DNA of 64,000 bases from a virus, in the IMG/VR virus record IMGVR_UViG_3300034782_000062, positions 1 through 64,000 of that record; one strand, written 5' to 3'. How positions within the stretch are numbered: position 1 is the first letter of the stretch; each line of letters opens with the position of its first letter. This document shows, one piece after another, positions 1-64,000 of the stretch. The notes beneath the pieces are model-generated. The model searched no databases. It saw only the letters and a program-made list of their open reading frames with translations, and was not told the DNA's origin. Position numbers and translations under genes: made by a program.

Positions 1-584
1 CTCGCGACAAAGTGCTGCGGATCAAAGTTGCAGCCGCTTCGAAAAACCTCTGGAAGATAGATAACGGCGCCATTGCCACAGATGTCACAAATGGCGTACC
101 TCGTCTTTTCGAGATCACGTTCAACGTGATGCCCCGGAACCCGATAGAGGTGCCCCTTGGACACCTTCATGAGTCTCGGAACGCTGTCCCAGTGACCAAA
201 GCCAGCAGCTCCAACCCTGAAATCACCAAGCTCCCGCTCCAACATCAGGCAAGCCCGCAGCCGATCCCAACCCATCGTCGGAATAACCGTGTCGTCGTCA
301 AGCTTAGACCAAAGATCCGTCTTACATCTTGAGGATGACTCGAAGCAGGGCAGTGAATTTCCAACGTTTTCCGATCGTATCAAGTACCGAAGCTCATAAG
401 AAAATTCCGACCGATCAGGAAGGTCGGGCAGGCGCCCACCGTTGCCTGCTCCCTGAACGACAACTTCGACTCGCAGATCCATGGTCGTCGACTCTTCGAG
501 CGATTGAAGAGCCCCAAGCAGGCACCTTATCGGCCTCAGGGGGTGATGCATAATCAGCGTGGTAATTGATCCCCATACACACAT
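1..584 (-). CDS. Glycosyltransferase family 2, 3'-truncated by the window edge (not in the ORF track)
   Basis: Hand translation gives an open minus-strand frame from ATG 584 (or 551) to position 1: ...ITTLIMHHPLRPIRCLLGAL...DLWSKLDDDTVIP..., a GT-A DxD-type motif. Confidence 0.7.
   Translation of the reverse strand, partial: MCVWGSITTLIMHHPLRPIRCLLGALQSLEESTTMDLRVEVVVQGAGNGGRLPDLPDRSEFSYELRYLIRSENVGNSLPCFESSSRCKTDLWSKLDDDTVIPTMGWDRLRACLMLERELGDFRVGAAGFGHWDSVPRLMKVSKGHLYRVPGHHVERDLEKTRYAICDICGNGAVIYLPEVFRSGCNFDPQHFVA
325..337. repeat. Palindromic motif CRTCYTSARGAYG (CATCTTGAGGATG)
   Basis: Perfect match, intragenic. Confidence 0.8.
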
Positions 585-1540
585 CGCGTTGCCCTCATAA
601 ACCAGTCAGCCCTCGGGTAGTAGGCACCGAAACAGTCAGTACAGGGGAACTGCAACTCGCTTTCGCCCTGAATCATCCCTCGGAGCCACTTCAGGTGCTC
701 CGACTCAGTCCACAGGCCAGGACCGTCATCGAGGTTTCCGTACTCGGCCCTTGGAGGCAGTATCCGGCAACATCCTGTGATGTTGCCAAGCCCATCGACT
801 CCCAACATATTAAAAGGACTCGAACATCCGATTTCACATGTATCTGGAGACCTCACCAGCGTGGGCCAAGTATGAACCGTCAGACCAATGCGAGGAGCCA
901 CCTTCCTAATATCCTCTTCCGCTCGCAAATACTCTGTATCATTCGTCGTCAGGACTCTCGAACGGAACCATTCCGCTTTCTCTTCGCCGTCATGATGGGG
1001 GAGCGTGTTGAAGAAGGCGATGAAGTCGGCCTCCAGGCGCTTGGCGAAATGCATGTACTGCTTCATGCGGCTCCAGTTGTGCTTACCGACGACAAAGGTC
1101 ATTCCAAGCTTGGCGCCTTGCTCCTTGTAGAACTTCGCCGCCTGGATGACACGAGGTAGCCCGTCGACCCCAGTAGTCTCCTGGTAAAGCTCACGGTCGA
1201 TCTCGTTGACCGAAAGCGACACCTGAAGCAATCGAGCCCACGGAACATCGTCTATGTGCTTTTTCCAGGCAAGACCATTGGTGCTCAGAACAACGTTTTT
1301 TCCTCGCTCGAAACAGTAGTTGACCGAATCCGAGAAGCAGGACGCCAACAGCGGTTCTCCGAAGCCTGCTACTGACACACCCGTAATCGAGGGGAACATG
1401 TCGAAGGCCCTTTTCAGGATAGCTGGCGTCACCTCAGGTATCGCCGTTTTCAGTTCCCCGCGCTGTCGACGACAAAATTCGCATTTTAGATTGCATCGCC
1501 CTGTGATGTAGGCGATGAGCTGTATCGGACCAAGATGCAC
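554..1540 (-). CDS. Radical SAM enzyme with C-terminal SPASM/twitch-like domain
   Basis: CNLKCEFC (CxxxCxxC), GFGEP, STNG; C-terminal CSSPF...GNITGCC...CTDC. Confidence 0.9.
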   Translation of the reverse strand: MHLGPIQLIAYITGRCNLKCEFCRRQRGELKTAIPEVTPAILKRAFDMFPSITGVSVAGFGEPLLASCFSDSVNYCFERGKNVVLSTNGLAWKKHIDDVPWARLLQVSLSVNEIDRELYQETTGVDGLPRVIQAAKFYKEQGAKLGMTFVVGKHNWSRMKQYMHFAKRLEADFIAFFNTLPHHDGEEKAEWFRSRVLTTNDTEYLRAEEDIRKVAPRIGLTVHTWPTLVRSPDTCEIGCSSPFNMLGVDGLGNITGCCRILPPRAEYGNLDDGPGLWTESEHLKWLRGMIQGESELQFPCTDCFGAYYPRADWFMRATRCVYGDQLPR

Positions 1541-1592
1541 GAGTGACTCTCCCTGGATTTCCCCATCTTACAGGACGATATTGACAGCCCGG

Positions 1593-2435
1593 TCAGAAAT
1601 CATCGTCAGGCACAAGAACGTCACCCCAGGACTCAGGGTTCCGCACCAGGCTCTGCGATGAGAAGACGATCTTTCGATTTCTCTCCGTCATCTCACTCTC
1701 CCGAGTAGGACTCGCAGGGTGCATGATGTGGATACCCTTGGGGCACCCGAGGTCGAGGAGATGTACCTGCCCGATGGCCCTCTCAGCCCGTGTGGCGAGG
1801 TCGTAGTCTTCGGCACCCCAGCCGTAGAGCCGCTCGTCAAAGCCGTGAGCCTTCTCGAAAAAGGAGCGCGGATAGAAGGCGTTCCCCATGCCGTCACGCC
1901 GACAGTCTAGCCTGTCCGCGAAGAAGCCCCACTCCTCTTCGTTCTGAGCCATCCTCGGGATATCCTCGTCGAACATCCCGATGCCCGGTTCTCCATCACT
2001 TCGAGCCACGGGGACTACTGCCATCTTTCCTTTGTTCAGCACCTGCGCTGCAAAGGAAAAGAGTTTCGGGTGGAAGTAAACATCGCAGTTGAGGCAGGCG
2101 ACGGCCTCTCTCGAACCATGTCGAACGCCGATATTGTAGGCCCTGGCGAGACTAAATGCCGGATCCGTCTCTGGCTTAAAGACGACTGTCGCGTGAAACT
2201 CGGCGCAGAGCGCTCCAAGATCACGAATGGCCCCGCGGCTCTCTCCCTCTTCCATAATGCACGCAACGATGACCTCGTAGTGGTCCTTTGGGTAGTCCTG
2301 AGCATCAATAGATCGAAGGCAGTGCCTCAGGTAGGGCAAGCGCTCAATAACATTGCTAATCGGCACGACAACATCAATCGAGGAGACGAATTTCTCCTCC
2401 TCGACCTCTTCCTCTTTTTTCTCTTCTTCAGACAT
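1593..2435 (-). CDS. Glycosyltransferase family 2 (GT-A fold)
   Basis: IDVVVP, AYNIG, NCDVYF, GFDERLYGWGAEDYDL. Start moved to ATG 2435, which overlaps the upstream stop. Confidence 0.85.
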   Translation of the reverse strand: MSEEEKKEEEVEEEKFVSSIDVVVPISNVIERLPYLRHCLRSIDAQDYPKDHYEVIVACIMEEGESRGAIRDLGALCAEFHATVVFKPETDPAFSLARAYNIGVRHGSREAVACLNCDVYFHPKLFSFAAQVLNKGKMAVVPVARSDGEPGIGMFDEDIPRMAQNEEEWGFFADRLDCRRDGMGNAFYPRSFFEKAHGFDERLYGWGAEDYDLATRAERAIGQVHLLDLGCPKGIHIMHPASPTRESEMTERNRKIVFSSQSLVRNPESWGDVLVPDDDF

Positions 2436-3447
2436 CCTTGCTCTCCCACTCGAACAGCTTGCTCTGGATCTCCGACCAGGGATTGAAGCTGCCTGAGCCC
2501 ACTTTGACGCCTCCCTCAGCAACCATCCTCATCTTGGTGACGACATGCTCGTCAGGACCCATCACCCGGTAGCTCTTGAGCTGAAGAGGACGATCCTCGC
2601 GCTTGCAGACGCCGCAAGCCGGGCTGCAGCTCCCCACCCTCAACCTGGACCTCTCCTCATCAGTGAGCTTGCGGTTGCCCTGCCAATCACGATCCTCGAT
2701 ACGAGGCCCTGAAATCCGCTGATAAAAGACCCGGTTGCATCTCAGGTACTCCGGATCCGTTTCGATGGACCACGGAGGGAATCTCGGCTCTGGGAACTTG
2801 CCGTTCCGATGCTTTGTTTGGGGGAAGATGACCCCGCGCCGCCTCTGACGATGAGGAAGGTGAAAAACCTCAAGATAGATATCGAGGCGGTTCTGCCAGT
2901 CCGTGTCTTCCTCTCCATAAGCCCCGTCGTAGTTCTCGTCGAAGCCTCCCAGCTCCTCGAACACGCAACGCTTCGCCATGTAAATGCCCGGGTTATGTCC
3001 GCTAAACGGGGTCAGAGCATCGCCGTACTTCTCCAAGGGGTAGTCATCCTCTCTGATGACAGGACACAAGACGAGCCCCTGTTCGTAGAAGGTCCAATGA
3101 ATTTCATCAACCACCAAGGGGTCGATGAGAAGAAAGTCGTCAAGGAACATCAGTAGGTCACCCTGAGACACAATCGCTCCAGAGTTGCGCTGAGCGTTGA
3201 CAGCTCGGTAGCCTATCTCGACCATCCTCGATGGCTTACAAGGGACGTACTTAACTCGGTCTATCACCGAACCAAGCGCTTCCTCGACACGACCAAAACG
3301 AGTTGGCCATGCTCGATCGACAATTACCAGCTCCCAGTTGCACTGAGCTTTGGCGATGGGCGCGAGGTGATCGAACTCGTCACCGAGGCTCAGGTCGCCC
3401 ATGTTCCCTTGCTTGATGAAGCCCAGGGATACGATAATAGAAATCAT
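2428..3447 (-). CDS. Glycosyltransferase family 2
   Basis: MISIIV, ELVIVD, RNSGA, FLDDF, GGFDENYDGAYGEEDTDW. Confidence 0.85.
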   Translation of the reverse strand: MISIIVSLGFIKQGNMGDLSLGDEFDHLAPIAKAQCNWELVIVDRAWPTRFGRVEEALGSVIDRVKYVPCKPSRMVEIGYRAVNAQRNSGAIVSQGDLLMFLDDFLLIDPLVVDEIHWTFYEQGLVLCPVIREDDYPLEKYGDALTPFSGHNPGIYMAKRCVFEELGGFDENYDGAYGEEDTDWQNRLDIYLEVFHLPHRQRRRGVIFPQTKHRNGKFPEPRFPPWSIETDPEYLRCNRVFYQRISGPRIEDRDWQGNRKLTDEERSRLRVGSCSPACGVCKREDRPLQLKSYRVMGPDEHVVTKMRMVAEGGVKVGSGSFNPWSEIQSKLFEWESKDV

Positions 3448-4115
3448 CAGGGCCTCGTGAATTGAGCCATCATCTGAAATCCACTCGGGTTATCGGGATG
3501 GCCCCACTCACCAACATACCCGAACTTGGCGCCGGCCTTTTCGGCGATTTCACTCATCACCGAGATGGGATACTTGGTCAGCCAGCGTTCTCCCTTGCGC
3601 CACCCCTGATCCCCGTCGAGAGGGCTGCTAACGTCGATTTCAGGCCCCGGATGAAACGTAGAAAAGAACACACCATCTGGGTAGAGCCTCTCGACTACGT
3701 TTCTTATGCACCTCTCTATCTGATCCGGTACAAGATGTGTAAAAACTGAGTGCGAGATGGCGATGTCGATCGACACCCATGGAGGCAGCATTGAGAGATC
3801 GAAGTCGTCGTTGACCATGACCATGAAGTTGGCCTTCCAATCGTCAAAGACGAGTAGCTCACTTTCAAAACCGGCAGCGACGAACTTGTACTCTTTCTCT
3901 AAACCGAAGTAATTGCCCTCATTCAGATAGCCCATCAGATAGCGTCCTGCTCGAAACGGACCACTCCCCACCTCCAGCACTCTATGCTCAGGAACAAGAC
4001 CCTGCTCCTTGAGAAATCGAAGCTGAAGGGCTCCGAGTTCGTTCCAGAAAAGCGGGTCTCTTGCCTTTGGACCTCCGACCGCCTCTCGATACCAGTAATG
4101 ATCCGCAACGCTCAT
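3447..4115 (-). CDS. Class I SAM-dependent methyltransferase
   Basis: RVLEVGSGPFRAG motif I; DIAISHSVFTHL; LYPDGVFFSTF. Confidence 0.85.
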   Translation of the reverse strand: MSVADHYWYREAVGGPKARDPLFWNELGALQLRFLKEQGLVPEHRVLEVGSGPFRAGRYLMGYLNEGNYFGLEKEYKFVAAGFESELLVFDDWKANFMVMVNDDFDLSMLPPWVSIDIAISHSVFTHLVPDQIERCIRNVVERLYPDGVFFSTFHPGPEIDVSSPLDGDQGWRKGERWLTKYPISVMSEIAEKAGAKFGYVGEWGHPDNPSGFQMMAQFTRP

Positions 4116-5122
4116 CCGACCAGTGCCTCCACGATCTCGTCCCGGCGCTCCTGCTCCCGAGTGATATCGAAGTTGAGGCGCAAGTCCTTGTAGACCGCCT
4201 CCAGTTCATCCAGCTCGCCGAGCTTGGTGCAGTCACCGTCATGCGGCCAGCACTTGTCTCCCTCGCGATACCGAATGCAGTCCTCCCAATACATCCTCCG
4301 GACGGCCTCGTCGAGCTGGTCGCCCATGAGCTTGTTGGCCTCGGTGCGGCCGAGACTCCACACGTACTGCGCGTAGGCGCCGTTGCACTTGATGGGCTGC
4401 GTGTTGACAACGTCGCCGTAGGCCCCACACTCGTACTCGATGATACGAGCCGTGTTCTCGTAGGCCATCATCTGCGAGGCTGCTGCGAGTCGCACGATCA
4501 TATCGGCGTCTTCGAGCTGTCGGCTCCCGTCGAACATTTCGTCCCAGCCGTTGACCTTTCGGAGTGTCTCCATCGGCACCATGGACATCGTACCGCCAAG
4601 AAAGCCTATATCTCTCGCTGGCTTGAGCTTACCTTCACCTTCTTGAATGCCAAGATGCACTCCCCGCTGATCGACGCCAGTGACCCGATCATCTTCCCCG
4701 TCAACACCGAGCACTCGCTTCTCGTAGGCCATGGTGCACCCGGCGCCCTGTTCAGCCCAACCAGCAATGAGTGAAAGAGCGTTCTCTGGGATTACCTGGC
4801 AGTCATCGGTAAAGACGACGTGGGTGCCCGTGGCCATGATGAGCCCAGTGTTCTTCGGTGTTGCGATGCGAAGCAGCCCACGGTCTTTAAAGGGGCTCGA
4901 CTTGTCCGGAGTATGGAGCACAGGGATGGTTTGCCCCATTCGACTGTTGAGAGTGAGCGGCACCTGGCCCTTACGGTCCTTCCAGAGCAGGTCGACGATG
5001 ATCAATTCGACCTCTCCCGAGTAGTCTTGGTTGACGATGGCATTTGTCATCATCCTGAGGACGGAGTCTGGAAGCTGATCATTGTCCTCACGGCAAGTGT
5101 GCATCACTACAGACAGTTTCAT
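4112..5122 (-). CDS. Glycosyltransferase family 2-like (paralog of 5119-6147)
   Basis: KLSVVMHT, ELIIVD, KNTGL, VFTDD, GWDEMFDGSRQLEDAD. Confidence 0.8.
   Translation of the reverse strand: MKLSVVMHTCREDNDQLPDSVLRMMTNAIVNQDYSGEVELIIVDLLWKDRKGQVPLTLNSRMGQTIPVLHTPDKSSPFKDRGLLRIATPKNTGLIMATGTHVVFTDDCQVIPENALSLIAGWAEQGAGCTMAYEKRVLGVDGEDDRVTGVDQRGVHLGIQEGEGKLKPARDIGFLGGTMSMVPMETLRKVNGWDEMFDGSRQLEDADMIVRLAAASQMMAYENTARIIEYECGAYGDVVNTQPIKCNGAYAQYVWSLGRTEANKLMGDQLDEAVRRMYWEDCIRYREGDKCWPHDGDCTKLGELDELEAVYKDLRLNFDITREQERRDEIVEALVG
5051..5063. repeat. Palindromic motif (CATCCTGAGGACG)
   Basis: Perfect match, intragenic. Confidence 0.8.
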
Positions 5123-6147
5123 GGTTTCTCTCCCAGCAGCAGCGGGTCCTCATCGACTGTCTCCCAGGACCGCTCCGCCCTCAGCTCGGCAAGATCAAAC
5201 ACAAGCCGCTCATCCTGGTAAATGTTCATCAGCGAACGACGTTTCCATTCGCCTTGGCACTCGTCCTTGCTAACGGTGCACTCCCCTTTTCCACCGAGCT
5301 TCCAGCAATTACCGAACAGGAAAGAGTGTAGTTGCTCGTCCGTCAGCAGCTTATCATTCGCCCTGATTCGATCCTTGCGCTCATCCCAGAGAGGGTAAAT
5401 GTACGCGCCGTTGCACTTTGTATTGATGCTATGGCGGTAGACCTGAGCATCACAACTGTGCATCGCGAACTCGATGACCTTCGGATGACCTTCGAGCGCC
5501 ATTTTGAGGCCAGTAGCACCCAGGCGCTTGGCCATGTCACTATCTTCGAGCTGTCGACTCCCGTCGAACATCTCGTCCCAGCCGTTGCACTGAACCATGG
5601 TTTCGATTGGCACCATTGAAAGAGTGCCCCCGAGGTAGCCAATGTGCTGAGCATCCACGAGCTTTGTCCTCAGCGTCCCCTCTATCTTATATGCCATCCA
5701 CCTGGAGTCGATCTCTACAGCGCCTCTCCCATTGTCTCTATGCAGCCGACATGTAGCACCTACCCCGGACTTGGCCCAGGTGTAGAGACGACTGAATGCG
5801 TCCTCGGACCAGTCCTGACCGTCGTCGCTAAAGACGACAAATTCCCCCCTCGCGTAGAGGAGCCCAGTGTTTTTTGCAGAGCAGATTCGAGTCAGCATCA
5901 AGTCACGGAAAACGCTGTCTTTGTCGATGATGTGCAGAATTGGAAAGTCGACCTTCTCACGCCATTGATCCATGTAATCGTGGCGATAGTCGCGCATCAG
6001 GTCAACGACGATCAGCTCGAAATCCTTGAAAGTCTGCTTCTGGCAGCTCTCAATGATCTTTCCGAGCACATGCCAGTCGTGATGCCTGAAAGGATAATCC
6101 GGCCGACATGTCGCAACGACTACAGAGAAGAACGGCGTCTCACTCAT
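5119..6147 (-). CDS. Glycosyltransferase family 2-like (paralog of 4112-5122)
   Basis: FSVVVAT, ELIVVD, KNTGL, VFSDD, GWDEMFDGSRQLEDSD. Confidence 0.8.
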   Translation of the reverse strand: MSETPFFSVVVATCRPDYPFRHHDWHVLGKIIESCQKQTFKDFELIVVDLMRDYRHDYMDQWREKVDFPILHIIDKDSVFRDLMLTRICSAKNTGLLYARGEFVVFSDDGQDWSEDAFSRLYTWAKSGVGATCRLHRDNGRGAVEIDSRWMAYKIEGTLRTKLVDAQHIGYLGGTLSMVPIETMVQCNGWDEMFDGSRQLEDSDMAKRLGATGLKMALEGHPKVIEFAMHSCDAQVYRHSINTKCNGAYIYPLWDERKDRIRANDKLLTDEQLHSFLFGNCWKLGGKGECTVSKDECQGEWKRRSLMNIYQDERLVFDLAELRAERSWETVDEDPLLLGEKP

Positions 6148-7937
6148 TTTGCTCCGCGCCTTTTCAGGATAACCAGGTTATTGTGTCCCCACGACGGAAA
6201 CTGGAACCCTGGGTGATTGAACCACTTCTGGAAGATCTCATCGTCGACCTCCCAGTCCTCATCCTCTAGACGACCTTTCCACCAGGGGCGATGCCTGATC
6301 GTGACGTGACCGCTCACCGCTAGCCATTCGAGGTCGTCCGGAATGGGAGCGCCCTTCTTGATGCTGTGGGTGCCCTCGTTGTCTGGAGAGGTGCAGATGT
6401 TCATGACGATGTAGCGCCCAGCGGCGTTCTTCATCGCCTGGATGGCGTCCTCGACGTCCTCCTCGAAGATGTGTTCCATGACGTCGAAAGCCGTCAAGAC
6501 ATCGTATCGCCGGTGTTCGAGGTCGGTGAGCTGACCGACCTTGATATGTTTCTGCACCTCTGGCGTGGCCGCTTCCTTCCAGGCGGCTCTTGAGGAGTCG
6601 ATCCCCTCGGCCTTTACTCCGGAATCGATCATCCTCTTGATGAACCATCCGCGGGCACAGCCAACATCAATCAAAGTCTGAGGACGCATCGTCTGGACGA
6701 CGAGGTCTCTGATGACATTCCAGCCCTCCCAGTCGCCACGGGTGGGGTGGTATACCCGGAAACCCTCTGGAGATTTGTAGACGCGGGCGCCGTAGAAGTA
6801 GGACTCATCGTAGTCGTCAACCCTGAATTCACCCTTCTTCATCCCTCGTTCGAGCCCGAGTCCGTGACCAGCCTCCATGGCGTTCCAGATGGGGCAGAGT
6901 GACTCCAACATGAGCCCCTTTAGGTGCCCGCTGTAGATATTCAGACTTTCCTTGTCGCGATGACGAGTCCTGATGGCGTCATGGGCCATGGCCCCGATCT
7001 CTGCGGGCGGCAAACCCCAGTCGGCAACCCGGTGTCCCTGGCCAGCGTGGTGCATGAAGCCGTTGATCTTGTCGTAGCCGCTGAGCCATGGATAAGTCAC
7101 TGCAAAGCATGGAACACGATTGCCCACCGAGAAGACAAGCGGGTGAAGCCGACCTACGCTGACCACGTGCTCTGCGTGAGCGATAATGTAGGCGAGCTTG
7201 CCTGGGTCCGTCCAGGCGTCCTCGATAATCTTCATGTCGCTACGCGCAGGACCCGACTTCAAGAACTGCTGGTCTGCTGCGCAGAAAGGAAGGACAAAAA
7301 CGTCCTTGACTTCACGTTTCATAGCTGAAAGCAGAGTGTCAGCAATCTTGATCTGCTTCGAGGCATCCCCGTCACGCACCTCACGCACCGCCAGCACCGC
7401 ATAGGGTTTTCGCAGCTCATGTCCTTGGGTGTTCAGTGGGTAGTCGATCGCGAGGTCTGCACCCATGTGTACGCCCTGAATCCCCATGGAGCCAACAACA
7501 TCGAAGCTGGCCCTATCTCGCACGGAAATGTAGTCGAAGATGTTGAGTGACGAACGAACCAAGTCGACGGACTTCGAACCGCCCTTAACAAAGTCGTCCT
7601 TGGCCGACGTTCCAAGCCGAGCGATGAGATTGGCCCGGTTCGACTCCATGGCTTTAACGACCTGGGTCATCCCGTAGATGGCCGAGAGGTCACCGCCGCC
7701 GACGATGACGATGTCAGGCTCCTGAATGGTCTCCATGTCGTAGACGGAAATGATGTTTCGATCGTTGTAGAATGGGTTCTTCTCGTTAACCTTGGCTGCT
7801 GATTCAGGCGACATCTCGGTCGAGAAGAGCAGCTCCACATTGTGAAACGGTCTTCTCAGGTATCGGTCTATAGAACGAGCGATCGCCTCATCACCAGCGT
7901 TGCCATGTCCATAAAAACCCACACAGACGATTTTCAT
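6144..7937 (-). CDS. Polysaccharide pyruvyl transferase-like domain fused to a class I methyltransferase
   Basis: N-terminal GFYGHGNAGDEAI, IVGGGDL, ISVRD, RLHPLV; C-terminal IDVGCARG, YDVLTAFDVMEHI. Start ATG 7937. Confidence 0.85.
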   Translation of the reverse strand: MKIVCVGFYGHGNAGDEAIARSIDRYLRRPFHNVELLFSTEMSPESAAKVNEKNPFYNDRNIISVYDMETIQEPDIVIVGGGDLSAIYGMTQVVKAMESNRANLIARLGTSAKDDFVKGGSKSVDLVRSSLNIFDYISVRDRASFDVVGSMGIQGVHMGADLAIDYPLNTQGHELRKPYAVLAVREVRDGDASKQIKIADTLLSAMKREVKDVFVLPFCAADQQFLKSGPARSDMKIIEDAWTDPGKLAYIIAHAEHVVSVGRLHPLVFSVGNRVPCFAVTYPWLSGYDKINGFMHHAGQGHRVADWGLPPAEIGAMAHDAIRTRHRDKESLNIYSGHLKGLMLESLCPIWNAMEAGHGLGLERGMKKGEFRVDDYDESYFYGARVYKSPEGFRVYHPTRGDWEGWNVIRDLVVQTMRPQTLIDVGCARGWFIKRMIDSGVKAEGIDSSRAAWKEAATPEVQKHIKVGQLTDLEHRRYDVLTAFDVMEHIFEEDVEDAIQAMKNAAGRYIVMNICTSPDNEGTHSIKKGAPIPDDLEWLAVSGHVTIRHRPWWKGRLEDEDWEVDDEIFQKWFNHPGFQFPSWGHNNLVILKRRGAK

Positions 7938-7938
7938 C

Positions 7939-9093
7939 CTACTTCCCCGTCTTCTTTCCTGTGAGCTGCTCGTACAGCTCAATATGCTTCAGTGCAACGT
8001 TCGTCCATGACGTCTCCTCGGCAAATTCCCGACTCCTGCGAGAGAGCTGCCTCCTGACATTCGGGTCACGAACCATCGTGAGGATGTGCGACCTGAGCTG
8101 AGGCATGGACGTGTATTTGAGCGACCTCTTCTCATTGAGATCAGAGAGGAGGCGAGCGTTTGAAGAGATGGAAGGCATGCCAAATGCCATCTCTTGGTGA
8201 GAACGACCAGAGACCGAGAAGAAGGTCTCATGCGATCCTGTAATGACGAAGTCAGAGGCCCCGTACCAAACAGGCAGCTTCTCCCTTGAAACGAAGCTCG
8301 GGACGATCCGAATATAGTTCCAGGCCCTTGCATCGTAGAGGATATTGTGAAGGGCTCGACAGTATTCAATGTTACCCTGATCGTTCTGACCCGGCTCACC
8401 AGCGATGATGTACAAGAATCTCCTCGGATCGAGAAGGCCTTCCTGTACGAGCCAGACAATCGCCTGAACCGCCTCGTGCTGCATCTTTCCGGGGGTAATA
8501 AACCCCAGAGAAATTGCAATGACCAGGTTTGGGTCCTCGGGAAGGAAAAGCTCCCTTCGAGCCTCCATGCGATTCCCAGCCGAGCACTCTTCTGGCGTCC
8601 CATGAGGAATGACGCGGACCTTGTTCGCAGGATGCCTCCACCCCTTGATGAGAGCTGCCCGTGTGCTCTCGTTATGCGCGACAATGGCGTGAGCATCGTT
8701 GAGCACATCCCTGAAGAACCAATGCTTTTCATGAGGCGCTGGCATCACCGTGTGACAGGTAAACACCACAGGGATGCGGAGCGCCTTGATCTTCCCCAGG
8801 AGGTTGATGAGTTGCTTGGCGTGATCGAAAAGCCCGAACTCGTGCTGAAAGTGCACGACCTGGGGTCTCGTGCTCTTTAAAAATTGAAAGATTCCATCGA
8901 GGGATCCGATTCGTCCATCCCAGCAGCGGTCGAAGGCTATTCTCGACTCGACGCTTATCTCCTTGATCCCAATGAGATTCTCGGCTGCGCACTCGCAGTC
9001 TGGCCCATGATCCATGATGGCCTTTACGAGCTGATCAGTGTAGGTCGCGATCCCGCACTGAACTCCCCACCTCGACACAAAAGCGACCTTCAA
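7939..9093 (-). CDS. Glycosyltransferase family 4 (GT-B)
   Basis: CGIATY, HFQHEFGLF, TCHTV, VIPHG, LGFITPGK. Likely TTG start at 9093 overlapping the upstream TGA. Confidence 0.85.
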   Translation of the reverse strand: MKVAFVSRWGVQCGIATYTDQLVKAIMDHGPDCECAAENLIGIKEISVESRIAFDRCWDGRIGSLDGIFQFLKSTRPQVVHFQHEFGLFDHAKQLINLLGKIKALRIPVVFTCHTVMPAPHEKHWFFRDVLNDAHAIVAHNESTRAALIKGWRHPANKVRVIPHGTPEECSAGNRMEARRELFLPEDPNLVIAISLGFITPGKMQHEAVQAIVWLVQEGLLDPRRFLYIIAGEPGQNDQGNIEYCRALHNILYDARAWNYIRIVPSFVSREKLPVWYGASDFVITGSHETFFSVSGRSHQEMAFGMPSISSNARLLSDLNEKRSLKYTSMPQLRSHILTMVRDPNVRRQLSRRSREFAEETSWTNVALKHIELYEQLTGKKTGK

Positions 9094-10316
9094 AACTTGC
9101 CTCCTAATAGACTTCCGCAAGAATGGAATATCGCAGCTCGGACACTACCACCTGGGTCACCGAGGTCTTTTCCGGCCAACTGTCGATACAAGGCCGTGTG
9201 GATCGCCGCCGTCTTCCGCCACGAGTTCCGCTCGGCCATATTGTGAGCGCCCGCTGACATTGCTCGAAGACGAGCCGGCTGCTTGGCCAGAACGGGCAAC
9301 TGCGTCAAAAGGTCGTTCGGACGGTTGAAAAACTGGACCACTCCTGGAGGTAAGTCCTGGGTCAGCTCTGCCTTCTGCACCAACACCGGCATCCCGTAGG
9401 CGAGGTCCATGCGAACGCTCCCAGACGAGCTATGGAAGCTGTGCTCGCACATGTGAACAGCAATGTCTGCCGCGCCGTAATAGATAGGCAGCTTCTCAAA
9501 GGGGATAAATTCAGGGATGAGCCTGACGTGGTCCTTTATTTTGAGTCGCTCGATGGTGAGCTTGAGCGAGTTGAGCAGGCGACACCCTTCCTCATCGATC
9601 GTCGGCATCCCAGCAATAATGAGAAGGATCTCCTTCGGAGCGATCATTCGCCTCTGGACAATCGCCGCGATGAGGTGAGAGAGCATCACGTGTTTTTTGT
9701 TTCTCGTCATGAAGCCGAGAGACAATAGCGTAAAGCGATTATCCTTGGGCTCGATGCCCAGCTCTTGCTCCGCCTTTTCTCGGGACACCCTTTCTACAGG
9801 GCCGATCATTCCATGAGGGATCACTTGTAGATGCTTGATATTGTTGGCACCGGGGTAACGCACCATGACCGTCCTCGCGAGATGGGAATGCACGATGACG
9901 GCGTCCACCTCGCATATCAGGCGTATGAAGGCGTCTTTGTGGCTCTTCACCCCCGGAGGCACCGTGTGCGCTGTGAGAACCAGTTTGGTCTCGGGGGACC
10001 TGCGCCGAATCTCTATGCAGAGATTGTAGAGTCCTTCGGTGTCCCTGAAAATACCGAATTCATGCTGGATATGGATGACTCTTGGTCGCTGCTCTAATAC
10101 CTCTGAGAGCACCTTGCGAATGGCCCCCTGCTCCGACCAGCTCACAATGGACGGCACATTAGGTATCGCATCTCGACAGACATTTCCCTTCTCGGAATGA
10201 TCAGAGGCAAGCGCGCTCACTTCGAGCTTAGCGTTTGCTACAGCCTGAGCAAGTTGCTCGGTATAGGTCGACACGCCGCAGCAAGAGCCGAAGCGGGACA
10301 GGTAAATAACGTCCAA
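9090..10316 (-). CDS. Glycosyltransferase family 4 (paralog of 7939-9093)
   Basis: CGVSTY, HIQHEFGIF, TAHTV, VIPHG, LGFMTRNK, AYGMPVL. Confidence 0.85.
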   Translation of the reverse strand: MDVIYLSRFGSCCGVSTYTEQLAQAVANAKLEVSALASDHSEKGNVCRDAIPNVPSIVSWSEQGAIRKVLSEVLEQRPRVIHIQHEFGIFRDTEGLYNLCIEIRRRSPETKLVLTAHTVPPGVKSHKDAFIRLICEVDAVIVHSHLARTVMVRYPGANNIKHLQVIPHGMIGPVERVSREKAEQELGIEPKDNRFTLLSLGFMTRNKKHVMLSHLIAAIVQRRMIAPKEILLIIAGMPTIDEEGCRLLNSLKLTIERLKIKDHVRLIPEFIPFEKLPIYYGAADIAVHMCEHSFHSSSGSVRMDLAYGMPVLVQKAELTQDLPPGVVQFFNRPNDLLTQLPVLAKQPARLRAMSAGAHNMAERNSWRKTAAIHTALYRQLAGKDLGDPGGSVRAAIFHSCGSLLGGKF

Positions 10317-10325
10317 CCGCGCCCC

Positions 10326-10727
10326 CTATTCTTCGTCGTCTTCGTAGTAGCCGTCGTCGTCCTGGAAGCTATCGCTGTCCTCCTCGCCGTGCTCCTCTTC
10401 GACCTCGACGCTATGCTGCTTCGGAAAGCCGACCTCCGCAAAGCAGTCCTTACAGGTCACAATACCTGTGCTAGGGTCTCTCTCCAGCCGAGCATGAGGG
10501 CACCTGTCACGCATTTTGATGATGCGCTCACGGAGCTTTGCTGCCTGCTTCGAGGAAGACGCAGCCTTCTGTTCTTCTTTCTCAAGCTCCCGTGAGAGCT
10601 TCCTCATCTGCGCCGCCTTCGACATCTTCCGAGACTGGGGGTTGCTTGACTTTCGGGTCGTGGAACGGCGACCCTGAGAGCCCCGTCGTGACCCGCCCCG
10701 CACTACTCTGCCACTCTTCTTCGGCAT
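10326..10727 (-). CDS. Hypothetical protein: basic N-terminus, Zn-ribbon-like CPH...CKDC, acidic tail
   Basis: AAGGAG SD upstream of ATG 10727; overlaps the 3' end of the TSCPD gene. Confidence 0.5.
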   Translation of the reverse strand: MPKKSGRVVRGGSRRGSQGRRSTTRKSSNPQSRKMSKAAQMRKLSRELEKEEQKAASSSKQAAKLRERIIKMRDRCPHARLERDPSTGIVTCKDCFAEVGFPKQHSVEVEEEHGEEDSDSFQDDDGYYEDDEE

Positions 10728-11229
10728 TCCCTTCTCCTTCTTCAGGCTTGCTTCGATCCGCGATACCAAGCTCGCCGCAAGTCTTTGAATCGAGGTACCT
10801 CAGCGCTAGTTTTTTGAACATCAGATCAAAAAACGAAGTCGCCATCGGGACAGCTCTGTCACTCGTCATCCCCGATGGCTCGAACCGGATGTTCATGAAC
10901 TTTTCTATTATCTTCTCCAGGGGTACACCATACTGGAGAGCAATGGAGAGCAACAGAGCAAAACCATCGAGCACACCCTGAATGAACGATCCTTCCTTGT
11001 CTGGAGAGATGAACACTTCGCCCAGCTCACCATCCTGGTACTCACCCGTCCTGATGTATGCCTTGATGTAGACGCCCTCCGCTGGCATCGACGTTTCACC
11101 GAGCTGAACGCCGTTCAAGTCCCCAATCTTGACCTTCCAGGTGACCCCTTGTCTTTCGTTAGGCAGGCTCTCCCTTTTCAGGTGTGGTTTCGTGCACTGC
11201 CCCACTTCTTCTCTTTCCTTCTCCATCAC
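10582..11229 (-). CDS. Stand-alone TSCPD-like domain (C-terminal domain of class II ribonucleotide reductase NrdJ)
   Basis: GEVFI..DKEGS...SIALQYGVPLEKIIEKF...RFEPSG...ATSFFDLMFKKL matches the NrdJ C-terminal domain pattern. No catalytic RNR domain is present. Confidence 0.75.
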   Translation of the reverse strand: MMEKEREEVGQCTKPHLKRESLPNERQGVTWKVKIGDLNGVQLGETSMPAEGVYIKAYIRTGEYQDGELGEVFISPDKEGSFIQGVLDGFALLLSIALQYGVPLEKIIEKFMNIRFEPSGMTSDRAVPMATSFFDLMFKKLALRYLDSKTCGELGIADRSKPEEGEGNAEEEWQSSAGRVTTGLSGSPFHDPKVKQPPVSEDVEGGADEEALTGA

Positions 11230-12203
11230 GCCGCCCCCGTATCAACAACCCACCGTGGCGCCTTCAGCCGCGTCTCGACGATCATCGAATCATCGTGACC
11301 TGACCACAGGACAAGCTCCTTACCTTCAAGCCAGGCCATCTGCGTGTAGATAACACCCGGCACGTCCCCCTCTGGGAGTTCCGACGCCGGCTCTGCGATT
11401 ATTTCTGGAGGCCCATCAGGAGCACCCTGCGGCGACAGCCGCTGAAGCGCAGTCACGTAGTACTTTCCTGTCTCGTCACCTCGCCCAAAATGAATGACGG
11501 CAGCCCGGGGATGAATGATCGTCCCAAACCCCACGTGGCCGAAAGAGCCTCGCTCGCCCCTCAACCATGAAGGCACAGTGATTTTGGCAAGAAAACGATC
11601 TTCCCACCACATCCTCGACGTTTTGAGAGTAAAGCCCCGGAGAGCGCTCTTGATATCCTTGACCTTGTACAGTCGCACCTCTTTTTCGAGATCGGGCCGG
11701 CTTACGACAATCGCGGTGTCGTCGCCTGCCCTGAACAGAAAACCGTTCTTACTCGGGGAGATATCTGGCCGCATCTGCTTGTTGAACTCACTAGGATTAC
11801 CGCGGTGGAGCCCCATGAGCCACGAGCTATAGCCGCTCTTGCTCACATAGGTGTAAGTGAAGCCAATCTCCCCGTGTATGAGGCGGGGATCTTCGTAGGA
11901 GACGCCCCTTTCGAGATCTCCCTTCAAGAGAACGACACCAGTGTCAACGAGAAGCCTGCTCCGCTTGCGTTCGAGGAGCACGATATCAGAGCTAACGGCT
12001 GATGAGGTTGCCATGTCAGCAGAAGCTGGATTTCTTCGGGCTATGACGTACTGCTGACCGCCTCTCTGAACAAAACCCCCTGGATTGGTGTACTTATGCT
12101 TTCCCTCGACATGAACCAATTGGTGTTTGTAAAGTGTCATCTTGCTTTTGTGCTTGTTGTGAATCGTCCATAGGACGGATGGAACGGCATCCATGCTGAC
12201 CAT
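11226..12203 (-). CDS. GH130/DUF377-like five-bladed beta-propeller glycosidase or phosphorylase
   Basis: TNPGGF, YEDPRL, KNGFLF, PGVIY...WSGHDD. Confidence 0.65.
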   Translation of the reverse strand: MVSMDAVPSVLWTIHNKHKSKMTLYKHQLVHVEGKHKYTNPGGFVQRGGQQYVIARRNPASADMATSSAVSSDIVLLERKRSRLLVDTGVVLLKGDLERGVSYEDPRLIHGEIGFTYTYVSKSGYSSWLMGLHRGNPSEFNKQMRPDISPSKNGFLFRAGDDTAIVVSRPDLEKEVRLYKVKDIKSALRGFTLKTSRMWWEDRFLAKITVPSWLRGERGSFGHVGFGTIIHPRAAVIHFGRGDETGKYYVTALQRLSPQGAPDGPPEIIAEPASELPEGDVPGVIYTQMAWLEGKELVLWSGHDDSMIVETRLKAPRWVVDTGAA

Positions 12204-12226
12204 CCTCCCTATAACGCATGCGAACG

Positions 12227-12255
12227 ACGTTATAGCATATGCTATGTTACGTCAA
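12227..12255 (-). promoter_or_regulatory. Sigma70-like promoter TTGACG-N17-TAACGT with operator ATAGCATATGCTAT (12232-12245) in the spacer
   Basis: Read directly from the sequence in the intergenic gap upstream of the GH130-like gene; perfect 14-bp palindrome. Confidence 0.75.
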
Positions 12256-12270
12256 GAACGATGTGAAGAA

Positions 12271-12942
12271 TCAGGCGTATGCCTGCGACATGATCGCCTG
12301 GCCGATTACTTCCTGGCCAGTCCTATTGAGGTGCAGCCGATCTGGAGCAGCAAGGTCGGAGCGAAGATCGTCGTTGAAATCGCGAACCGCTGAGTGAGTA
12401 TCCACGACAACGTCAGCGCCCCAGCTTCGACCATCACGAAGAATGATAGCGTTCCCCTGGGCAACAAAGGACTTGTTCGCGTAGTAGGGCGTCATGGTGA
12501 CGAGAACCACCTTGAGCCCCGCTGCCTTCGCCTCCTGAACCATCGCTCGGAGGTTACCGATGATGTAGTCGAGCGCATTCGGTCGGCCGGCGTCATTTAG
12601 CCCACCCTCGATGATGACCTCATCGAAACCCTGTCCGATGACTCGGGTCTGTAGATCATTACGGATCGCCGCCGTACCCTGCCCTACAATGCCAAAGTTA
12701 GTGAAGGATCGCCCTGGAATGTTCTGATCGAGGTAGCGAACAAAACCGTACTGATGGGCGACGATGGAATCTCCGATGACGGCGGTTCGACCTGGGCCAG
12801 GATTGCGTCGGGGGAGGCGGACCCCACCCTGTGCCATTCTCCAGAAGACATACCCGATGACTCCGGCACCGGCAAGAGCCGCGATTCCGATGGGAGACAT
12901 CACGACCTTGGGCACCTGAGCGAGGGTTCTTTTCAACGACAC
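12271..12942 (-). CDS. SGNH/GDSL hydrolase with N-terminal TM anchor and RRNP linker
   Basis: AVIGDSI (block I), GQGT (II), GGLND (III), DRLHLN (V). Confidence 0.85.
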   Translation of the reverse strand: MSLKRTLAQVPKVVMSPIGIAALAGAGVIGYVFWRMAQGGVRLPRRNPGPGRTAVIGDSIVAHQYGFVRYLDQNIPGRSFTNFGIVGQGTAAIRNDLQTRVIGQGFDEVIIEGGLNDAGRPNALDYIIGNLRAMVQEAKAAGLKVVLVTMTPYYANKSFVAQGNAIILRDGRSWGADVVVDTHSAVRDFNDDLRSDLAAPDRLHLNRTGQEVIGQAIMSQAYA

Positions 12943-12945
12943 GTC

Positions 12946-13350
12946 TCAGCCTCCCACTGCTTCAGCATTCTCCTTCGGCTCATAGCTGTATGCAAGGAAT
13001 TTGCGTCTGAGATCGCGTGATTGCACGCGGAGCGGATGCACCTTTTTTGCTGCCTTATTGATACGGCACGACAGGCGCCACAGTAGCTGACGCACCTGAG
13101 CCAGCTCTTTCTCGAACGTCGTTTTCTTTTTCTTGGTGATGAGCCCTTCGTCGTCGGCTTCCTGTATGGCTTTCTCCGACTCCTCGATCGCGTCTACTGC
13201 ACGTTTGTTACGATGAATGGCGCTTTCGAGGGTATCCGGCTCATCAATGAGGCTGGTTGCAGTCTGGATATGAAGACGCGCGTCATCGATAGCTTGCTGA
13301 ATGAGCGCGTAAACAATCGTTCGATCTGATCGACTCACCTTATTAGCCAT
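12946..13350 (-). CDS. Hypothetical helical protein
   Basis: Packed ORF in the operon, 134 aa. Confidence 0.6.
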   Translation of the reverse strand: MANKVSRSDRTIVYALIQQAIDDARLHIQTATSLIDEPDTLESAIHRNKRAVDAIEESEKAIQEADDEGLITKKKKTTFEKELAQVRQLLWRLSCRINKAAKKVHPLRVQSRDLRRKFLAYSYEPKENAEAVGG

Positions 13351-13353
13351 CGT

Positions 13354-13650
13354 CTACCCCCATTCCGGCCGTGGTGTTAGCACGCCCGTCAGTGGGTTGA
13401 CCGAGAACCATTGAAACAGTTTTTCTCGTGGGTCTTCGGCACGCTCTAAAGCATGCACTGTCCGCACTCGAAAAACAACATCGCCTTCGAGAAGCTCCTT
13501 GACGCCTGGCAGCTCTTCGTCCTCCTTCTTGAGGACTCCCTTCTCGCAGAGCCACTTCTCTTCCTGGCCCTCCACGCACCCGAGAAGGTGACCAAAATCA
13601 CCATCCCAGAACCAAACCTCGTCGAGCACTGCGTCCGATATTTCACTCAC
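13354..13650 (-). CDS. Hypothetical protein
   Basis: Packed ORF with GGAAGG SD, 98 aa. Confidence 0.6.
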   Translation of the reverse strand: MSEISDAVLDEVWFWDGDFGHLLGCVEGQEEKWLCEKGVLKKEDEELPGVKELLEGDVVFRVRTVHALERAEDPREKLFQWFSVNPLTGVLTPRPEWG

Positions 13651-13687
13651 GGGATGACCCCTTCCAGCGCCCTCTTCCCCAATCGTT

Positions 13688-13700
13688 CATCCTCAGGATG
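13688..13700. repeat. Palindromic motif (CATCCTCAGGATG)
   Basis: Perfect match, intergenic. Confidence 0.8.
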
Positions 13701-13835
13701 GACAATCAATGTCGTAAGTCGTGAATACCATTCAAGAATGAACGAGTAACGCGCAAACTTCAAGAACTATATTTTGTCAAGAAGAAACTCGCGCTCTACG
13801 AGCACGGAATGGCTGGGATTTTCAGGGCGTATCGC

Positions 13836-14825
13836 TCAGAGACTCAAGGCGAAGTCATCGTCATGGTCTCTTGGCCAAAGCTCGTCACAGTCATCCCTGA
13901 CAGCGCAAAGAAAGCGACGTGCATTGACTGGCCCCCTGTGATGGCGTGCTTCCTCCGGTGTGGGCATCCGGTTCATTCCGTAGCCCGCCATGAACACATC
14001 GGTGGTGCAGCGGTCATCGTAAAGCTCGATGCACCGACAGCGTATCCATGCCAATGCGTTGGCAGCTCCCCTTGTAGCACACAGGCGATCGAAGGGGCTG
14101 CAGCGCTCCCTGGTCTGATTATTCTTGAACCTCGGCATGAAGCGGCCCTCAATCCACCCGCGCTTTCCGTTGGACTGAGGTAGGAACTGGAACATCCCCC
14201 TCTCACCCCGCCCCCCAAGCTTCTTTCCAAGCTCAATGCGCCTGGCAAGCCTGGACTCTCTGTAGCCCATTGAGAGAAGATGGTAAGGACTCACATGGGG
14301 TACGTTGTTGCTCGCGACGTCCTCGGAGAATCTCTCGTCGATATCATGGCACGATTGCTCCTGTGCCTCGTGTGCTCCTCTGTAGAGATCAATCGCAATG
14401 AGCATCGCCCGCTGAATGCCGCCGTCCCATCCCTTTTCGAATGCAGGCTGCATGTCCAGAGTGGTGTGCAGAAGATCGACGTATTCGTCTGCCAAGAGGA
14501 TAGGATCAACCCCCTTTTCTTGACCAAGCCTGAAGATTTGGAGAGAGACGTCTATAGACTGAGCCTTCGCTCGCTTTGTCATTCTCTCAGACCAAGTGTC
14601 TCTGAAACCGTCAAGGATCTCCTCTCTCACGTCACGAGATGTCACCGGCTCCTCATCGGGTTCTTGGGACTCTTCCTCTTCCGCCTCAGTCAGCGGCTCC
14701 GATTCAACCTCAACCGGCTCCCCGTCCAATTCCTGCGGTGGCTCCGAGCACCGGGTCAAAACCAGCAGCGCCAGGGCTGCTATGACACACGACACCACGA
14801 CTACCCACCTCCGGATCATTTGCAT
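13836..14825 (-). CDS. Lysozyme-like/lytic transglycosylase with N-terminal TM segment
   Basis: Hydrophobic N-terminus; LLSMGYRES (catalytic ES) and GERGMFQF (GLMQ-like motif). Confidence 0.6.
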   Translation of the reverse strand: MQMIRRWVVVVSCVIAALALLVLTRCSEPPQELDGEPVEVESEPLTEAEEEESQEPDEEPVTSRDVREEILDGFRDTWSERMTKRAKAQSIDVSLQIFRLGQEKGVDPILLADEYVDLLHTTLDMQPAFEKGWDGGIQRAMLIAIDLYRGAHEAQEQSCHDIDERFSEDVASNNVPHVSPYHLLSMGYRESRLARRIELGKKLGGRGERGMFQFLPQSNGKRGWIEGRFMPRFKNNQTRERCSPFDRLCATRGAANALAWIRCRCIELYDDRCTTDVFMAGYGMNRMPTPEEARHHRGPVNARRFLCAVRDDCDELWPRDHDDDFALSL

Positions 14826-14966
14826 GACCCACCTCCTTTACAAAGTCGGCCGACACAAATATGCGCCGGCCGGCCATCCGTCAAGCACGGAATAATACCA
14901 CACAGGCCAGGTTGTTCGGATTTTTTGAAAAAACACCGCTGGATTCGATGGGAATTCTTGACCCTA

Positions 14967-15422
14967 TCACCTTGTTTTTACAACAGATCTCATCTTTGAC
15001 TCTATCCGATTTATCAACTTCTCACCAGCAGGTAGTATTTTTTTCAGCTCAAAGGAGATCACCCATACAGGGTGATACTGATTGTTCTCGAATTTTAGAG
15101 CCCGATTAAACCAGACACGATTCCAGTAGGCGATAAAAACATCGAGCGATGCAAAACCCTCTCGAACCGCCTCTGTGTCGTTCATATCGCCCAATGGCTC
15201 CAGCTCGACAGAGCTGACCAGCACCTCAACAAGAGGCTGCGCATTCGGATCCCCGTCCCTACCAAAGGGCGCACGCGTATAGACACGGTGCAGCTTCCCC
15301 GCGGTGATCTTAGGGTGCGTAACCTCGTCGCTGTCCTTTTTGTACCGGGCTGGAAACCGATGAGTCGTCTTCTTTTTGAGAGCGATAAGCCGAACCAGCC
15401 GAGGATCAGCTACATGTATCAC
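14967..15422 (-). CDS. ASCH (PUA-like) domain protein
   Basis: KKKTTHR, VELEPLGDMNDTEAVREGF, VWVISF. GTG start at 15422 overlaps the upstream TGA. Confidence 0.65.
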   Translation of the reverse strand: MIHVADPRLVRLIALKKKTTHRFPARYKKDSDEVTHPKITAGKLHRVYTRAPFGRDGDPNAQPLVEVLVSSVELEPLGDMNDTEAVREGFASLDVFIAYWNRVWFNRALKFENNQYHPVWVISFELKKILPAGEKLINRIESKMRSVVKTR

Positions 15423-15607
15423 TGGGCAGCAAGCTGTTGCAGCTTCTCCAGCGCTAATCCAGAGGGGTTGAAGCCCCCCTTCTCCCACCTGATGACGGTG
15501 ACGACATGAACGCCTACCTCGGCAGCGAACTGTTTCTGAGTAAGACCAAGACGCTTTCGCAGCGACTTAATTTCGTCAGGTGTCCATTCTCTTCCGTTAC
15601 CACTCAT
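15419..15607 (-). CDS. XRE/Cro-family helix-turn-helix regulator
   Basis: IKSLRKRLGLTQKQFAAEVGVHVVTVIRWEKG. Confidence 0.9.
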   Translation of the reverse strand: MSGNGREWTPDEIKSLRKRLGLTQKQFAAEVGVHVVTVIRWEKGGFNPSGLALEKLQQLAAQ

Positions 15608-16020
15608 TGGAGCGTGCCTCCGGTGCTTCCCCCGCGGTTTCCTTGGCCAGGCGTCCAGATGGCCGACCCCTGATCGTCGTCGCCCTCCTCCTTGTGCGCG
15701 TTCATCGCCGCCTGCTCTTGTCTTATCTTCTCTGTGGCCTCTGCCACCGTCTCCACGGCGATTAGCGGATACCAGAAGTCTTCGATGGTGAAGACGACGA
15801 CCGTCTCCGGGATGACGACGACTTGGCCAGCGTGATTATGAGTAGCTGTCCTCGGCGTCCTGATGATCCAAGTGCCGGGGATGCCTCCCATATCTTCTTC
15901 GGGACGTTGCAGGATGCCTGTGTGGACGACGTCGGTTCCATTCCGCTGGAGATGCACCGATATCTCTCGGCCGATGTACCGTTCCAGCAGTCGCTCTTTC
16001 AAGTCTGCGCTATCGCACAT
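15604..16020 (-). CDS. Hypothetical protein (Sm-like beta pattern possible)
   Basis: First gene after the operator-containing promoter at 16041-16069. Confidence 0.6.
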   Translation of the reverse strand: MCDSADLKERLLERYIGREISVHLQRNGTDVVHTGILQRPEEDMGGIPGTWIIRTPRTATHNHAGQVVVIPETVVVFTIEDFWYPLIAVETVAEATEKIRQEQAAMNAHKEEGDDDQGSAIWTPGQGNRGGSTGGTLQ

Positions 16021-16040
16021 GCTACACCCATTTCGCTTGG

Positions 16041-16069
16041 ATGGTATAGCACATGCTATGTCATGTCAA
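16041..16069 (-). promoter_or_regulatory. Sigma70-like promoter TTGACA-N17-TACCAT with operator ATAGCA-N2-TGCTAT (16046-16059)
   Basis: Same operator in the same spacer position as at 12232; drives the operon containing the XRE gene. Confidence 0.8.
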
Positions 16070-16075
16070 GAAAGT

Positions 16076-16981
16076 CTAATCTTCTTCATCTTCAGGATGG
16101 AAAGTAATGCCGGCTGGAATCTTTCCTTCTCTCATCAGATTCATGGTTTCAGCCATCTTTTTGGCCCGTTTCATGGAGAAGTCTTCACGGGGCTTCAGGG
16201 CGTCTACAGGACGGTCATAGGCAGCGTCGTGGCTGAAGGGTTCAACGTAGGAGTGCTCTTCAAAGCCGTCCAAAAACTGAAGAAACGGCTGATCGAGCCA
16301 CGGAGGCGTCCAGGCAGATGACCGACAAACGAAAAGAGCTTCGACATTCAGATACTCATCTGGCTCGATGACGGTGTTGCTCACCTGACCGTTGTCCCAG
16401 AACCAGCCAAGCTCGATTCGATCAGAAACACTCTTTGGAACATGTTCACGAATGTGCCTCCACTGAGCTTCAAGGTCGCTCTCCTCTTTCATCCAGTTCG
16501 GGTAGACGACACGAGACTCAAGCTCAGGCATCCACATCATCAAAGCACCGAGCCACATGTCGCAGGTGCACTCCCCTTTTTCGATCATCATCTCGATGCG
16601 CTCCCACTCGCAGTACCCAAGATCGTGGTGAGCGTCGAAGTTGACAAGCACATCAGCGGGACCGCCAAGACGATCGGCCACCTCACTAAACACCGGACCA
16701 GCCGCTGCATGGGAGTCTGCAACGACGAAAAAGTCCAGGTCATCAAAGCCATAGCCTGCCTCGGCAAGAACGTTCCAGAAATCCTGAGGACGAGGCCTTG
16801 ACCACTTCTGTGGGTCCATTTCTCCGACGAGATCGTAGCCCTGCATCAGAAAGGGCGAGAGCCTGGTTTCCCACATGAAGCCGCCCATAAAAAAAGGCGC
16901 CTCCTTGTGCGACCAATCCCACATTCCAAGGCTTCTTACGAAGAAGTCCCAATCGACCGACAGCCAGGTGCGCTTGTCCAT
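16076..16981 (-). CDS. UPF0489/arginase-deacetylase-fold metallo-protein
   Basis: LSVDWDFF, DSHA, NFDAHHDL, CRSSAWTPP. Confidence 0.6.
   Translation of the reverse strand: MDKRTWLSVDWDFFVRSLGMWDWSHKEAPFFMGGFMWETRLSPFLMQGYDLVGEMDPQKWSRPRPQDFWNVLAEAGYGFDDLDFFVVADSHAAAGPVFSEVADRLGGPADVLVNFDAHHDLGYCEWERIEMMIEKGECTCDMWLGALMMWMPELESRVVYPNWMKEESDLEAQWRHIREHVPKSVSDRIELGWFWDNGQVSNTVIEPDEYLNVEALFVCRSSAWTPPWLDQPFLQFLDGFEEHSYVEPFSHDAAYDRPVDALKPREDFSMKRAKKMAETMNLMREGKIPAGITFHPEDEED
16087..16099. repeat. Palindromic motif (CATCTTCAGGATG)
   Basis: Perfect match, 17 bp upstream of the 16064-16069 -35 box. Confidence 0.8.
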
Positions 16982-16983
16982 TG

Positions 16984-17658
16984 CTAACTCACCACAAAAT
17001 TCACGGTGATTGCGCTGTGTCCCACGGTCACATTACGACTGGACTCTCCTCCTGATGTCGGTCTGAAAACCATCCTGTAGTCGCCCCTCGGAAGATCGTA
17101 GACCGTATATCTACCACTGACGGCGTTGGTATATCCCATCCTGCGACCCCCCTGATAGACATCGATCCTTCCAGGAGCAGGTGTTCCACGCGTCGTCGTC
17201 GCTGTTCCCTGTATGACCATGCGACTTCCGCTGGTCAAATCAGGTGCATCAGAAAGCGGCACCATTGTCATGACTGTAGGTGTCCATCCGCCCTCCGTGG
17301 CGGCACCCGTATCACTAGAAACAAAGTTTACGGTAATGGGGCTGAGCCCGACGGTGACGTTGCGAGGCGTCGAATCGACGCCGGTCGCCTCAGGCACGAG
17401 CTGGTAAGAGCCCGGACCAAGATCGTAGATGGTGTAGCGCCCACTGATAATTGTAACGAACGCGATTCTCCTTCCAGCGCTCAGGACGTAAATCCTGCCC
17501 GTGACCGGCGTTCCCCTTATCGTCGTCACGGTACCCTGAATGTCCAGGTGACGACCCTCGCTGCGGTTGGGGATACCGGCGCCTGTTCTCAGACGACGCT
17601 TTCCCCTTCTGAAACGATCAAAAAGCCCTGCAAAGCCAGGAGAGTATTCGTAGCTCAT
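16984..17658 (-). CDS. MSYEY-leader protein with two carboxypeptidase-regulatory-like (beta-sandwich) repeats
   Basis: Two copies of IQGT.TT.RGTP..GRI.V..GRR......SGRYT.YDL..G.Y......NVTVG...ITVNFVS. Confidence 0.7.
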   Translation of the reverse strand: MSYEYSPGFAGLFDRFRRGKRRLRTGAGIPNRSEGRHLDIQGTVTTIRGTPVTGRIYVLSAGRRIAFVTIISGRYTIYDLGPGSYQLVPEATGVDSTPRNVTVGLSPITVNFVSSDTGAATEGGWTPTVMTMVPLSDAPDLTSGSRMVIQGTATTTRGTPAPGRIDVYQGGRRMGYTNAVSGRYTVYDLPRGDYRMVFRPTSGGESSRNVTVGHSAITVNFVVS

Positions 17659-17665
17659 GACAACC

Positions 17666-18166
17666 TCACATCACCGAAACAAGCGCTACCACCCCGCCAG
17701 CGACGAGTATCACGCTCGTGAGTATCCCCATCCCATAGGCAAAGCCCCACCGTCTATACCAAGGCGTCGGCCTCGCCAGCTCCTCGGCCTGCTCACGCAC
17801 CCGCTCTTCGAGGAGGTTGATCTGAAAGTCGCGCCGCTCTTCTTCCAGCTCACGGCGCCTGGTCTCGAAATGAATCTGAGCACGACACAAACGCTGCTCC
17901 CGCTCGACATCGAGACGCAGCCTGGTCTGAAGCGTCTCGATGCGAAAGCCCATCTGGATCGCCAGCTCGATTGGAAAGAGTATTCCGTCGAAGGGAGCTT
18001 CTTCGCCTGCAGAGATCGATATCGCCCCATCCAGGGACGTCTCGTCAGACTCACCCGACTCCGCGTCTTCGCACCACGCCTGAGAGCCCCACAGGAGGAG
18101 GACCAGCAGCGTCGCCACCGCCAGGATACCTCGAAGCGTCTTCGTATCCGTACTGCACCGCATCAT
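17666..18166 (-). CDS. Signal-peptide, coiled-coil, C-terminal TM protein (possibly lysis accessory/spanin-like)
   Basis: Hydrophobic N-terminus, APFDGILF, coiled coil, terminal TM. No lipobox seen. Confidence 0.5.
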   Translation of the reverse strand: MMRCSTDTKTLRGILAVATLLVLLLWGSQAWCEDAESGESDETSLDGAISISAGEEAPFDGILFPIELAIQMGFRIETLQTRLRLDVEREQRLCRAQIHFETRRRELEEERRDFQINLLEERVREQAEELARPTPWYRRWGFAYGMGILTSVILVAGGVVALVSVM

Positions 18167-18410
18167 CCATCTCCTCGTCGAACTGGGGCCACATCACCTG
18201 ACCGATATAGCTCCCGATGGCCATGACATCGCGGCGCAATCCGAGGTTTTCAACGAAAAACCTTTTCGTCTGCTCTGCGAGCGCAGGGCTGATGGTCTCC
18301 GCGGTCTCGATGGCCTTGTTGCCAGCGCCGACACCATGAGCCACGTGCCGAGCGGCGACGTTCAGCTCACGAGCCATCTTGTTCAGCTTCATCTGCCGTT
18401 CGTAGCTCAT
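18051..18410 (-). CDS. Hypothetical protein
   Basis: ATGA coupling to the upstream gene; overlaps the next gene by about 115 nt. Confidence 0.5.
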   Translation of the reverse strand: MSYERQMKLNKMARELNVAARHVAHGVGAGNKAIETAETISPALAEQTKRFFVENLGLRRDVMAIGSYIGQVMWPQFDEEMDDAVQYGYEDASRYPGGGDAAGPPPVGLSGVVRRRGVG

Positions 18411-19561
18411 CGACGCGCCCTTTCATCAGTCTCGTCCTCGTCTATTGCGCTATAAACAACTCTTTCGCAATCTTCGCAGATCCCGTGCGTCTGCTGCACT
18501 GTCTCAGGAATGAATCCGTACTGCCACCGGCCATCGCGCCACACGCGCTTGCACCAAGCGCACACTCGCAGCATTTCTTCCCCCTCTGGATTCCTGGATC
18601 GTTTCTTCGGGTATCTACCCCTTCGCGGAACATAGATGCCCTCTTGCACCAGCCATTTCTTGGCCGTTGCCTCATTCACCCCAACATCCTTAGCCAAAGC
18701 CCTGATGCTCATCTCTGGCTCGTAGAGAGAAATGAGCAGGCGCCGCTTCTCTTGCAGCCCCTCTGACAATACCCGCGTCGACGGATCTGGCGGTTGATAG
18801 AATTCGGTCTCCTGTAACCATCGAAGCGCTGTAACTGGTTCAATCCCCAGATCACGCGCTAGCTTTCTGACGCTTGCCCCAGGAGTGTACCTGCGAAAAA
18901 GCTCTTGCTTCAGCGACTCATACTCGGAATACTTCGGCAGGCTCCTCTTTGTCCTTCTCCCTTTTCTCGGGACATAAATCCCCTCCTCTTTGAGCCATTT
19001 CTTGGCCGTTGCCTCATTCACCCCAACATCCTTAGCCAAAGCCCTGATGCTCATCTCTGGCTCGTAGAGAGAGATGAGAAGTCGTCGCTTTTCTTCTAGC
19101 TCGGGCGACACCCCTCGCGGGACATAAACACCTGCCTCTTTTAGCCATTTTGTTACCGTTGCCCTCGGGATGCCCAAGGACGCAGCAAGCCTATTAATGC
19201 TCATCCCTGGTTCATATGCTTCAAGAAGAACTCCCCTCAGCTCCTCTTGCTCCTCAGTCCGTGCTGGATTCACTTCCCAAGCCGCTGGAGTCCGGGGCGC
19301 CCCCAAGAAAAACGGCTCATCGTATCGAAGCACGCGATAGCTCTTGTAGAGGATCGCCGCCATGCCCACCCAGAATCCCCACTTGATGATGAAGTCGAGC
19401 GGGGCGCTTCCTGTCGAGACACGGACACCAGCCGCGTCGATGAAGTAGCCAGCCCCCTGCTGGTCCTGAACCGGCTGAATCGCGCTCGGGCAGGGGTAGT
19501 ACATCGAGGGGCCATTGGGTCGTCGCGTGACGCTATAGGGCAAATTGACCGCGTATGTCAT
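18407..19561 (-). CDS. Membrane-anchored protein with four HTH repeats and a C-terminal Zn ribbon
   Basis: TM (WGFWVGMAAILY); four copies of Y.P..S...LA..LG....T..KWL; CAWC...HGICEDC. SD AGAGGA before ATG 19561. Confidence 0.75.
   Translation of the reverse strand: MTYAVNLPYSVTRRPNGPSMYYPCPSAIQPVQDQQGAGYFIDAAGVRVSTGSAPLDFIIKWGFWVGMAAILYKSYRVLRYDEPFFLGAPRTPAAWEVNPARTEEQEELRGVLLEAYEPGMSINRLAASLGIPRATVTKWLKEAGVYVPRGVSPELEEKRRLLISLYEPEMSIRALAKDVGVNEATAKKWLKEEGIYVPRKGRRTKRSLPKYSEYESLKQELFRRYTPGASVRKLARDLGIEPVTALRWLQETEFYQPPDPSTRVLSEGLQEKRRLLISLYEPEMSIRALAKDVGVNEATAKKWLVQEGIYVPRRGRYPKKRSRNPEGEEMLRVCAWCKRVWRDGRWQYGFIPETVQQTHGICEDCERVVYSAIDEDETDERARR
18651..19072. repeat. 80-bp exact direct repeat (18651-18730 and 18993-19072) encoding HTH repeats 2 and 4
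   Basis: Identical agccatttcttggccgttgcc...ctcgtagagaga blocks 342 bp apart. Confidence 0.9.
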
Positions 19562-19671
19562 TACATCCTCTGACGAGGAAGGAGGATGAGCCACCTGATA
19601 GACCTGGGCCGGCGGTGGCAACAGGTGGCCTGCACCGGCATCATAGCACATTCCTTAGGTCTCACGCTAGG

Positions 19672-20079
19672 TTACGATCTCTTGGCTTGTTCTGGAATTT
19701 CCCAGAATTCTTCGAGAGCGATGCGTTCACCGTTGGAAGAATCAGCAAGACCAACCAACCGCCCGTCGGGCCTGACGAGGATCATCTCCTGGACCTGTCC
19801 GCCGATACCAGCGCCCTGAACCCGACGAGCAAGGGTTGCGGCAAGGGCCATGCACACCTGAGTGGTCTTAATAGGAAGGCACGCTCGATCCATCGCCGAA
19901 AAGTCAGCAAGAACCAGCGTCTCCGGCTCCAGCTTGTCGGGTGGCCTCAAGGTCACAGGAGGATTATTGGGCCGCTTCGCAATCCGCTGCACCGCCTCCA
20001 TGCTGTGCTTAAGCTGCTCCTCGGGGGGCAACCCTGGGAGTCCCGACTGCGTGGGAACCCCTTCCTCTCTAGCCATCAT
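19672..20079 (-). CDS. Hypothetical protein
   Basis: Packed ORF, 135 aa. Confidence 0.55.
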   Translation of the reverse strand: MMAREEGVPTQSGLPGLPPEEQLKHSMEAVQRIAKRPNNPPVTLRPPDKLEPETLVLADFSAMDRACLPIKTTQVCMALAATLARRVQGAGIGGQVQEMILVRPDGRLVGLADSSNGERIALEEFWEIPEQAKRS

Positions 20080-20479
20080 CTTCGCCCCTCGCGAGCCCGG
20101 TCAACCAACGAGCCAGCCTCTTCGGATTCTTCCGATACTCCTGGCGTCTTCGCTCCTGGTCCTCTGTAAGCTTGTCGAGTTGCTCTTGATGCTCACGCTC
20201 GATGCGGATGACCTCGTCGACGTGAGCTTGGCGGGCTGCTTCAATCTCAGCATCAACCTCTTCATCGTGTTGCCTTACAGCCTCTCGAATGTCGTCAAGC
20301 GGCGTGATGACTTTTCCGTCACGACGACGAAAGAGTACTCCCCCGAGAACAAACCCGAGAACCAGGATGACAAAGCCAGCCGGTATCCAGCCCCATTTTC
20401 GGAACCAGTTCCACGCCTTCGTCCACCAGGGCAGCTCAAAGGGAATATCCTTGCCAATCGTGTTCTGTTCGGATGGCAT
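20069..20479 (-). CDS. TM plus coiled-coil protein next to the holin-like gene
   Basis: WGWIPAGFVILVLGFVLGGVLF TM followed by a coiled coil. Start ATG 20479 with GGAGG SD, downstream of a promoter. Confidence 0.6.
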   Translation of the reverse strand: MPSEQNTIGKDIPFELPWWTKAWNWFRKWGWIPAGFVILVLGFVLGGVLFRRRDGKVITPLDDIREAVRQHDEEVDAEIEAARQAHVDEVIRIEREHQEQLDKLTEDQERRRQEYRKNPKRLARWLTGLARGEDDG

Positions 20480-20492
20480 CAAACCCTCCGGG

Positions 20493-20524
20493 ATAACATA
20501 TGCTATCTTGGGATCGAGTGTCAA
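20493..20524 (-). promoter_or_regulatory. Promoter TTGACA-N18-TATGTT with a one-mismatch operator copy ATAGCA-TA-TGTTAT (20493-20506)
   Basis: Read from the sequence; the operator overlaps the -10. Confidence 0.6.
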
Positions 20525-20544
20525 GCGAGTAGGAGGGCGCAGCA

Positions 20545-21045
20545 TCAGTCTTCGTCATCACCGTCTTTGCCCTTGTCCTTCTCCTTCTCGTCCTCGTCGC
20601 TCTTGGGAATCGGCGTCTCCTTTGGAGTAACACGATCATCTGACGACACCTCATCACCATCGACATCATCGTCTTCGACGGGAGCAGGAGGCGGCGTTGG
20701 CGTAATACTTGGAACAAGTTTGCTTGGGTCTTCGGGTAGCACCACCCCCTGACGCTCCAATATGCGACGGATGAGCTGGTAGCCAATAGAAGCAAGGAAG
20801 CCACACCAGAGACCAGTAAGAATGCGCGTTCCTATTGTTGGGGTATCCTCCCCTGGCGGCATTGCCCCCGGTATCCATACAAAACCCTGACAAAGAATGG
20901 CTGGGTAGATCGGCATGAGTTTTCTGACCCACTCGATCCTCTTCATCCCCTTCCAAACCTTTCTGATGACCCACATGATGAACCATGCTGCGGCTGCCAT
21001 CAGAACGATATTTGTATTCAGAAGCTGCTGCTCAAGATCGCCCAT
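20545..21045 (-). CDS. Holin-like membrane protein (2-3 TM, highly charged C-tail)
   Basis: Hydrophobic segments followed by a long acidic/basic tail. Confidence 0.55.
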   Translation of the reverse strand: MGDLEQQLLNTNIVLMAAAAWFIMWVIRKVWKGMKRIEWVRKLMPIYPAILCQGFVWIPGAMPPGEDTPTIGTRILTGLWCGFLASIGYQLIRRILERQGVVLPEDPSKLVPSITPTPPPAPVEDDDVDGDEVSSDDRVTPKETPIPKSDEDEKEKDKGKDGDDED

Positions 21046-21070
21046 AGGATGTCCCTCCTTTAAAGGAGAG

Positions 21071-21102
21071 AGTATACCATTAATGTATTCATCCTGAGGA
21101 CT
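21071..21102 (-). promoter_or_regulatory. Extended -10 promoter (TGGTATACT) with a CRTCYTSARGAYG-type site at the -35 position
   Basis: Intergenic, upstream of the holin-like gene; AAGGAGG SD downstream. Confidence 0.55.
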
Positions 21103-21144
21103 ATCGGCGGGATGGATATTTTACGCCTATGGAGTGACCACGAC

Positions 21145-22275
21145 TTAACTCAACAGCCACTTAACCAAGGGTGCCGAGGTGGTTTCCCACGACCACTGAG
21201 CCTGTACCGCCTCGGCCATGTCCCGAGAAGCCTGCCTGAGGTTGTCATAGCCGTTGAGACAGCTCTCCATGGCTGCTCTTACGTCCGTGGCCCTTACTTC
21301 GGGCGCGAGCCCGAACTTACCCCACGCCTTGATCATCGGGCCGTGAGGCACTTCGACGATTCCCCAGCGGAAAGGAGCGTCGTCTGGATCCATATGATCC
21401 CTGTGCCCAGTGCAAAAGGTCTGGATGACAGGCACTCCGCATGCTCTCATCTCCAGGGGAATCATCCCGAACCCCTCAGCGCGGCTTGGGAAAACCCCAG
21501 CATGGCACCCAAGATAGCTCTTGCGAATCTCGTCCTGGGATCGAGCCCCAGAAAAGAAGTGGATTTGCATCCGACTCTTGACCTCTGAGGGAATTGCCTT
21601 GAGGAGCTGCCTGACCGGCTTCGACTTCATCCCAAAAATGATTCTCAGGATGACGTCCTGGCCGGCTTCAACGAGCTGCTCGAAGGCGTCGATGACCTGG
21701 GGCGTCCCTTTGCGCTCGGGAAAGAAAACAGCAGAGCACAAGTGAAGGAACACAAACTTCTCTCCGACGACCTCTTCATCGAACAAGTTATCATCCTGAG
21801 GACGAAACACCGGAGATAGACCATGGTTGAGAACCATGACCGGCCGTTCGACACCCGAGTCTTGGATTACTGACCTGTACCAGCTCGACGGCGTAAGGAC
21901 GAGGTCTTGCTGGTTCATGAGCTGCTTCCAGGAGTCCGGAAGCACGTCGACATCACCGACGAACATGCCGGCCATCTTGATACTGTTCTCCTTGACCCGC
22001 ATAAGGTGATGAGACGGGTTGACGGCCACGCACTTATCAACCCCGTCAACAGGAACGACCCCCCCCTGCACAAGATCGATCACCTCGTTTTGACTCAAGA
22101 AGGTGACCTGATCGTTTGAGTCGAAGCAGGGCTCCGTGTGATCCGGAGAGCCGTCCCAAGTAACGTCCGCAACAACCGGTTCGATTCCGGCTTCGAGCAT
22201 GGCTTTGAGGATACCCTTCGAGACGACCGGATAGCTGGTGTAGCCAGACACAGGCCCCACGAAAAGCACTCTCAT
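21145..22275 (-). CDS. Glycosyltransferase family 4
   Basis: LNHGL, PERKG, VFPSRAEGFGMIPLEMRACGVPVI. Confidence 0.9.
   Translation of the reverse strand: MRVLFVGPVSGYTSYPVVSKGILKAMLEAGIEPVVADVTWDGSPDHTEPCFDSNDQVTFLSQNEVIDLVQGGVVPVDGVDKCVAVNPSHHLMRVKENSIKMAGMFVGDVDVLPDSWKQLMNQQDLVLTPSSWYRSVIQDSGVERPVMVLNHGLSPVFRPQDDNLFDEEVVGEKFVFLHLCSAVFFPERKGTPQVIDAFEQLVEAGQDVILRIIFGMKSKPVRQLLKAIPSEVKSRMQIHFFSGARSQDEIRKSYLGCHAGVFPSRAEGFGMIPLEMRACGVPVIQTFCTGHRDHMDPDDAPFRWGIVEVPHGPMIKAWGKFGLAPEVRATDVRAAMESCLNGYDNLRQASRDMAEAVQAQWSWETTSAPLVKWLLS
21792..21804. repeat. Palindromic motif (CATCCTGAGGACG)
   Basis: Perfect match, intragenic. Confidence 0.8.
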
Positions 22276-22517
22276 GAGTCTTTCCTTTTTTGACCAGGAC
22301 TTAATTTCGTCCTGCGAATGGAAAGCTCCGGCTGGTCCCTAGTAAACACGAAAATTGTACATTCGCGCAGGTCCAGCAATATCGGAGCGTCCGTCCTTGC
22401 GATGTGATAGGTGTTTCCGTGCTTGTCCTTCTTCGGGATGAGCTTCAGTGTCACATCGGTCTTCTGACCTTCGTCCCTCTCATCCGGAGGAGACCCTGTA
22501 TCCTTCCTAGAACTCAT
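22272..22517 (-). CDS. Small hypothetical protein
   Basis: ATG 22517 overlaps the end of the upstream gene. Confidence 0.5.
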   Translation of the reverse strand: MSSRKDTGSPPDERDEGQKTDVTLKLIPKKDKHGNTYHIARTDAPILLDLRECTIFVFTRDQPELSIRRTKLSPGQKRKDS

Positions 22518-23946
22518 CGTCCGCTTCCTCCTCCGCGGTCTCCCTTGCATGCACAAGGGCCTGTGCGAGCTGCGTTCCCACGTCGAGTTGCCCGAACTTC
22601 GCCTGCATCGAATCCCAGGCGAGCCTGTCAGGGCCGAATCGCTGCTCAGCCGCAAGCCTCATGGCATCGACCAAGGAATCATCTTTCGGATCAGCCCATT
22701 GCTGCTCGGGCTCATAGCACCCGATGCCCTGCATATTTTTGACAGAGGTCAGCTCGTAATCCACGAGCAGATTTGGTCCGTAATCTCCTTCGACCTGCTC
22801 GACGGCGCCCGCCGTCCTGTAGGTCTGAAGCATCTCATCTCCGAACTTTTGCCAGGTGGTTCCGTTCTTGAGCACCTCGCAGGCTGCTCCCCATCCTGTC
22901 GTGATGACCCGGCTGCCACAGAGGCGCGCTTCCATTTCTGGAAGCCCGAACCCCTCTCCTCGGGTCGCTGAGACGTAGCAATCGCCGTCCAGGTGGAAGG
23001 CGCGTATCTGATCGATCGGCCATTGACCAGTGAAAAATCTAAGTGGTGGACGCTTCTCGGTGATACCCGACTGCTCCAGCGCTTCCTTTGCCAGCTCCTT
23101 GAGCTGACTCTTCTCCCCGCTGCTCTTGATCCTGAGGATGACGTCGTCTCGCCCCTGGAACGCCTTGAAATAGCAGCGCATTAGACCAGTAAGGTTTTTG
23201 CGTTCGATCGGAGTCGCGATGGAGTAAAACACGTACTTCTCGCGACCTCGATCGGGTAGCAGCTCTTCCTCTGTCGGTCTTGGCCATTTCTCCTCGTCGA
23301 AGGTGTGCGGCACCACCTCTATGGGGCACGAAACTCCGCTCTGCTCGAAAGCTTTTTTCGCATGCTCCGACGGAACAATGATGAGGTCCAGCTCGCTTAA
23401 CACGACTGCGATCGCTTCAGGCACCTCAGAGGTCTCCCAGACTGTGAGCCCGACATAGGCGACACCAGGGGGGCGCCCCTTCTTGACGAAGTTCGTGTAG
23501 TGTCGACAGATGGATGCAGGATCGTGGTGAATGACCACACACCTCACCTCGAAGCGTTGGCTGCTTGTGTACTGCTGCTCGACATCGAGATCGATTGATC
23601 CTTCTGTTATTTCGATCTCGACCTTCTCTGGATTCCCGTGTTTGTCCTTGCCGTCGATGATTCTCTTTGTTCCGATGCGCGGATCGCCAGCCTTGACCAG
23701 CGTCATCGGCTTCATGCGCACCTGGTCAGGTGGCCGCATCAGCGGCGCGAAGACCTCCATATCTGAGTCCGACTCACCATCAATCCGAAGCAGCGCTGTC
23801 GAAAGCGACGGCGGCAGACGGAGACCCTGATAATTCGTGCTCATCAGACCGCGGAGATAGCCCCTGGTAGCAAAGTCGTGGCCGTCGCCCATCCCCAAGG
23901 TGCTGTACCAAATCGTAATCGGAAATGCTTTTTCTTCGTCGCCCAT
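22507..23946 (-). CDS. Glycosyltransferase family 4
   Basis: VWETS, IERKN, VSATRGEGFGLPEMEA. Start ATG 23946. Confidence 0.9.
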   Translation of the reverse strand: MGDEEKAFPITIWYSTLGMGDGHDFATRGYLRGLMSTNYQGLRLPPSLSTALLRIDGESDSDMEVFAPLMRPPDQVRMKPMTLVKAGDPRIGTKRIIDGKDKHGNPEKVEIEITEGSIDLDVEQQYTSSQRFEVRCVVIHHDPASICRHYTNFVKKGRPPGVAYVGLTVWETSEVPEAIAVVLSELDLIIVPSEHAKKAFEQSGVSCPIEVVPHTFDEEKWPRPTEEELLPDRGREKYVFYSIATPIERKNLTGLMRCYFKAFQGRDDVILRIKSSGEKSQLKELAKEALEQSGITEKRPPLRFFTGQWPIDQIRAFHLDGDCYVSATRGEGFGLPEMEARLCGSRVITTGWGAACEVLKNGTTWQKFGDEMLQTYRTAGAVEQVEGDYGPNLLVDYELTSVKNMQGIGCYEPEQQWADPKDDSLVDAMRLAAEQRFGPDRLAWDSMQAKFGQLDVGTQLAQALVHARETAEEEADDEF

Positions 23947-23947
23947 G

Positions 23948-24700
23948 TCACCCTCCAACCTTCTGCCACTCGTCGAAAGACACCTCCTTGAAGTGAGGCT
24001 CGACATCTTCCTGCCAGTACTGGGTCCACCAGTGGAAGTCGGTCCCGAGTCGAAGGTGGGGATTCATCACGATCTTGTGGATCAGGTGCCAGTAGAGGAT
24101 GCGTTTTCGCTCGGCAAAGACAGGATCGTCAGCCGACGGGCCTGCATGTTCGACCCAGGCAATGGGATCGTACTCACGCGCCCACACAGCCCACAGATCA
24201 CCCGTCGCCTTGTGCAGCGGCGCCTCGTGTATGTAGCCCATCATCTTCATGACTGACTTGCGGAAAACTCGACCGTTGTCATCGGTGAGTATCCCGGGGT
24301 CGAGCTTGCCTTCTACGACGGCTCGAACCTTATCCGGTTCGCCGCGCATTGCTCTAAGGGCAGGAACATTTTTATGAAGGTCGTCGATGGTGACCAGAAG
24401 ACCATTATCGTGCCAGACCTCGCCCGGATCGCCGTATATGATCCACTCGTTCGACGACTGGTCGACAGCCTTCTGCTTGGCCGAACCGAACCCATACTCC
24501 CACAGCTCTCGATCGCTGACCTCGCAGAATACGTCTGCCGTGTCCCTGAACCATCGGCGCGACTCGGCATCACTCTCCTGATCAGCGATGCTAATCTCCA
24601 GGTCGATGCCAGGGATGGCTCGAATGCTATCGATGAGCTGAACGGTCTCGTCCACTCTGTTGTGCGTCAGGATACACAACGTCATCGCAAGATCTGCCAT
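23948..24700 (-). CDS. Glycosyltransferase family 2-like
   Basis: TLCILTHN, IADQES, WIIYGDPGE, GYIHEAP. Confidence 0.7.
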   Translation of the reverse strand: MADLAMTLCILTHNRVDETVQLIDSIRAIPGIDLEISIADQESDAESRRWFRDTADVFCEVSDRELWEYGFGSAKQKAVDQSSNEWIIYGDPGEVWHDNGLLVTIDDLHKNVPALRAMRGEPDKVRAVVEGKLDPGILTDDNGRVFRKSVMKMMGYIHEAPLHKATGDLWAVWAREYDPIAWVEHAGPSADDPVFAERKRILYWHLIHKIVMNPHLRLGTDFHWWTQYWQEDVEPHFKEVSFDEWQKVGG

Positions 24701-24709
24701 AGCGGCCTC

Positions 24710-25276
24710 CTATGCGTCTTGCATGAAGTTGTCTGTGATCTTAAAACGCCTGCCACAGTAGGTGCACTTGAACGTCTCCTTGATTGTCAAGCGCCTCGAC
24801 ACGATGGCTGGCTGCCCCTTCGAGCCCATGACCGGCCGTCCATCCGGGAGCGTTACGACACCCCAGTCTTTTTGGTCCAGGTCTTCAATCTCGAAGTGCT
24901 TGTTGCCGTAAGTAATCGAGAGGATGCTCCTCTTTGAGTCCTCAGGACGAGTCCCGGGAGGATCAGGCTTCGAGCACCTCGGACACTCGATATGAATAAC
25001 AGGAGGGAGTTTCCCATCACTGTTCATGACAGCCTGGTCACCAAGAAGGTCACACTCGACGACCGCATCCTTCACTGGGCTACGATAGACGAGGTAGATG
25101 TGCTCCTCGGGGGTTTCGCTCAATGTCGTGAGCGCGCTAAGGATCGGGCGCCCCTTCTCATCGAAGCCTTTGCGAATCTGCACCCTTGCGGGGGGCTGCA
25201 CGTTGGGATTGACAGGCTCAGGATCGTCGATCTGCGGACCCTTGATCAGATACTTGTCGTCGGGATCGTGCGACAT
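24710..25276 (-). CDS. Hypothetical Zn-finger protein (CPRC / CTYC)
   Basis: Two CxxC pairs. Confidence 0.6.
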   Translation of the reverse strand: MSHDPDDKYLIKGPQIDDPEPVNPNVQPPARVQIRKGFDEKGRPILSALTTLSETPEEHIYLVYRSPVKDAVVECDLLGDQAVMNSDGKLPPVIHIECPRCSKPDPPGTRPEDSKRSILSITYGNKHFEIEDLDQKDWGVVTLPDGRPVMGSKGQPAIVSRRLTIKETFKCTYCGRRFKITDNFMQDA

Positions 25277-25360
25277 CTGTGTAAGCTCCTTGGATCATTC
25301 GGTTTTGTGATTTTTGCGTGTGTGAATGGGATGGTAGCAGATGCGAGCATTCATGTCGAG

Positions 25361-26788
25361 CTATGTCACGACGCGCTCAACCCTTCTCTGAGCATAAGCC
25401 GTCTTCATGACCACATCGAACACACGCCATGAATAGTTGTAGAGCAGCCCGTAATCCAGGCCGACAGAAAGAGCTTTTGCTTCATCTCGACTGGTCTTGA
25501 GAGGAATGACGTCGCCCCGGAAGTCGATTGCTTCGAGAAATGCTCTCACCGAACGCATGAGGGGAGTTGGTGCGACACAGGCGACGAGTGCATCTACCGA
25601 GACGATGCCGTTGCCCTTGGCTTCGAGATATGGATAGCGCTCTTCTTCCTCTGTGAGCTGCATCTCCTCAACCTCTTCGCCTGTGAGATCACGATGCCAG
25701 CGCCTGACACGCCGTGTGAGAGCAGCAGAAAGCTTTTTCGTGTTCAGAACCATATCGCTTTCCATGGGGCCATCGAATCGCAGAGGCGGACCAAGCACGT
25801 AAAAGTGTGACCGCCCATAGACGCTAATCTCCCATTGCCCAGTGAGCTGCTCGAACAGAATGGCGGATGCGTTGCTCAGGAAGTCTCTCGTTACCTCTGT
25901 CCAGACGTCTGTCGTGTATGTCACAACAGGCCATTGGCCTCGACGCCTGAAATAGGGTTTCATCCCTTCGAGCACCACCATGGGATTGACGACGAGACAT
26001 ACTGGACCGAAGCGCGCTCCTGGCACCTGACTCACAGCCATAGATGGGTAGAGGAGACCACCACAGTGGTTTATGAGTCTGGCTATCTTTCTCCAACCGA
26101 CACCGTAGCGCGCAACGTCGAGGCTGTGAGTGACGATGAAATCGAGGTCCCGATCCTCAAACCGACAAGCCATTGGACCGTCGGGCTCTGCCGATATGAC
26201 AGGGGCAAGCCTGCAGAAATCGGCACCTGGCGCCTTCACATACTGTGATGTGCGCTCATCCCGCACCTCAACCTGAACGATCCAGTCAGGCTTGGCAGTG
26301 CTTTCGGTTTCCTTTCGCTTCGCGTTGTAGAAATATGTCTGTTTCTGGTTCCACTCCCAGGGAGAACCCTCCTTGGGCATCAGCGTCGTGAATGCTTCGG
26401 CCTCAATGTCTCGCTGCTCGAAGAAAGCCTGAATCGACTCGCTAATAGAGTCCATCACCTGGCTGACATGAGCCCTGCGGCTATCCATCGTCTGACCGAT
26501 GCCGCCCTTTACGCCGACAACTCGCCCATCATCATGCCTCCAAGGCCGCGCCTTGAGACCCATCGCCTGCTGTATCGAGATATCGAGGAGGTGGTCTTGG
26601 TTGTTCAACATGGGGTCAATGAAAGCCCGAAGCTCGATGCGAAGCGCAGGGCCGCGCAGAGCGAATTTGGCAGTGCCATCCTTGCCCCACCAAGCCAGAA
26701 CCTCATCTGCACCAATCTGGTTGAGCCCGTACCAATTCTGAAGAGCATCAGCAGCTTCGATGAGTTCGGTGGTGGGCTTCCGGGCCAT
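25361..26788 (-). CDS. Hypothetical protein; C-terminal half possibly ADP-ribosyltransferase-like (polyvalent-protein type)
   Basis: VTHS...GGLLYPSMAV...FGPVCLV...YTTDVW...YLEAK pattern, recognised from memory only. Confidence 0.4.
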   Translation of the reverse strand: MARKPTTELIEAADALQNWYGLNQIGADEVLAWWGKDGTAKFALRGPALRIELRAFIDPMLNNQDHLLDISIQQAMGLKARPWRHDDGRVVGVKGGIGQTMDSRRAHVSQVMDSISESIQAFFEQRDIEAEAFTTLMPKEGSPWEWNQKQTYFYNAKRKETESTAKPDWIVQVEVRDERTSQYVKAPGADFCRLAPVISAEPDGPMACRFEDRDLDFIVTHSLDVARYGVGWRKIARLINHCGGLLYPSMAVSQVPGARFGPVCLVVNPMVVLEGMKPYFRRRGQWPVVTYTTDVWTEVTRDFLSNASAILFEQLTGQWEISVYGRSHFYVLGPPLRFDGPMESDMVLNTKKLSAALTRRVRRWHRDLTGEEVEEMQLTEEEERYPYLEAKGNGIVSVDALVACVAPTPLMRSVRAFLEAIDFRGDVIPLKTSRDEAKALSVGLDYGLLYNYSWRVFDVVMKTAYAQRRVERVVT

Positions 26789-26793
26789 GACGA

Positions 26794-27219
26794 TCACCTC
26801 TTGAAGAAAACAACATTTAATCCAGGAAACGAGGGCAGGTGCTCCATCCTCGGATCGACACCTCGTTTCCATGGAGGAATCTCAGGCTCGATGCTGCGCG
26901 CCTTGAGAGCCTCCTTGTCGATCCAGATGTACTCGATACCTGACCAGTCGACGAAGTAGCAACGCATCCCGTCGTAGAACCCCTTCTTGAAGGTTATCCA
27001 CGACGACCGCTCCAGCTTCTCGACCATGCCGTATCGCTCGTCGACGACGCCCTTCCAGAGCATCCAGTCGACGAGACCTCGGCAGTGTCGCTGCATCGTC
27101 TGATAGGTGACCTCGACAGAGCCCTCCTGCATGTCGTTGATCAGCACGCCTGGGCTCTCCTCTATGGGCCACCACGGCTCGTCTGGACACGCCAGCATGT
27201 AGACGTAGCGCTTACTCAT
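26794..27219 (-). CDS. Hypothetical protein
   Basis: ATG 27219 overlaps the end of the upstream gene. Confidence 0.55.
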   Translation of the reverse strand: MSKRYVYMLACPDEPWWPIEESPGVLINDMQEGSVEVTYQTMQRHCRGLVDWMLWKGVVDERYGMVEKLERSSWITFKKGFYDGMRCYFVDWSGIEYIWIDKEALKARSIEPEIPPWKRGVDPRMEHLPSFPGLNVVFFKR

Positions 27220-27739
27220 CGAGGTACTCCTGGATCGTCTCGATGCTGTCCTCGTCTTCGAGGAGAGCAGCGAGCCCGAAGTGCTTGGGCTCGATGGCGA
27301 GCAGCTCATCGAAGGTGAGCCACGCCCAGCGCTCGGTCTCCCAGGTGATATGAGGCTCGAACTCAAACGGAATGATTCCGAGGAAGTTGTAGTAGGTGAA
27401 GCCGACCTCCGGATCCTCGAAGACGTAGAGATCGATCAGCTCCATCGGAAGTGAATAACCTGTCTCCTCCTCGAACTCCCGATATACTGCGTCCTCAGGA
27501 TTCTCAAGCTCGGCGTCTTCAGGATCGGGCTCGATCCACTCCCCCTCCTCGTCATCGTAGTAAGGCTCTGTGGACTCTGGCGTTGTGTCGAGCTTGCCGC
27601 CGATGGTGCTCCATGTCAGTGGCTCATAGACCCGATGAGACCGCAGGGGCACCAGAAAACGTCCGGTGTCCTCGGCCATGGGAAGCACCCCGGCGCCGGC
27701 CGCACCCCAATACGCTGGATTCCGACGCCATTGTTCCAT
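27212..27739 (-). CDS. NUDIX hydrolase (RRNP at N-terminus)
   Basis: GAGVLP, WSTIGGKLD...AVYREFEEETGY, with an acidic insertion inside the Nudix box. Confidence 0.85.
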   Translation of the reverse strand: MEQWRRNPAYWGAAGAGVLPMAEDTGRFLVPLRSHRVYEPLTWSTIGGKLDTTPESTEPYYDDEEGEWIEPDPEDAELENPEDAVYREFEEETGYSLPMELIDLYVFEDPEVGFTYYNFLGIIPFEFEPHITWETERWAWLTFDELLAIEPKHFGLAALLEDEDSIETIQEYLDE

Positions 27740-28173
27740 TACGCCTCCCGAAAATTCTTGAGCGTCTCAAACGTCCCAGGATGCATCAGGAAGCGGTCGA
27801 ACTCGTGGTGCTTGCCTTCGAGGATATAGAGGCTCCCGAGGTCGAGCCATCGGAAGCAATCATTCTCCCAGTTGAGCCGAGGAGTAAACTCCTGACCGAA
27901 AATGCCGAGGAAGACGTGAAAGATCGTTCCGTCCTGGTTCATCATCTTGCCGAGCGGGAAGACATGACGAGGATCAGTGAAAGTCTCCTCCACAAACTCC
28001 CGCACCGCGGTCTCATAGGGCGTTTCCCTACGGTTCACATCAAAGTTGAATTGAGACATCCCACACGGGAAGGACCACGTTACAGGCTCCGAGACGGCCA
28101 GAGATCGCCTGGTCACCATGAAGCGTCCAGTGTTCTGGGCCAAGGGGAGAATGCCTGCTGCGTGGTGTCTCAT
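27739..28173 (-). CDS. NUDIX hydrolase (tandem paralog)
   Basis: AAGILP, WSFPCG...ETPYETAVREFVEET. Confidence 0.85.
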   Translation of the reverse strand: MRHHAAGILPLAQNTGRFMVTRRSLAVSEPVTWSFPCGMSQFNFDVNRRETPYETAVREFVEETFTDPRHVFPLGKMMNQDGTIFHVFLGIFGQEFTPRLNWENDCFRWLDLGSLYILEGKHHEFDRFLMHPGTFETLKNFREA

Positions 28174-28175
28174 CG

Positions 28176-28883
28176 CTATTCCGTTTCCTCCAGGGGAGGA
28201 TAGGGCTCTCCCTCCTGCTTTGCCTCCATCACATCGACGAAGCGCTTGATTTGCCAGAGGGCTTCCCGCTTCTGCCCACTGATGTTATTGAAACCCACGC
28301 TATTACGCGACCTCAGTGCGCACCCCCCCAGAGAATTCCTAATAAATTCCATCGCCTGTTGGTACTGATAGGTCAGAGTGTCAGTCTTGATTGCGGCGAC
28401 TGTACTCGATGCCTTCATGGCGTAGCCCGCGGCCTTCGCTACTTCAACGACGTCTATTGACGGATAAAAGTCGAATCGACCTTCACGAATCGCCACGTGC
28501 CTTTTCCAGATATCCGATGCTTCGAGCCTGTCGATATGGTCGTGGGCGACGTTCTCTATCGACTCCAGGAGAGCAAAGGTCTCAGCCCGTCGAAGGTCAC
28601 TGACCTCCTGCTCATCGAGATGCCCTATCGCATGGCGAACCCAGTCTACCGCAAGCAAGAGAGAGAGATCGAGGTCCAGATAAAGCATCTTGACGATGAC
28701 TGTTATCGGCTCCCTTTCCCACTGCTGCACCAGGTAGAGACACCGAGAAGCTTCGTAGCCCATCTCGTTGAGGACGGCATCTTCTTCGAGGCTGTCGTAG
28801 CCATGGAGAACGAGGTCACCACCACGAGTTATCTCGACCTCGACAAGCTCACCATCGCAAAACTCCTGGAACGTCACCGCCAT
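28176..28883 (-). CDS. Hypothetical helical protein (Imm5-like segment possible)
   Basis: LLLAVDWVRHAI resembles the Imm5-like FA.DCAEHVL pattern; weak. Confidence 0.4.
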   Translation of the reverse strand: MAVTFQEFCDGELVEVEITRGGDLVLHGYDSLEEDAVLNEMGYEASRCLYLVQQWEREPITVIVKMLYLDLDLSLLLAVDWVRHAIGHLDEQEVSDLRRAETFALLESIENVAHDHIDRLEASDIWKRHVAIREGRFDFYPSIDVVEVAKAAGYAMKASSTVAAIKTDTLTYQYQQAMEFIRNSLGGCALRSRNSVGFNNISGQKREALWQIKRFVDVMEAKQEGEPYPPLEETE

Positions 28884-28884
28884 C

Positions 28885-30015
28885 TCACCACCGATACGGC
28901 TCGTGCTCCAAATCCTCGAACTCTCCAACAAACTCTTCTATCTCGAACGGACCTTCCTTGTAACCAGGGGGGACTGCGAAGGCTGCTCCGCACGACTTGC
29001 ACTCCATCACGCGAATAGGATTGTCAAATCCCGGAACCCTCATTCTGTCGTGATAGACACGCGGACCCCACGATGAGGCGCTTTCTGGAAGATCAAGTGG
29101 AGCCAAATACATCCAACCACCACAACGAGCACAGCGCGCTGGATGACCCGTCCTCTCGCTAACCCAATGAGCAAAATGAAAATCCAACGCTTCAGGCGGC
29201 TCAGTCCCAGGAGGGCCGTAGTGCTCTATGAAGTCGTCTATTCTTATCCAATTTTTGCGGAATATGACACCAACCAACCAGTCGAGTGAAAGCACCTTTG
29301 GCATTACAATCTCCGCATAACCAATCGCGGAAACCTTGTTCGTTGAGAGCCACCGAATAATGTTTCTATGACCGCCCCCGCCGACCTCACGATCCACGTA
29401 GCGCAGGGCTGCTGCATTGACAGGAGAAGACTCACGAGCACCCTGAACCCATTCGAGCCAGTCCTCAGCCTCCCCCCCTTTTATCCTCCAGACGTTTTGG
29501 ATGAACCTAGCGTCCTCCTGAAAGGCTTCGAGCTGCTCGGGCGTCCAGGTTCGCTCATCGTTCCGATCTTCGATACGGAGGCCGTCTGCGACGCTCATAT
29601 AGAGACCTTGAAGGTCATCGAATCCAACGAGCGCCCCTTCCTCGATGAGCCTGTAGGGGTCAAAAACGAGGTGATATCCCCATTTCCCCGCGTCATGAGG
29701 CTTGCAGATGTTCAGGAAGACGTACTCATCATCACCAGCCGCCCGGTCCATCCCAAAAAACATGGATCGTTGGTCGCCAATGCCGAGTCGCTGCCTCTCC
29801 GCGTTCGAATAGACAGCTCCTTGCTCCCAAATCGTGCGAAAAGCGTTTTCAGTGGCTATCAGCTCCTGAGGGCCATAAACGAGCCTGGGGTTGTAGTCCT
29901 CCTCATCAACTTTTCCCATGATGCCATGGTAGGCGAAAAGAGAGTGTGGGCCGCAGGCTGGGTAGTAAACGCCGGTTCCGGTGGTGGGATTCTCTTCGGG
30001 GACAATAACAGGCAT
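28885..30015 (-). CDS. DarT-like ADP-ribosyltransferase-fold protein with a C-terminal Zn ribbon
   Basis: AYH, IWEQGAVYS..ER, GDDEYVFL, YAEIVMP..LSLD.L; C-terminal CARC/CKSC. Confidence 0.5.
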   Translation of the reverse strand: MPVIVPEENPTTGTGVYYPACGPHSLFAYHGIMGKVDEEDYNPRLVYGPQELIATENAFRTIWEQGAVYSNAERQRLGIGDQRSMFFGMDRAAGDDEYVFLNICKPHDAGKWGYHLVFDPYRLIEEGALVGFDDLQGLYMSVADGLRIEDRNDERTWTPEQLEAFQEDARFIQNVWRIKGGEAEDWLEWVQGARESSPVNAAALRYVDREVGGGGHRNIIRWLSTNKVSAIGYAEIVMPKVLSLDWLVGVIFRKNWIRIDDFIEHYGPPGTEPPEALDFHFAHWVSERTGHPARCARCGGWMYLAPLDLPESASSWGPRVYHDRMRVPGFDNPIRVMECKSCGAAFAVPPGYKEGPFEIEEFVGEFEDLEHEPYRW

Positions 30016-30051
30016 CGCGCAGCTCCTCGTGACCAAAGCCACGCTTTGGCT

Positions 30052-30783
30052 TTAATCCTCTTCTGGTATCGGAATATGGGCTCCAAGAAGCGGGGACCCA
30101 GGTGCGTCATGACCTCGCATAGCCCAGATATCGACGCGGTCTTGGTTGGTGTACCCGGGGAACAAGAAATTTTTGTTGTCGTACCAAAAAACCCTCATAA
30201 AATCGGCCTTTGCGGTCATTGATATAACCCTAAAAATATTTGGGCTTCGTGCTCCTCTGTCCGGACCCGGGCCTTCATCATAAAAGAAGTTGTTGTCAAG
30301 CGGGAACTTGTAATAGTTATACCTCATCTCCCCTCGTTGAAGTCCCCAATCCTCAACCTGAAGAGTCTGAGCGTCAAAGTAATCGACCTTTGCCTCTTGC
30401 CACCATTGTTTTCTCATATCCAGAAGAGAGGGAGAAACTGATGGATCGAAGCCGTCCATAAAATTCCTGTATGTCGTCTCTCCATTTATGTCAGCATCAG
30501 GGCGATCCCTGCCACCTTTGAGCCTACCAAAGTATGACCAGGCCACGTAGATGCCGAAATCGAAAAGATTTGGCTGTTCCCGGGTCTCTTCTGAAATCAA
30601 ATCCGCGATGTAAAGAATAACCCTGTTTCCAACCCCTGGATTGAAGTCCAAGGTGCCCGACTCTCCCGAAATATTCAAAGGAGGGTTTCGGAAGTCAGAA
30701 CCTGCGTACAGGTTTCCAGCAAGACCAGAGAGGGTGCCAACTCGAAAAATGTCGCTCCTGTACTGTCCCGAATTATCTGACAT
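30052..30783 (-). CDS. Beta-rich putative virion structural protein (vertex/penton candidate)
   Basis: Aromatic/Gly/Asn-rich beta pattern, no TM; position within the structural region. Confidence 0.35.
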   Translation of the reverse strand: MSDNSGQYRSDIFRVGTLSGLAGNLYAGSDFRNPPLNISGESGTLDFNPGVGNRVILYIADLISEETREQPNLFDFGIYVAWSYFGRLKGGRDRPDADINGETTYRNFMDGFDPSVSPSLLDMRKQWWQEAKVDYFDAQTLQVEDWGLQRGEMRYNYYKFPLDNNFFYDEGPGPDRGARSPNIFRVISMTAKADFMRVFWYDNKNFLFPGYTNQDRVDIWAMRGHDAPGSPLLGAHIPIPEED

Positions 30784-30861
30784 GGCTCACTCCACTCGCC
30801 ACACCAAGTGCGGCTCGGTTGAATCTGTGATTGAAGACCTTGGTGATCATACGCTCGGCTC

Positions 30862-31083
30862 CTAGTTCGGCGACTCGTCGGTCGCTTTACCCTCAAGGAA
30901 CCTCGCGCACTTCGGTATGAGTTCGCCCTCAAGGGCCTCTTTTACTTCGAGGATACCACTTGCATCGACATCCGGGACATAAGTGTAGTTTCCAAGAGCG
31001 TGAGCAAGTCGCAGGAGGGCCTCGTTCAGATGATGGACAGCAGAACGAAGCTCCTTTCCAGCGATTTTCTCATGGTCTGGCAT
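30862..31083 (-). CDS. Small hypothetical protein
   Basis: TGATG coupling at 31081-31085. Confidence 0.5.
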   Translation of the reverse strand: MPDHEKIAGKELRSAVHHLNEALLRLAHALGNYTYVPDVDASGILEVKEALEGELIPKCARFLEGKATDESPN

Positions 31084-31487
31084 CAGTCCCGCGGATAGCT
31101 CCGCCTCGTTCCGAAGTAAGTCAGCAACGCCATCCCACCGAAAGCGAGAAAGAAAGGCCACAGCGCCCCAAAGGTCGACGGCTGCATCTCGCCGTTTCCA
31201 TTATCGGTACCGAAAGCGTCCGGGCCATAGGGTGCCACCCTGCTCAGCGCGCCCGCCGCACCGAGACGGTAGATATTCGACCACAAGGGGCTCGCCTTGG
31301 GGTTGATCGGCGTCGCGACGTAGCGGCCGTCGCTGTTCGCCGGATCGGCCTCACCCATTCCCATACCGCCGTTGATCTCCTGAATTGGAACAGCGATCTC
31401 GGGCCTTGGGTACCCAGTCTGCAGCGTCCACATGACGGGGCTCAGCCTTGACAAGTGAACCTGCTTGAGCTGTTTCACAGCGTTCAT
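31083..31487 (-). CDS. Small C-terminally anchored membrane protein with GMGMG and TDNGNG
   Basis: YPRP motif, C-terminal TM; paralog of 31484-31861. Confidence 0.65.
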   Translation of the reverse strand: MNAVKQLKQVHLSRLSPVMWTLQTGYPRPEIAVPIQEINGGMGMGEADPANSDGRYVATPINPKASPLWSNIYRLGAAGALSRVAPYGPDAFGTDNGNGEMQPSTFGALWPFFLAFGGMALLTYFGTRRSYPRD

Positions 31488-31861
31488 ATTACAATCTCCT
31501 CTTTGCGTGTCAGCCAGAGGATTGCGAGACCTCCAACAAACATCGCAGCGAGTATCCCAAAGAAGGGAATCGTCCCAGAACCGTTCTGGGTTGCCCCGTT
31601 CTCTCCGTTCGTCCCGAGTCCACAGCACCCCCCAAAGGGAAGCACGACAGGGTAATGAGCGCTCGGACTCGCAATAACAGCTCCGCCTCCGATGCCACGA
31701 GAGACTGTGCCCCACAAAGGCTGATGGATCTCCTGATCGAGCTGAAGCGTTTCACCAGGCAATTTCTCAGCCACGCGACCATTGACTCGACTCGTCGGAA
31801 GCTGACTGACTGGACGCGGATACATCCAAGGTACCACTGGACTTTCTACTGCCGTCGGCAT
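31484..31861 (-). CDS. Small C-terminally anchored membrane protein with GLGTNG
   Basis: YPRP motif, GLGTNGENG, TM followed by RKEE. Confidence 0.65.
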   Translation of the reverse strand: MPTAVESPVVPWMYPRPVSQLPTSRVNGRVAEKLPGETLQLDQEIHQPLWGTVSRGIGGGAVIASPSAHYPVVLPFGGCCGLGTNGENGATQNGSGTIPFFGILAAMFVGGLAILWLTRKEEIVI

Positions 31862-31863
31862 CC

Positions 31864-32184
31864 TCAGGACTCCTGCTTCTTCTCGCCACGCTCCATCTTA
31901 CTGCCGAGGGCAGCGAGATTGAGGTTCTCTGGCGTCCCTTGCTCGTTGAGCACCCTCCATGAAACGTTCCACCCGTGGAGAAGGCCCTGCTGCACCATCA
32001 TGGCAGCAAGCTTGATCGCCGGCTTCCGCTTCTGGAAACCCGGACGGAACAGGCGAATACCATTGACGAAAACACAGACGCGCCAGACCTTCCCACGAAC
32101 AGGAGAGTCTTGCAGCTTGACGACGACGAGCATCGTCTTCTCAGGCTGCTGCTGTTTCTCCGTCTTTGGCGCTGCATAGGTCAC
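31864..32184 (-). CDS. Hypothetical basic protein
   Basis: Packed ORF with SD. Confidence 0.55.
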   Translation of the reverse strand: MTYAAPKTEKQQQPEKTMLVVVKLQDSPVRGKVWRVCVFVNGIRLFRPGFQKRKPAIKLAAMMVQQGLLHGWNVSWRVLNEQGTPENLNLAALGSKMERGEKKQES

Positions 32185-32189
32185 AGGGA

Positions 32190-32642
32190 CTACCTGTAGC
32201 TCCTGCGACTTCGCCTCGCTCGTGTCCGCTCACGTCGGCTTCGAGCACGCCTCGCACTCCTGAGCATCGCCGCCTTCTCTTGCTTCGCCGCTTGCTTTGC
32301 CTCGCCGGATCCATACTTCGCGATCCAGTTGACCACATCGGCGCAGGTCGGGAACTCCGTCTCGGAACACCTTCCTGCCTGGACGTAGGTTAGGGCTTTG
32401 CGCTGGTGATACTGATCACCAACCGGCCACCGGCACTTGCCTCCCTTTCTGGAGATGCATCGGCTGCTGGCAGCCTTGCGAGAAGTGCGAGAGCTGCGAG
32501 TCTCGTAACGCCGCGGGTTTGCCACCGCGCCTTCGAGCGCAAGCTCTTCTTCGAGCATCGCCGTCTCGTCTCCCTTGGTGAGGAGCTTCACGACGGCGTA
32601 CCCCAAGCCGGCTCCGAGAGCGACTTGCAAAAATGGATGCAT
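32190..32642 (-). CDS. N-terminal TM, ANP linker, basic Cys-containing domain
   Basis: Start ATG 32642 (TGATG coupling); Arg-rich tail. Confidence 0.6.
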   Translation of the reverse strand: MHPFLQVALGAGLGYAVVKLLTKGDETAMLEEELALEGAVANPRRYETRSSRTSRKAASSRCISRKGGKCRWPVGDQYHQRKALTYVQAGRCSETEFPTCADVVNWIAKYGSGEAKQAAKQEKAAMLRSARRARSRRERTRARRSRRSYR

Positions 32643-33187
32643 CACTGACCCCTTCTGTGACGCAGCATATGCTCGGCAGCAGCGTTGACCTTCTTCATCG
32701 CCTTTTCGCGCTGAACACGATCTTGCTCGTCTCTCGCATGGTCCGGATGAACCTGACGAGCCTTCTGCTTCCGAGCAGCTTCGATATCCTCCTCCTTGGC
32801 GTACCAGTCGACCCCCAGAATATCCCAGGGTTGCTCTGGATATGGCCAACGAGCCTCTTCTTGCTGTGCGTGTTGGTTCTGATAGTTGGCGTAGTGTGGC
32901 GGAGGTTCGACGGTCACAAATTCGAAGTGGTGAGAGATGCAATCGGCACAGATGACATTGTAGCGGTCGACGGCCACGGCGTTGACGAACACGTGAACAC
33001 GACAGACGAACCGACCACAAGCCTGGCACTTGACGATCGTCGGCGAATAGCAGAAAGCGCACTTCGGCGCGACCTGTCTCGCTGTCTCGACGACCTTCTG
33101 AGCACCGCTTCCAATCAGCTCATCGAGCATGGACCCAAACATCGTTTTGGCCCAGCCCCCGGCCTTCTGCTTCGGTTGTCCTGGCAA
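32642..33187 (-). CDS. B-box-like Zn finger plus C-terminal DnaJ (J) domain
   Basis: CAFC...CQACGRFVCRVH...CADC; PWDILGV...HPD...KVNAA. Confidence 0.75.
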   Translation of the reverse strand: MPGQPKQKAGGWAKTMFGSMLDELIGSGAQKVVETARQVAPKCAFCYSPTIVKCQACGRFVCRVHVFVNAVAVDRYNVICADCISHHFEFVTVEPPPHYANYQNQHAQQEEARWPYPEQPWDILGVDWYAKEEDIEAARKQKARQVHPDHARDEQDRVQREKAMKKVNAAAEHMLRHRRGQ

Positions 33188-33718
33188 CTACATCTCCATA
33201 TCGAGCAGCGACCACTTGCTGTTGGGGTTGCCGCCCGAGGCTCTCGGGATCGGACCAGCCGCTCCCGGCGTCTGAGAAACCGGCATGATTCCACCGGACA
33301 TTGCTGGAGCACCTCCGTTAGGAGGGACGCCGTTGCCGTTGGGCAGAGCACCGCCATTCATCATGGCCTGGGCCTGTTGATTCATGGCCTGCATCTGAGC
33401 CGGTGGGAGCGCGCCAGCAACGGTTTGACCGTTGGGTAGAGCGGCTCCGTTCTGCGGAGCCTGTGCGACGGTCGGATAGTGCATGACCATCGAGACCGCA
33501 TAGGCTCCCGCAACCCCTGCGACTGCCACCGCCGCGTTCGCCATGCCCCTCTTGTGAAGGTAGTAGGCCAACCCGGCTCCGGCGCCAGCAGCGAGGACTT
33601 TGTGAGTGGTAGAAGATTGTCGCCATCGTGTGATTGGCGCCTTGGCAACGTCGGTGAGCATCCCAGAAAGACCGGAGAGCCCAGCGAGCGCCGCCAGAGA
33701 ATTTCTAGCAGCGTTCAT
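33188..33718 (-). CDS. Two-TM membrane protein with a Pro/Gly/Asn-rich tail
   Basis: LAGLSGLSG N-terminus, two hydrophobic helices, PNG repeats. Confidence 0.6.
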   Translation of the reverse strand: MNAARNSLAALAGLSGLSGMLTDVAKAPITRWRQSSTTHKVLAAGAGAGLAYYLHKRGMANAAVAVAGVAGAYAVSMVMHYPTVAQAPQNGAALPNGQTVAGALPPAQMQAMNQQAQAMMNGGALPNGNGVPPNGGAPAMSGGIMPVSQTPGAAGPIPRASGGNPNSKWSLLDMEM

Positions 33719-33722
33719 GGTC

Positions 33723-34253
33723 CTAGCCCTTCGTATCGACGATCCTGAAGACCTTGCGCGGATACTTCGCCTCCAGCGCAGCCTGCTTCTTCCGTGCCGA
33801 GGTCAGCAGCTTGTGCGAGGACTGGTAGCGCATGCTTCCATCCACCACGACATAGCGCTGACAACGCGTCGGACAAGCCCTGACCGTCACGGACGAGCCC
33901 TTGCGACGCTTCGGCGTGGCGCGCTTTGCGGCCGTCTTGCGCTTCGGCGCGGCCTTTTTGGTGGTTCTCTTGCGCTTCGGCGCGGCCTTGCGAGTGGCCG
34001 TCTTCTTGAGACCGTAGGCCTCCTTCACCATGGTCGGCGTAACGCCTGCGCGTCTCTTGCCCATCTTGGTGAAGAGCTTCTGGTCGCGCTGCGACATCGG
34101 TCGGCCAGCGCAAGGCTTCCCCGTCACGGGGTGGCCCTTGACGTCCTTGCCCCAGGTTAGCCCCTTCTTCTTCGCCGGGTTCTTCCTCGCGGGCTTGCGG
34201 CCCGTGTTCCGGCGAACTGTCTTCTTTCGAGCATTTTTTCTTGCGGTCGCCAT
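33723..34253 (-). CDS. Highly basic, histone H1-like DNA-binding protein
   Basis: K/R-rich with KAAPKRK repeats; shares the HPVTG...RPMS.RD.KLF...AYGLK module with the 1171-aa protein. Confidence 0.65.
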   Translation of the reverse strand: MATARKNARKKTVRRNTGRKPARKNPAKKKGLTWGKDVKGHPVTGKPCAGRPMSQRDQKLFTKMGKRRAGVTPTMVKEAYGLKKTATRKAAPKRKRTTKKAAPKRKTAAKRATPKRRKGSSVTVRACPTRCQRYVVVDGSMRYQSSHKLLTSARKKQAALEAKYPRKVFRIVDTKG

Positions 34254-34266
34254 CGCGGCACCCTCC

Positions 34267-34851
34267 TTAGTTCATGAACTCCCGAGGCCGCTCCCTCGGG
34301 AGCAGCGTTTTCGCCTGTGCCGCTGTCCTCGGCCAGACGCGTTGGCCATCTCTATACGTGCGAATATGTTTCCCTCGCGGTCCTCCGCGAAAGATTTTTC
34401 TCGTTTTTCCAGTCTGTGATCCAATTCTAGCAAAATCTTGAGCAGATCTCAGAGGATAGCCGCCAGGGTGGTATTTGCTTCCTGGCTGAGGGTAGAGCAC
34501 CCTCTCTCCGACGACCTTGACGACGTAGCGATCTGAGCGGACATTTTCCTCCAGCTCGTCGTCGCCGAGATTCTCTTCAATCTCTCGTTCGTCCTCTTTT
34601 CTCGTGTAGAGGTAGAAGACGAACCAGGCCAAACCGCCCAACAGCAGGCCCTTCGCCCAGATCGGCGTCTGAGACATCGCATCGCCCAGAGGAGGCTGCG
34701 GCGTTTGAGCTTGCTGCTGTCGACGACGGTAATACAGCCCGAGTGCGATCGCGCCGACGCCCACCGCCAAGGCAACATCCCCAGGACGAACTTTCCAGGT
34801 CTCTTCCGATGGATTGATGAGCGTCAGGACTTCGACTGGATTTTCTCTCAT
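34267..34851 (-). CDS. Two-TM membrane protein with a basic C-terminal domain
   Basis: RENP/INP motifs, two TM segments. Confidence 0.6.
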   Translation of the reverse strand: MRENPVEVLTLINPSEETWKVRPGDVALAVGVGAIALGLYYRRRQQQAQTPQPPLGDAMSQTPIWAKGLLLGGLAWFVFYLYTRKEDEREIEENLGDDELEENVRSDRYVVKVVGERVLYPQPGSKYHPGGYPLRSAQDFARIGSQTGKTRKIFRGGPRGKHIRTYRDGQRVWPRTAAQAKTLLPRERPREFMN

Positions 34852-34860
34852 CGTCGCCCC

Positions 34861-35694
34861 CTACACCACGACCGCCCCAGTCGATATCCAAGTTTCAGCC
34901 GGCACTCCTTGGAATGCGCTGACCCAAGAGTTGTAGTTTGCCCCTGATCCCCATGTCTCTTCCATAACCGATTCGCAGGGCTGCCCGATGGCTGAGCGCG
35001 AAACAGGGCACTCGCGTGCTCCTGGATTTGCAGAAACGTGACCGGGGGCAGTATGCCCACCGTGCTCAATACCCCAGAGCACGCCTGGTGTCTGGGCCAT
35101 CTCATCTCGCACCTGAGCAATGAAGCTTCGCTCTCCTCCATCTTCGTAGGAAGCGCTGCTCCATCCGGACTCGCCTGGATTACTCGCAGAGGAGCAACCA
35201 GCCCAGCCAATCCAGCCGCCTGCTGCCATTCGAGGCCCAACCTCGCGAGCAAACGTTCGATGAGACATCCACGTCGGGAGCTGATCGTCTCCGACACGAA
35301 TTCCAGAGTGGCCAGGGCGCATGTACTGTGTCGTCGTCCCGTGGCCCACCATGATGAGATTCTTGATTCTGCGATAACGCCTCACCGCATCGAGAACATC
35401 TTGCGCGTTTCGAGCTGGATAGAGAGCCGCTCCAATGTTCGCCGCGATTCGCTCGCCAACGTGTCGGAACTCGCCAGCACCATCTCCCTCGGCGACGTAG
35501 ATGACAACGTTGTCTCCCGTCGTTACGACAGCGGTGTAGATGACACCACCGATGAGAATGGCCACGCTCAGGCCACCGGCCGCGAGCAGCAGCGGCCTTT
35601 CTTTAAGGTGATCAATGAAGTCACGCGCGACACTGAAGAATCGAGGATTCTCGTTCCACTCGTACTCAACGATGTCGGCGTCGTACTGCATCAA
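34861..35694 (-). CDS. TM-anchored DUF4347/CHAT-like (clan CD) putative cysteine peptidase
   Basis: LIMVGHG and WIGWAGCS supply a His-Gly...Gly-Cys dyad after beta strands. Confidence 0.45.
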   Translation of the reverse strand: MMQYDADIVEYEWNENPRFFSVARDFIDHLKERPLLLAAGGLSVAILIGGVIYTAVVTTGDNVVIYVAEGDGAGEFRHVGERIAANIGAALYPARNAQDVLDAVRRYRRIKNLIMVGHGTTTQYMRPGHSGIRVGDDQLPTWMSHRTFAREVGPRMAAGGWIGWAGCSSASNPGESGWSSASYEDGGERSFIAQVRDEMAQTPGVLWGIEHGGHTAPGHVSANPGARECPVSRSAIGQPCESVMEETWGSGANYNSWVSAFQGVPAETWISTGAVVV

Positions 35695-37181
35695 GCCACC
35701 GCCGATCGTCGTCGTGCGTTGTCCGCTGTGATAAAGATGTTTCCAGCCACGTTCACGGCATCGGCCGAGCCCTCCAGACCCGTTCCGGCCGCACGGAAGT
35801 CAGTCCTCGTTCCGATAGGATTCGGCACCTGGCCAGCGACGAACCGCTGCACTAGATTCGTCAGCGCAGGTGGAAAATCCGTCCAGGGCTTCGATCGAAG
35901 CGCACGCCGAAAAGCAACTCTCTCTGGAGTACACATGTCGGGGCTACTCGGACAGCGCCCAGAGTTTGGATCTACCCACGCCGGGTTAATTGGCTGCGAA
36001 TAGGCCTGAACGAATGACCCAAGTGTCGGATAAAGCTGACGCTTCTGCCCAACTGTCATGTAGTGGTTCGCGTAGGCCCACAACACCGCCGACGCACCCT
36101 GCTGAACATCGCTCTGACTCCAGGCCGACGGTGTCCTGCTGACCTCTCCCCAGATGGAGCGCGCCAGCCAGAGCATGTCGTCCTGAGTAATCTGGTACGG
36201 AGCTTCGCCGGGGAAGTGCATGACGCCATTGACGATTTGAGCCCCAGAAGAGAAGCTACTCTGCGCTGTCTTGACGATGCGGTAAATCGCATAACCCAAC
36301 AGCACCATCGCTCCTGCGCCAAGCAGCGCGATAAGCGGCCTTTCCTTGAAAAAGTCAACAATCTCGACGAAACGTTGAGCAAGCGTCCGCGGGCGGTTGT
36401 ACATCATCGCCCGGCTCAAACGTCGTTCTGCCAGCTCTCGATTCCGCACCATTGGGCGAACGTCCTGAAGACTCGCCTCGCACAGACGACCAACTCTCTG
36501 TGTCTCCTCTAAAATTTTGAACTGACAGGGATCGCAAGCCTCCGGAGCGATTCCTACCTCATCAATATCCAGGGAGAGCTGCCTGTCTTCATATTCCTGT
36601 TCGTCCGCATGGACCTGGTCCGGCACCACAAAGACACGCTCAACCTTCTTGCGCTTGCGCCTCTGGGGCACGACGATGACTTCACGCACCGTCTCTTCTT
36701 CATCTTCATTCCGGTCGATCAGGGCTTCAGCAACCAGGGCTTCTAGTCGACGAATATCCTTACGGATATCGTCGTCAAGACGCTCAGTTCGCCGACGAGT
36801 CTCACGGCGCTCGGACTTCGAGGTCTTCTTTCGGCGACGTTTCCCTGACTTGGAAACAAACTGACCGGATTCCTTACTGCGCCTGACCTTGGTGCCCGGA
36901 ACGATGCCCTCTTCAAGAGCACTCTCATAGGCCCTCCGCTCGGAAGCGCTCCACTCATCCATGGGAAGGAACTGTCCGGTCTCAGGATCCTGAGGAGGAA
37001 TCCAAACGTCCTTAGTCGTCTTGCGGCGCTTTCCCTTCTTCTTGACGACTGGATTCTTGAACGCACCTTCCCTTTTCAGGCGGTCGAACGTGCGCTGATC
37101 CTTCTTGCTCCACAACTCACGAGGTAGAAAGGTTCCATCCTCTCCCCGTGGTGGCGTAAATGTTGTCTGACGCTTGGACAT
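35691..37181 (-). CDS. Basic N-terminal domain, TM, and C-terminal SleB-like cell wall hydrolase
   Basis: DDMLWLARSIWGEV (Hydrolase_2-like catalytic Glu); three R/D..TGQF-type repeats in the N-terminus. Confidence 0.6.
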   Translation of the reverse strand: MSKRQTTFTPPRGEDGTFLPRELWSKKDQRTFDRLKREGAFKNPVVKKKGKRRKTTKDVWIPPQDPETGQFLPMDEWSASERRAYESALEEGIVPGTKVRRSKESGQFVSKSGKRRRKKTSKSERRETRRRTERLDDDIRKDIRRLEALVAEALIDRNEDEEETVREVIVVPQRRKRKKVERVFVVPDQVHADEQEYEDRQLSLDIDEVGIAPEACDPCQFKILEETQRVGRLCEASLQDVRPMVRNRELAERRLSRAMMYNRPRTLAQRFVEIVDFFKERPLIALLGAGAMVLLGYAIYRIVKTAQSSFSSGAQIVNGVMHFPGEAPYQITQDDMLWLARSIWGEVSRTPSAWSQSDVQQGASAVLWAYANHYMTVGQKRQLYPTLGSFVQAYSQPINPAWVDPNSGRCPSSPDMCTPERVAFRRALRSKPWTDFPPALTNLVQRFVAGQVPNPIGTRTDFRAAGTGLEGSADAVNVAGNIFITADNARRRSAVA

Positions 37182-37334
37182 TACTTCGTAACTCTCCGAT
37201 GCTGCGAAGCATTAGCAAGGGTGTCAGGGGCCGGCCCCATAAGACTCAAGGTTACCCTCCTTCTTTTATTTAAGCACCCTGGTCTCGTATATTGACCCAG
37301 GACACCCTTGATAACACCCCGCAACACTCGGGTC

Positions 37335-38231
37335 TTATTCTTCGCTCTCTTCCTCCTCGTCATTCTCCTCAGGAGCTGGATTCTCTTCAGGCTCTTCCTC
37401 TTCCAGCTCTTCGATCTTCTCGCCGTTCACGGTTGCGAAGAACCTGTCTTGCTCATCATCTGACAGGTTTTCGAGCTGAGCGGCGAGCTTCTCGCCAGGG
37501 CTGAGTCCCGGATTTCTTTCGGGCGGGAAAAGAGCGTTTTTGACAAAGCCAGTGACCTTCTCCGTCAGAGTTTCTTCTTCTGGATTTTTCCGCAGCTCCG
37601 ACTCTTCGCGCATGGCCTTGCCGACGGCCTTTCCCATCACGCGAACACGCTCCAGCTCGACCTCTCGCTTCTGCTCCGCCGCTTTGGTGGTCCGGTAGTA
37701 CACAAGACCACCGAGGCCGACGGCTCCAACAGCCGCGACGCCCCAGATGTTGTCACTGAGTGCCTGGAGCCCTCTCTCTAGAGGCGTGGCCGTCTGCTGC
37801 TGGTTCCCCTCCTCGATGGTTGTCAGATAGTCGAACACAGAGAAGACACCAGCGCCGATTGAGATCGCCACTGCCGCCACGGCGAATGGCACTCCCCCCA
37901 TGGGGAGCTGTTCTTCAAGACCTTCTGGAATACCGGCTTGCATCTCTTGGCGAGACGGCTCGTGACCCCTGAGCACCGACAAGAACTGCCGAAGCTGTTC
38001 GACAGCTCTCTGCTCCATCTGAGGGTCTCGATTCGAACGCAGAACCATCTGGACCTGCTGCGGCGTCATCATCGCTGCTCGCATCCCTGCAGCGCGCTCG
38101 TTGTTCTTGCGGCGAAGCTTGTGAAAGCGTGCAATGACTGCGCGAACCTTCGCAATGGTGTCGCGCATCTCCCTTTCTTGCTCAGGAGATGCCATCGCCA
38201 TTTGTTCTTGCATGAATTGAGGCTGTGTCAT
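37335..38231 (-). CDS. Two-TM membrane protein with three xNP motifs and an acidic tail
   Basis: Start ATG 38231 (ATGA overlap); RKNP, ERNP, EENP. Confidence 0.65.
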   Translation of the reverse strand: MTQPQFMQEQMAMASPEQEREMRDTIAKVRAVIARFHKLRRKNNERAAGMRAAMMTPQQVQMVLRSNRDPQMEQRAVEQLRQFLSVLRGHEPSRQEMQAGIPEGLEEQLPMGGVPFAVAAVAISIGAGVFSVFDYLTTIEEGNQQQTATPLERGLQALSDNIWGVAAVGAVGLGGLVYYRTTKAAEQKREVELERVRVMGKAVGKAMREESELRKNPEEETLTEKVTGFVKNALFPPERNPGLSPGEKLAAQLENLSDDEQDRFFATVNGEKIEELEEEEPEENPAPEENDEEEESEE

Positions 38232-38914
38232 CGTTGCTGCTCCAAGATCTCCTCGATAATGTTCGAGTCGATGAGCCATCCCTCAACACGAAAGCCAACG
38301 GTGCCAATGGGAACTGGCGAGACTGCCCTGTTGATATAGTAGGCTTCCACCTCTCGCCCTGACTTCGCATAAAGAGAGAACTCCACCTCACGGGAACCAA
38401 CGCGATCACCCAAAAACGGGAAGTAAGCTCTGTCTTCAGCAGGCAAAAGCGGCTGCACCCTTGTCGAACGAATTTCGACTGGCACTACCTCACCTATCTC
38501 GAAGAAGCATTGAACCGACCCCTCGATGACCCCGGGGGGGAGCAGCTCACCAAGACCGAAAGCAGCTTTGGCGAAGAAGTACATGTTGTCGATGACGAGG
38601 GTCCGATCGGAAGGCACATTGAAGCTGAGTATGGGGAATCGCCGCCCCAGAGGGACTGTGCTGAACTCGACCTCGTCGGTGAGATCGACGAAGACTATCT
38701 GCTCGTCTTGAAGACGGGAATAGAAGTCCTTAACCAGCCTGACACGACGGGCATCTTTTTTGCCGCCGCTGATAGGCTTCGCCCTGAGCATATCCGGGTC
38801 CAGTCCATAGACCTTCTCCCGAACCTGGGGATTGATCACACCGGGTTCTTTGTGGTCGCGCCTGACCAATGGCCCGATCGGAATACCGTGGCGCTTTTTT
38901 CGTCCGCCACCCAT
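38228..38914 (-). CDS. Putative single jelly-roll (minor) capsid protein
   Basis: ILSFNVPSDRTLVI...FSLYAKSGREVEA...VGFRVEGWLI beta pattern; third gene after the core protein. Confidence 0.45.
   Translation of the reverse strand: MGGGRKKRHGIPIGPLVRRDHKEPGVINPQVREKVYGLDPDMLRAKPISGGKKDARRVRLVKDFYSRLQDEQIVFVDLTDEVEFSTVPLGRRFPILSFNVPSDRTLVIDNMYFFAKAAFGLGELLPPGVIEGSVQCFFEIGEVVPVEIRSTRVQPLLPAEDRAYFPFLGDRVGSREVEFSLYAKSGREVEAYYINRAVSPVPIGTVGFRVEGWLIDSNIIEEILEQQR
38704..38716. repeat. Palindromic motif (CGTCTTGAAGACG)
   Basis: Perfect match, intragenic. Confidence 0.8.
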
Positions 38915-38917
38915 CGA

Positions 38918-39688
38918 CTACATCTCCAGCGGCTGCAGCACCTTGAAGCCGTCGAATGTAATCTTGAGCTGAAGGTTGACGGGACCTGAATCGATTTCTT
39001 CACCCGACCCGATCGAAAGGATTGGAACAGCTCTGAGGGGGTTGCAGATGAAGCTGATCGTCGTGCCGGCAGCGAAGATTTCATTGTTCATGAAATATCC
39101 GTCGTCGTCACGGCGAAACAGGATATCCCCGCTGATAGGCTTGTCCTGACGGTTTCGCTCGCTTCCGCCATCGCTGTACTGCCACTCGAAATCGAGAGGC
39201 GGCGCTATGTAGCCATCGAATGGAGGTGTACCGGTACTGAACGCAAGCTGAGCTGCGTCACGTGCCCAGTTGAAGTACTCAACCCTCGAAGTGACAGGTG
39301 CAAACCGACCGATAAAGTCGGTATAGTCCGCTGTTCCGAGACCGATCACCTCCAACGATGGGGCTTCGGTGTAGATGAGCGAAGCAAACAGTCTTCGGGC
39401 GATGAATGGACCGTCTCGGCTGACGTTCACCGTCCCCGTCACGGGAGCCTGAGACCCACCTGGCAGGTTGATGTTGATCTGATACTTGTACGGGAGTTGC
39501 TTGCCAGGCATGTCGTCGATGTGAACTTCTTGGCGCTCCAGCGTCTCGCGAGCCTTCCGTTCATCCGCCAGCTCGGCAGAAAGGCGCTGGTTTTCGACAA
39601 CAGCCTCATCGATCTGCCCCTGAAGCTTGCGCAGTTCGAACGCGACCTCAGGTGCAATAACTCGCCGCTTTCCGTTGTTGTTTGGCAT
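38918..39688 (-). CDS. Putative single jelly-roll capsid protein with an N-terminal coiled coil
   Basis: YQININ...VNVSRDGPFIARRL...FEWQYSDGGSERNRQ...FAAGTTISF...LKITFDGFKV. Confidence 0.5.
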   Translation of the reverse strand: MPNNNGKRRVIAPEVAFELRKLQGQIDEAVVENQRLSAELADERKARETLERQEVHIDDMPGKQLPYKYQININLPGGSQAPVTGTVNVSRDGPFIARRLFASLIYTEAPSLEVIGLGTADYTDFIGRFAPVTSRVEYFNWARDAAQLAFSTGTPPFDGYIAPPLDFEWQYSDGGSERNRQDKPISGDILFRRDDDGYFMNNEIFAAGTTISFICNPLRAVPILSIGSGEEIDSGPVNLQLKITFDGFKVLQPLEM

Positions 39689-39699
39689 CCTTCCAACCT

Positions 39700-39873
39700 C
39701 CCGTCATGAACGGGGTAACAGCTCATTGCGAGCCGCCTCTGGCCGGAACGATGTTAAGATTGCCGCACAGACCGGCCAGGACAATGATGGGTATCAGCCC
39801 CTCCCGTCACCAGGACGAGAGGGGCGTCACCTCACTTTTTCGCGTCAGAGACTCTAAGGGGCTCTAACCCCTT
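39700..39873 (-). other. Cluster of five hairpins between the capsid genes
   Basis: Stems CCCGT/ACGGG (39700-39714), GCTC/GAGC (39721-39733), CTGGCCGG/CCGGCCAG (39739-39779), GCCCCTC/GAGGGGC (39797-39825), AAGGGG/CCCCTT (39856-39873). Confidence 0.6.
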
Positions 39874-39880
39874 GAAATCC

Positions 39881-40528
39881 CTACTGAACCTCGCGAGTTC
39901 CGAGACCGTCAAGGAAGTACTTGATATCCTTGGCGATGTCGTCTTCGAGATTCAGTGCCTGCACCAGGTCGTGGTCCGCGGTGTTCGCCATGGGGAAGAC
40001 CTCTGCGAGAACTTCGATACCCTGGCGGGGCGGGACGGCGATCGGGCGACCGAGGCGAAGCAGAGCCGAGTGGCTGGGCACGCCGTTGTTGATGAGGACA
40101 AGCGAGGTGTCCCCACCGATGTCGCCGTAGATGCCGGCTGCCATGGGCACGTAGTGGGTGCCCGACACGAACTGCGGCTTGTCGCCGATGGCGACCGTCC
40201 AGAAGAGCTGGGCCTGGCACTGCAGGTACAGCCTGTGGACGTAGTAGGCCGGCGATCCGACCAAGCCGGACGTCAGCTCACCCGCACGGAAGTGCGTGAG
40301 GCAGCGGAGCGCCTTGATCTTGAAGGTCCGGTCGGCGACGAGCTGACCGGCGATCTTCATGTTGGTCCAGGCCCTGTTACCGAGGTTTGTCCCCGAGAAC
40401 AGACGGGTCTGGGTGCTCACCGGCTGACCGTTCGGGCCGATGTTCGTGGTCGCGTCCGACACGCCTCGGCAGAGGGTGTCGTACAGGGGCTGATGCAGAC
40501 GCTCGATGACGCCAACGATTGCAGGCAT
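39881..40528 (-). CDS. Putative major capsid protein (single jelly-roll)
   Basis: QPLYDT...LF...TNM..AGQL....FKIKALR...IAVPPRQGIEV...YFLDG pattern; strong GGAGAAAAG SD, biased GC3 codon usage, follows the core protein. Confidence 0.55.
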   Translation of the reverse strand: MPAIVGVIERLHQPLYDTLCRGVSDATTNIGPNGQPVSTQTRLFSGTNLGNRAWTNMKIAGQLVADRTFKIKALRCLTHFRAGELTSGLVGSPAYYVHRLYLQCQAQLFWTVAIGDKPQFVSGTHYVPMAAGIYGDIGGDTSLVLINNGVPSHSALLRLGRPIAVPPRQGIEVLAEVFPMANTADHDLVQALNLEDDIAKDIKYFLDGLGTREVQ

Positions 40529-40569
40529 GTCTTTTCTCCTCCCGTTTTGATTCAGCCCTTGCGGGCCTA

Positions 40570-40700
40570 GCGGGTGGTCGTCCCGCTGTCTTACCTGCTA
40601 CCCCTCTCCGCGGGGCCAAACACTCCGAAATAATGTTCAAGGCCTCGGGGAAGGCGGTCGGAGAAACCGCTTTTCGGGGTGCACGTCCCTATCCCCGAGA
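40570..40700 (-). other. Structured leader upstream of the putative MCP
   Basis: CTCGGGG/CCCCGAG closing stem with an inner GCGGT/ACCGC hairpin; GCGGG/CCCGC hairpin at 40570-40586. Confidence 0.45.
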
Positions 40701-40716
40701 CCATGATGACGATCAG

Positions 40717-43700
40717 CTAGAAGATTCCCTCTTCCTCACCGCTTGTGAAGATCCCCTCGTCACCGCCCTTGGGGCCGTGAGTCGGAATCGGCTCTGCCAC
40801 GCCAGGGACTCGACCGGGCGCCGGGTCGTGGACGGGACGTCGGTACATGGGAGCCGACCTGCGAAGCAGCGGGGGCTTCCAGGGTTCCATCGGGAGGTGA
40901 CCTGGTCGACCCGATACCTGGCGAACCCGCTGAGCGAACTTCTTGCGAGCGAGGCCAGCGGCTGCTCGGCCGAGCTTCGAGTAGAACGCGTCATCGAGAG
41001 GAAGACCGGCAGCGATGCGCTCCCGGACCATCTTGGCGACGGCCTGCTTGAAGCCAGGCATCAGCGGACGCGTTCGGATGCTCTGTTCGACGGCCGCGAC
41101 GGAGGGCTCCTGGCCCATGCCCGCGTAGGCCTCTTCGACCATCGCACCCATGCCGCTCATGGGAACTTCGAGGTACTCGCCGGTGCCGGCGTATGCCTCT
41201 TCGACCATGGCTCCCATCCCAGCGTAGGCTTCCTCGACCTGAGCGCCCATGCCCGACATCGGGACTTCCAGGTACTCACTCATCGGAACTTCGAGGTACT
41301 CGCTGACACCGCCGCTTCCGCCACCGGCGAAAGCCTCTTCGACCATGGCTCCCATCCCACTCATCGGGACTTCCAGGTACTCGCTCATGGGAACTTCGAG
41401 GTACTCGCCGGTACCGTCCATCCCAGAGAGAACACCCGCCTTGCCGCCTTCGAAGATGCCGCCCTGGTCGCCGCCCATACCGCTCATGCGGTCCAGCTCC
41501 AGCTCCAGCTCTTCCTCGATCCCACCGACACCGTCGAGGGCTGCCTCGTAGATGTCGATCTGACCGAATCCAGCGGTCCCCTCAGCCTCCAGCTCGGGCG
41601 GCATGCCGTTGCCGTTCACGAGGCCGTTGCCGTTGCCGTTCACGAGGCCGTTGCCGTTGCCGTTCACGAGGCCGTTGCCGTTGGTGACCATCGCCTGCGG
41701 AGCGATCGGGAGCATACCGTTGGCAGGCTCGACGATTGCGGCTGGTGCGGCCTCAGCAGCGCCAGCACCAGGCATGACCCAAGCAGCGTAGTCGGACGGG
41801 ATCGTCCTGGACGCGACGAGGTTCAGCATGATGTTGACGATCGCGGCCATACCAGCACCGGCTGCGACGAAGGGCTTCATCGCCTGCAGCTTCTCGTTCT
41901 CCGGCATCAAGGATGCGAGAGCCCAGAAGCCGAGACCGGCTGCGACGTTTCCGACGACCGAGGTCCAGTTGCCGAGGTGCTGAGAGATCGAGGTGACGTT
42001 CGTCAGAGCGCGACCAGCAGCGACCGCGGCGCCAAAGCCGATGAATCCGAGACCCGCTGCCTTGCCGACCGACATGAGCTGCTCGCTCGTCGGGAGCATG
42101 GCGAGTGCTTCGGGGTTCGTGACCATGGCGGCGTGGCCACCATTTCGCATCATGGCTCGCTGCTCACGCTTGGTGAGGAGGCCGAGCTTCTTGGCCTTTG
42201 CCTGCGAGATCCACTTGCCACCGTAGTGGTGCGGATACCACTGGTTCCTGCGGCCACCGGGGACCTTCACGCGCTTCCGACGCGGCTTCCGGCGCGTGTA
42301 GCTGTAGGGATGCACGCGGACCTTGGACCGCTTGTAGGGGTTGCGGGTGATCTTGCCCTTGCGGCTTCCCGTCTTCTTGAGACGGTAGGAGTAGCCCTTC
42401 ACCCTCACGCCGTCGGCGCGGGTGTAGCCCTTCACGCGAACGATCTTGCCCTTGCGGCGACCGTTCGAACGCTTGCGGGAGTAGGTGCGCTTGCGACCCT
42501 TGGCCTTGCGACGCGGGTAGCGGCGCATGTAGGTGCCGCCGCCCGGCTTGCGGACGCGGTACCGACGGGCCTTGCCGCGCTTGGCCTTCTTGGTGGCGCG
42601 CTTCTTGGTCGCCTTCCGACGCTTGGTCGGGTAGCGGCGCATGTAGGTGCCGCCGCCCGGCTTGCGGACGCGGTACCGACGCGGCCTGCGCGTGGTCTTC
42701 TTGGTGGCGCGCTTCTTGGTCGCCTTCCGACGCTTGGTCGGATAGCGGCGCATGTAGGTGCCGCCGCCCGGCTTGCGGACGCGGTACCGACGAGCGGTCT
42801 TCCGCTTGGCGGTCTTGCGCTTGGCCGGCTTGCGCTTCTTGGTGGTCGTGGCCTTTCGCTTGTAGCTGTAGGCCTTGCGCAAGATCTTTCCGCTTCGAGA
42901 GCGCTTGGCGGGGACTTTGACCGTGACGGTCTTGCCCCGACGGGCGGTCTTCTTCTTGGCGGTCTTCCGACGCTTGGTCGGGTACCGGCGCAGATAGGTG
43001 CCGCCACTGGGCTTTCGCACGCGGTAGCGCTTCCCAGTCGTGCGGCGGCGCTTCTTCGCGGTCGTCTTCCGCTTCTTGGGCTTCGCTGCCACGGTCTTCC
43101 TCCTGGTTGGTTTCGCCTTTTTTGCCGCGCTGGGCTTGAGCCCATACGCTGCGTTGACTGCCGCCGGCCCGACTCCCTTGCGAGTCGTTCCGTCGGTCTT
43201 GAACAGCTTGCTGTCGCGCTCAGACATGGGCCGACCGCCGACGAGCCGACCGGTGACGGGGTGGATGACACCCTGCCTCCAGTGACCCTTCGCCGCTGCG
43301 CCCTTGACACCTGGCGCTCGTTTCTTCCCCGCCGTCGCCTTGACACGCTGAGCACGCTCAGCTTTCTGCTTCGCGCGCTGGAACCCACGAGAGGTCCACT
43401 TCTTGCGCTCAGCCATCGTCATGGGCGTACCCAGGATGCCGCGCTTCTTGGTGCCGGGGTGGACGTCTGTCCGCCAACGAACCGTCTTGTTCGCCGTGAT
43501 GCGCTTCTTCTTGTTCGAGACCATGCGGCCCGTTCGGGTGTTGCGCTTCGGGGCCGGGTTACGACGACGAGTCGTCGTCTTTCTCCGGGTCGCCGTCTTG
43601 CGCTTCGGCTTTGCTGCTCGCTTGTAGGTATACGCCTTGCGGACGACCCTACCTGTACGAGTGCGCTTCGCCGGAACCTTCACGGTCACCTTCCGGGGCT

Positions 43701-44232
43701 TGCGCTTCGTGGCTCTCTTTTTGGTTGCCACTGACTTCTTCTTCCCTGCGGCATTGCGGGACTGGGGCCGCGACCGCGTGGAGTTCCTCTTCGGGCTTGC
43801 GCTCGAAGCTCGTTTGCTCGCAGATGCGCTACGCGACGTCTTCACGACGCGGCCGGAGACGGTGTTCTTGGAAACACTTTTTCTCCGGCCGGTATTCGCT
43901 CTGCGAGCATATGATCCAGCCTTTTTATTAGGAACCACACGACCGCTCACTTGCTTGGTCGAGGAGTTCTTCCGAGCCTTGGGAGACTTTCCACTCTCGA
44001 CGATCCTGCCCTGAACCGGATTCGAGGAGCGCCTGCTACTCCTTCGCGGCGAGGGGTTCTCCCATGCTGCCCGAGTCCGTTCACGACGAGAATACCTGCG
44101 GGGAAGGATGCTCTCATGGCCCCACCGAGACGCACTGGCGCGCGGTCTGGGGTTGACCATGGTCACACCGCGCCGCGTCCCATTGCTGGGATTCTTGCGT
44201 TTTGGTGTGTTCAGCACGTAGCCCTTGGCCAT
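40717..44232 (-). CDS. 1171-aa core/nucleoprotein-like precursor: about 690 aa K/R-rich, hydrophobic helices, acidic Gly-Met repeat region
   Basis: RYRVRKPGGGTYMRRYP repeats, VKGYTRADGVRVKGY hairpin, 3 hydrophobic helices, LVNGNGNG x3, EYLEVPMS x5, MSGMG x4. Confidence 0.75.
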   Translation of the reverse strand: MAKGYVLNTPKRKNPSNGTRRGVTMVNPRPRASASRWGHESILPRRYSRRERTRAAWENPSPRRSSRRSSNPVQGRIVESGKSPKARKNSSTKQVSGRVVPNKKAGSYARRANTGRRKSVSKNTVSGRVVKTSRSASASKRASSASPKRNSTRSRPQSRNAAGKKKSVATKKRATKRKPRKVTVKVPAKRTRTGRVVRKAYTYKRAAKPKRKTATRRKTTTRRRNPAPKRNTRTGRMVSNKKKRITANKTVRWRTDVHPGTKKRGILGTPMTMAERKKWTSRGFQRAKQKAERAQRVKATAGKKRAPGVKGAAAKGHWRQGVIHPVTGRLVGGRPMSERDSKLFKTDGTTRKGVGPAAVNAAYGLKPSAAKKAKPTRRKTVAAKPKKRKTTAKKRRRTTGKRYRVRKPSGGTYLRRYPTKRRKTAKKKTARRGKTVTVKVPAKRSRSGKILRKAYSYKRKATTTKKRKPAKRKTAKRKTARRYRVRKPGGGTYMRRYPTKRRKATKKRATKKTTRRPRRYRVRKPGGGTYMRRYPTKRRKATKKRATKKAKRGKARRYRVRKPGGGTYMRRYPRRKAKGRKRTYSRKRSNGRRKGKIVRVKGYTRADGVRVKGYSYRLKKTGSRKGKITRNPYKRSKVRVHPYSYTRRKPRRKRVKVPGGRRNQWYPHHYGGKWISQAKAKKLGLLTKREQRAMMRNGGHAAMVTNPEALAMLPTSEQLMSVGKAAGLGFIGFGAAVAAGRALTNVTSISQHLGNWTSVVGNVAAGLGFWALASLMPENEKLQAMKPFVAAGAGMAAIVNIMLNLVASRTIPSDYAAWVMPGAGAAEAAPAAIVEPANGMLPIAPQAMVTNGNGLVNGNGNGLVNGNGNGLVNGNGMPPELEAEGTAGFGQIDIYEAALDGVGGIEEELELELDRMSGMGGDQGGIFEGGKAGVLSGMDGTGEYLEVPMSEYLEVPMSGMGAMVEEAFAGGGSGGVSEYLEVPMSEYLEVPMSGMGAQVEEAYAGMGAMVEEAYAGTGEYLEVPMSGMGAMVEEAYAGMGQEPSVAAVEQSIRTRPLMPGFKQAVAKMVRERIAAGLPLDDAFYSKLGRAAAGLARKKFAQRVRQVSGRPGHLPMEPWKPPLLRRSAPMYRRPVHDPAPGRVPGVAEPIPTHGPKGGDEGIFTSGEEEGIF
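41110..41420. repeat. Coding repeats EYLEVPMS(GMG) / AMVEEAYAG
   Basis: Repeated gggacttccaggtactc and ggaacttcgaggtactc blocks. Confidence 0.85.
41606..41683. repeat. 24-bp tandem repeat encoding LVNGNGNG
   Basis: ttcacgaggccgttgccgttgccg x3. Confidence 0.9.
42510..43035. repeat. About 111-114-bp tandem repeats encoding RYRVRKPGGGTYMRRYP (3 near-exact, 1 diverged)
   Basis: gcggcgcatgtaggtgccgccgcccggcttgcggacgcggtaccgacg near 42520, 42634 and 42745; diverged copy near 42985. Confidence 0.9.
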
Positions 44233-44234
44233 AC

Positions 44235-44311
44235 TAAGCCTGTCCCTTGTTCAGGTCTGAGAGGGATTGGGTTTTCTCTCGGCACCATCCTATGGGGCTG
44301 GGACAGGCTTA
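44235..44311 (-). promoter_or_regulatory. 5' leader with a perfect 12-bp stem sequestering the ribosome-binding region of the core-protein gene
   Basis: TAAGCCTGTCCC (44235-44246) pairs with GGGACAGGCTTA (44300-44311) and ends 2 nt from ATG 44232; two inner hairpins. Confidence 0.65.
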
Positions 44312-44325
44312 CCGAGACGATTACA

Positions 44326-44378
44326 AGACTACGTTCGTCCTGAGGACGATGTCAAGCGTATTTAACGTCTTCAAGACG
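44326..44378 (-). promoter_or_regulatory. Promoter TTGACA-N18-TAGTCT with two CRTCYTSARGAYG palindromes (44336-44348 in the spacer, 44366-44378 upstream)
   Basis: Read from the sequence in the intergenic gap before the core/capsid operon. Confidence 0.7.
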
Positions 44379-44455
44379 TTTTTTCTTTAAAAAGAACCCT
44401 TAAGTAGGCAGGAACTCAGAAAATCGGAGAGACGAGCGCGAGCTTTTATCTGACT

Positions 44456-44665
44456 CTATCCCTGACGGCAGCGCTGCAGGCGCAACTGTGCTGCTCGATG
44501 CTCCAGCGTCGCCAAATGCAACTCATGTTCTCGCAAACGCAATTCTTCTTCGTATGATGCACAAAGCGAAACAGCTCTAGCGGGCGGCACGGGGGCATGT
44601 GTTCTCACACGAGTAGGTGCTGCTGCACCTAGCCCACCCTGCACCCTCTGATACTCGTAAGACAT
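44456..44665 (-). CDS. Small MSYEY-GGLG leader protein
   Basis: AAGGAGGAG SD, ATG 44665; coiled-coil tail. Confidence 0.65.
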   Translation of the reverse strand: MSYEYQRVQGGLGAAAPTRVRTHAPVPPARAVSLCASYEEELRLREHELHLATLEHRAAQLRLQRCRQG

Positions 44666-44675
44666 GCTCTCCTCC

Positions 44676-45179
44676 TTAATCGATTGCGCCTTCTTCACGC
44701 AAACGTTCTTTCTGCTTGTAGCCGATGTAGAGTCCGACAGCGAAAGGAACGAGACCAGAGCCTCCAACGTAACGACCGCTGCCCTGACTCACACTTTCGA
44801 GGCCAGCAGAGACGATGGTCAGCACGATGCCCGCGCCAATACCAGCAAGACCGCCGTAGATGGCACCCTTCTTCGCCGCCTCCTTCTTGTATCCCTTCGC
44901 TCCGGTAATCGCTGCACCAGCAGCTCCGAGCGCGAACGGCATGGCAATTCCAATCACGACGATCCCAAGCAGGAGAAGAGCGAGTGCCCCGACGCCAGCT
45001 CCGATGGCAAGAGCCCTCGTTCCGTTGTCTGCAGGAGCTGGAACGCCCGTATCAACAAAAGCCTGATCTTCGAGCTGCAAACCAGGAACGGTAACTGCCA
45101 CCGGCTCAGCGCCGTTGCCATTTGTACCAAGTCCGAATCCCATCATCGACTCGTAAGTCGCTGGAGTGTACTCGTACAT
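44676..45179 (-). CDS. MYEY-GFGLGTNG leader multi-TM protein
   Basis: Leader plus 3-4 Gly/Ala-rich hydrophobic helices. Confidence 0.75.
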   Translation of the reverse strand: MYEYTPATYESMMGFGLGTNGNGAEPVAVTVPGLQLEDQAFVDTGVPAPADNGTRALAIGAGVGALALLLLGIVVIGIAMPFALGAAGAAITGAKGYKKEAAKKGAIYGGLAGIGAGIVLTIVSAGLESVSQGSGRYVGGSGLVPFAVGLYIGYKQKERLREEGAID

Positions 45180-45188
45180 CGTCCCCTC

Positions 45189-45548
45189 CTACGCCCTTGC
45201 GCGAGAAGCAAGACGCTGCGCTCGATCCAGCTCGTAGCTTGCCCTCAGCTCTCGCTCCCATTGCTTCTGTTGCCAAATCCCGACGACCGCACCTGCACCA
45301 GATGGAATAGCAAACGTTCGCAACCAGAACAGGACCCCACTCATCGGAACAATCGCCTGAGCGGCTTGTGCCAGCGCAACAGCAGCGACGCCGCCCTCAA
45401 TGACGGCGTACTTGCGGTCCATTGGAGAAACGATGGCAGCAGCAGCTCCGCCGAGCGCGAACTGCGCCAGGACAAGTCCGAAGTTCCCCATCGAGGTCTC
45501 CGGTTGCCCCATCCCAACAGCTTCTTCCCAATATCCCAGCATCGCCAA
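45189..45548 (-). CDS. Small three-TM protein (GMG near N-terminus)
   Basis: GGAG SD; hydrophobic helices. Confidence 0.7.
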   Translation of the reverse strand: MAMLGYWEEAVGMGQPETSMGNFGLVLAQFALGGAAAAIVSPMDRKYAVIEGGVAAVALAQAAQAIVPMSGVLFWLRTFAIPSGAGAVVGIWQQKQWERELRASYELDRAQRLASRARA

Positions 45549-45554
45549 TCTCCT

Positions 45555-45896
45555 TTATGACTTTTGAACGACGTCAAACACCTTGTGGGTGCCGCCCTTG
45601 AAGTTCTCCACCTGTTTTATGTCGCGCAGGTGCCCAATGATCCTAACGCGGTATGCCTTATGAGGACTTGTGGCGTAAGAGAATCGATAGCTTTGTGTCG
45701 AGCCCACGTAACAGTTGATATCGAGACGACCTACAACACGAGGCATAATCCCCGGATACCACTCGTCCAGCTCGGCCTGAAGCTCCCGGTTTGGAGCACG
45801 CTGCCCGCACGGTGCTACACGAAGAGTGACACTCCCACCAGACTGACCACCAGCAGCGCCACCCATCGAGCTTTTTGTTGTGTACTCGTAGCTCAT
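45555..45896 (-). CDS. MSYEY-leader soluble protein
   Basis: ATG 45896; SSMGG after the leader. Confidence 0.65.
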   Translation of the reverse strand: MSYEYTTKSSMGGAAGGQSGGSVTLRVAPCGQRAPNRELQAELDEWYPGIMPRVVGRLDINCYVGSTQSYRFSYATSPHKAYRVRIIGHLRDIKQVENFKGGTHKVFDVVQKS

Positions 45897-45897
45897 A

Positions 45898-46650
45898 TCA
45901 CCCCTCGATCCCATGTGAGGTGATGCGGAGGTTGGGGCCGTCTATGACACTCTCGACTCCTCCTCCGTCCAGGTTGATGATCGCCAAGAAAACTCGGTTC
46001 GGTCGCCGCGGATCAACCCACCCGTCAGGTGACGCGACCAAAACGTTCTTTCCCTTCATCGTACCCTCGGTGATCTCTCCAGTATCCAGGGGCCGAACGA
46101 CGAATCCAATACACTCTCCGATGAGCATCACCTCTTCTGGCCAACCGTAAGGAAGCTGCACTGGTTCGAGTGCGCCTCCCTCATCTGAAGGAACCATGAA
46201 CTTCACAACGTTTCGATCGTGATCGTGGTAGTACTCGACGGTCTCACCGCGCTGGTGCCATTTGTCACTCTCATAGAGCGTTCGCATTGCGACACCGAGT
46301 AAGCTCACCTGCTCAGGCCAGTCAACACCTTCCAGCTCGAATACCGAGTGCTCCTGCCCGTGAAAAGGGAAGACCGGTTCAAGTTTCTTGCGCGAGTGAA
46401 AGCGCTTGAACGTTTTCGCTGCAGCCTGCGCCGACCTTGCGTCGTTTCGCTCGATGGGCGAACCTGGGTTCGGACGCTGATGACGCAGCTCTCGCTGAAT
46501 CTTGTCATAGACCTCTTCAGCTCGCTCGCGAGTGACGGTGATCCCCTCACGAGCCTGCGTTGCGATGATCGTCCTGATCATCAGTTCGCGTCGTTCGATC
46601 GGGTCATTGAGAATATCGCGCACTTGGACGCGCCGCCTACTGCGAGCCAT
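45898..46650 (-). CDS. Hypothetical protein with an internal WPE.V.L.G repeat
   Basis: FKRFH, WPEQVSLLG / WPEEVMLIG, ends RITSHGIEG. Confidence 0.65.
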   Translation of the reverse strand: MARSRRRVQVRDILNDPIERRELMIRTIIATQAREGITVTRERAEEVYDKIQRELRHQRPNPGSPIERNDARSAQAAAKTFKRFHSRKKLEPVFPFHGQEHSVFELEGVDWPEQVSLLGVAMRTLYESDKWHQRGETVEYYHDHDRNVVKFMVPSDEGGALEPVQLPYGWPEEVMLIGECIGFVVRPLDTGEITEGTMKGKNVLVASPDGWVDPRRPNRVFLAIINLDGGGVESVIDGPNLRITSHGIEG

Positions 46651-46652
46651 GT

Positions 46653-47057
46653 CTACTCCATCTCCGACTCGAAGGTACCGAATCTTTCGTCCTGAGGACG
46701 ATTATCAAGTCTGGTTGTCAGCCAGAGAAGTGCCGTCGGAACGACGATCGCTAACCCAACGCACAGCCATGGATTGATCGGTGTCTGGGTGCTCACCTCG
46801 GAAACAATTTCACCCATTGCGAGAGAGCCTGTTCCAACATACTTCGCCCTTGGTGGAAGACTGTGGCCCGAGGTATCTGGGGCTTCGCCGAGAGCGCTTC
46901 CGAGCGCTGGCGAAAAAGGCGGCGGCGGGACTTCCTCACCGTACTTGGGACGATCAGGCTCTGGAGCCTGATAGTATTTGTACTTCCCGGTCGTCCAATC
47001 CCAAACGCTGTACATTCCATTGGTCGCGATCGCGCCGTAATTAACTCCGGGCCTCAC
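46653..47057 (-). CDS. C-terminally anchored membrane protein (YSVWD..YKYY)
   Basis: Pro-rich middle, terminal TM. Confidence 0.65.
   Translation of the reverse strand: MRPGVNYGAIATNGMYSVWDWTTGKYKYYQAPEPDRPKYGEEVPPPPFSPALGSALGEAPDTSGHSLPPRAKYVGTGSLAMGEIVSEVSTQTPINPWLCVGLAIVVPTALLWLTTRLDNRPQDERFGTFESEME
46688..46700. repeat. Palindromic motif (CGTCCTGAGGACG)
   Basis: Perfect match, near a gene junction. Confidence 0.8.
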
Positions 47058-47350
47058 AGCTCCTCCACCTCCTCCTGCTTAGACTTGTGCAAGAGGTACG
47101 CCCCAATGAGCACCATCGCCGGAACAGATGCCCACATCCATGGGCGCATCTGCTCGATCATCATTTGCGTCTGCAATTGCGCAACACGGGCTTGCTCTTC
47201 TTGTCGAATAGCCTGTTGCCTCTGTTGCTCCAGCCTCTCCCTCTCTCCCTCGGACACTGAACGCGATATGGCATAGCCAGCCCATCCCGTACCAACAACC
47301 AACGGAACGCCATACAACAGAGCAGGGACCCACCATGGATTTGGCTGCAT
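47054..47350 (-). CDS. Two-TM protein with a Gln-rich coiled linker
   Basis: Paralog of 47351-47623. Confidence 0.65.
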   Translation of the reverse strand: MQPNPWWVPALLYGVPLVVGTGWAGYAISRSVSEGERERLEQQRQQAIRQEEQARVAQLQTQMMIEQMRPWMWASVPAMVLIGAYLLHKSKQEEVEEL

Positions 47351-47623
47351 CTATCGCTCTCTCTTCCTTAGGATAAAATACATCCCCAGGATGGCTGTCG
47401 CTGGGATTGCGATCATCCCCATCGGAACGAGCAGCCCGTACATTGCTTGCGACTGAGCCGCCGCTGCACGTCGTCGCTGCTCCTCAATCTGCTGCTGCTG
47501 GTCCTGAACTTCCGTCGTTCCGTTCTGTTGAAACGCACCAAAGGCCATACCGGCAAAAATCAACGAACCACCGATGAGGATCGGATAGGCAGCAGCAGCA
47601 ATTGGTCCGAAGTTTCGCTCCAT
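47351..47623 (-). CDS. Two-TM protein with a Gln-rich coiled linker
   Basis: ATG 47623 (TGATG coupling). Confidence 0.65.
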   Translation of the reverse strand: MERNFGPIAAAAYPILIGGSLIFAGMAFGAFQQNGTTEVQDQQQQIEEQRRRAAAAQSQAMYGLLVPMGMIAIPATAILGMYFILRKRER

Positions 47624-48297
47624 CACGACCTCTTCTTGAACTTCCATGCGGCGTAAAGCATGAACATGGCCGCTGCAGAGGTCCCAATCACAAGAGCCCA
47701 TGGGAGCTGAATGCCAAGATCGAATCCACCTCCTGGTCCGGCCGGTACAAGAGTTCCGGCCATCCTCTGAGCATCAGCCGCAGAGAACCCCATCCGAAAG
47801 AGAGTCGCTTGATCCGGGGTCCCTGTCTGCGGAATACCACCGCGCGCTTGGGATGCCCGAATAGCCGCTGCGAATGACGTTGCTTCCCCAACACCATCAA
47901 TCGGACCCGGATCAATACCCATTGAGCAAAGACGCGATTGAATATCCCAAATGACCCGTGAACGAGACGTCGTCAGGCTGTTCCTGTCGACGCGATGGGA
48001 CTGACACGTCGCTACCGAAGGCTCTATCCGCCCACCAGCCTGAGTAGGACATGCCAGGAAAGGACGAGGCCAGTGGGGTGGACAGCACCACGTCGAACCA
48101 GCCACTCCCTCAACCGAACACGTCTGCCCTCTGGCAGAAGGAACGCATCCCCCCTCACGAGCACACGCCCCTGCATCTGCCGTATTCTCGAAGCATCGAG
48201 TGACACCCCCTCCAACAACTTCTGAGCAGGGGGGGTTACCAGAAATATCCGTCCAGCCGGGGCCGACGAGCCCGAGCCCTGTCGAGTACTCGTACAT
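47623..48297 (-). CDS. MYEY-GLG leader, six-Cys CCP domain, PG-binding domain, TM
   Basis: WCCPP; DIQSRLCSMGIDPGPIDG; TM followed by KFKKRS. Confidence 0.75.
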   Translation of the reverse strand: MYEYSTGLGLVGPGWTDISGNPPCSEVVGGGVTRCFENTADAGACAREGGCVPSARGQTCSVEGVAGSTWCCPPHWPRPFLACPTQAGGRIEPSVATCQSHRVDRNSLTTSRSRVIWDIQSRLCSMGIDPGPIDGVGEATSFAAAIRASQARGGIPQTGTPDQATLFRMGFSAADAQRMAGTLVPAGPGGGFDLGIQLPWALVIGTSAAAMFMLYAAWKFKKRS

Positions 48298-48950
48298 CAG
48301 CCCATCTCCTCTGAGAACAGCATGCGCTCTTCTCGCTTCCGGTCGAAGTAGCGCTTGCCGAGATAAGCCGCCGTCCCCAGGATGCCTACAGCAACCCAAA
48401 CCTTTGGATCGGACAGAATCTTTCCGATGCCAGTGATCGGCGTCGTCGTGATCCTCGCTGTCGGTGTCGATCCTTCAGGAGGAAGCTCTTTCGTCGGAGA
48501 CTGAACAGGCGGCTGCGTAGTCGTAGGAGGTTCCACCGTCGGAAGACCGGGAATCTCGGGCGGCAAAGGGAGCTGTGCCTCCTCCTCACGAATCTGAGCG
48601 GCCTCCGGAGTCTCGGGATCGGCCCGCGGTGTTCCACTCGGGCAGCAAAAGCAAAAACCGGGGTTACCAGAAGCAGTCTCACAGCGCTTCGGCTCATCTC
48701 CGGTGAGAAACGTCTGCATATTCTGAACGCAGCCGTAGAGGTTGGCGACGTTGAGGTCTGGAGGATAAACTTCACCAGCGTTCTGTGGATCCTCCATGAA
48801 GCAAACTTCGTCCGGAGGATACTGTCTTCCTACGTCATCCGTCGTACACATACACTGAGGACGACCAAAGAGCGGGGCCAAATCCCAACTGCTCATCACA
48901 GACCAGCCGAGAGCACCGAGACCGCCAGGTCTTCTGTTGTACTCGTACAT
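48297..48950 (-). CDS. MYEY-GGLGALG leader, CCP domain, Pro/Thr linker, TM
   Basis: FCCPSG; TM followed by KRYFDRKREE. Confidence 0.75.
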   Translation of the reverse strand: MYEYNRRPGGLGALGWSVMSSWDLAPLFGRPQCMCTTDDVGRQYPPDEVCFMEDPQNAGEVYPPDLNVANLYGCVQNMQTFLTGDEPKRCETASGNPGFCFCCPSGTPRADPETPEAAQIREEEAQLPLPPEIPGLPTVEPPTTTQPPVQSPTKELPPEGSTPTARITTTPITGIGKILSDPKVWVAVGILGTAAYLGKRYFDRKREERMLFSEEMG

Positions 48951-49402
48951 CAGATGTGCCCCTCTCTCTTCAAATACCGATACCCAAACCAGCCGCCGAC
49001 CCCGAGAGCCAACAACGCCACGACCGGACCAAACATCGAGGCAGATGCCACCTGCGGCAAAGCTGGAGGCTGAGGAGAAGTAGGCACTGGCTGAGGCTGC
49101 GGTTGCGGTTCTGGCTCTACCGGAGCTGGCTCGGCGGGCTGCACTGGGAAGTCTGGGAATCCAGGAGGACAGCACCAGACGGCACCAGCATTATTCTCCG
49201 CGGTGTTGCAAGGCCACCCAATTCGCTCACAAGCTCTGTCATAAGCGAACTGGTATTCATCCGGCTCCACGAAACAGTATTGATTCCCCCCTGGAAACTC
49301 CAAGCACTGCTTCTGTGTCCTCTCTCCGCTGAAGATCTGACCGAACGTTGGAGGTTCATTGACCTGCGACCAGCCCATCCCTCTGGGGTTGTATTCGTAC
49401 AT
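48950..49402 (-). CDS. MYEY-GMG leader, CCP domain, Pro linker, TM
   Basis: WCCPPG. Confidence 0.8.
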   Translation of the reverse strand: MYEYNPRGMGWSQVNEPPTFGQIFSGERTQKQCLEFPGGNQYCFVEPDEYQFAYDRACERIGWPCNTAENNAGAVWCCPPGFPDFPVQPAEPAPVEPEPQPQPQPVPTSPQPPALPQVASASMFGPVVALLALGVGGWFGYRYLKREGHI

Positions 49403-49405
49403 GGA

Positions 49406-49843
49406 TCAGAACTCCTCTTCGAGTTCCAGCTCTTCTCGCTTCGCCTCGTACTCCTTGTAGCCAAAAAAGGCGATGCCAGCGAGACCAAGTGCTCCAAGCC
49501 AGAACCACCACCGGCTCGATGACTGCTGAAACCATCGACCGATACCCGGTGGCGCAGGCGGCGCAGGCGGCGTCTGACCCGGTTCCAGAGGAGGCGACCC
49601 CGGTGGACGCGGCCAACCAGGAGGACAGCACCAGACGAGACCCGGGTTTCCAGCCGGTGAGGTGCTGCAAGGCTGATTGATCGGAGCGCACCCCTGAGCA
49701 CGAGCGAAATCTTGCTCGGGCGGCTGACCATCAACGGTCGTCGTTCGAAAACAGCGCTGCTCGTAGCCCGGATAGTCAGGACACATCGGATGACCGACGA
49801 CGTCCGACCAACCGAGGCCGTACATCTGCCTAAAACCGCCCAT
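49406..49843 (-). CDS. MYGLG leader, CCP domain, Pro linker, TM
   Basis: WCCPPGWPRP; acidic tail. Confidence 0.8.
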   Translation of the reverse strand: MGGFRQMYGLGWSDVVGHPMCPDYPGYEQRCFRTTTVDGQPPEQDFARAQGCAPINQPCSTSPAGNPGLVWCCPPGWPRPPGSPPLEPGQTPPAPPAPPGIGRWFQQSSSRWWFWLGALGLAGIAFFGYKEYEAKREELELEEEF

Positions 49844-50762
49844 AGCGCTCCTCCTCGAACTCGAACTCTTCTTCCTTCTTTCGAGTCATGTAGGCACCAA
49901 GGACGATGATCCCCAGAAGACCAAAGCCTGCAGCAGCCCACGGGACCCAGGATGGAAGTCCGGTTGTCGGAATCGAAGGCCCCATCGACGCGGTTTGAAC
50001 TCGCGGCGGTTGCTGCGCGACGCTGGGAGGCACAGGTAGCGGAGAAAACGATGGCTTCACTACGGTAGCGACACCCGTCGGGAACGTCGTTGGTGTAGTC
50101 GTAACGGGAGGAGGGCCGGATGGAACGGTCATCCTCTGAGCGACAGTCGGGAACTGCTGAACGACCTGTTGCCAGCTCTGGCGAGCAGCAAGGCATCGGA
50201 CGCCGGCCTCGGTCTCATCGCCCCATCGACCATCGACCCCATAGCGGGGGAGAGTACATCCAGCAGCAATGACTGCGTTCTGCACTGCCTCTACCTGAGG
50301 GTCGGGCGGCAAAACAGTGCGAGCAATCCTTCTTCCAGCGGCAGCAACATTCTCCGCAAATCTCGTCAGAAGACCCTCTGCCTCTACGATTTCTTCGGCC
50401 GTGGGCGCCGGAAGTCGATTCATTTCTTCAGGGCTCAGAGCTTCTGCAAAGGTCAAGTAGTAATCACAGTCACCGGGGATATTAGGAGGACTCATCACGT
50501 TGCAATATGTTGCAACTTCAAAATTGCTGCATGGGGCGCCGCCTGAATCTACTCGACACGCCTCTGCTGCCGTAAATAGTCGTCGACATTCCGTAAAGTC
50601 AGTGCCGATCCTGTCAGGGGCGAGGTTAAAACAGACGTCTCTGGCTTGTCCCCGAGAGAGAACACCTGTCTGAACGTCGCGAAGGAGATCGGCTCCATCA
50701 CGGCCTTCGCCGTTTGTGCCCAAAGCGCCAAGCCCACCAGGTGTTCTTCGGTATTCGTACAT
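49830..50762 (-). CDS. MYEY-GGLGALGTNG leader, Cys-rich helical domain, PG-binding domain, TM
   Basis: AVQNAVIAAGCTLPRYGVDGRWGDETEAGVRCL. Confidence 0.8.
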   Translation of the reverse strand: MYEYRRTPGGLGALGTNGEGRDGADLLRDVQTGVLSRGQARDVCFNLAPDRIGTDFTECRRLFTAAEACRVDSGGAPCSNFEVATYCNVMSPPNIPGDCDYYLTFAEALSPEEMNRLPAPTAEEIVEAEGLLTRFAENVAAAGRRIARTVLPPDPQVEAVQNAVIAAGCTLPRYGVDGRWGDETEAGVRCLAARQSWQQVVQQFPTVAQRMTVPSGPPPVTTTPTTFPTGVATVVKPSFSPLPVPPSVAQQPPRVQTASMGPSIPTTGLPSWVPWAAAGFGLLGIIVLGAYMTRKKEEEFEFEEERYGRF

Positions 50763-50780
50763 TTTAAATGTTTAACCTCT

Positions 50781-51464
50781 TTAATAGGCGCCTGTCGGTG
50801 CCTCGACCCAGCGTGCCTCTCTCTCTTCAATGTCCACGTCGCCGACACCTCGGCCGCTCATCAGGTACTGCATCAAGATGAAAAGACCGATACCACCAAC
50901 ACCCACTGCCAAAATGGTCCAAGTTGCGTTCCACTCAGAACGGGCCGGTGTAGGCTGAATCGGCTGCGAGGGTTGCGTTGCGACTGGCGCTGCTGCCGCT
51001 ACAGGCCGTGGACGAAATTCCTCCGGCACCTCCACCAAAGAAAGCACAACAGGATATCGCCCAACGATACTTCCCCATCCGACAGCCTGCGCCAAACAGT
51101 TGATCCCGGAACGCGTTTCGGACCCGAAGAGACCATCTGCGCCGTAGGTCGGCAGCCTACAGCCTGCTCGAAGAATAGCCATCTGAAGCTCGCGCACCTT
51201 GTCACGTCGAGGGCAGCAGTAGTACGCACCAGCGTCTGTGGCGTCTGGCTGAGCGCAATAGGGCTCACCACCAACCTGCACTCCAACACAAGCCCGACTG
51301 TCTGCTCGACCCTCCTGCCCGGAAGGAACGCAGGCGACCTCGCCATCAGCCATCGGGAAGTCGGCACTTCCACGGCATGATTGGCCGATCCAGCTCCATG
51401 CCCCATTGGAACCGAGTGCCCCAAGGCTCATCAAAGGCCGACGTGTTCTTGTCCGCATATACAT
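50781..51464 (-). CDS. LGALGSNG leader, CCP domain, PG-binding domain, TM
   Basis: YYCCP; ELQMAILRAGC...GADGLFGSETRSG. Confidence 0.8.
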   Translation of the reverse strand: MYMRTRTRRPLMSLGALGSNGAWSWIGQSCRGSADFPMADGEVACVPSGQEGRADSRACVGVQVGGEPYCAQPDATDAGAYYCCPRRDKVRELQMAILRAGCRLPTYGADGLFGSETRSGINCLAQAVGWGSIVGRYPVVLSLVEVPEEFRPRPVAAAAPVATQPSQPIQPTPARSEWNATWTILAVGVGGIGLFILMQYLMSGRGVGDVDIEEREARWVEAPTGAY

Positions 51465-51472
51465 GTCACACC

Positions 51473-51811
51473 TCACACAACGAAGGGAACGAGCGAGAAC
51501 GCTCTACCAATACCGTCCGCATAGGCGAACGTCGGCCCAATCGCCGGCCATGGGGCCAGCATATTCGGGTACATCGGCTCACTTCTAAGCTTGTTGTAAA
51601 GAGCAAAGCCGACGGCACCAACCGCCATCGCAAGAGCGACCTTTACCCAAAAATTGAACCGAGTCGCCTGATCCGTCACCATAGACGCCGTCTGCGTGAC
51701 CTGGTCTCCGTTCGTTCCCATTCCCTGAGGAAGGAGAGGTCGAGCAGGATTGTAGGGAACGAGGGTGCTCAGAGGAGAGAGCTGTCGACCCTTCGTCGTG
51801 TAGATGTACAT
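51473..51811 (-). CDS. MYIY...GMGTNG leader small TM protein
   Basis: TGATG coupling at 51809-51813. Confidence 0.65.
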   Translation of the reverse strand: MYIYTTKGRQLSPLSTLVPYNPARPLLPQGMGTNGDQVTQTASMVTDQATRFNFWVKVALAMAVGAVGFALYNKLRSEPMYPNMLAPWPAIGPTFAYADGIGRAFSLVPFVV

Positions 51812-52293
51812 CAGTATCCCTCCAGCTCCATCTCCTCCTGGCGATTCTTCGCCCATCGCCAGACGAGATATCCACCGATACCCATGACACCCACCGTCAC
51901 TAGGACGGTTCCGATGCCCATGCCGATACCGGCGCCCGCTGCGGTTGCAGCAGCAGGGATCATGGACGCCGCCACCTGCTGTCCATCTCTGGGTGCAGGA
52001 ATCGCTGCTGCTCGGGCCAGCTCAGCGTCGAGGACTCCAGGCGGGCAGCAGTAGAAAACTCCCTGGTTACCCTCATCGGTATAGCAGTGGTGGTTTCCTT
52101 GGAAGCCAACTGTTCTACATCCGATGCGCTGCAAGTATTGAATCTCGGCGGAGCGACCACAGATGAGGTCACTGCTCGGGTCCATTGGGTTCGCGGCTGG
52201 ACCTGAGCACGTTTGCTGAGAGAAACGATGTTCCTGACCTGGAACGGTAAAACCACCGGTCCAGCCAAGGCCTTGACGGGCTCTTGTATACAT
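51811..52293 (-). CDS. MY..GLG leader, CCP domain, TM
   Basis: FYCCPPG; ATG 52293. Confidence 0.75.
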   Translation of the reverse strand: MYTRARQGLGWTGGFTVPGQEHRFSQQTCSGPAANPMDPSSDLICGRSAEIQYLQRIGCRTVGFQGNHHCYTDEGNQGVFYCCPPGVLDAELARAAAIPAPRDGQQVAASMIPAAATAAGAGIGMGIGTVLVTVGVMGIGGYLVWRWAKNRQEEMELEGY

Positions 52294-52712
52294 CAGAATT
52301 GACCTCTTCTTTCTCGCTCCTCTTCCATTTTTGCTGTGACATAGGAGCCGATCATGATGATGCCGACGAGACCGACACCGGCAGCGGCCCATGGAAGCCA
52401 TGCTGGAGTCTGACCGTTTCCTGTGACTCGGGGAACGACAGAGGCGACCTGCTGCGCCACTCCCTGTTGTTGGGGAATTGTCATCCTCTGAGCGACCCAG
52501 GGCCAGCTCTGGAGAACGAAATCCCAACCGCGGCGCTCCGCGAGACAACGAGTACCCGCCTCGGTCTCTGAGCCCCATCGGCTGTCGCGGCCAAACCGCG
52601 GAAGAGAACAGCCGTTTTCGAGTATGGCACTCTGAATGGAACCAACCTGCTCCTCAGGCTCTGTTCCCAGGCCCATCATGCCCCGACGACTTCTGGTGGT
52701 GTACTCGTACAT
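52293..52712 (-). CDS. MYEY-MMGLG leader, PG-binding domain, TM
   Basis: SIQSAILENGCSLPRFGRDSRWGSETEAGTRCL. Confidence 0.8.
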   Translation of the reverse strand: MYEYTTRSRRGMMGLGTEPEEQVGSIQSAILENGCSLPRFGRDSRWGSETEAGTRCLAERRGWDFVLQSWPWVAQRMTIPQQQGVAQQVASVVPRVTGNGQTPAWLPWAAAGVGLVGIIMIGSYVTAKMEEERERRGQF

Positions 52713-52721
52713 GACGACCTC

Positions 52722-53519
52722 CTAATATCCGAGCGCGGCCAGCTCAGCCTCTTCCAGCTCGGCTTCTTCTTCCTCGCCCCTCTTGTAGAGGTAGTATCCG
52801 CCGGCTGCGAGAAGACCAACGCCTCCGAGAATGGCGAGCCAGCCCCACCAAGGCATTCCGCCAGGAACGATGCCAGCCTGCTGAATAGCAGGAGCACCCG
52901 GGGCGCCTGTCGTGGTGGTTGCTGCAGCTCCTCCGCTTGCATAGCGAACGCCGCCCTGTTCAGGGGTCTTCGACCCGGTCGCACCGGGGTCAAAGATCAT
53001 TCCGGATGGACGAGCCGCTCCGGAAGGATCGGCCATCAGTGTGCTGAGGAACGGGAAGCGCCCGGCCACGTTGGTCCAGCTCGTCTGGCCCACTGCGCAT
53101 TCGACACCACTGCGCGTGTTCGGCCCCCAGACACCATCAGCACCCGTTGAGCCGACAGAACAGCCTTGCTGGACAAGCCAGTTCTGCATCTGACGAATCT
53201 GATCACGGCTCACTGCCTGCTGGACGATCGTGCTGGGCTCTCCGGCACCAGGGCGCCCTGGCGGACAGCACCAGGTGTTTCCAGAAGCTCCCGATGATGT
53301 TCGGCAAGCCCCGGTGCCACCTCCCTGCTCAGGATACGTGACCTGGCACCCCTGGCTCACCATGAAGCCCTGTTCGCCGGTAGTAGCACAGGCAATCGTG
53401 CCACCTCCCTCACAAGGGATGCTCCGAGCGATTTCCCGACTCATCGGGATTTCCCAGTTGTACGACCACCCGAGCGCTCCCATGCCCAAACCACCGGGCT
53501 TCCTTACATATTCGTACAT
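52722..53519 (-). CDS. MYEY-GGLGMGALG leader, CCP domain, PG-binding domain, TM
   Basis: WCCPPGRP; QMQNWLVQQGC...GADGVWGPNT. Confidence 0.8.
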   Translation of the reverse strand: MYEYVRKPGGLGMGALGWSYNWEIPMSREIARSIPCEGGGTIACATTGEQGFMVSQGCQVTYPEQGGGTGACRTSSGASGNTWCCPPGRPGAGEPSTIVQQAVSRDQIRQMQNWLVQQGCSVGSTGADGVWGPNTRSGVECAVGQTSWTNVAGRFPFLSTLMADPSGAARPSGMIFDPGATGSKTPEQGGVRYASGGAAATTTTGAPGAPAIQQAGIVPGGMPWWGWLAILGGVGLLAAGGYYLYKRGEEEEAELEEAELAALGY

Positions 53520-53541
53520 TTTTAGCTCCTACTCTTTGCCC

Positions 53542-54405
53542 TTAGTATCCGAGCGCGGCCAGCTCAGACTCTTCACGCAGCACGTCTTCTTCCTCTCCCT
53601 TTCGGTAAAGGTAAAGACCACCCAGCGCGAGAGCGCCGACGCCTCCGAGCAGGCCCATCCAGCCCCACCAAGGCATGCCACCCGCGACCATTCCGGCCTG
53701 AGTGACCGGTGTTGTCCCCGGTGTGGTTCCAGTGCTTGCCACACGACCACCAGGGATGATGGTCTGGCCCGCAGCAACCTGCTCCGGTGTCTTTGTTCCC
53801 ACAACAGGAGGCTGAAAAACGAAGTCTGCAGGACGCGCCTGTCCGGTTGGAGTCTGCCTCATCGTGGCGACGAAGGGGAAGTTCGCAGCGATCACAGTCG
53901 CGTTCCCCTGAGCCTCAGCACACCGAACGGCCGTCGCTGTATCAGGACCCCAGATTCCATCGATGCCGTGTGTGCCGACAGAACAGTTGATGGACTCCAG
54001 CCACTGCTGAAGCTCACGAATGTCAGCACGGGACGCTCCAGCCTGAGTCACAGCCGCGCCCTCACCCGGCGTTGCACGGGGGCGACCAGGAGGACAACAC
54101 CAGACCAAGCCAGCGTTTGCCTCCGTCGTTGGACCTGTACCCGTGAAGCAAATTCGAGTGGAACCGCCCAGTTCGGTGTCGAGGTTCATGGGCCTGCAGC
54201 CTTCATTGGCCATGAAGGTGCTTTCTGCTGTTCGACCACAGGTCACGGTCCCTGAGCCATCCGGCGTTTGACACGAAGGGCCACGGAATGTCTGACCAAA
54301 TGAGGTAAAGGTGGGCATCCAGCCCAAACCGCCCGGGACGGGAACGTATTCGTGGCTGTTCTTCGAAGCGCCCAAACCGCCCGGCCTTCTTACGTACTCG
54401 TACAT
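53542..54405 (-). CDS. Duplicated leader (MYEY..GGLG / HEY..GGLG), CCP domain, PG-binding domain, TM
   Basis: Close paralog of 52722-53519 with the same ELAALGY C-terminus. Confidence 0.8.
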   Translation of the reverse strand: MYEYVRRPGGLGASKNSHEYVPVPGGLGWMPTFTSFGQTFRGPSCQTPDGSGTVTCGRTAESTFMANEGCRPMNLDTELGGSTRICFTGTGPTTEANAGLVWCCPPGRPRATPGEGAAVTQAGASRADIRELQQWLESINCSVGTHGIDGIWGPDTATAVRCAEAQGNATVIAANFPFVATMRQTPTGQARPADFVFQPPVVGTKTPEQVAAGQTIIPGGRVASTGTTPGTTPVTQAGMVAGGMPWWGWMGLLGGVGALALGGLYLYRKGEEEDVLREESELAALGY

Positions 54406-54409
54406 GGTT

Positions 54410-54676
54410 TCACTCTCCTCTTCTCTTCGTGAGGTAGTAAGAAAGGCCCAGCGCAGCCACCGCGCCGAGGCCAAACCAGAACAGACCCGACGACGTAAAT
54501 GGGCCTGATACATTCGTCGTTGCTTGCACAGGTGGCTGAGAAGGGATCGCCTGGCTCTGAGCCTGAATCTGCTGCGCCCCTTGCTGGACCTGTGATGCAG
54601 TTTCCATGGCCTGTGCCACGATGAAGTCAGTGATCTGGTCGATGTTCTCCGCCGTCTGTTGGAAGTTGTTCGACAT
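54410..54676 (-). CDS. Small Gln-rich C-terminally anchored membrane protein
   Basis: ATG 54676; TM LFWFGLGAVAALGL. Confidence 0.65.
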   Translation of the reverse strand: MSNNFQQTAENIDQITDFIVAQAMETASQVQQGAQQIQAQSQAIPSQPPVQATTNVSGPFTSSGLFWFGLGAVAALGLSYYLTKRRGE

Positions 54677-54678
54677 GA

Positions 54679-55050
54679 TCAATCCTTCGTCAGAAAAACT
54701 GTTATCGCCAAGACCGACGTCACAATGCTCGCACCTATGGCGATCTTCATGAGGCGCTGTGCACGTTCCAGCTCGGCTCGCGTTTCCTGAGCCTCCTGCA
54801 CCAGCTCCTGAGGCCGCTGCTGAAGCCAGCTCATCCACTCGCTGACGTTGAGCCCTGAGGACTCAGTACCCCCATCAGTCCCGAGCGCCGAGGTCACAGC
54901 ATACTGACGCTCACCCATGTGCCTCGGGTAGACCCACATCCGCCTACCAGAAACTGGGTTGATGAGCAGGTAGTAATCGCCAGGCTTCACGTGCGGCCTG
55001 ACAAAATACATCGGGACGCTGACTGGTTTTCGTGCAAGCTTCGATGCCAT
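54679..55050 (-). CDS. C-terminally anchored membrane protein
   Basis: ALGTDG; terminal TM. Start 55050 or 55011. Confidence 0.6.
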   Translation of the reverse strand: MASKLARKPVSVPMYFVRPHVKPGDYYLLINPVSGRRMWVYPRHMGERQYAVTSALGTDGGTESSGLNVSEWMSWLQQRPQELVQEAQETRAELERAQRLMKIAIGASIVTSVLAITVFLTKD

Positions 55051-55059
55051 CGGCTGCTC

Positions 55060-55527
55060 CTACTCTTCTTCTCGATACTTCTTGATGAGCATCTGAATAC
55101 CAAGAGCTGCAGCCGCCCCCGCACCCAGCCAGAAGAGCTTGGCGCCGAACGTTGTTCCCTGCTGAGCAGGCGCCTCCGTGGTGCCCATGCTCGGCCCCTC
55201 CAGGACGATGCCGTAGGAGGACGACCCCGGATAGAGCGGACGACCCGGACGTCTGAGCATATTCCACTGCATGTCCGGTGCAGCAACCTCGTAGTCATAT
55301 CGAGCATAGTCATCGAAGAAAATGCCAGTGTTGCTCGGCGGTTCAGTGTCGCCGCTGAAGATCCCGTTGTCTTCGCCCTCGTAGCCGAAGATTCCGCTTC
55401 CGATCACCTTCGGGAGTCGGCCAGTCGGCGCGGCACCGTTGATGACATTGACGCCCTTGAATCCAAGGCGCTGGCGGTACCTTTCCTCACGGGGCGGAGC
55501 TTTTACGATGCTCTTTGGTGGTGCCAT
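55060..55527 (-). CDS. C-terminally anchored membrane protein with three GIF motifs
   Basis: SGIFG, NGIFS, TGIFF; TM LFWLGAGAAAALGI. Confidence 0.65.
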   Translation of the reverse strand: MAPPKSIVKAPPREERYRQRLGFKGVNVINGAAPTGRLPKVIGSGIFGYEGEDNGIFSGDTEPPSNTGIFFDDYARYDYEVAAPDMQWNMLRRPGRPLYPGSSSYGIVLEGPSMGTTEAPAQQGTTFGAKLFWLGAGAAAALGIQMLIKKYREEE

Positions 55528-55535
55528 TGTTCCCT

Positions 55536-56069
55536 CTAATCCTTTTTCCGAGTCAGCAGCCAAATGCCAACGATCCCGAACGTCAGCACCAAGCCCCCTA
55601 TCACGATGTAGGGGACATATGACCTCTGTGGCTGAACCACGAGGGGAGCCGCAGTCGATGTTGGAGAAGGCGTTTCTTCTGACGCCGCCTCTCCCTCATC
55701 CGCTGAAGCTGTCGTTGACTGAGCTGGTGCAGGAGTTGTCGTCGTTGGAGCGCCCTTTCCGCTGGGCGCTGGAGCTGCCCCAGTCGGCGTTGCGCCGCTT
55801 GGCTGCTTTCCACCGGGCGCTCCAGTTGAAGACCCCGTAACCTCAGTCGCCGTATTGCTCGCAAACTGCTGAGCGAGCCCGGAGAACAGATTAGCGATCC
55901 CCGAGTAGATGCTTGTATCGCCCGAAGACTCCCTACCACCCTGAAGCTCTGGCGGCATCGGACGAAGACCCATTCCAGCGGACACCAGATCCTCTGGCGT
56001 CGCGAAATCCATGTCTGGGTTATCGATGTCGCCGTTCGTCCCCAGGCCAGTCATATACTCGTAAGACAT
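55536..56069 (-). CDS. MSYEY-MTGLGTNG leader, Thr/Pro/Ala stalk, TM
   Basis: Shares its TM with 56070-56732. Confidence 0.75.
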   Translation of the reverse strand: MSYEYMTGLGTNGDIDNPDMDFATPEDLVSAGMGLRPMPPELQGGRESSGDTSIYSGIANLFSGLAQQFASNTATEVTGSSTGAPGGKQPSGATPTGAAPAPSGKGAPTTTTPAPAQSTTASADEGEAASEETPSPTSTAAPLVVQPQRSYVPYIVIGGLVLTFGIVGIWLLTRKKD

Positions 56070-56732
56070 CTACTTTTTCCTCACGAGCAACCAAATACCG
56101 ACACCAGCGAAACCGAAGACAAGCAGCCCTCCGACGATGTAAGGAGCGATCGTTGACCCGACAGAAGGCATAGGAGCTGTTACAGCAGCGGGCGAAGGAC
56201 CAGGAGGAGGAAGGGTTTCCGTGGCTGCTGCAGCACCCGCGCCGGGAACCATCACCTGACCTGTGAGGTTGGCCGCGGTTTCCATGGCAACGCCCTGTGC
56301 CTCTTGATTTGCCTGACCCCCGATACCAAGTTTCGTTGCGACCGTCTCAAACATCGCACCGACGTCGGTAGGCCACCACGTCTGCTTTTCTGCTGTTGGG
56401 GCCGGTTCACCTGCTGCTGTTGCCGGAGCACCAGTAGTAGGGCACGAAGCCCCTACCAAGCGCTCATATTGTGAAAAAGCTGGGTCGCTGGAAAATCGAG
56501 AACGAAATCCATCGAGAACGCGACGCGCCTCATCACATCGATTCGCACGAGCAAGAGCCTGTGCTCGACGTAGAGCGTAGTTCTGAGGAGTTGCCGGGTC
56601 TTCGCGCTCCGCTTGTTCCAGAAGACGAATTGCTTCTGAGTAGTTCCCTGAATCGTAAGCGGTGCGTGCCTGCGCAGAGAGTCTTTCCGCCTCCTCGACG
56701 GTCCCCATCCCGGTCATATATTCGTAAGTCAT
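56070..56732 (-). CDS. MTYEY-MTGMG leader, TPR domain, stalk, TM
   Basis: ARTAYDSGNYSEAIRLLEQA...AQALARANRCDEARRVL. Confidence 0.75.
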   Translation of the reverse strand: MTYEYMTGMGTVEEAERLSAQARTAYDSGNYSEAIRLLEQAEREDPATPQNYALRRAQALARANRCDEARRVLDGFRSRFSSDPAFSQYERLVGASCPTTGAPATAAGEPAPTAEKQTWWPTDVGAMFETVATKLGIGGQANQEAQGVAMETAANLTGQVMVPGAGAAAATETLPPPGPSPAAVTAPMPSVGSTIAPYIVGGLLVFGFAGVGIWLLVRKK

Positions 56733-56740
56733 GATTCTAC

Positions 56741-57370
56741 CTAGTCTTTCTTCCTTATGACCAGCCAAACAAGGAAGGTTCCGAGGCCGATCGCCGTCGA
56801 GGCCAGTGTGATATGGGTCTGGTATCGCTCTATCCAGGTCTGTTCTTCGGCAGCTTGCTGGCCGGCAGAGTCCGGAGGAGTCTCCTCAATAGGGAGAACC
56901 TCGTTCTCGGCGGCTGCGCCTGTACGAAGAGCCGCTTCCTGTGCATACGTCGCAAAGCCCTGGGCAGTGGGCTTGTTTGCGCCTGTGCCACCTGGCATAG
57001 GGGCCGCTGGAACCTGTTGACCTGTAGGCATACCAATGGCTCCCTTGACCCAATCGACGATACCCCCTGTATCCTGAGATGGGGCAGCCCCTGGCTGAGC
57101 CGCTACGGTCGACTCTTCTTCTTCTCTGACAGCTTCGCCGAGGATAAGAGTAGGAGTGGATGGACAGCAGTAATGCTGACACGCCTCGTTCAGCCTTCCG
57201 ACCTGACCAGTGTCACTGGGTATCTCAACACAGCTCATTCGACTGGCGGTGGATGCCTCTCTCGGCCTGAAACAACGTTTCTGACCCGTCACAGAGCCCT
57301 GCGTACAAGCTCCTCTTGGGTCCGAAAATCCGAGAGAACCCAAGCCAGGACCGTAGTAATGATAGGACAT
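56741..57370 (-). CDS. MSYHY-GLGSLG leader, CCP domain, stalk, TM
   Basis: HYCCPS. Confidence 0.75.
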   Translation of the reverse strand: MSYHYYGPGLGSLGFSDPRGACTQGSVTGQKRCFRPREASTASRMSCVEIPSDTGQVGRLNEACQHYCCPSTPTLILGEAVREEEESTVAAQPGAAPSQDTGGIVDWVKGAIGMPTGQQVPAAPMPGGTGANKPTAQGFATYAQEAALRTGAAAENEVLPIEETPPDSAGQQAAEEQTWIERYQTHITLASTAIGLGTFLVWLVIRKKD

Positions 57371-57378
57371 CGTTTACC

Positions 57379-57870
57379 TTAATCCTTCATCTTGGAGACG
57401 AGCCACACGCCGCCGATGACAACCCCTGTCACTCCGACTCCAACGACAGCCCAGACCCACATGGGAGTAGGCCGACTCCCTCCAAATGTTCCACCGACGC
57501 GGGCTTGAGCCTCGCGAGCGAACGCAGCCGCTTGTTCACGGCTGATCTCTTCAGCAAGTTCCCGCTCCTGTGCGGAATACTCACTCGCGATGCCTCTACG
57601 AGCCTCGTTGATAGCATCACGCTCAGCGTTCGCTCTTTCATCGAAATACTGTTGCCTTGCCATGTCGTCGAGCATCGACGACATTCCGGATTCGCGCCCC
57701 TCAGCGTAGGCACCCTGCTGGTAACGAATCTGGTCGATGGTGTTGATCGCACCAAAGATCGCACCGACCGTACTTCCAACAGCGCCAGCGGCTGCACTGG
57801 CGTAGTCTCCGGCCGTCGTTCCCATGCCGACATCGCCCCCATCAGGGGCACCTACGAAGACGAAGCTCAT
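57379..57870 (-). CDS. GMG leader, coiled coil, TM
   Basis: DVGMGTT; amphipathic helix; TM. Confidence 0.7.
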   Translation of the reverse strand: MSFVFVGAPDGGDVGMGTTAGDYASAAAGAVGSTVGAIFGAINTIDQIRYQQGAYAEGRESGMSSMLDDMARQQYFDERANAERDAINEARRGIASEYSAQERELAEEISREQAAAFAREAQARVGGTFGGSRPTPMWVWAVVGVGVTGVVIGGVWLVSKMKD

Positions 57871-57879
57871 CGAAGCCGC

Positions 57880-58770
57880 CTACTCCTCTTCGTCTTTCTT
57901 CTTGGACATGTACCAGAACACGCCACCGACGCCGCCTGCGAGAACGAGCGCGAGAAAAATCCAAACGACCGGTGAGGTACCCTGCTGAGTGACGATCGGA
58001 GCCGCTGTCGTTGACGGCGCAGACGACACAGCAGCTTCCGTCTCACGAAGAGCCCGAAGCTCTTCTGCACGCTGCGACAGCTCCTCAAGACGAAGCTCAT
58101 GCTCCTGCTGACGGGCGAGCTGCTCGGTCTGGAACGCCATGTCACGAGCCTCAGACTCAGCTTCCATTTGCTCGCGACGAAGCTGAGCTTCCAGCTCCAT
58201 CTCGGCCTCCGCTCGCTGATGACCCGTGACCGTTGTGGCGATACCGACTCCCAGCTCAGAGAGCGGAGCCAGGATAGAGCCGATGCCTTCCATGATTCCG
58301 CCAGCTCGTGATCCGTTGGTACCCATCCCCATGTCGCCGTCGTTGCCCATGCCGCCGCCATACAATCCGCTCGGGCCGATCGAAGGTCCATAGGTGACGT
58401 AAGTGCCAGGCTGCACCCTTCGAGCAGCTCGGCCACCAACATTCACCACTGGAGAACCAGCGGCTCTTTGCGCTGCTTCACCGTTCATGGCGAAGCGGGC
58501 GCCATTCTCCATGTCGTAGTAGTACATCTGCCCACCTTTATCTCCATTGCCCCTTCGAATTGGAGCTGATTCCGCACCAAGAGTCGCAGCCTGTTGAAAC
58601 CTCGGCCGCTGAGGCACAACGCGGCGAACGGGGCGGCGGGGTGCCTGAACATGCGGAGCAGCACTCACATCTTCTTCGACGGTGCCGACGTATTCAACAT
58701 CGTCATCGTTTCCATTTCCGTTTGCTCCGTAGCTTGTCATGTCTTCATCAAGAGCATCCCACTCGCTCAT
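57880..58770 (-). CDS. Membrane protein with internal GMGN/GMGTNG, coiled coil and TM
   Basis: First gene after the transglutaminase-like enzyme; tail KKKDEEE. Confidence 0.7.
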   Translation of the reverse strand: MSEWDALDEDMTSYGANGNGNDDDVEYVGTVEEDVSAAPHVQAPRRPVRRVVPQRPRFQQAATLGAESAPIRRGNGDKGGQMYYYDMENGARFAMNGEAAQRAAGSPVVNVGGRAARRVQPGTYVTYGPSIGPSGLYGGGMGNDGDMGMGTNGSRAGGIMEGIGSILAPLSELGVGIATTVTGHQRAEAEMELEAQLRREQMEAESEARDMAFQTEQLARQQEHELRLEELSQRAEELRALRETEAAVSSAPSTTAAPIVTQQGTSPVVWIFLALVLAGGVGGVFWYMSKKKDEEE

Positions 58771-58787
58771 CGTTTCCTCCGACGTTT

Positions 58788-59423
58788 TCAGTCGCTTGAC
58801 TCATAGATCCTGTATTGCTTGACTCGCTGATGCATCCGCGGGGTTCGAGGTCCAGCGACCGGGTCGACTGTCACCCAACCACCACTCCCCTTCGCCGCCT
58901 GAGCGAAGACATGAGTGAATGGTCCAGGAAGCCTTGGATGCGGTGATGACATCAGACGAAAGGCGGGGTCCTCAAACAGCCTTGGATTCGGCGATTTACC
59001 GTTCGTCGGACGAAATCCGACGGTGACTATTCGACTTCTCCCACCGATTGAACCAATTGAGGCTCTCAAGAACGTAGCAAACTCATCGCAGTCGATGAGC
59101 GTCGAGCCGTAGTTGTCGATCTCCCACAAGATTCGCAGAGGATCCTTGACCTGCTCGACCTTTCGAGGGTCTCGCGTGTACCGGAACTGCGGGCCACATG
59201 TCCAGTAGTAAACCGCAAGGATTTCGCTCCAGTAATCTCGGGGACGAACGTATCGAATGATATCTTCGACTCGCTCACGAAGAGCGAACGACTTCTGACC
59301 GCGCTCACCGTCAGCAATGCGGAACATCTCACGCACTGTTTGCGGAGTTCCGCGGTATTTCATCACATTTACGGTCTGGTTTCCGGCCACCGGCCACACT
59401 CCGGCTTTAAAAATACCTGCCAA
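58788..59423 (-). CDS. Transglutaminase-like (papain-fold) Cys-His-Asp enzyme, candidate maturation protease
   Basis: FRYTRDP, IDCDEFA (Cys), FTHVFAQ (His), WVTVDP (Asp). TTG start as called by the ORF track. Confidence 0.8.
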   Translation of the reverse strand: MAGIFKAGVWPVAGNQTVNVMKYRGTPQTVREMFRIADGERGQKSFALRERVEDIIRYVRPRDYWSEILAVYYWTCGPQFRYTRDPRKVEQVKDPLRILWEIDNYGSTLIDCDEFATFLRASIGSIGGRSRIVTVGFRPTNGKSPNPRLFEDPAFRLMSSPHPRLPGPFTHVFAQAAKGSGGWVTVDPVAGPRTPRMHQRVKQYRIYESSD

Positions 59424-59470
59424 ATTTGACGCCGGGGCCGGCTTATACGTCTGACAGGAGGGTCGCTTTA

Positions 59471-59514
59471 GAAGTACATCATATTAAGTTTAAATGTCAA
59501 GCGTCTTGAGGATG
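59471..59514 (-). promoter_or_regulatory. Promoter TTGACA-N18-TACTTC abutted by the palindrome CGTCTTGAGGATG (59502-59514)
   Basis: Intergenic. Shares ACGCTTGACAT (11 bp) with the 44350 promoter; the -10 is weak. Confidence 0.55.
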
Positions 59515-59527
59515 GACGAAAATTAGG

Positions 59528-62257
59528 TTAGCCGATCAGCTTGGACAGCTCGACCTGAAGAGCAGAGAGGTACTTACGACCCTGGTAGGACGCCAGCATG
59601 CTCTCAGGGATGACCTGCTGGATGTCAGCCACCAATTGCTGGATTGGTGTCTGAGCAAATGGCCGCAACTGCTCGGGGGGAGCGACCTGCATGATGGTCC
59701 CTGCGAGAACATTCGGCGGAACACCGTTTGTCATCGACTCTTCGAGACCTGAGATCATGGCTTTCATCTGCTCTGCAACATCTGGCGGAATCTTCTCTGT
59801 CGAGATGGGAGGTTGCTGTGGCTGGGCAGGGGAGACCACTGGTTGAGGCTGAGCCGCTGGAGCGGCCGGCGCAGATCTTGGCGACTCCGGAGTCGATGGC
59901 GAATGAATTCGTTCCATTTCCTCTGGGGTGATCTGAGGACTTTTCGACTCGGGAGACGTTCCCATCGAATAACTCGACGTCGCCGGTGGAACTGTCGCCC
60001 TCACCACCCCCTCTGAGTCAACCTGACTGCGAATTTGAGGAGCCGGTTCCGGTCCCGGCCCTGCCTCCTCGACTTCGTCGTCGACAAAAGATCCTGTCAC
60101 GACACCACCACCGGGCTCCATGACCTCCTCTTCATACTCTTCCTCATCGACCATCACCTGATGGGAGTATGGCTGAGCTTGTGGCGGCGGCGAATAGGTT
60201 GGCTGAGGAGGTGGTCCATAGGAAGGACCGGGCGCCGGCTGATGGGGCATTCCGTATACAGCCCCAGGTGGCGGTCCATAACTTGGCTGAACCTGACCCG
60301 GGAGACCAGGCATCATGCCGGGCATGGGCGCACCAGGATGCATACCAGCAGCACCAGCCGCCATGTTCTTCAGGAACTCAAACACGCTTTCTCCGACGTT
60401 GGACTCGGAGAACTGCATGACCTTGCCCCACCACGTCTTCGGCTCTTCCTGCTTTGGTTCCAGGTCGACGTCGGCAGATAGAGCCCCAGCACCCACCGAA
60501 GCACCGCCAAGACCAAGCACACCAGACAGAGATTCACCAACCGTCTTGAGCTTCTGCGCCTGAGTGACCAAGTCTCCCTGATCGGCCACCTTCTGCTTTG
60601 TCGCGTCGAGATCGGCCCTGGCGCGAGCCAACTCCTGCTGCAGGGAATCGATTTGAGCCTTATAGCTCGTCTCCTGGAGCTTGACCGACATGTCGAGCTG
60701 CGTGTTAAGCTGAGAAATCGCGGCTTCGTGCTGGGCCTTCAGACTCGCGATAGCAGCTTCACCACGAGTACGCTCTTGTTCGACCTGGTTGCCAAGAGAG
60801 CCTGTGAGCTGGGTAACCTGCGTCTCGTGAAGAGACTTCATGTGGTCGAGCTGCATCTGATTGTTTCGATCAGCCGTATCTCGCTCAGTGCGTGCTCTTT
60901 CCTGTGCCTGGTCCAAAGCGGCTCTAGCCCGGTCTTGCTCCTGATCGAAACGACGTTGCCAGTCGTCGTTCAGCTTCTCGTAACGCTGCTTGGCTTGAGT
61001 CTCTGCATCGTTGTAACGACGATCAGCCTCTTCCTTCAGGCGCTCTACCTCCTTGCGGTTGTTGTCTCGCTCTCGCTCCATCTCTCGCTTGAACTGTTCT
61101 TGCTCTCTGTCGAGACGACCCTGAAGCTCGCTTCGTACTCGATCGACCTCGTCTCGATTTCTCTCCTGTAGGTTTGTGATCTCGCGCTCATATCTTTCTC
61201 TCAGCGCGTTCACCTCTTGTTCGTGACGGTCCTGAAGCTGAGTGAGCTGAGTGAGTCTTGACTCGTTGAGCGCGTTGATCTCGGAGCGATGCTGCTCGGT
61301 CAGACTCGCGAGCATTTCAGGCGGGATACCGTGGTTCTGATTACTGACCTTGGCGATCATACGCTCGAAATCCTGGCGATGCTGCTGTTCTGTCTTCCGA
61401 AGACGCTCTGCGGCGGCTCTCTCACTCTCAATCGCTCGGTCAGCAGACTCTTTGATCATCAAGAGCGCTTCTGATGAAAGACCTTCACCGCCTACCTTTC
61501 TGGTCGCCTCATCGATTAGGCGCTCACGGAGTTGCTTTGCCTCCTCCGAAGCAGAGTCAGCCAGCTTGCCGAGACGATCGAAGCTCATCCGAACCATCTC
61601 AGGGTCTTCGCCGTTACCCCTCCCGCCGCCTTCCTCATCTTCCCACGCCGCTTGTGCTCTTCTACCTCCTCTTCTCGCCATCTGTGCCTCCCGTATCTGC
61701 GCTTGAGACGGAGGACCACCCTGCGGATTGCTGAGCATGATGCCGCCATCATCGAAAGCGAGGTGTTTGTCCATCGCGCTCACGATAGGTTCACCACTTA
61801 TTTTTACCCTGGTTCCATCGAGGAAACCCTTGGACGTTCCGGCCCTCGGATTCGGCCCACGAATTTTGAGGTCGTAGACGCCACCGCCGAAGTGCTCACG
61901 GATGAAAGCCTCGTCGATCGAGTGCGGAAATGAGGCGATGTAGCCCTGGATGTTTCGCCCGTGCCAGTTCTGTGGCTGCACTCTGAGCACCGAGACGTCA
62001 TAGTCGCCCGATTCCCAGTCGTAGCGGTTCATGACCTCCATCATGTCGCCCTGAGCCAGAGACGTTTTCACTTGTGATTCCACAAAGGCACGCCTTCGAG
62101 GTGGCTGAGCCGTCCTGGGGACGTCGTCTTGACCACCACTTTTTTTCTTCCGGCGCTTCTTGGCCGGTTTTGGCTTTGAAGTCGGCGTCTGTTCGACATC
62201 TTCTTCATCGAGGAGATCGGGGTCTGTGCCCATTTCCTCTTCCGGTACTTCAGCCAT
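59528..62257 (-). CDS. 909-aa protein: globular N-domain, about 340-aa coiled coil, Pro-rich region, helical C-domain
   Basis: Long E/Q/R heptad region; amphipathic WWGKVMQF. Confidence 0.8.
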   Translation of the reverse strand: MAEVPEEEMGTDPDLLDEEDVEQTPTSKPKPAKKRRKKKSGGQDDVPRTAQPPRRRAFVESQVKTSLAQGDMMEVMNRYDWESGDYDVSVLRVQPQNWHGRNIQGYIASFPHSIDEAFIREHFGGGVYDLKIRGPNPRAGTSKGFLDGTRVKISGEPIVSAMDKHLAFDDGGIMLSNPQGGPPSQAQIREAQMARRGGRRAQAAWEDEEGGGRGNGEDPEMVRMSFDRLGKLADSASEEAKQLRERLIDEATRKVGGEGLSSEALLMIKESADRAIESERAAAERLRKTEQQHRQDFERMIAKVSNQNHGIPPEMLASLTEQHRSEINALNESRLTQLTQLQDRHEQEVNALRERYEREITNLQERNRDEVDRVRSELQGRLDREQEQFKREMERERDNNRKEVERLKEEADRRYNDAETQAKQRYEKLNDDWQRRFDQEQDRARAALDQAQERARTERDTADRNNQMQLDHMKSLHETQVTQLTGSLGNQVEQERTRGEAAIASLKAQHEAAISQLNTQLDMSVKLQETSYKAQIDSLQQELARARADLDATKQKVADQGDLVTQAQKLKTVGESLSGVLGLGGASVGAGALSADVDLEPKQEEPKTWWGKVMQFSESNVGESVFEFLKNMAAGAAGMHPGAPMPGMMPGLPGQVQPSYGPPPGAVYGMPHQPAPGPSYGPPPQPTYSPPPQAQPYSHQVMVDEEEYEEEVMEPGGGVVTGSFVDDEVEEAGPGPEPAPQIRSQVDSEGVVRATVPPATSSYSMGTSPESKSPQITPEEMERIHSPSTPESPRSAPAAPAAQPQPVVSPAQPQQPPISTEKIPPDVAEQMKAMISGLEESMTNGVPPNVLAGTIMQVAPPEQLRPFAQTPIQQLVADIQQVIPESMLASYQGRKYLSALQVELSKLIG

Positions 62258-63164
62258 TTTTCTTCTCCTCCCCTTGCTCAGCTACCTCCGCTGCAGGCGG
62301 CTCTGGAGTGGGCTCAGGAGTGGGCTCGGGAGCTGCTTGCTCAACCGCTGCCTCTTCAGTTGGCGGCGGTTCGGGAGCTGATTCCTGTTGTGGCTCGGTC
62401 TCGGGCGCCACAGAGGCTGCCTCGGGTGCCGGGCTCTCGACCAGAGGCGCCTCCTGAGACGGCGAAGTCTCGGGCTCTGGAGCAGCGGGGGCAGTGGATT
62501 CCTCCGCCTCCGGAGCCGCCACCTCCGCTTTAGCAGCGTCGGCAGCCGCCGCTTGTTCCTCGGTCATTTGAGAGCGAGGTTCGAGCACCTCGGGAGTTTC
62601 GACATCTTCTTCGTCTTCCTCTTCGTCCTCCTCTTCCTCTTCCTCCGAAAGAGTGATCTCCTGAATCCTGGCGATGAGCCCAGGCGCCCTGGCGATCATC
62701 ATTTGCACCGAGTGGGCAACCTCTGGATTTCCCTTGGTGAGGTTGACCAGAAGGCCGAAGAGCTGGAGCGACTGACCGATGAACTCGATGAGCTGCTCAG
62801 CGAACTCGGGGCTGATGCCCTCTCCGCCCGTGCCCTCGACCTCGTCCTCGATATTGCTGACTCGCTCGTGGAGGTCACCGGTATACCAGTTGGCCATCTG
62901 AGCGAAGTCGACCAGGATGGGGTAGAGGTCGTTGATCAAGAACATCTTGAGCCGCGCCGGATTGGCCTGCGGCATCTGCTTGAGCGTCTGCATCCCCATC
63001 TGCAGCGCTTCGGAGATGCCGAGGAACTCTGTGTTGGGAATGCTCCCCGGATCTTGGACGTCGGCCACCTGTTCCTCGGCCTGGGGCTGCTCGGGAGCTG
63101 CCTGGGGCTGAGCTGATGCCTCGGTCGTTGAGTCTGCGGTCGGCTGTGCCTGGGCTTCACCCAT
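62250..63164 (-). CDS. Helical protein with acidic Pro/Ala/Glu-rich termini
   Basis: AGGAGG SD; packed. Confidence 0.7.
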   Translation of the reverse strand: MGEAQAQPTADSTTEASAQPQAAPEQPQAEEQVADVQDPGSIPNTEFLGISEALQMGMQTLKQMPQANPARLKMFLINDLYPILVDFAQMANWYTGDLHERVSNIEDEVEGTGGEGISPEFAEQLIEFIGQSLQLFGLLVNLTKGNPEVAHSVQMMIARAPGLIARIQEITLSEEEEEEDEEEDEEDVETPEVLEPRSQMTEEQAAAADAAKAEVAAPEAEESTAPAAPEPETSPSQEAPLVESPAPEAASVAPETEPQQESAPEPPPTEEAAVEQAAPEPTPEPTPEPPAAEVAEQGEEKKNG

Positions 63165-63999
63165 TGTGATCCTCCTTCATGGATTCCATTGCTGCTTCGG
63201 TCTCTGCGAGCATTTCGCCCGCCGTCTTTCCTGTTTTTTCGACGCCTTCGTCGATTTCTCGCTCGGCCATAAGTTTTCTATAGCGAGCGATCGTTTGAAT
63301 GTTTTTCGCGGCGATCGCGGCGATCTGGGGGTTGTTTCCAAGAGGTCGCCAGCCGGTACAAGCCATTACCGGTCGTTCTCGCAGACTGTAAAGGCGACCA
63401 AGTCCTCCGAGGCGCAAACACCACCGGTGCGACTCCATATCTTCTTCGGTCGGCTTTCGAATGATCATTTCGATGAACGACTCGCAGGGACCAAAAGCGC
63501 AGATGCCGAGATTTACCTTCTGGTCAATCTCCAACTGACGTATCTCGGCAAGAACAAGAGAGTTTTGTACGCACGCTCTTCGGATTCTGTCCGGGTCTCC
63601 GTGACCGACCGGCTCGAACGCAGTGCAGCCCTTGATCTCGGCCTCGGTGAGGTCTGTCTGCTCGGCCCAGGTCCGTACTTTCCCACACCACCGTCCAATC
63701 TCGACATTCTGATCGGAGTCGGGCGCTGGCCCCTCAAATACGAGGCTGACGTTTTCTGTGTAGTGTCGACACTCTCCTAGACAGATGAAGTTCTCGATGT
63801 CTACGGCTGGTGGCGGATCGAGAATGCTCTGCTCGCCTTCCAGCTCTGGGAACATAACGAAGCCATCTGCATCGACGGCCATCGTAATTCCAGGAACAAA
63901 GGACTCAGCCTCCATATCGGCTCTTGCATCTGGGTCTCCAGCAGCTCTTTTGGGGTCGTCGCCAAAGATTCCTTCATCATCGTTTTCGTCGAACAGATA
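63157..63999 (-). CDS. Protein with a duplicated 4-Cys domain; probably 5'-truncated by the window
   Basis: CLGECRHY...RWC...GCTAFEP and CAFGPCESF...RWC...ACTGWRP. The frame stays open from 63915 to the window end (YLFDENDDEGIFGDDP...). Confidence 0.7.
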   Translation of the reverse strand, partial: YLFDENDDEGIFGDDPKRAAGDPDARADMEAESFVPGITMAVDADGFVMFPELEGEQSILDPPPAVDIENFICLGECRHYTENVSLVFEGPAPDSDQNVEIGRWCGKVRTWAEQTDLTEAEIKGCTAFEPVGHGDPDRIRRACVQNSLVLAEIRQLEIDQKVNLGICAFGPCESFIEMIIRKPTEEDMESHRWCLRLGGLGRLYSLRERPVMACTGWRPLGNNPQIAAIAAKNIQTIARYRKLMAEREIDEGVEKTGKTAGEMLAETEAAMESMKEDHNG

Positions 64000-64000
64000 T

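Follow-up and report, generated by a model that had tools for sequence, protein, structure and literature searches.

The stoperators of Cluster A mycobacteriophages (L5 gp71 type) are 13-bp sites present in tens of copies, a few of which lie in promoters and most elsewhere, many at gene junctions, and their consensus drifts between related phages (PMC6550527). A monomer binds these sites, which are asymmetric and point along the direction of transcription (PMC9283540, PMC6550527). The OB core of KorB from plasmid RK2 (TTTAGCGGCTAAA) is a 13-bp palindrome of 6+1+6 layout with a central G/C (PMC11790492), and HIP1 (GCGATCGC) of cyanobacteria is a hyper-abundant palindrome of genes and spacers that is selected without positional conservation (PMC5861425). 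Very little is known of how huge uncultivated phages regulate their genes. Two further kinds of element are the start-associated sequences of Cluster K mycobacteriophages, a short repeated element just before many gene starts, and the PeSL cassettes of T4-type phages, in which a stem-loop and a signal lie at junctions of variable early genes; both are asymmetric and intergenic, and are not known to occur inside genes or at structural-gene promoters.

The element described here is a 13-mer in a bacteriophage record of 182,770 bp, the first 64 kb of which make up the window. The perfect form, CRTCYTSARGAYG, occurs 30 times in the whole genome and the core RTCYTSARGAY 68 times. Together with a sister form that has CCA/TGG at its centre, they belong to a family CRTCY-N3-RGAYG with 114 copies, about one per 1.6 kb, which are found at promoters, at gene junctions and in coding sequences and have flanks unrelated to one another. 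Sequence forms of the element include CGTCCTGAGGACG and CGTCCCCAGGACG.

With the stoperators the family shares its tens of dispersed copies in and outside promoters. It differs in being palindromic with independent half-sites, its palindromic copies being mostly intragenic and in either orientation, and is thus not the asymmetric monomer site of the Cluster A phages; the present genome is also about 3.5 times larger. The likeness to KorB-OB and to orphan ParB-CTPase regulators (Noc, VirB, BisD) lies in sites at, near and far from promoters, in the 6+1+6 palindrome with a central S, and in a ParB/Noc/KorB-fold protein encoded by the phage; a palindromic site of 13-16 bp with a ParB-fold protein on the same replicon is the parS/OB type of arrangement. 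RK2 carries about a dozen KorB sites, whereas the phage has about 70-114, gave no ParA/IncC or KorA-like partner when searched and has GRxR in place of the GERR box. HIP1 is 8 bp long, cellular and of unknown function, in contrast to a 13-bp element that is operator-like at promoters, and unlike the Cluster K and PeSL elements the 13-mer is also scattered inside genes and at structural-gene promoters. The parallel with matS or Noc boxes in the initial annotation of the window holds as an analogy only. From the sequence we consider it fairly probable that the 13-mer is the operator of a dimeric double-stranded DNA-binding protein, in a network like that of the stoperators or the KorB operators. 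One short DNA word would then appear to organise the programme of a 183-kb genome.

Abundance of the element against null models

The ten perfect 13-mers and nine additional core copies reported in the initial annotation were all recovered (Table 1), one of the latter, 27515, being the start of a core whose 13-mer begins at 27514. The massive over-representation claimed for them was confirmed as well, since dinucleotide shuffles of the window gave a mean of 0.09 perfect copies (maximum 1) and 0.89 cores (maximum 3) as compared to the observed 10 and 19. No strict core lies between 46,700 and 59,502, as had been stated, although sister-form copies at 47381, 48372 and 57388 fall within this interval.

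The enrichment remained under the codon-preserving shuffles that had been proposed as a check. The coding sequences contain 43 cores, compared to 7.2 (maximum 14) after a synonymous-codon shuffle that kept the amino-acid sequence and 2.3 (maximum 7) after a codon-order shuffle; for perfect 13-mers the numbers were 17 observed, 1.7 and 0.2, respectively. A coding artefact can be dismissed: two frames (0 and 2) and both orientations are represented, the peptide contexts are numerous, and the enrichment outlasts the codon shuffles. The reading in which the copies lack a function and stem from composition, codon usage, a recurring peptide or mobile-repeat copies is close to refuted. Part of the excess is indeed carried by the amino-acid sequence, as seen from the higher expectation under the synonymous shuffle, but a 6- to 85-fold excess persists whatever the null, the flanks are unrelated, the peptide contexts are many and in two frames, and enrichment arises again independently in relatives at non-orthologous places. 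The 13-mer is apparently strong enough to shape codon and amino-acid choice in dozens of genes.

Besides the CRTCY-N3-RGAYG family, an unbiased k-mer scan had only the CRISPR repeat and a second, small palindrome as outliers. A search of species genomes with the CRISPR repeat of the phage gave no match. The over-represented word CTCTACTCATAGG, at one point compared with T7-type promoters, is this CRISPR repeat, and the resemblance was dropped.

Table 1. Copies of the 13-bp element and nearby promoter boxes in the 64-kb window, with their state in relatives.
Position	Feature	Context	Relatives
325..337	perfect 13-mer CATCTTGAGGATG	3' edge of called ORF	
5051..5063	perfect 13-mer	intragenic, 5' part of 336-aa gene	
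13688..13700	perfect 13-mer	intergenic, centre 44 nt before start of 98-aa gene (- strand)	
16041-16046, 16064-16069	hexamers of TTGACA-17-TACCAT promoter (TTGACA at 16064-16069)	- strand	
16087..16099	perfect 13-mer	centre at about -60 from TTGACA-17-TACCAT promoter (- strand)	
16780..16792	core copy	intragenic	
21090..21102	core copy	over -35 position of extended -10 (TGGTATACT, 21071-21079, - strand); 51 nt before start of 166-aa gene	
21792..21804	perfect 13-mer	intragenic	
23128..23140	core copy	intragenic, glycosyltransferase gene	
24937..24949	core copy	intragenic	
27490..27526	two core copies, centres 24 bp apart	intragenic	
31859..31871	core copy	gene boundary	
33741..33753	core copy	3' end of a gene, 29 nt before next start	no orthologous copy in L017 or L018
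34776..34788	sister form CATCCCCAGGACG	intragenic	
36461..36473	core copy	intragenic	not conserved
38704..38716	perfect 13-mer	inside 228-aa ORF, 38228-38914	ORF conserved
44326..44378	promoter of 1171-aa gene	two operator-like 13-mers, - strand	
44336-44348	perfect 13-mer	in 18-nt spacer before TAGTCT (44326-44331)	
44366-44378	perfect 13-mer	ends 10 nt upstream of TTGACA (44350-44355)	
46688..46700	perfect 13-mer	3' end of 134-aa gene, 44 nt before start of 250-aa gene	kept at orthologous place in L017
47381..47393	sister form CATCCCCAGGATG	37 nt before next start	
48372..48384	sister form CGTCCCCAGGATG	intragenic	
57388..57400	sister form CATCTTGGAGACG	24 nt before next start	
59495..59514	perfect 13-mer (59502-59514)	one base upstream of TTGACA (59495-59500); between 909-aa gene and downstream gene array	position kept in L015 and L014
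62111..62123	sister form CGTCCTGGGGACG	5' part of 909-aa gene	not conserved

Placement at promoters and early gene junctions

By our own gene calls, 7 of the 19 cores in the window lie outside or at the edge of coding sequences (centres 331, 13694, 21096, 31865, 44342, 44372 and 59508). The copy at 38704 is enclosed by an ORF conserved in relatives and hence does not belong to an intergenic promoter. Genome-wide, two of every three palindromic copies fall within genes, where both orientations are seen. A copy is found within -75 to +30 of 6 of 18 intergenic TTGACA-type promoter candidates, the positions being -60, -54, -51, -24, -20, -1, 0 and +8, and close pairs of copies are spaced by 24-33 bp. 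The two-site layout around the TTGACA box before the 1171-aa gene is the same in L017 and is represented by one site in L018, while a pair spaced 28 bp in a divergent region is found again in L021. Such promoter geometry is kept in relatives at protein identities of 42-57%.

A two-fold symmetric, sequence-specific protein acting on double-stranded phage DNA would explain this arrangement. At host-type TTGACA promoters, sites between the -35 and -10 boxes or covering the start site would be in repressor positions, and those at about -43 to -60 would suit an activator or co-repressor. The inferred promoters have weak -10 elements (TAGTCT, TACTTT). None of them was listed by an automated sigma-70 scan of 38-47 kb, as their -10 boxes fall below the threshold of the scan.

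The densest cluster is located in the early + strand region at 64-83 kb, where the element has the CCA-centred sister form, and the late-gene control proposed in the initial annotation is therefore not borne out; nor does any fact tie the sites to packaging. The centres of these early copies are 21-23 nt before the start codon, directly 5' of the Shine-Dalgarno sequence and about 10 nt downstream of a large GC-rich, terminator-like hairpin, and nearly every gene of the early operon is preceded by one copy in this setting. In L014, L015, L021, L022 and L027 the element is similarly positioned directly 5' of AGGAG, 20-24 nt before the start codon. At 68.1-69.4 kb some copies stand within tRNA-like surroundings. 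Ten proteins whose genes follow closely after copies were scanned against Pfam, and none emerged as a candidate for DNA binding.

If the element is an operator, a protein on the one-base variant that immediately precedes the ribosome-binding site at nearly every early gene junction could halt RNA polymerase during elongation in the manner of a stoperator, and the dozens of additional copies kept inside genes might allow it to cover or silence the whole genome. The intergenic early copies are co-oriented within each genome, for which the DNA reading needs an extra assumption, either homogenised intergenic cassettes or polar roadblocks. Their fixed position 5' of the Shine-Dalgarno sequence would suit a signal at the RNA level well, and a DNA roadblock has no need of it. 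The 13-mer could accordingly be a short mRNA stem-loop or RNA-protein target beside the ribosome-binding site, which we regard as unlikely; roles in translation efficiency, as a 5' stabiliser after processing at an upstream tRNA-like hairpin or as a cleavage site are given a similarly small chance. The placement between hairpin and AGGAG, the co-orientation of the early intergenic copies, the tRNA-like contexts and a folding energy of -4.9 kcal/mol for the best copies speak for such a signal. It is opposed by the predominance of intragenic palindromic copies in either orientation and by the copies upstream of -35 boxes, which are not transcribed from those promoters.

Early placement also bears on a very unlikely reading in which the element serves an unrecognised phage RNA polymerase as promoter or as a start or stop signal, or is an N4-type hairpin signal in single-stranded DNA; as improbable is that such a site is read at each of the early genes and at dispersed internal sites. 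The hairpin promoters of the phage N4 virion polymerase resemble the 5-bp arms and 3-nt centre, nearly every early gene has its copy after a terminator-like hairpin, and two giant ORFs (1617 and 1460 aa) are without family assignment. However, searches with PF00562 and PF04542 turned up no RNA polymerase or sigma domain, a palindrome is without direction, the element is inverted relative to the genes between relatives, the arms are often non-complementary, and the ribosome-binding site begins 2-3 nt past the element, where a start site would have hardly any room. The conserved TTGACA boxes argue for the host polymerase.

Site geometry and drift among relatives

The half-site of the proposed operator would be C-R-T-C-Y-T, with two facing halves across one central base (6+1+6). 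In the whole genome RTCY-N3-RGAY occurs 179 times, compared to 31-60 times at every other gap; the enrichment is confined to inverted halves 3 bp apart, the everted and direct arrangements being flat. The half-sites ATCC (53), GTCC (45), GTCT (27) and ATCT (11) pair as independent draws, such that pair counts agree with the products of the half-site frequencies. An idea of wobble covariation in a single-strand hairpin, based on 1 "conflicting" copy where 7 were expected, was abandoned: the scarcity follows from the half-site frequencies, ATCT being rare.

Common variants of the 13-mer fold at only -0.4 to -1.8 kcal/mol, and the frequent variants are in effect unable to fold. Copies that allow wobble pairs on just one of the strands do not favour the transcribed one, and no strand bias relative to transcription was found for 13-mer copies inside genes. 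The CCA form is oriented 19:2 in the sense direction in intergenic DNA and 9:12 inside genes. A T-run stands beside 11 of the 114 family copies, compared to 4.2% at random positions; the stable compensated stem, U-tract and sense orientation of an RNA hairpin or intrinsic terminator were not found. The inverted-only geometry, the independent halves, the unfoldable copies and the lack of strand bias together fit a dimeric protein on double-stranded DNA better than an RNA structure. Conserved placement at TTGACA boxes and survival of the codon shuffles add to this, and the protein-binding site suggested in the initial annotation is thereby upheld as the preferred reading. That a protein binds, and in which direction it would regulate, is inferred.

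The relatives (L-numbered) were drawn only from metagenome assemblies. Motif copies exceeded Markov-2 simulations in L015 (13 vs 0.12), L021 (9 vs 0.2) and L017 (8 vs 0.26), as did the CCA/TGG form in L014 (11 vs 0.23). Conservation, another of the proposed checks, was seen for promoter copies and for the overall enrichment, which is present in each genome, but mostly not for the intragenic positions, a result that goes half way towards the refutation set out in the initial annotation. In L019, which is 99.7% identical, there were 0 differences in 65 site positions with about 0.2 expected, a comparison that has no power. For relatives in IMG/VR, neither a tblastn search of phage records with the 1171-aa protein nor scans of viral contigs, one for the motif and two for AAA proteins, gave anything useful.

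The element is inverted relative to transcription across genomes, with a sense centre of CCA here, TGG in L014, TGA in L015 and TCA in L021, which is neutral for a dimer on double-stranded DNA and not for an RNA signal. The inner base varies by lineage, being Y in the phage studied and S in the more distant L022 and L027, and many copies in L027 have G opposite G at the fifth pair. Conserved arms with a loop that is free or inverted between genomes are the opposite of usual RNA hairpins. The lineage-linked drift resembles that of operators co-evolving with their repressor in Cluster A phages (PMC6550527), and a clade-wide element with lineage-specific changes offers a natural series for studying regulator-operator co-evolution.

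Turnover of the intragenic copies, which is fast while density is maintained, could also point to a DNA transaction other than transcription control, with the copies as recombination junctions at which gene cassettes are reshuffled, as nicking or modification targets, or as loading sites for compaction or partition that take no part in regulation. We consider this improbable. The early copies do mark junctions where gene content differs between relatives, and among the proteins of the phage are a tyrosine recombinase, a ParB_N-methyltransferase fusion and one of ParB fold. Against this, tyrosine-recombinase cores have overlaps of 6-8 bp and not 1-3, the GANTC targeted by the CcrM-like methyltransferase family is absent from the motif, there is no ParA partner, and the conserved operator-like placement at promoters is left unexplained.

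A ParB-fold protein as candidate binder

If the 13-mer is an operator, the most concrete candidate for its binder is an early 351-aa orphan protein of ParB/Noc/KorB fold, encoded outside the window at 78,898-79,953 of the genome. It matches HTH_ParB (PF17762, 2.4e-11) in Pfam, as the only protein in the genome to do so, as well as TIGR00180 (1.2e-6) and Spo0J in the PDB (1vz0, 2.7e-5). The fold of its structural model matches Noc, ParB, Spo0J and KorB at E values of 2e-9 to 7.5e-7 (Foldseek; Noc 2e-9, Spo0J TM 0.75, KorB 7.5e-7). It is possible, though short of likely, that this protein is the binder, in which case the copies would be loading sites resembling KorB-OB. It seems at least as good a candidate as the XRE protein or the four-HTH protein encoded at 18,407-19,651 of the window.

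Several observations count against it: the L021/L025 phage has a recognition helix unlike that of the phage studied although the motif is identical, L020 has a ParB-like gene and no motif in 18 kb, and no ortholog was seen from two large ENA contigs. Covariation between helix type and the inner motif base is weak, the lineages being few and phylogenetically nested. A search for a ParA/IncC partner gave no AAA_31 match in the genome, whereas all control genomes matched, and no KorA-like partner was found in the phage.

A bolder and more doubtful proposal is that about a hundred 13-bp sites serve to load an orphan CTP clamp of ParB type, which slides or spreads to silence, time or physically organise the whole 183-kb genome. 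The loading sites might, still tentatively, include the copies kept by selection within coding sequences and at each early gene junction, and it is conceivable, at the same low level of confidence, that the protein is a KorB-like global regulator at viral scale, co-evolving with its operator across a clade of uncultivated wetland phages. If the ParB-fold protein is indeed the binder, long-range silencing by a clamp would reach beyond plasmids to viruses. One 13-mer and a short list of candidates provide a testable handle on the switch between early and structural genes or on prophage silence. In an alignment to the CTP-binding motifs, the GERRxR and ENxxR boxes, the 351-aa protein keeps G86, R87, R89, N130 and R133, the first box being GRxR and not GERR.

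Abundance and definition of the motif

The 13-bp motif is a real and robust feature that is conserved across the clade, and it is wider than the initial annotation described. The ten perfect matches to CRTCYTSARGAYG reported there were all recovered at the same positions, whereas shuffled sequences yielded 0.09 on average and 1 at most, and the 11-bp core RTCYTSARGAY was matched 19 times against an expectation of 0.89. The window covers positions 1-64,000 of a record of 182,770 bp, and this whole genome contains 30 perfect copies and 68 cores. The top words in an unbiased k-mer scan were TCCTSAGGA, TCCCCAGGA and TCCTGGGGA (the latter two at equal frequency) and a CRISPR repeat, which is the source of the genome's second-ranking over-represented words. 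Sorted by centre, RTCY-N3-RGAY occurred with TGA (37), TCA (31), CCA (32) and TGG (14), followed by a long tail, giving a family C-R-T-C-Y-[TSA or CCA/TGG]-R-G-A-Y-G of 114 copies in which the outer C and G are preferred. Inverted half-site pairs numbered 179 at gap 3 versus 31-60 at gaps 0-10, and everted and direct pairs were flat, with no enrichment. The sequences outside the 13 bp are unrelated between copies, which are therefore not pieces of a larger repeat.

To separate the motif from coding effects, we shuffled codons within the genome's coding sequences. A total of 43 cores were observed, compared to 7.2 (maximum 14) in 300 trials where synonymous codons were shuffled within genes with the amino acids kept, and 2.3 when codon order was shuffled; the corresponding figures for perfect 13-mers were 17 observed against 1.7 and 0.2. 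The enrichment outlasts these shuffles, and the first test proposed against the motif in the initial annotation therefore leaves it standing. The motif is thus a nucleotide-level signal rather than a coding by-product, and codon choice, and amino-acid choice to some degree, is bent to carry it. Intragenic copies occur in either orientation, mostly in frames 0 (24) and 2 (16), frame 1 being rare because TGA arises, and encode varied peptides such as xPED, xPQD and [IV]L[KR][TMI].

Placement and proposed mode of recognition

Copies of the palindromic (TSA) form are located within coding sequences in 45 cases and outside in 23, and those of the CCA/TGG form in 21 and 25, in a genome with a non-coding share of about 20%. 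Several copies occupy putative operator positions at predicted host-type promoters (see table). At the promoter of the gene for the 1171-aa protein, a perfect TTGACA is preceded by one copy, with 10 nt in between, and a second copy occupies the 18-nt spacer before TAGTCT. Copies were present within -75 to +30 in 6 of 18 intergenic TTGACA-type promoter candidates, where about 2.3 are expected by our own estimate from intergenic site density. The -10 boxes of the copy-bearing candidates are weak, and these promoters were not listed in a stricter scan. Searches with PF00562 and PF04542 detected neither a phage RNA polymerase nor a sigma domain, and one with PF00940 was uninformative, being silent in all its control genomes. 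A second palindrome, ATAGCA-N2-TGCTAT, fills the spacer of one promoter; together with the related word TAGCATATG, which occurs 9 times in the genome, it suggests a further, small set of operators.

Copies of the CCA form cluster at 64-83 kb, where they stand in front of early plus-strand genes with their centres 21-23 nt ahead of the start codons. Each directly adjoins the ribosome-binding site on its 5' side and follows a strong GC-rich hairpin by about 10 nt. CCA is on the sense strand in a ratio of 19:2 for intergenic copies, compared to 9:12, with no preference, for intragenic ones. An RNA-level role for the early copies, unlikely in our judgement, stays alive because they are placed so exactly beside the ribosome-binding sites. 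For the motif as a whole, the half-site forms ATCC (53), GTCC (45), GTCT (27) and ATCT (11) pair up as independent draws. In about three quarters of the palindromic copies, at least one position can pair on a single strand only or on neither, and the strand able to pair is unrelated to gene direction. Folding energies were -4.9 kcal/mol for CGUCCUGAGGACG, -0.4 for the common CAUCCUGAGGACG and -1.8 for CAUCUUGAGGAUG, and T-runs lie beside just 11 of the 114 copies. Independent halves, unpaired arms, weak folds and few T-runs speak for a symmetric protein that would read two half-sites on duplex DNA, and against an RNA or single-strand hairpin or terminators as the function of the 13-mer.

The evidence best supports a network of dispersed operators that a dimeric DNA-binding protein is predicted to bind, a mechanism we consider fairly probable. 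Such a protein would exert its effect at gene junctions and host-type promoters, and many intragenic copies would be kept by selection. The nearest known systems are the mycobacteriophage stoperators and the RK2 KorB operators; the network does not belong to the stoperator family because its site is symmetric.

The hairpin itself, with a stem of 10-15 bp, was seen in every early intergenic spacer of this genome (68-77 kb, L005) and of the relatives L014, L015 and L016. Its loop is often CUUUCG-like, it ends in ..GGG-ACCA followed by the 13-mer, and its stems show free covariation from copy to copy. The 13-mers at 68.1-69.4 kb are set in tRNA-like surroundings containing GGTTCGA words that resemble T-loops.

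Conservation and turnover in relatives

No relatives were found among phage records and in IMG/VR, but syntenic loci were obtained from metagenome assemblies via three proteins: an AAA ATPase, the 1171-aa protein and a ParB-like protein. Set against Markov-2 simulations, palindromic cores numbered 13 in L015 (0.12 expected), 9 in L021 (0.2) and 8 in L017 (0.26); L014 contained 11 CCA/TGG copies (0.23) and L016 28 copies with any centre (5.7), while L020, with an AAA ATPase 51% identical, had no palindromic cores (0.20).

Conservation in relatives, on which the initial annotation had made its reading depend, was found for promoter copies, which are kept in place, and mostly not for intragenic copies, which are missing at orthologous codons. 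The two-site TTGACA layout recurs in L017, where the downstream protein is 57% identical and the half-site variants differ, and a one-site version in L018 (42% identical). The 59.5-kb copy is also present in L015 and L014, and the pair with 28-bp spacing in L021. Intragenic copies kept at orthologous codons are 46694 in L017, 71785 and 71925 in L016 and 76494 in L015. The relatives carry intragenic copies of their own (6 of 8 in L017 are intragenic by called genes). Positions thus turn over, with density maintained.

All of L014, L015, L016, L021/L025, L022 and L027 share the early module of hairpin, 13-mer and ribosome-binding site. On the sense strand the centre of the 13-mer reads CCA in this phage, the reverse complement TGG in L014, TGA in L015 and TCA in L021, and in L016 it is free. 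L022 and L027, which are more distant, have S in place of Y as the inner arm base, with the forms CGTC[C/G]T-S-A[G/C]GACG and CATC[G/C]T-S-A[C/G]GATG, whose halves vary independently and are often unable to pair. With kept arms, tolerated inversion, a free centre and lineage drift, the motif behaves like an operator that may co-evolve with a phage-encoded protein, as described for the stoperators of Cluster A mycobacteriophages (PMC6550527).

Another metagenome contains a strain (L019, JGI 3300034988 contig, 43 kb) that shares 99.7% identity with window 40.4-53.5 kb across 13 kb, and all sequencing runs with the phage are labelled wetland metagenome. Homologs of the 1171-aa protein, 34-57% identical and one 99%, were seen in metagenome assemblies only.

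Candidate binders and other genome features

Two candidate binders were considered, a 414-aa protein in the window and an early 351-aa protein outside it. Sequence comparison places the latter in the ParB/Spo0J/Noc family, and its predicted fold concurs (Noc E 2e-9, Spo0J TM 0.75, KorB 7.5e-7; for residues 10-230 the model pLDDT is about 85-95). Its tail is rich in lysine, and it is the sole HTH_ParB match in the genome, where no ParA-type ATPase was found. KorB of RK2 recognises a palindrome of 13 bp (6+1+6) centred on G/C and, acting as a CTP clamp, silences promoters at a distance (PMC11790492); the phage 13-mer has the same geometry. The link between the 351-aa protein and the 13-mers is nevertheless weak, since two phages with the same motif have different recognition helices and L020 carries the gene without the motif. 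The helices ..QLLKL/..NYLKL versus ..NWLKL apparently pair with the inner motif base Y versus S, but this pairing is based on few nested lineages.

Coordinates of motif-bearing promoters and other features of the phage genome
Feature	Location	Strand	Remarks
Sugar-modifying gene cluster	window 6144-10316 and 22507-24006		pyruvyl-transferase/methyltransferase fusion, several GT1/GT4 glycosyltransferases
ATAGCA-N2-TGCTAT	window 16041-16069	-	in spacer of TTGACA-17-TACCAT
Motif copy	16.1 kb		at about -60 of TTGACA-17-TACCAT
414-aa protein	18,407-19,651		several HTH repeats
Motif copy	21.1 kb		over -35 position of extended -10 (TGGTATACT)
1171-aa protein	window 40717-44232	-	no Pfam or PHROG family match
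Motif copy	59.5 kb		adjoins TTGACA
Two motif copies, 28 bp apart	64.08-64.13 kb, just beyond window		one in spacer, the other at +8 of TTGACA-17-TACTTT, at head of leftward gene block
351-aa protein	78,898-79,953		predicted ParB fold
578-aa ORF	genome 82,410-84,146		upstream of CRISPR array
CRISPR array	L006:210-930 (genome 84,210-84,930)		10 repeats of 37 nt (GTCACAAAGGCTATCTCTACAGCCTATGAGTAGAGAC); repeat without match in species-genome collection
ParB N-terminal domain-CcrM-like N6/N4 DNA methyltransferase fusion	genome 100,911-102,479	-	PF02195 + PF01555
Two adjoining giant ORFs	genome 122,578-131,872		1617 and 1460 aa; no PHROG match for the 1460-aa ORF
Tyrosine recombinase	genome 134,430-134,957	-	Phage_integrase, E 2e-25
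tRNA cluster	L010:2145-18765 (genome about 166-183 kb)		31 tRNAs and tmRNA, tag peptide VNTDNYHEAPLARAA

The record, rated 95% complete, is a genome of the large tailed-phage type and includes a helicase gene. The phage may be temperate, or the recombinase may be used for dimer resolution.

Follow-up and report, generated by a model that had tools for sequence, protein, structure and literature searches.

In the window, i.e., the whole stretch of 64,000 nucleotides of viral DNA analysed here, a gene for a transglutaminase-like enzyme is followed by a cassette of 27 small genes, many of which encode proteins that start with the same short peptide. The question raised by this locus is whether the peptide is an export leader, a docking motif, or a site cut by the neighbouring enzyme. 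The existence of a protease-like enzyme gene adjoining a tagged 27-gene cassette, as noticed in a previous sequence-only reading, is confirmed as real, and no published description of this tag system was found in the literature.

Organization of the locus

The 28 genes, all on the minus strand, run from 59423 down to 44456 of a genome of 182,770 bp, with overlaps or gaps not exceeding about 20 nt, and most of them are preceded by GGAG-type ribosome-binding sites (Table 1). The enzyme gene had been taken for the head of the operon, but three conserved same-strand genes (59528-64011) occur 104 nt upstream, and same-strand genes continue beyond the cassette to position 1 of the window. The promoter claimed at 59471-59500 does contain a perfect TTGACA, but a sigma-70 scan called none there.

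Among the other late genes, the 909-aa protein has no Pfam or PHROG match, and the acidic low-complexity protein encoded at 62250-63164 exhibits a marginal PHROG match to a 'head maturation protease' (E 0.004). The 1171-aa protein contains eight G[LM]G motifs, all located in its C-terminal part and six of them inside acidic repeats, and its C-terminus reads ..EGIF..EEEGIF. The candidate capsid protein is the most conserved late protein (43 homologues, 45-88% identity), and its model best matches the SPV1 capsid protein (Z 6.8), followed by those of HHIV-2 (5.5) and HCIV-1 (5.4). A packaging ATPase of the PRD1/A32 type was looked for and not found.

This uncultured large (183 kb) bacterial virus is probably tailless and membrane-containing, its capsid type and internal membrane being deduced from the middling jelly-roll match and from distant homology to one protein of SSIP-1. 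The enzyme is homologous to gp34 of this cultured membrane phage of Salisaeta, a distant relative (hhalign 98.9%). The catalytic triad is retained in gp34, and similar tail-anchored proteins are encoded after it in SSIP-1, four of them with G[LM]G in the first 45 residues. The virion-membrane setting suggested earlier is plausible, given the annotation of gp34 as a virion structural protein in a phage that contains a membrane.

Table 1. Features of the late region (window coordinates; TM, transmembrane segment; PG, peptidoglycan).
Position	Strand	Feature	Remarks
63157..64000	-	First gene of conserved upstream trio, to 64011	N-terminal acidic DDEGIF, also in L001, L010, L011
59528..62257	-	909-aa coiled-coil, Pro-rich, scaffold-like protein	Adjoins enzyme upstream in relatives too
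59424..59527	-	Intergenic gap	TTGACA (59495-59500), palindrome CATCCTCAAGACG (59502-59514)
58788..59423	-	Transglutaminase-fold Cys-His-Asp enzyme, 211 aa	Homology, PF01841, predicted fold
57880..58770	-	296-aa tail-anchored protein, no N-terminal tag	Internal GMG, GMGTNG at residues 140-150; orthologues L001, L010, L011
57379..57870	-	163-aa tail-anchored protein, no YEY	GMG at residue 15; orthologues keep E/D-GLG at residues 8-15
56741..57370	-	MSYHY..GLG tag, 6-Cys domain, C-terminal TM + RKKD	
56070..56732	-	MTYEYMTGMG tag, C-terminal TM + RKK	TPR domain (Pfam TPR_19/TPR_14)
55536..56069	-	MSYEYMTGLGTNG tag, low-complexity linker, C-terminal TM + RKKD	
55060..55563	-	Tail-anchored, three GIF motifs, no GLG tag	Kept in relatives
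54679..55050	-	123-aa tail-anchored protein	ALGTDG; internal ..GGLGTNG / ..AGLG.. in orthologues
54410..54676	-	88-aa tail-anchored protein, untagged	Start MSNNFQQ
53542..54405	-	Double tag MYEY..GGLG..HEY..GGLGW, Cys-rich, PG_binding_1-like, TM, acidic tail	
52722..53519	-	MYEY..GGLGMGALGW tag, Cys-rich, PG_binding_1-like, TM, acidic tail	Paralogue of 53542, 46% identity
52293..52712	-	MYEY..MMGLG tag, PG-binding-like domain, TM	
51811..52293	-	MYTRARQGLGW tag, 6-Cys WCCPPG-type domain, TM	
51473..51811	-	MYIY.. start, central TM	GMGTNG at residue 30
50781..51464	-	MYMR..SLGALGSNG variant tag, Cys-rich, PG-binding-like, TM	
49830..50762	-	MYEYRRTPGGLGALGTNG tag, Cys-containing domain, PG-binding-like, TM, acidic tail	
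49406..49825	-	MYGLGW minimal tag, 6-Cys WCCPPG domain, TM	
48950..49402	-	MYEYNPRGMGW tag, 6-Cys WCCPPG domain, TM	
48297..48950	-	MYEYNRRPGGLGALGW tag, Cys-rich domain, Pro-rich linker, TM	
47623..48297	-	MYEYSTGLG tag, Cys-rich, PG_binding_1, TM	Above Pfam cut-off
47351..47623	-	90-aa two-TM protein, untagged	
47054..47350	-	98-aa two-TM protein, untagged	Kept in relatives
46653..47057	-	134-aa 'SVWDW..GKYKYY' TM protein	Conserved to L012; YGLGDD at about residue 25 in distant orthologues
45898..46650	-	250-aa soluble protein, no TM, untagged	C-terminus RITSHGIEG; conserved, 56% identity
45555..45896	-	113-aa protein, MSYEY start, no G[LM]G, no TM	
45189..45548	-	119-aa protein, two TMs	GMG at residue 12
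44676..45179	-	MYEY..GFGLGTNGNG tag, 2-3 TMs	
44456..44665	-	69-aa MSYEYQRVQGGLG protein, no TM	
40717..44232	-	1171-aa core-like protein	Polybasic part of ~690 aa, TM bundle, acidic repeats EYLEVPMSGMG
39881..40528	-	Candidate major capsid protein, 215 aa	Jelly-roll model (AF2 pLDDT 75)
16984..17658	-	MSYEYSPGFAGL, 224 aa, no TM	Sole tag-like start in window beyond cassette

Form and frequency of the tag

Exact M(S/T)YEY starts occur at each of the 12 positions for which they had been claimed, together with the variants MSYHY (56741), MYIY (51473), MYMR (50781), MYTR (51811) and MYGLGW (49406). The start M[ST]?YEY is found in 12/27 cassette proteins versus 1/225 other ORFs (p 2e-12), and genome-wide only two more occur outside the cassette, at 16984-17658 and in a 54-aa ORF at 138124. 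Similarly, 17 of the 27 cassette proteins possess G[LM]G in their first 35 residues, as compared to 4 of the 225 other ORFs (Fisher p 4e-16), composition alone predicting about 0.6 such proteins. At its N-terminal end the tag has M(S/T)Y(EY), which is separated by 1 to ~14 residues from G-[LM]-G, and the next residue is usually W, T or A; the distance between both elements and the residues preceding G[LM]G are variable, and no Gln or Lys is conserved. The YEY codons differ synonymously among the genes (TAC/TAT, GAG/GAA), which shows that selection acts on the protein.

Depending on the gene, the tag precedes TPR, Cys-rich, PG-binding-like or low-complexity bodies, and it is common to about 18 late proteins otherwise unlike each other, encoded beside a conserved cysteine enzyme. 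The double tag of gene 53542 is confirmed (MYEYVRRPGGLG...HEYVPVPGGLGW). As previously described, most of the proteins (22/27) have a hydrophobic segment at the C-terminal end, with K/R behind it, and none of the tag-bearing ones has an N-terminal hydrophobic segment of the signal type. Three cassette proteins are devoid of TM (45898, 45555 and 44456), the latter two being tagged. Cys residues are present in the bodies in even numbers (6, 8 or 10). Of the peptidoglycan-binding domains reported earlier, only that of 47623 exceeds the Pfam cut-off for PG_binding_1 (24.8 bits versus 23), but two further matches remain below it; at least six paralogues possess PG-binding-like domains.

Distribution of the tag in related viruses

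The tag accompanies the enzyme in most related viral contigs having enough downstream sequence. It is present in loci L001, L010 and L011, whose enzymes are 67-69% identical, and in part in L002 (45%), and in 17 IMG/VR loci with a more distant enzyme (30-41%) the general form MSY..GLG is found in 32/216 downstream versus 2/257 upstream ORFs (p 1e-9). Of 37 metagenomic proteins homologous to the Cys-rich family, the majority begin with MYEY.. and many exhibit a second G[LM]G directly before an invariant Trp. Tandem tags consist of four copies in L010 and two to three in P0133/P0142; the L010 orthologue of 56741 is tagged twice and that of L001 is untagged, orthologues of 54679 bear the motif internally at about residue 55, and several tagged proteins of L014 and L028 lack a TM. 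The distant relative L012 and some others possess both the enzyme and the array of tail-anchored proteins but lack the tag, an observation that speaks against the docking and trimming proposed below.

The leader is a real, selected, widely conserved, modular and old element. Paralogy can be demonstrated among genes 47623-54405 (BLAST E as low as 1e-86), and the tag might accordingly be a relic without own function, kept only through tandem duplication. This is extremely improbable and largely refuted by the conservation pattern: the tag is the best-conserved part of proteins with unrelated bodies, it persists in viruses whose enzyme is only 30-40% identical, and it appears, disappears and multiplies regardless of the body to which it is attached.

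The transglutaminase-fold enzyme

The enzyme, devoid of TM and signal peptide, has 76 detected homologues, which begin 8-20 residues further in than the 211-aa call. The proposed Cys-His-Asp triad, C112 (within DCD), H171 and D187, is invariant in 30/30 aligned sequences, 23 of which match PF01841. The AF2 model (pLDDT 82) agrees with the transglutaminase-like fold assigned earlier, with 3kd4 as the best match (Z 12.7), followed by transglutaminases (Z 9-9.5; TG3 9.5), LapG (8.3) and PeiP/PeiW (7.6). The predicted fold resembles that of putative bacterial cysteine proteases and of LapG; by itself it cannot tell a protease from a transglutaminase, an amidase or a cell-wall isopeptidase. Some homologues contain an intein inserted immediately before the catalytic Cys, suggesting that this residue is important.

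No other recognizable invariant catalytic triad was found among the late proteins, and this one is conserved up to SSIP-1. It argues against cutting by some other protease, viral or host, with the enzyme as a mere conserved neighbour. Such an explanation is very improbable, even though many proteins of the late region are unannotated and gene neighbourhood is no proof that the enzyme acts on the tags. One viral candidate, a membrane-anchored protein (34861-35694), matches nothing in Pfam or among the PDB sequences, and the PHROG match at 62250-63164, which would favour another protease, is marginal and located in a low-complexity protein.

Export, cleavage or docking

The idea of a dedicated export or targeting leader is weakened by the tag itself, which occurs on TM-less proteins (45555, 44456, 16984 and those of L014 and L028), internally and in two to four tandem copies, and G[LM]G recurs within the acidic repeats of the 1171-aa protein. 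For these reasons it is better explained as a docking or cleavage motif than as an export signal. A topogenic signal for Sec-independent translocation (N-out, C-in) would account for the even Cys numbers and PG-binding-like domains, usually extracytoplasmic, for the K/R directly after the helix and for the lack of a classical signal peptide. It is nevertheless very unlikely, in view of the occurrences just listed and since a helix ~5-30 residues from the C-terminus means that the protein is inserted after translation, as a tail-anchored one, and that its N-terminal domain remains cytoplasmic; in a PRD1-type particle the cytoplasmic side is the one turned to the capsid and, at a later stage, to the cell wall.

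Cleavage by the enzyme is plausible by comparison with known systems. The T4 capsid-targeting sequences are removed by gp21 (PMC9026906), a precedent overlooked by the earlier statement that no protease-plus-leader system was known in a bacterial virus. Protease sites have a comparable layout in adenovirus precursors (PMC4246237), and vaccinia possesses AG|X sites in core proteins and in the membrane protein A17, whose N-terminus is cut by I7 alongside release of the D13 scaffold (PMC4213562). In this respect, G[LM]G resembles them by its location at leader/domain boundaries and within the acidic portion of the 1171-aa protein. LapG, a transglutaminase-like Cys-His-Asp protease, cuts LapA at a small-residue site, A108|A109 (PMC3032545). 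The adenovirus consensus formerly recognized in the tags holds for a minority, with M/I/L at P4 in only ~14/66 sites (~22%), and the variable residues before G[LM]G leave a very short site for a specific protease.

Rather unlikely, though less so than export, is a docking motif that is never cut. MSY/MYEY...G[LM]G and the separate acidic EGIF would bind a common partner, such as the capsid jelly-roll proteins or the 909-aa protein, and tether membrane and core to the shell, whereas the enzyme would act as a cell-wall peptide/isopeptide hydrolase at entry or exit, like PeiP/PeiW of archaeal proviruses, or as a particle-stabilising cross-linker. Valency is suggested by the tandem tags and by the eight G[LM]G motifs in the 1171-aa protein, and the tandem copies and the second motif at protein termini resemble multivalent binding motifs; a cut at the EGIF that closes the core-like protein would be pointless. 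The variable spacing, the untagged L012, the likeness of the fold to PeiP/PeiW and true transglutaminases, and the PG-binding-like domains, which show that the module deals with the cell wall, point in the same direction. However, small residues at leader/domain boundaries are typical of viral processing sites, a cross-linker would need the conserved Gln or Lys that the tag lacks, and a cell-wall enzyme devoid of signal peptide and TM would reach the wall only as a virion passenger.

A possible assembly tag of the virion membrane

It is very probable that the locus represents a virion-membrane and structural module, of a large tailless-type virus, whose proteins share a recognition tag. About 22 membrane proteins, mostly tail-anchored, are composed of shuffled modules: 6-Cys WCCPPG and PG-binding-like domains, TPR repeats, Pro-rich linkers and a C-terminal helix with K/R, often with an acidic tail. 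The tag with its selection and modularity, its occurrence together with the enzyme, the fold and triad of the latter and its homology to SSIP-1 gp34 are established, whereas we infer the virion-membrane location, docking, cleavage and the protease nature of the enzyme. Judged from the sequences, specific cleavage of the tag by the transglutaminase-fold enzyme has somewhat less than an even chance, and the mechanism as a whole is proposed with the same reserve. Grafted on many unrelated late proteins, the short modular peptide would serve as a particle-assembly tag docking these proteins, and the membrane with them, to a common partner, and G[LM]G would be the site where the co-conserved enzyme trims the tag during maturation, the eight motifs of the core-like protein being cut likewise.

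Genome Setting and Organization of the Cassette

The genome consists of a single IMG/VR record of 182,770 bp, with 57% G+C and a CheckV completeness of 95%, and all credible genes of the window, its first 64 kb, are carried by the minus strand. The Pfam and PHROG matches obtained for the 30 large proteins scanned correspond to glycosyltransferases, methyltransferases, a primase, a helicase, a ParB-methylase and an AAA ATPase, and the capsid, portal, terminase and tail families were not found among them; the single match to a PHROG prohead protease is marginal (E 0.004). The Pox_A32, Terminase_6C and Erv1/ALR profiles gave no match in the genome, such absences being weak evidence. With respect to a packaging ATPase, besides the lack of a Pox_A32 match, gp40 of the cultured Salisaeta membrane phage SSIP-1 gave no tblastn match, and a canonical Walker A motif occurs in one ORF of the genome only, that of the AAA protein. 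The latter keeps its position in the related loci L001, L010 and L011.

Positions of the features discussed in the text, on the scale of the window and genome
Feature	Position	Description
AAA ATPase	66372-68078	PF00004; 2.4 kb past the window end; transcribed divergently relative to the late module
Upstream gene, first	63157-64011	same strand as enzyme; order conserved in relatives
Upstream gene, second	62250-63164	same strand as enzyme; order conserved in relatives
Upstream gene, third	59528-62257	same strand as enzyme; order conserved in relatives
Copy of dispersed palindrome	59502-59514	CRTCYTSARGAYG (CATCCTCAAGACG); in the gap before the enzyme gene, immediately upstream of TTGACA
Enzyme	58788-59423 (-)	transglutaminase-fold Cys-His-Asp protein, 211 aa
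Conserved single-copy genes	enzyme, 57880, 57379, 56741, 55060, 54679, 54410, 47054, 46653, 45898	fixed order
Expanded paralogous set	47623-54405	modules: tag, 6-Cys domain, PG-binding-like domain, Pro-rich linker, C-terminal helix
Soluble protein within the membrane-protein array	45898-46650	250 aa; C-terminus RITSHGIEG
Core-like protein	40717-44232	1171 aa
EGIF motif, N-terminal	63157-64000	DDEGIF at the N-terminus of the product
EGIF motif, three copies	55060-55563	
EGIF motif, two copies	40717-40760	very C-terminal end of the core-like protein (..EGIF..EEEGIF-stop)
Capsid candidate	39881-40528	most conserved late protein; 43 homologues, 45-88% identity
TM-free gene, next downstream	38918-39688	
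TM-free gene, following	38228-38914	
Tag-like start distant from the cassette	16984-17658	224 aa, without TM, start MSYEYSPGFAGL; sole other tag-like start in the window

The enzyme gene and the 27 cassette genes, named here by their start coordinate, lie within 59423..44456, separated by gaps of about 20 nt at most or overlapping, and most of these 28 genes possess GGAG-type ribosome-binding sites. The sequence-only reading had placed the enzyme, behind a promoter, at the head of the operon. This operon is not an isolated one, owing to the upstream trio located 104 nt away. A perfect TTGACA is present in the 104-nt gap, but the promoter scan gave no sigma-70 call at 59471-59500. A copy of a dispersed palindrome adjoins this hexamer.

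An all-against-all BLAST with four related loci distinguished conserved single-copy genes from an expanded paralogous set, in which the 6-Cys domain contains an invariant W-C-C-P motif. With respect to the peptidoglycan-binding domains previously proposed, one PG_binding_1 match only passes the Pfam cut-off. The soluble protein 45898-46650 is among the best conserved of the cassette (56% identity), has counterparts in the related loci L012 and L030, and gave no family match; sequence searches against the PDB returned nothing useful for this protein, nor for 34861-35694 and 35691-37181. Searches by Atlas feature and shape returned unnamed viral clusters only.

As anticipated, a C-terminal hydrophobic segment directly followed by K/R residues, and often by an acidic tail, occurs in 22 of the 27 proteins, but 45898, 45555 and 44456 are devoid of any TM and two of these three are tagged. 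Since the helix is located so near the C-terminus, a tail-anchored insertion is expected, after which the N-terminal domain would still face the cytoplasm.

The N-Terminal Tag

The 12 exact M(S/T)YEY starts noticed in the sequence were all recovered, together with the listed variants and with the double tag of gene 53542. They concern 12 of the 27 cassette genes vs 1 of 225 other ORFs (p 2e-12), and the whole genome contains only two further ORFs with such a start. Similarly, a G[LM]G motif occurs within the first 35 residues of 17/27 cassette proteins vs 4/225 other ORFs (p 4e-16), the expectation calculated from composition being about 0.6. The Tyr and Glu codons of the tag differ synonymously between genes, which indicates a selection on the peptide rather than on a nucleotide signal and rules out a translation signal as the cause of the YEY conservation. 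The proteins bearing the tag are otherwise unrelated, e.g., the TPR protein 56070 and the low-complexity proteins 55536 and 44676. A relic of paralogy was largely ruled out by the conservation pattern.

The tagged proteins lack any hydrophobic segment in their first 30 residues and the tags are polar and Gly-rich, in agreement with the proposed absence of Sec, Tat and lipoprotein signals. However, the idea that the tag itself would be an export signal has become unlikely because it also occurs on TM-free proteins, at internal positions and in tandem, and because of the tail-anchored insertion expected from the position of the helix.

In loci which encode an enzyme 67-69% identical to the present one, the tag is found on fewer genes. 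It has been gained or lost inside orthologue groups, e.g., in the 56741 group, where it occurs twice in locus L010 and is absent from locus L001. One protein of L010 is built with four tandem [YF]xRSY[ED]GLG units, and the orthologues of 54679 contain an internal motif near residue 55. In metagenomic homologues, MYEY..GGLG precedes a 10-40-residue spacer of LPPRAxxxNLPP units, followed by a GMG located immediately N-terminal to the invariant Trp of the Cys-rich domain. A single-sequence scan identified no relatives on viral contigs; an alignment-based scan found them. In 17 IMG/VR loci with an enzyme of 30-41% identity, the tag adopts the general form M-S/T-Y-x(2-14)-G-L/M-G, which occurs in 32/216 ORFs downstream of the enzyme vs 2/257 upstream (p 1e-9).

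The enzyme and a tail-anchored array also occur together on the IMG/VR contigs L014-L030, of widely differing size (34-298 kb), many of which display C-terminal tails made of long arginine runs (..RRRVRRNRRRRSRR), vs the K/R-plus-acidic tails of the present genome. Other homologues of the cassette proteins or of the enzyme (the metagenomic sequence P0153 and the loci L031-L034) are located on short contigs in MAGs of Planctomycetota, Lentisphaeraceae, Saccharibacteria and Patescibacteria. These assignments are probably binning noise, and two PVC-group bins give a weak hint of the host.

The Core-Like Protein and the EGIF Motif

Three parts make up the core-like protein, namely K/R-rich repeats over about 690 residues, a TM bundle of three helices which includes NGNGLV repeats, and a region of acidic EYLEVPMSGMG repeats. 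It is a candidate for a membrane-tethered DNA-condensing core protein. Its C-terminal part contains eight G[LM]G motifs, six of them in the acidic repeats. Shorter counterparts follow the cassette in the related loci L011, L012 and L029.

A second short motif, consisting of acidic residues followed by G-I-F (EGIF), occurs at the termini of two proteins and in three copies in 55060-55563. It is kept in L001, L010, L011, L012 and L029, and adjoins GLG in L011 (EGIFGLGSLG) and in L017.

The Transglutaminase-Fold Enzyme

The assignment of the 58788-59423 product as a transglutaminase-like Cys-His-Asp enzyme is supported, residues C112 (DCD), H171 and D187 being invariant in 30 diverse homologues and aligned with the DCD, HV and DP of gp34, the homologue from SSIP-1. 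Transglut_core (PF01841) matches 23 of the 30 aligned homologues (best E 1.4e-11), but not the window enzyme itself at E 0.01; apart from PF04473 in one member, it is the only Pfam family matched by the 30 homologues, and BTLCP families are absent from these matches. With a threshold of E 1e-10, the family counts 2183 clusters. The sequence search of the enzyme profile against the PDB gave nothing useful, and no meaningful match was obtained when the window enzyme and the capsid candidate were compared with 50,697 phage records by tblastn.

The AF2 model of the enzyme (pLDDT 82) superimposes best on 3kd4_B (Z 12.7, 145 aligned residues, rmsd 3.0), followed by true transglutaminases (Z 9.3-9.5; TG3 9.5, FXIII 9.4), 3isr (Z 9.0), PNGase (8.7), LapG (8.3) and PeiP/PeiW (7.6), whereas the best Foldseek matches are TgpA, 3isr and 3kd4. 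Both 3kd4 and 3isr are putative bacterial cysteine proteases. On the basis of this model the predicted fold is settled as transglutaminase-type, a fold which by itself does not distinguish a protease from a transglutaminase, an amidase or a cell-wall isopeptidase. In some homologues, an intein made of a Hint module and a LAGLIDADG endonuclease interrupts the DCD motif immediately ahead of its catalytic Cys (..QID/C...VSN/CDD..), as in L029:6616-8076 and in the metagenomic sequences P0183 and P0171.

Possible Cleavage or Docking at the G[LM]G Motif

Judging from the sequences and by analogy with other viruses, the tag may act as a recognition signal for assembly and G[LM]G as a candidate site at which the transglutaminase-fold enzyme would cut it. 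This interpretation, which is possible but somewhat short of probable, is favoured because the motif lies at boundaries and occurs again in the core-like protein, and because the triad of the enzyme does not vary. The tandem copies of the tag, the variable context upstream of G[LM]G, the occurrence of EGIF as a second terminal motif and the L012 locus, which combines an enzyme of 33% identity with a tail-anchored array without tag, rather speak for a docking motif that is never cut, an explanation we consider rather unlikely. The complex predicted for the enzyme and a 40-residue leader scored 0.01, a value below the mark which bears neither way on binding.

As to the proposed cleavage at G[LM]G, the sole fixed features of the 66 G[LMV]G sites occurring in tagged proteins are G-[LMV]-G and a following W, A or T. 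A resemblance to the adenovirus consensus had been noticed from the sequence, and MTGLG, MTGMG, MMGLG and MSGMG indeed fit (M/I/L)XGX-G, but M/L/I occupies P4 in about 14 of the 66 sites only (about 22%), with P, R, G and Y equally common there; a strict consensus of the adenovirus type was rejected on this basis. The patterns compared were (M/I/L)XGX↓G and (M/I/L)XGG↓X. Adenain, the adenovirus protease, adopts the clan CE fold with the catalytic order His-Glu-Cys, whereas the enzyme described here, with its Cys-His-Asp order and transglutaminase-like fold, falls outside that clan, and most of its candidate substrates are tail-anchored membrane proteins encoded by a bacterial virus. In adenoviruses, numerous precursors of capsid and core proteins are processed by the virion cysteine protease (AVP, MEROPS C5) at short sites which contain Gly, e.g., IVGL↓G in pVI (PMC4246237).

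Comparison with Other Maturation and Targeting Systems

The proposed system would fall under the viral maturation and targeting codes, which are already known as a kind. The best analogue for a docking followed by a cut is found in vaccinia virus, where the cysteine protease I7 cleaves core proteins and the N-terminus of the membrane protein A17 at AG↓X, the cleavage of A17 accompanying the removal of the D13 jelly-roll scaffold lattice (PMC4213562). However, vaccinia belongs to the eukaryotic viruses, its protease is of an unrelated family, and one such membrane protein is involved, vs about 18 tagged proteins here, for which docking and cutting are proposed.

The view that no protease-plus-leader system exists in bacterial viruses gives way to the precedent of phage T4, in which short N-terminal propeptides, the capsid targeting sequences (CTS), bring unrelated internal proteins into the head during its assembly, after which the prohead protease gp21 cleaves them off; ten residues of IPIII are enough (PMC9026906). 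The tag similarly consists of a short N-terminal propeptide-like stretch common to unrelated proteins, but T4 is a tailed virus of the HK97 type, with another protease family, soluble targets and another cleavage motif.

With respect to the fold, LapG (BTLCP) shares with the enzyme its class and the Cys-His-Asp triad, and cleaves LapA between A108 and A109-G, i.e., between small residues of the N-terminal part (PMC3032545). LapG differs by its periplasmic location, calcium dependence, signal peptide and single giant adhesin substrate, whereas the present enzyme has no N-terminal hydrophobic segment. PeiP and PeiW, the pseudomurein endoisopeptidases of methanogen proviruses, are virus-encoded members of the same fold class, but contain cell-wall-binding repeats, act on pseudomurein and exhibit no detected sequence similarity to the enzyme. 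The literature searched yielded no account of the tag, nor of a maturation enzyme with a transglutaminase fold among bacterial viruses.

Relationship to SSIP-1 and Nature of the Particle

Among the 50,697 phage records, SSIP-1 gp34, annotated as a structural protein, is the sole match of the L012 enzyme; it was also retrieved with the enzyme profile (hmmsearch E 9e-22) and aligned with the enzyme by hhalign (98.9%), the triads coinciding. In both viruses, the gp34-type protein adjoins an array of small proteins with a terminal helix and K/R residues, and four of those of SSIP-1 possess G[LM]G in their first 45 residues. SSIP-1 forms icosahedral particles which contain an internal membrane and two types of capsid proteins (PMC6356626). 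In contrast to the present virus, its genome measures 44 kb (vs 183 kb here and up to about 298 kb in relatives), gp34 has its own C-terminal TM anchor and a MYEY/MSY start tag is absent. Beyond gp34, BLAST detected no SSIP-1 protein similar to those of the present virus, and the capsid candidates could not be aligned with SSIP-1 gp45/gp46, nor did they match them in sequence.

The capsid candidate has metagenomic homologues of up to 88% identity, on contigs of up to 270 kb. Its model is a jelly roll, the best matches of which come from archaeal viruses with a membrane, i.e., the capsid proteins of SPV1 (Z 6.8, 128 aligned residues, rmsd 3.9), HHIV-2 (Z 5.5) and HCIV-1 (Z 5.4), these middling scores lying in the range of common folds. 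Its gene and the next two, whose products are all TM-free, follow one another immediately after the core-like gene in the downstream direction. An internal virion membrane may be present, given the roughly 22 membrane proteins encoded by the late module, and a tailless membrane-containing particle, partly deduced from models, is the best reading for this virus.

Biological Significance

In its widest form, the proposal concerns a whole assemblage, as yet undescribed, of large tailless bacterial viruses of 40 to about 300 kb provided with a two-part address, which would consist of the N-terminal M(S/T)Y...G[LM]G tag and of the C-terminal helix with its basic tail. Through this address, dozens of unrelated proteins would come together in an internal virion membrane, without the help of Sec, and a transglutaminase-fold cysteine protease of the virion would then remove the tag. 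As a whole, this scheme appears distinctly unlikely. Should it be true, it would represent a bacterial counterpart of the maturation by A17-D13-I7 in poxviruses and by AVP in adenoviruses, built on another protease fold; the transglutaminase-fold enzyme would join the known viral maturation proteases, and the theme of Gly-site cysteine proteases, shared by adenoviruses, poxviruses and asfarviruses, would reach the bacterial viruses. Should the tag serve as a code for docking and cleavage, a single short peptide could account for the sorting of some 20 membrane proteins, together with a DNA-condensing core protein, into the particles of very large membrane-containing phages, and the association of MSY..GLG with a gp34-type enzyme would offer a simple marker of this virus group in metagenomes. 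Since the cultured SSIP-1 has both the enzyme and virion proteins bearing G[LM]G, the question is directly testable. Whatever the mechanism, these results indicate that SSIP-1 has relatives whose genomes are 4-7 times as large as those of any described membrane-containing phage.

Follow-up and report, generated by a model that had tools for sequence, protein, structure and literature searches.

Nine minus-strand genes between positions 47623 and 57370 of a 64,000-nucleotide stretch of viral DNA (the window) each encode one copy of a six-cysteine module ending in [WYF]CCP, which raises the question of what the nine copies are for and on which side of a membrane they are placed. The window belongs to the 182,770-bp (183-kb) genome of an uncultured phage, with a CheckV completeness of 95%. 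A preliminary description recognized the module and its nine copies, which stand, and called them hypervariable with completely different loops, which does not.

The WCCP module and its genes

In a six-frame motif scan of the whole genome, [WYFH]CCP with four preceding cysteines was found exclusively in the nine genes; two isolated xCCP matches lie within spurious frames of 45-46 aa. A profile of the nine modules likewise gave exactly nine matches (E 1e-15 to 1e-22) and none elsewhere, thus bearing out the original set, with no tenth copy. Start codons (Table 1) were set by the common MYEY-type N-termini together with GGAG-like sites located 6-10 nt ahead of them. The WCCP genes form part of a cassette of small genes in the late/structural region, in which most products have a C-terminal transmembrane (TM) helix, and which is syntenic with four other contigs that keep its gene order (L003, L006, L014, and L016).

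Table 1. WCCP genes, their parts, and the surrounding cassette
Feature	Coordinates	Strand	Description
g47623, 224 aa	47623..48297	-	WCCP module ~48073-48264, seven Cys; three more Cys downstream of module; ortholog P0001/L002 (93% identity)
g47623 PG_binding_1, aa 119-166	47800-47943	-	Pfam 24.8 bits (cut-off 23)
g47623 C-terminus	47623..48297	-	TM helix; tail ends KFKKRS
g48297, 217 aa	48297..48950	-	WCCP module with eight Cys (CxC...CFCCP), end ~48633; most divergent of the nine copies (tree branch length 1.22)
g48297 remainder	48297..48950	-	Long Pro/Thr/Glu linker; weak C-terminal hydrophobic helix
g48950, 150 aa	48950..49402	-	Six-Cys WCCP module 49160-49381; Pro-rich linker; C-terminal TM helix; AlphaFold model m048fc78071ac
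g49406, 139-145 aa	49406..49825 or 49843	-	Probable start MYGLGW at 49825
g49406 parts	module 49616-49819	-	WCCP module (69% identity to ortholog L006:9033-9449); Pro-rich linker; TM helix; acidic tail ending F
g50781, 227 aa	50781..51464	-	WCCP module 51204-51425 (YYCCPRR), then PG_binding-like segment, then TM helix; ortholog P0002/L001
g50781 PG_binding-like segment	~51075-51194	-	Cys pair; assigned by alignment only, no Pfam match
g51811, 160 aa	51811..52293	-	WCCP module 52036-52272; Ala/Gly-rich linker; TM helix; tail ends ELEGY; subfamily of 46 clusters at 90% identity
g52722, 265 aa	52722..53519	-	WCCP module, end 53256; linker; TM helix from ~aa 224
g52722 PG_binding_1-like helical domain, aa 105-162	53034-53207	-	Cys pair
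g53542, 287 aa	53542..54405	-	Paralog of g52722; GGLG motif duplicated; WCCP module 54085-54330; TM helix
g53542 PG_binding_1-like segment, aa 126-161	53923-54030	-	PG_binding_1 E 3.5e-4; PG_binding_3 E 4.7e-3
g56741, 209 aa	56741..57370	-	WCCP module 57155-57346; fourth Cys displaced to three residues ahead of CC (CQHYCCP), as in orthologs L006:4628-5233, an L014 gene, and P0033; long acidic/Ala-rich linker; TM helix; tail RKKD
Cassette, ~17-27 small genes	44456..58527	-	Common M(S/T)YEY..G[LM]G start

The module is larger than first described and begins at a conserved G[LM]G-W strand. Its cysteine spacings are 7-15 / 13-23 / 6-16 / 3-16 / 0 in the seven six-cysteine copies, the two others having seven and eight cysteines within the module, and cysteine accounts for 10-14% of the module, compared with 1.6% of the ORFs of the genome. 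Further conserved positions are the G[LM]GW strand itself, F after C2, G before C3, T after C4, and G-N-x-G..W..PPG; at least 90% of 42 sequences have the glycine of the reported "N.G or A.G" ahead of the aromatic residue, confirming that element. AlphaFold models of two different paralogs (core pLDDT ~70-80 and >90) place the elements in one common order, i.e., the G-W strand, a strand at C2, a helix, a strand at C4, and a strand at CC, or, more coarsely, strands, helix, and hairpin, which speaks for a common fold. The g52722 model (m47bcdd581a69) has a mean pLDDT of 81.8, with residues 21-190 mostly >90. The module can tentatively be described as a previously undescribed alpha/beta domain of roughly 65-95 residues.

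An exhaustive profile search of 1.84 billion representative proteins found 42 clusters, of which ~37 are intact with one architecture, three more show it behind an N-terminal extension, and two are cut or frameshifted. This architecture runs from a MYEY..G[LM]GW start through the module and, in some members, PG_binding_1 to a Pro/Ala/Gly/Thr linker, and closes with a membrane helix at the C-terminus. The module had no match in Pfam, PDB sequences, or the ESM Atlas, and a pattern-seeded scan with the best-conserved, g51811-type subfamily confirmed no relative in the genomes of 185,579 species or in IMG/VR. Among 55 members, no Pfam Cys-rich family matched at E<=1 except for two chance-level Thionin rows, and the fold searches (Foldseek and VIA-align) gave nothing clear and nothing over Z 3.7. 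The top BFVD matches of the g52722 model, which are weak, are phage peptidoglycan hydrolases with binding domains.

The six-cysteine folds of beta-defensin-like and clip domains also have a vicinal CC as their last pair, with spacings of roughly 6 / 4 / 9 / 6. The WCCP module resembles them in its small size, its six cysteines with the final CC behind a glycine and an aromatic residue, and presumably its three disulfides; however, its cysteines lie much farther apart and at more variable distances, C2 and C3 are predicted to enclose a helix, a G-W strand is added at the N-terminus, and it sits on a phage membrane protein. Given these spacings, the predicted helix, and the lack of any HMM, PDB-sequence, or fold-search match, kinship with these folds, which the preliminary description named for comparison, is not supported; six cysteines with a final CC are a convergent pattern that does not make the module a member.

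Cysteine counts, membrane anchor, and probable topology

The cysteine count is even (6, 8, 10, 12, or 14) in 56 of the 58 family members, including all nine in the window, compared with 70 even and 89 odd counts in the rest of the genome; both exceptions look truncated or wrongly started. Extra cysteines are always present in pairs, and the PG_binding-like domains have a conserved pair of their own. Leader-bearing cassette proteins all have even counts as well, against 1, 3, or 9 cysteines in neighbours outside the cassette. The linker is composed of 12% P, 11.5% A, 10% G, and 7.6% T, and in 18 of 55 members the module leads directly into PG_binding_1 (best E 6.7e-10). The proteins have a single hydrophobic helix at the C-terminus with K/R behind it: 38 of 55 members have more K/R in the 12 positions behind this anchor than ahead of it, 9 have equal numbers, and 8 have fewer. 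In 12 of the 58 tails, an acidic run leads up to a terminal Y or F, a possible docking motif.

The even counts, the adjacent PG_binding_1, and the K/R after the anchor point to three disulfides, probably intramolecular, in an oxidising compartment beside the cell wall, and to an N-out topology. The absence of CxxC, CxxH, and His motifs and the occurrence of extra cysteines in pairs are consistent with this, thereby supporting, if indirectly, the earlier suggestion that a Pro/Thr-rich stalk displays a disulfide-stabilised module. We tentatively propose that the WCCP module is the membrane-distal head of conserved paralogous late proteins and would act as a wall-side, disulfide-locked binding unit; the wall-side location is suggested by PG_binding_1, the weak BFVD matches, and the K/R after the anchor.

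Several observations count against this proposal. No N-terminal signal peptide or hydrophobic segment was found (over the first 50 residues, the 15-mer hydropathy peaks at 0.38 on average), and 76-224 residues would need to cross the membrane ahead of the C-terminal anchor, for which, to our knowledge, there is no route without a signal peptide. No candidate translocase was found, the neighbouring 909-aa protein being without a TM helix. Neither DsbA, thioredoxin, nor Erv1 is encoded in the genome; thus, oxidation would depend on the host. Two extended, 2-TM forms (P0007 and P0017) have an N-terminal helix followed by K/R, which by the same charge rule would leave the heads in the cytoplasm; with AAGGAG placed 7 nt ahead of an internal ATG, these ORFs may be artefacts of read-through.

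The late/structural position of the cassette is equally compatible with a role inside the virion, an alternative that we consider unlikely but the most serious. The proteins would be virion components, either in the internal membrane of a giant tailless PRD1/PM2-like virus or as leader-targeted internal head proteins ejected into the host envelope; at entry, the head and PG_binding_1 would act on the wall, with disulfides that could form outside the cell, following release. Large conserved genes and three candidate capsid genes, small and beta-rich, flank the cassette, and the 183-kb genome gave no match at E<=1 to TerL_ATPase, Terminase_6N, Terminase_6C, or the HK97 Phage_capsid family; however, an FtsK-type packaging ATPase was looked for and not found, and a jelly-roll capsid is only hypothetical. 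A 215-aa protein (39881-40528) has the PM2 P2_N/P2_C families as its nearest Pfam-bearing ESM Atlas clusters, with a score of 0.77 that is at chance level, whereas the ESM Atlas labels its relatives Uroviricota, and long tail-fibre-like genes have been noted elsewhere in the genome. The internal proteins of T4 carry a capsid-targeting sequence, which the shared N-terminal leader on unrelated proteins recalls, and the Y/F tail ends could serve docking, but hydrophobic C-terminal anchors are unexpected on soluble internal head proteins. A weak "head maturation protease" match of a 304-aa neighbour was not upheld, as a 12-homolog profile finds no PDB protease and the protein looks helical and acidic.

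Conservation of the copies

Paralogs are 17-45% identical at non-cysteine positions (mean 32%), so their loops do not differ completely, and modules are 38-75% identical to their orthologs in other phage contigs. Of five subfamilies defined, three have constant or almost constant loop lengths, and in the other two the lengths vary by up to 6-7 residues. In a tree with strong branch support on few branches only, every paralog but g48297 and g50781 groups not with its neighbours in the genome but with orthologs from phage contigs that are clearly different, and most paralogs have an ortholog at the matching gene-order position in other phages. Against a close strain, omega (dN/dS) in the module is 0.02-0.05 at dS 0.4-1.4; three modules could be compared, giving 0.05, 0.022 (g51811), and, for the third, dN 0.044 at saturated dS. 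Outside the module the same genes give 0.05-0.07, which the modules do not exceed, and neighbouring non-WCCP genes give higher values of 0.10-0.23. Purifying selection on the modules is strong; the copies are old and, far from being hypervariable, strongly conserved.

A diversifying scaffold with fast loops on a kept cysteine frame, serving receptor recognition, decoys, or anti-defence, is thereby largely refuted and very improbable, even though the paralogs of this genome differ strongly (25-50% module identity, loops up to 13 residues apart) and the C1-C2 loop holds four of the six module substitutions between g48950 and P0003. Among the five orthologous subfamilies, three have their lowest conservation in the C3-C4 loop (identity 0.15, 0.18, and 0.24), and a fourth has a low value there (0.31, where the segment extends to CC); in the g51811 type this loop reaches 0.64 and is not the least conserved segment. 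Slightly more improbable still are cytoplasmic heads of classical tail-anchored, N-in proteins whose six cysteines bind a metal or an Fe-S cluster: the missing signal peptide would be expected and the 2-TM forms would fit, but metal-binding motifs are lacking, extra cysteines come in pairs, cysteine spacings lie up to 13 residues apart among paralogs, one cysteine has moved ~10 positions across an entire subfamily, a PG-binding domain would have no target in the cytoplasm, K/R cluster behind the anchor, and cytoplasmic neighbours have odd counts.

Known systems and the proposed role

PRD1 and PM2 are internal-membrane phages with small membrane proteins; among large DNA viruses, poxvirus-like ones have virion membrane proteins with disulfide-bonded heads. 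The WCCP cassette is similar to that of PRD1/PM2 in its many clustered small late membrane proteins beside capsid genes (candidates here), and its predicted disulfide-bearing heads recall those of poxvirus-like viruses; however, an internal membrane and a jelly-roll capsid are hypothetical for this phage, the WCCP proteins have no sequence similarity to any of these membrane proteins, and no Erv1-type oxidase is encoded. PG_binding_1 (PF01471), a predicted short helical bundle, is the same domain as in phage endolysins and bacterial wall enzymes, but here it is the neighbour of the WCCP module, with a conserved cysteine pair, on a C-terminally anchored protein without a catalytic domain.

Spanins are phage proteins that span the envelope and combine a TM domain at the C-terminus, periplasmic parts rich in Pro, and disulfides that depend on Dsb (PMC6139136). 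The WCCP proteins resemble T1 gp11 u-spanin and Rz/Rz1 as phage late proteins that extend, in the WCCP case by prediction, outward from the inner membrane to the wall or outer membrane, share the C-terminal TM domain with u-spanin, and have Pro-rich segments as spanins do; in contrast, the disulfides of spanins, which are functionally important, are few and intermolecular (PMC6139136), whereas three intramolecular ones are predicted here. Unlike u-/o-spanins, with an N-terminal lipoprotein signal, and i-spanins, with an N-terminal TM helix, WCCP proteins have neither; a phage has one or two spanin genes versus 5-9 WCCP paralogs in their cassette, and there is no sequence similarity.

In the wall-side reading that we prefer, a lineage of huge (180-290 kb) uncultured phages would hold each protein in the membrane by the single helix at its extreme C-terminus, with the head borne on a Pro/Ala/Gly/Thr-rich stalk, and with PG_binding_1 between head and stalk in about a third of the members. 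The K/R and acidic tail would stay in the cytoplasm, where the head, still without disulfides, would be unfolded; once outside, on the oxidising, cell-wall side, it would fold and be locked by the Dsb system of the host. It may then serve as a fixed-specificity binder that connects the anchor in the membrane with the wall or with further proteins of the envelope or cassette, and every one of the 5-9 paralogs would have a conserved partner of its own. A fixed function per paralog is suggested by the orthologous subfamilies, the kept gene order, the low omega, and the near-fixed loops in three of five subfamilies. Jointly, the paralogs might form a membrane-to-wall assembly late in infection, for release, envelope remodelling, or as membrane carried into the virion. 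If the predicted disulfides are true, WCCP would be a previously undescribed disulfide head domain of phage membrane proteins.

Sequence and predicted fold of the WCCP module

The nine six-cysteine modules ending in CCP, which the preliminary description reported for genes g47623 to g56741 (named by coordinate), are real. A six-frame scan of the whole genome (182,770 bp; CheckV completeness 95%; the window covers its first 64 kb) for an aromatic residue followed by CCP returned these nine genes and two spurious frames of 45-46 residues, and a profile of the nine modules run against the 183 kb gave nine matches (E 1e-15 to 1e-22) and no others. Every credible gene in the window is encoded on the minus strand. 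The start codons are fixed by shared N-termini, which are MYEY-like in seven of the nine genes (the exceptions being g50781, MYMR, and g51811, MYTR), together with a GGAG-like site located 6-10 nt 5' of every one of the nine starts.

Cysteine makes up 10-14% of each module versus 1.6% in the ORFs of the genome. C1, C2, C3, the CC pair, and the proline after it are invariant in the nine copies; among 42 sequences, C4, the glycine four residues before CC, and the glycine of G[LM]GW are also conserved at 90% or more. The CC pair closes the module in all nine copies and in intact family members, a few of which have A, R, or S replacing the proline, and two window copies contain one or two extra cysteines. 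The spacings between successive cysteines are 7-15, 13-23, 6-16, 3-16, and 0 residues, and the core from C1 to CCP comprises 47-72 residues.

Two AlphaFold models, both computed with family alignments, describe the fold. Model 1 (g48950, residues 1-84) has a mean pLDDT of 64, with 72-80 in its core, while model 2 (g52722, full length) has a mean of 82, with residues 21-190 mostly above 90. The predicted order of elements is common to both models: a short strand at G-W-S/T, the C2 strand, a helix, the C4 strand, and a final strand, in which the helix spans 8-9 residues and ends just before C3, and the final strand bears the aromatic residue and CC. According to this order, the unit would start at G[LM]GW rather than at C1 and extend over about 65-95 residues, so that an extra strand some 15-30 residues upstream of C1 is predicted to belong to the fold. 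Beyond the module, model 2 predicts four short helices bundled together (residues 105-162), then a small ordered stretch, a linker without stable structure, and finally a single long helix at the C-terminus of g52722.

Beta-defensin- and clip-like folds, with which the modules had been compared, follow a spacing of about C-x6-C-x4-C-x9-C-x6-CC in a unit of 36-45 residues and the disulfide connectivity C1-C5, C2-C4, and C3-C6. The WCCP module resembles them in having six cysteines with the last two adjacent; however, its spacing departs from their short pattern, and the predicted helix likewise argues against a kinship; the likeness is confined to the cysteine pattern. Searches lent this comparison no support, although they fall short of proving a new fold. 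No Cys-rich Pfam family was retrieved at E<=1 with 55 members except two chance-level Thionin rows (E 0.07), no PDB chain matched the 42-sequence profile at E<=10, and the ESM Atlas gave no usable match to the g48950 head. With model 1 as the query, the best Foldseek match in the PDB had an E of 1.0, and the best of 48,161 chains in a wide VIA-align search had a Z of 3.7 (rmsd 3.2, 50 aligned), with no defensin or clip entries among the matches listed in either case; the best VIA-align matches were generic beta-alpha-beta-beta pieces of GNAT enzymes. For full-length model 2, the best Foldseek E against the PDB was 1.8, and the VIA-align list was filled by the long C-terminal helix and therefore says nothing about the head; against BFVD, weak matches were obtained to wall hydrolases only, via the PG_binding part. 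Natural variants missing a cysteine pair were not found in the family, and a literature search for WCCP and phage gave irrelevant matches only.

Conservation of the paralogs among related phages

Forty-two clusters emerged when 1.84 billion representative proteins were searched exhaustively with a profile. Read one by one, about 37 display a clean shared architecture, three show it preceded by an N-terminal extension, and two are truncated or frameshifted. The shared architecture consists of a MYEY-type start, G[LM]GW, the module, and an optional PG_binding_1 domain, followed by a linker rich in Pro/Ala/Gly/Thr, a single hydrophobic helix, K/R residues, and often an acidic tail. The g51811 type is the best-conserved subfamily, with 46 clusters at 90% identity that include contigs of 252, 270, and 290 kb. 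Gene order around the cassette, i.e., the run of small genes with a shared MYEY..G[LM]G leader to which the WCCP genes belong, is kept in four related phage contigs, L003 (12.4 kb), L006 (37.6 kb), L014 (292 kb), and L016 (27.8 kb), each of which carries 5-6 WCCP genes in the same subtype order within the part fetched. No confirmed relative was found in genomes of 185,579 prokaryote species (one each), or in IMG/VR with three single proteins and the g51811 subfamily profile as queries; the pattern scan of the species genomes and IMG/VR was seeded with g51811-subfamily patterns only.

Contig L016 (JGI 3300041086; P0068), in which five WCCP genes occur in the same gene order, is deposited in NCBI within a Planctomycetota MAG; this placement is no more than a hint of the host, and it may reflect a binning error. 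L014 corresponds to ENA ERZ25039545 (291,722 bp), and relatives of 252-292 kb (P0079, P0085, P0093) keep the cassette and its flanking genes; just upstream of the cassette in these relatives and L014 lies a divergently transcribed AAA ATPase of 568-588 aa.

The modules had also been regarded as hypervariable and diversifying, which the available data refute. Most window paralogs cluster, in a 58-member tree, with proteins of other contigs and not with their genomic neighbors; the exceptions are g48297, an orphan on a long branch, and g50781, whose sole companion is P0002, a near-identical strain ortholog. This tree is based on 88 columns, with strong support for 9 of 55 inner branches and 31 unresolved, and the subfamily grouping therefore also draws on sequence identity and on the conservation of gene order. 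Orthologous modules are 38-75% identical and paralogous ones 25-50%. Within the g51811, g49406, and g56741 types, the loops are practically constant in length (14-15, 13, 10, and 11 residues for the g51811 type in nine phages); in the g52722/g53542 and g47623 types, the differences reach 6-7 residues. The close strain represented by Logan contigs L001 and L002 (protein identity 89-93%, dS 0.4-1.6) gave Nei-Gojobori omega values of 0.05 for the g47623 module and 0.022 for that of g51811, and a dN of 0.044 at saturated dS for g50781. The module values do not exceed those of the rest of the same genes (0.05-0.07), and two neighboring non-WCCP cassette genes are higher (0.10 and 0.23). Taken together, identity, loop lengths, omega, and tree grouping indicate that the paralogs are old, individually constrained genes. 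The WCCP modules are accordingly conserved machine parts and not an arms-race surface, which shifts the choice of worthwhile experiments.

Conservation is lowest in the C3-C4 loop for the g49406, g47623, and g52722/g53542 types (mean pairwise identity 0.15, 0.18, and 0.24, respectively); the g56741 type likewise has a low value there (0.31), whereas in the g51811 type the loop reaches 0.64 and is not the least conserved segment. This loop may set the specificity of each paralog.

Cysteine content, membrane anchor, and proposed topology

All nine window proteins contain an even number of cysteines, as do 56 of 58 family members; the odd ones are P0035, which is truncated at its N-terminus, and P0009, for which the extended start is doubtful. 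Among other ORFs of the genome, 70 counts are even and 89 odd. The leader-bearing proteins of the cassette, with or without WCCP, contain 0, 2, 6, 8, or 10 cysteines, all even, versus 1, 1, 1, 3, and 9 among others in non-cassette neighbors, and the PG_binding-like domains of the cassette have a conserved cysteine pair of their own. Judged from its sequences, the whole cassette, beyond the WCCP genes, seems suited to an oxidising compartment. Metal-binding modules such as zinc ribbons, Zn2Cys6, and Fe-S sites employ fixed close ligand pairs (CxxC, CxC, CxxH); in contrast, the WCCP modules contain no CxxC or His motifs, with CxC in g48297 only, and their cysteine spacing differs between paralogs by up to 13 residues, C4 having moved about 10 positions in one subfamily. 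The even counts, the separate cysteine pairs, the lack of CxxC and His motifs, and the shift of C4 point to structural disulfides rather than metal sites. The genome encodes no Erv1/ALR, thioredoxin, or DsbA. A second type of six-cysteine module, which lacks the CC pair and has no match to the WCCP profile, occurs in g49830 and is followed by a PG_binding-like domain with a cysteine pair.

Coordinates of features in the window and on a related contig
Feature	Coordinates	Remark
Leader-bearing cassette	44456-58527 (-)	
g49830	49830-50762	
Candidate capsid protein	39881-40528	215 aa; within the region 38228-40528
Gene within the skewed region	40717-44232	1171 aa
Region of skewed composition	40001-44000	GC up to 64.5%, AT skew down to -0.38
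Scaffold-like protein (putative)	62250-63164	304 aa
Locus grouped with g49830, P0007, and P0017	L015:1187-2095	

Pfam and PHROGs searches with the nine proteins and 30 neighbors retrieved only PG_binding_1, glycosyltransferases, HTH domains, and methyltransferases. In 18 of 55 members, the module is succeeded by PG_binding_1 (PF01471) at E<=1, the best E being 6.7e-10. With 24.8 bits, g47623 exceeds the Pfam cut-off of 23; g52722 (16.8 bits) and g53542 (21.1 bits) lie below it, and the L003 and L006 orthologs have precomputed PF01471 matches. From this profile match, the domain after the module is predicted to bind peptidoglycan.

Eight of the nine copies have a single hydrophobic helix that lies 4-25 residues from the C-terminus; in g48297 the helix is weak. 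There is no hydrophobic N-terminal stretch or lipoprotein signal, and the first cysteine, at residue 21-45, lies within the folded module. The 12 residues after the helix contain more K/R than the 12 before it in 38 of 55 members, an equal number in nine, and fewer in eight; by the positive-inside rule, this distribution would place the tail in the cytoplasm and the head outside, beside the wall. The description of a disulfide scaffold on a stalk is supported, indirectly, by the even cysteine counts, the lack of CxxC and His motifs, the PG_binding_1 neighbor, the C-terminal helix with its K/R, and the element order common to the two models.

Two family members, P0007 and P0017, possess an additional N-terminal helix followed by K/R, and by that rule their heads would be cytoplasmic. 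In these proteins, a Cys-rich module like that of g49830 is located behind the N-terminal TM helix, in frame with the next WCCP gene, and they may be two genes read as one, since AAGGAG precedes the internal ATG of the WCCP part by 7 nt; they were therefore set aside as proof of topology.

The head, the stalk, and the optional wall-binding domain that would have to cross the membrane comprise 76-224 residues ahead of the C-terminal anchor, with no signal peptide. No candidate translocase was found, and a conserved 909-aa neighbor was rejected for this role as it has no TM helix. It is speculated that a head unable to fold without its disulfides would stay export-competent in the cytoplasm. At the other end of the proteins, seven gene products (g49406, g49830, g50781, g51811, g52293, g52722, and g53542) have Y or F as the last residue (e.g., ..LELEEEF, ..ELAALGY, and ..MELEGY), which in six cases is preceded by an acidic tail. 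Such ends are present in 12 of 58 family members, and they may serve to dock onto a partner in the cytoplasm.

Virion type, the spanin analogy, and biological meaning

The cassette is positioned in the late region, and most window proteins are without a Pfam or PHROG match, the exceptions being glycosyltransferases, a pyruvyl/methyltransferase, and a multi-HTH protein. The proteins may instead belong to a membrane-containing virion, or be carried inside the head and ejected, an alternative that we consider possible but doubtful. In its favor, TerL_ATPase, Terminase_6N, Terminase_6C, HK97 Phage_capsid, and FtsK_SpoIIIE have no match at E<=1 in the 183-kb genome, and the nearest Pfam-bearing Atlas clusters of the candidate capsid protein are PM2 P2_N/P2_C, albeit with a chance-level score of 0.77.

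A PHROG match (E 0.0044) of the 304-aa protein to a head maturation protease is probably spurious, since a profile search against the PDB gave no protease; a profile of 12 homologs displays a core of conserved helices and a tail that is long and acidic, and the protein looks, by sequence, more like a scaffold protein. The region of skewed composition lies over the gene of the 1171-aa protein, which has no cysteine and one strong hydrophobic segment near residue 788.

Spanins are phage proteins connecting the inner membrane with the outer layers; they have Pro-rich periplasmic parts and Dsb-dependent disulfides, and the unimolecular spanin has a C-terminal TM domain (PMC6139136). The WCCP proteins share this C-terminal TM domain with the unimolecular spanin of the T1 gp11 type but lack its N-terminal lipoprotein signal with the lipobox cysteine, and they further differ from spanins in occurring as 5-9 paralogs and in having no sequence in common with them. 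The spanin class is the closest working analogy, and the WCCP proteins are not spanins.

In our preferred reading, WCCP is a real, new, lineage-restricted head domain, predicted to be of the disulfide type, of putative C-terminally anchored phage envelope proteins, and is often paired with a predicted peptidoglycan-binding domain; how the proteins are exported, what they bind, and at which stage of infection they act are inferred. A further proposal, which we hold to be rather improbable, is that the WCCP heads and the other MYEY-leader proteins would either use a leader-dependent, signal-peptide-free export or belong to the lipid membrane of a giant non-tailed bacterial virus, perhaps with a Planctomycetota host; either way, they would form a multi-paralog, disulfide-locked membrane-to-wall assembly that is new for phages.

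The modules constitute a new disulfide-rich family, seen to date solely in a little-known lineage of environmental phages of 180-290 kb, with 5-9 conserved WCCP paralogs in each genome fragment examined. Among the sequence evidence, the cysteine statistics and the peptidoglycan-binding neighbor speak most strongly for cassette heads that work outside the cytoplasm, and they sharpen the question of how signal-peptide-less, C-terminally anchored proteins arrive there. If this topology is true, it would suggest either an export route of unknown type or a membrane structure built by the phage.
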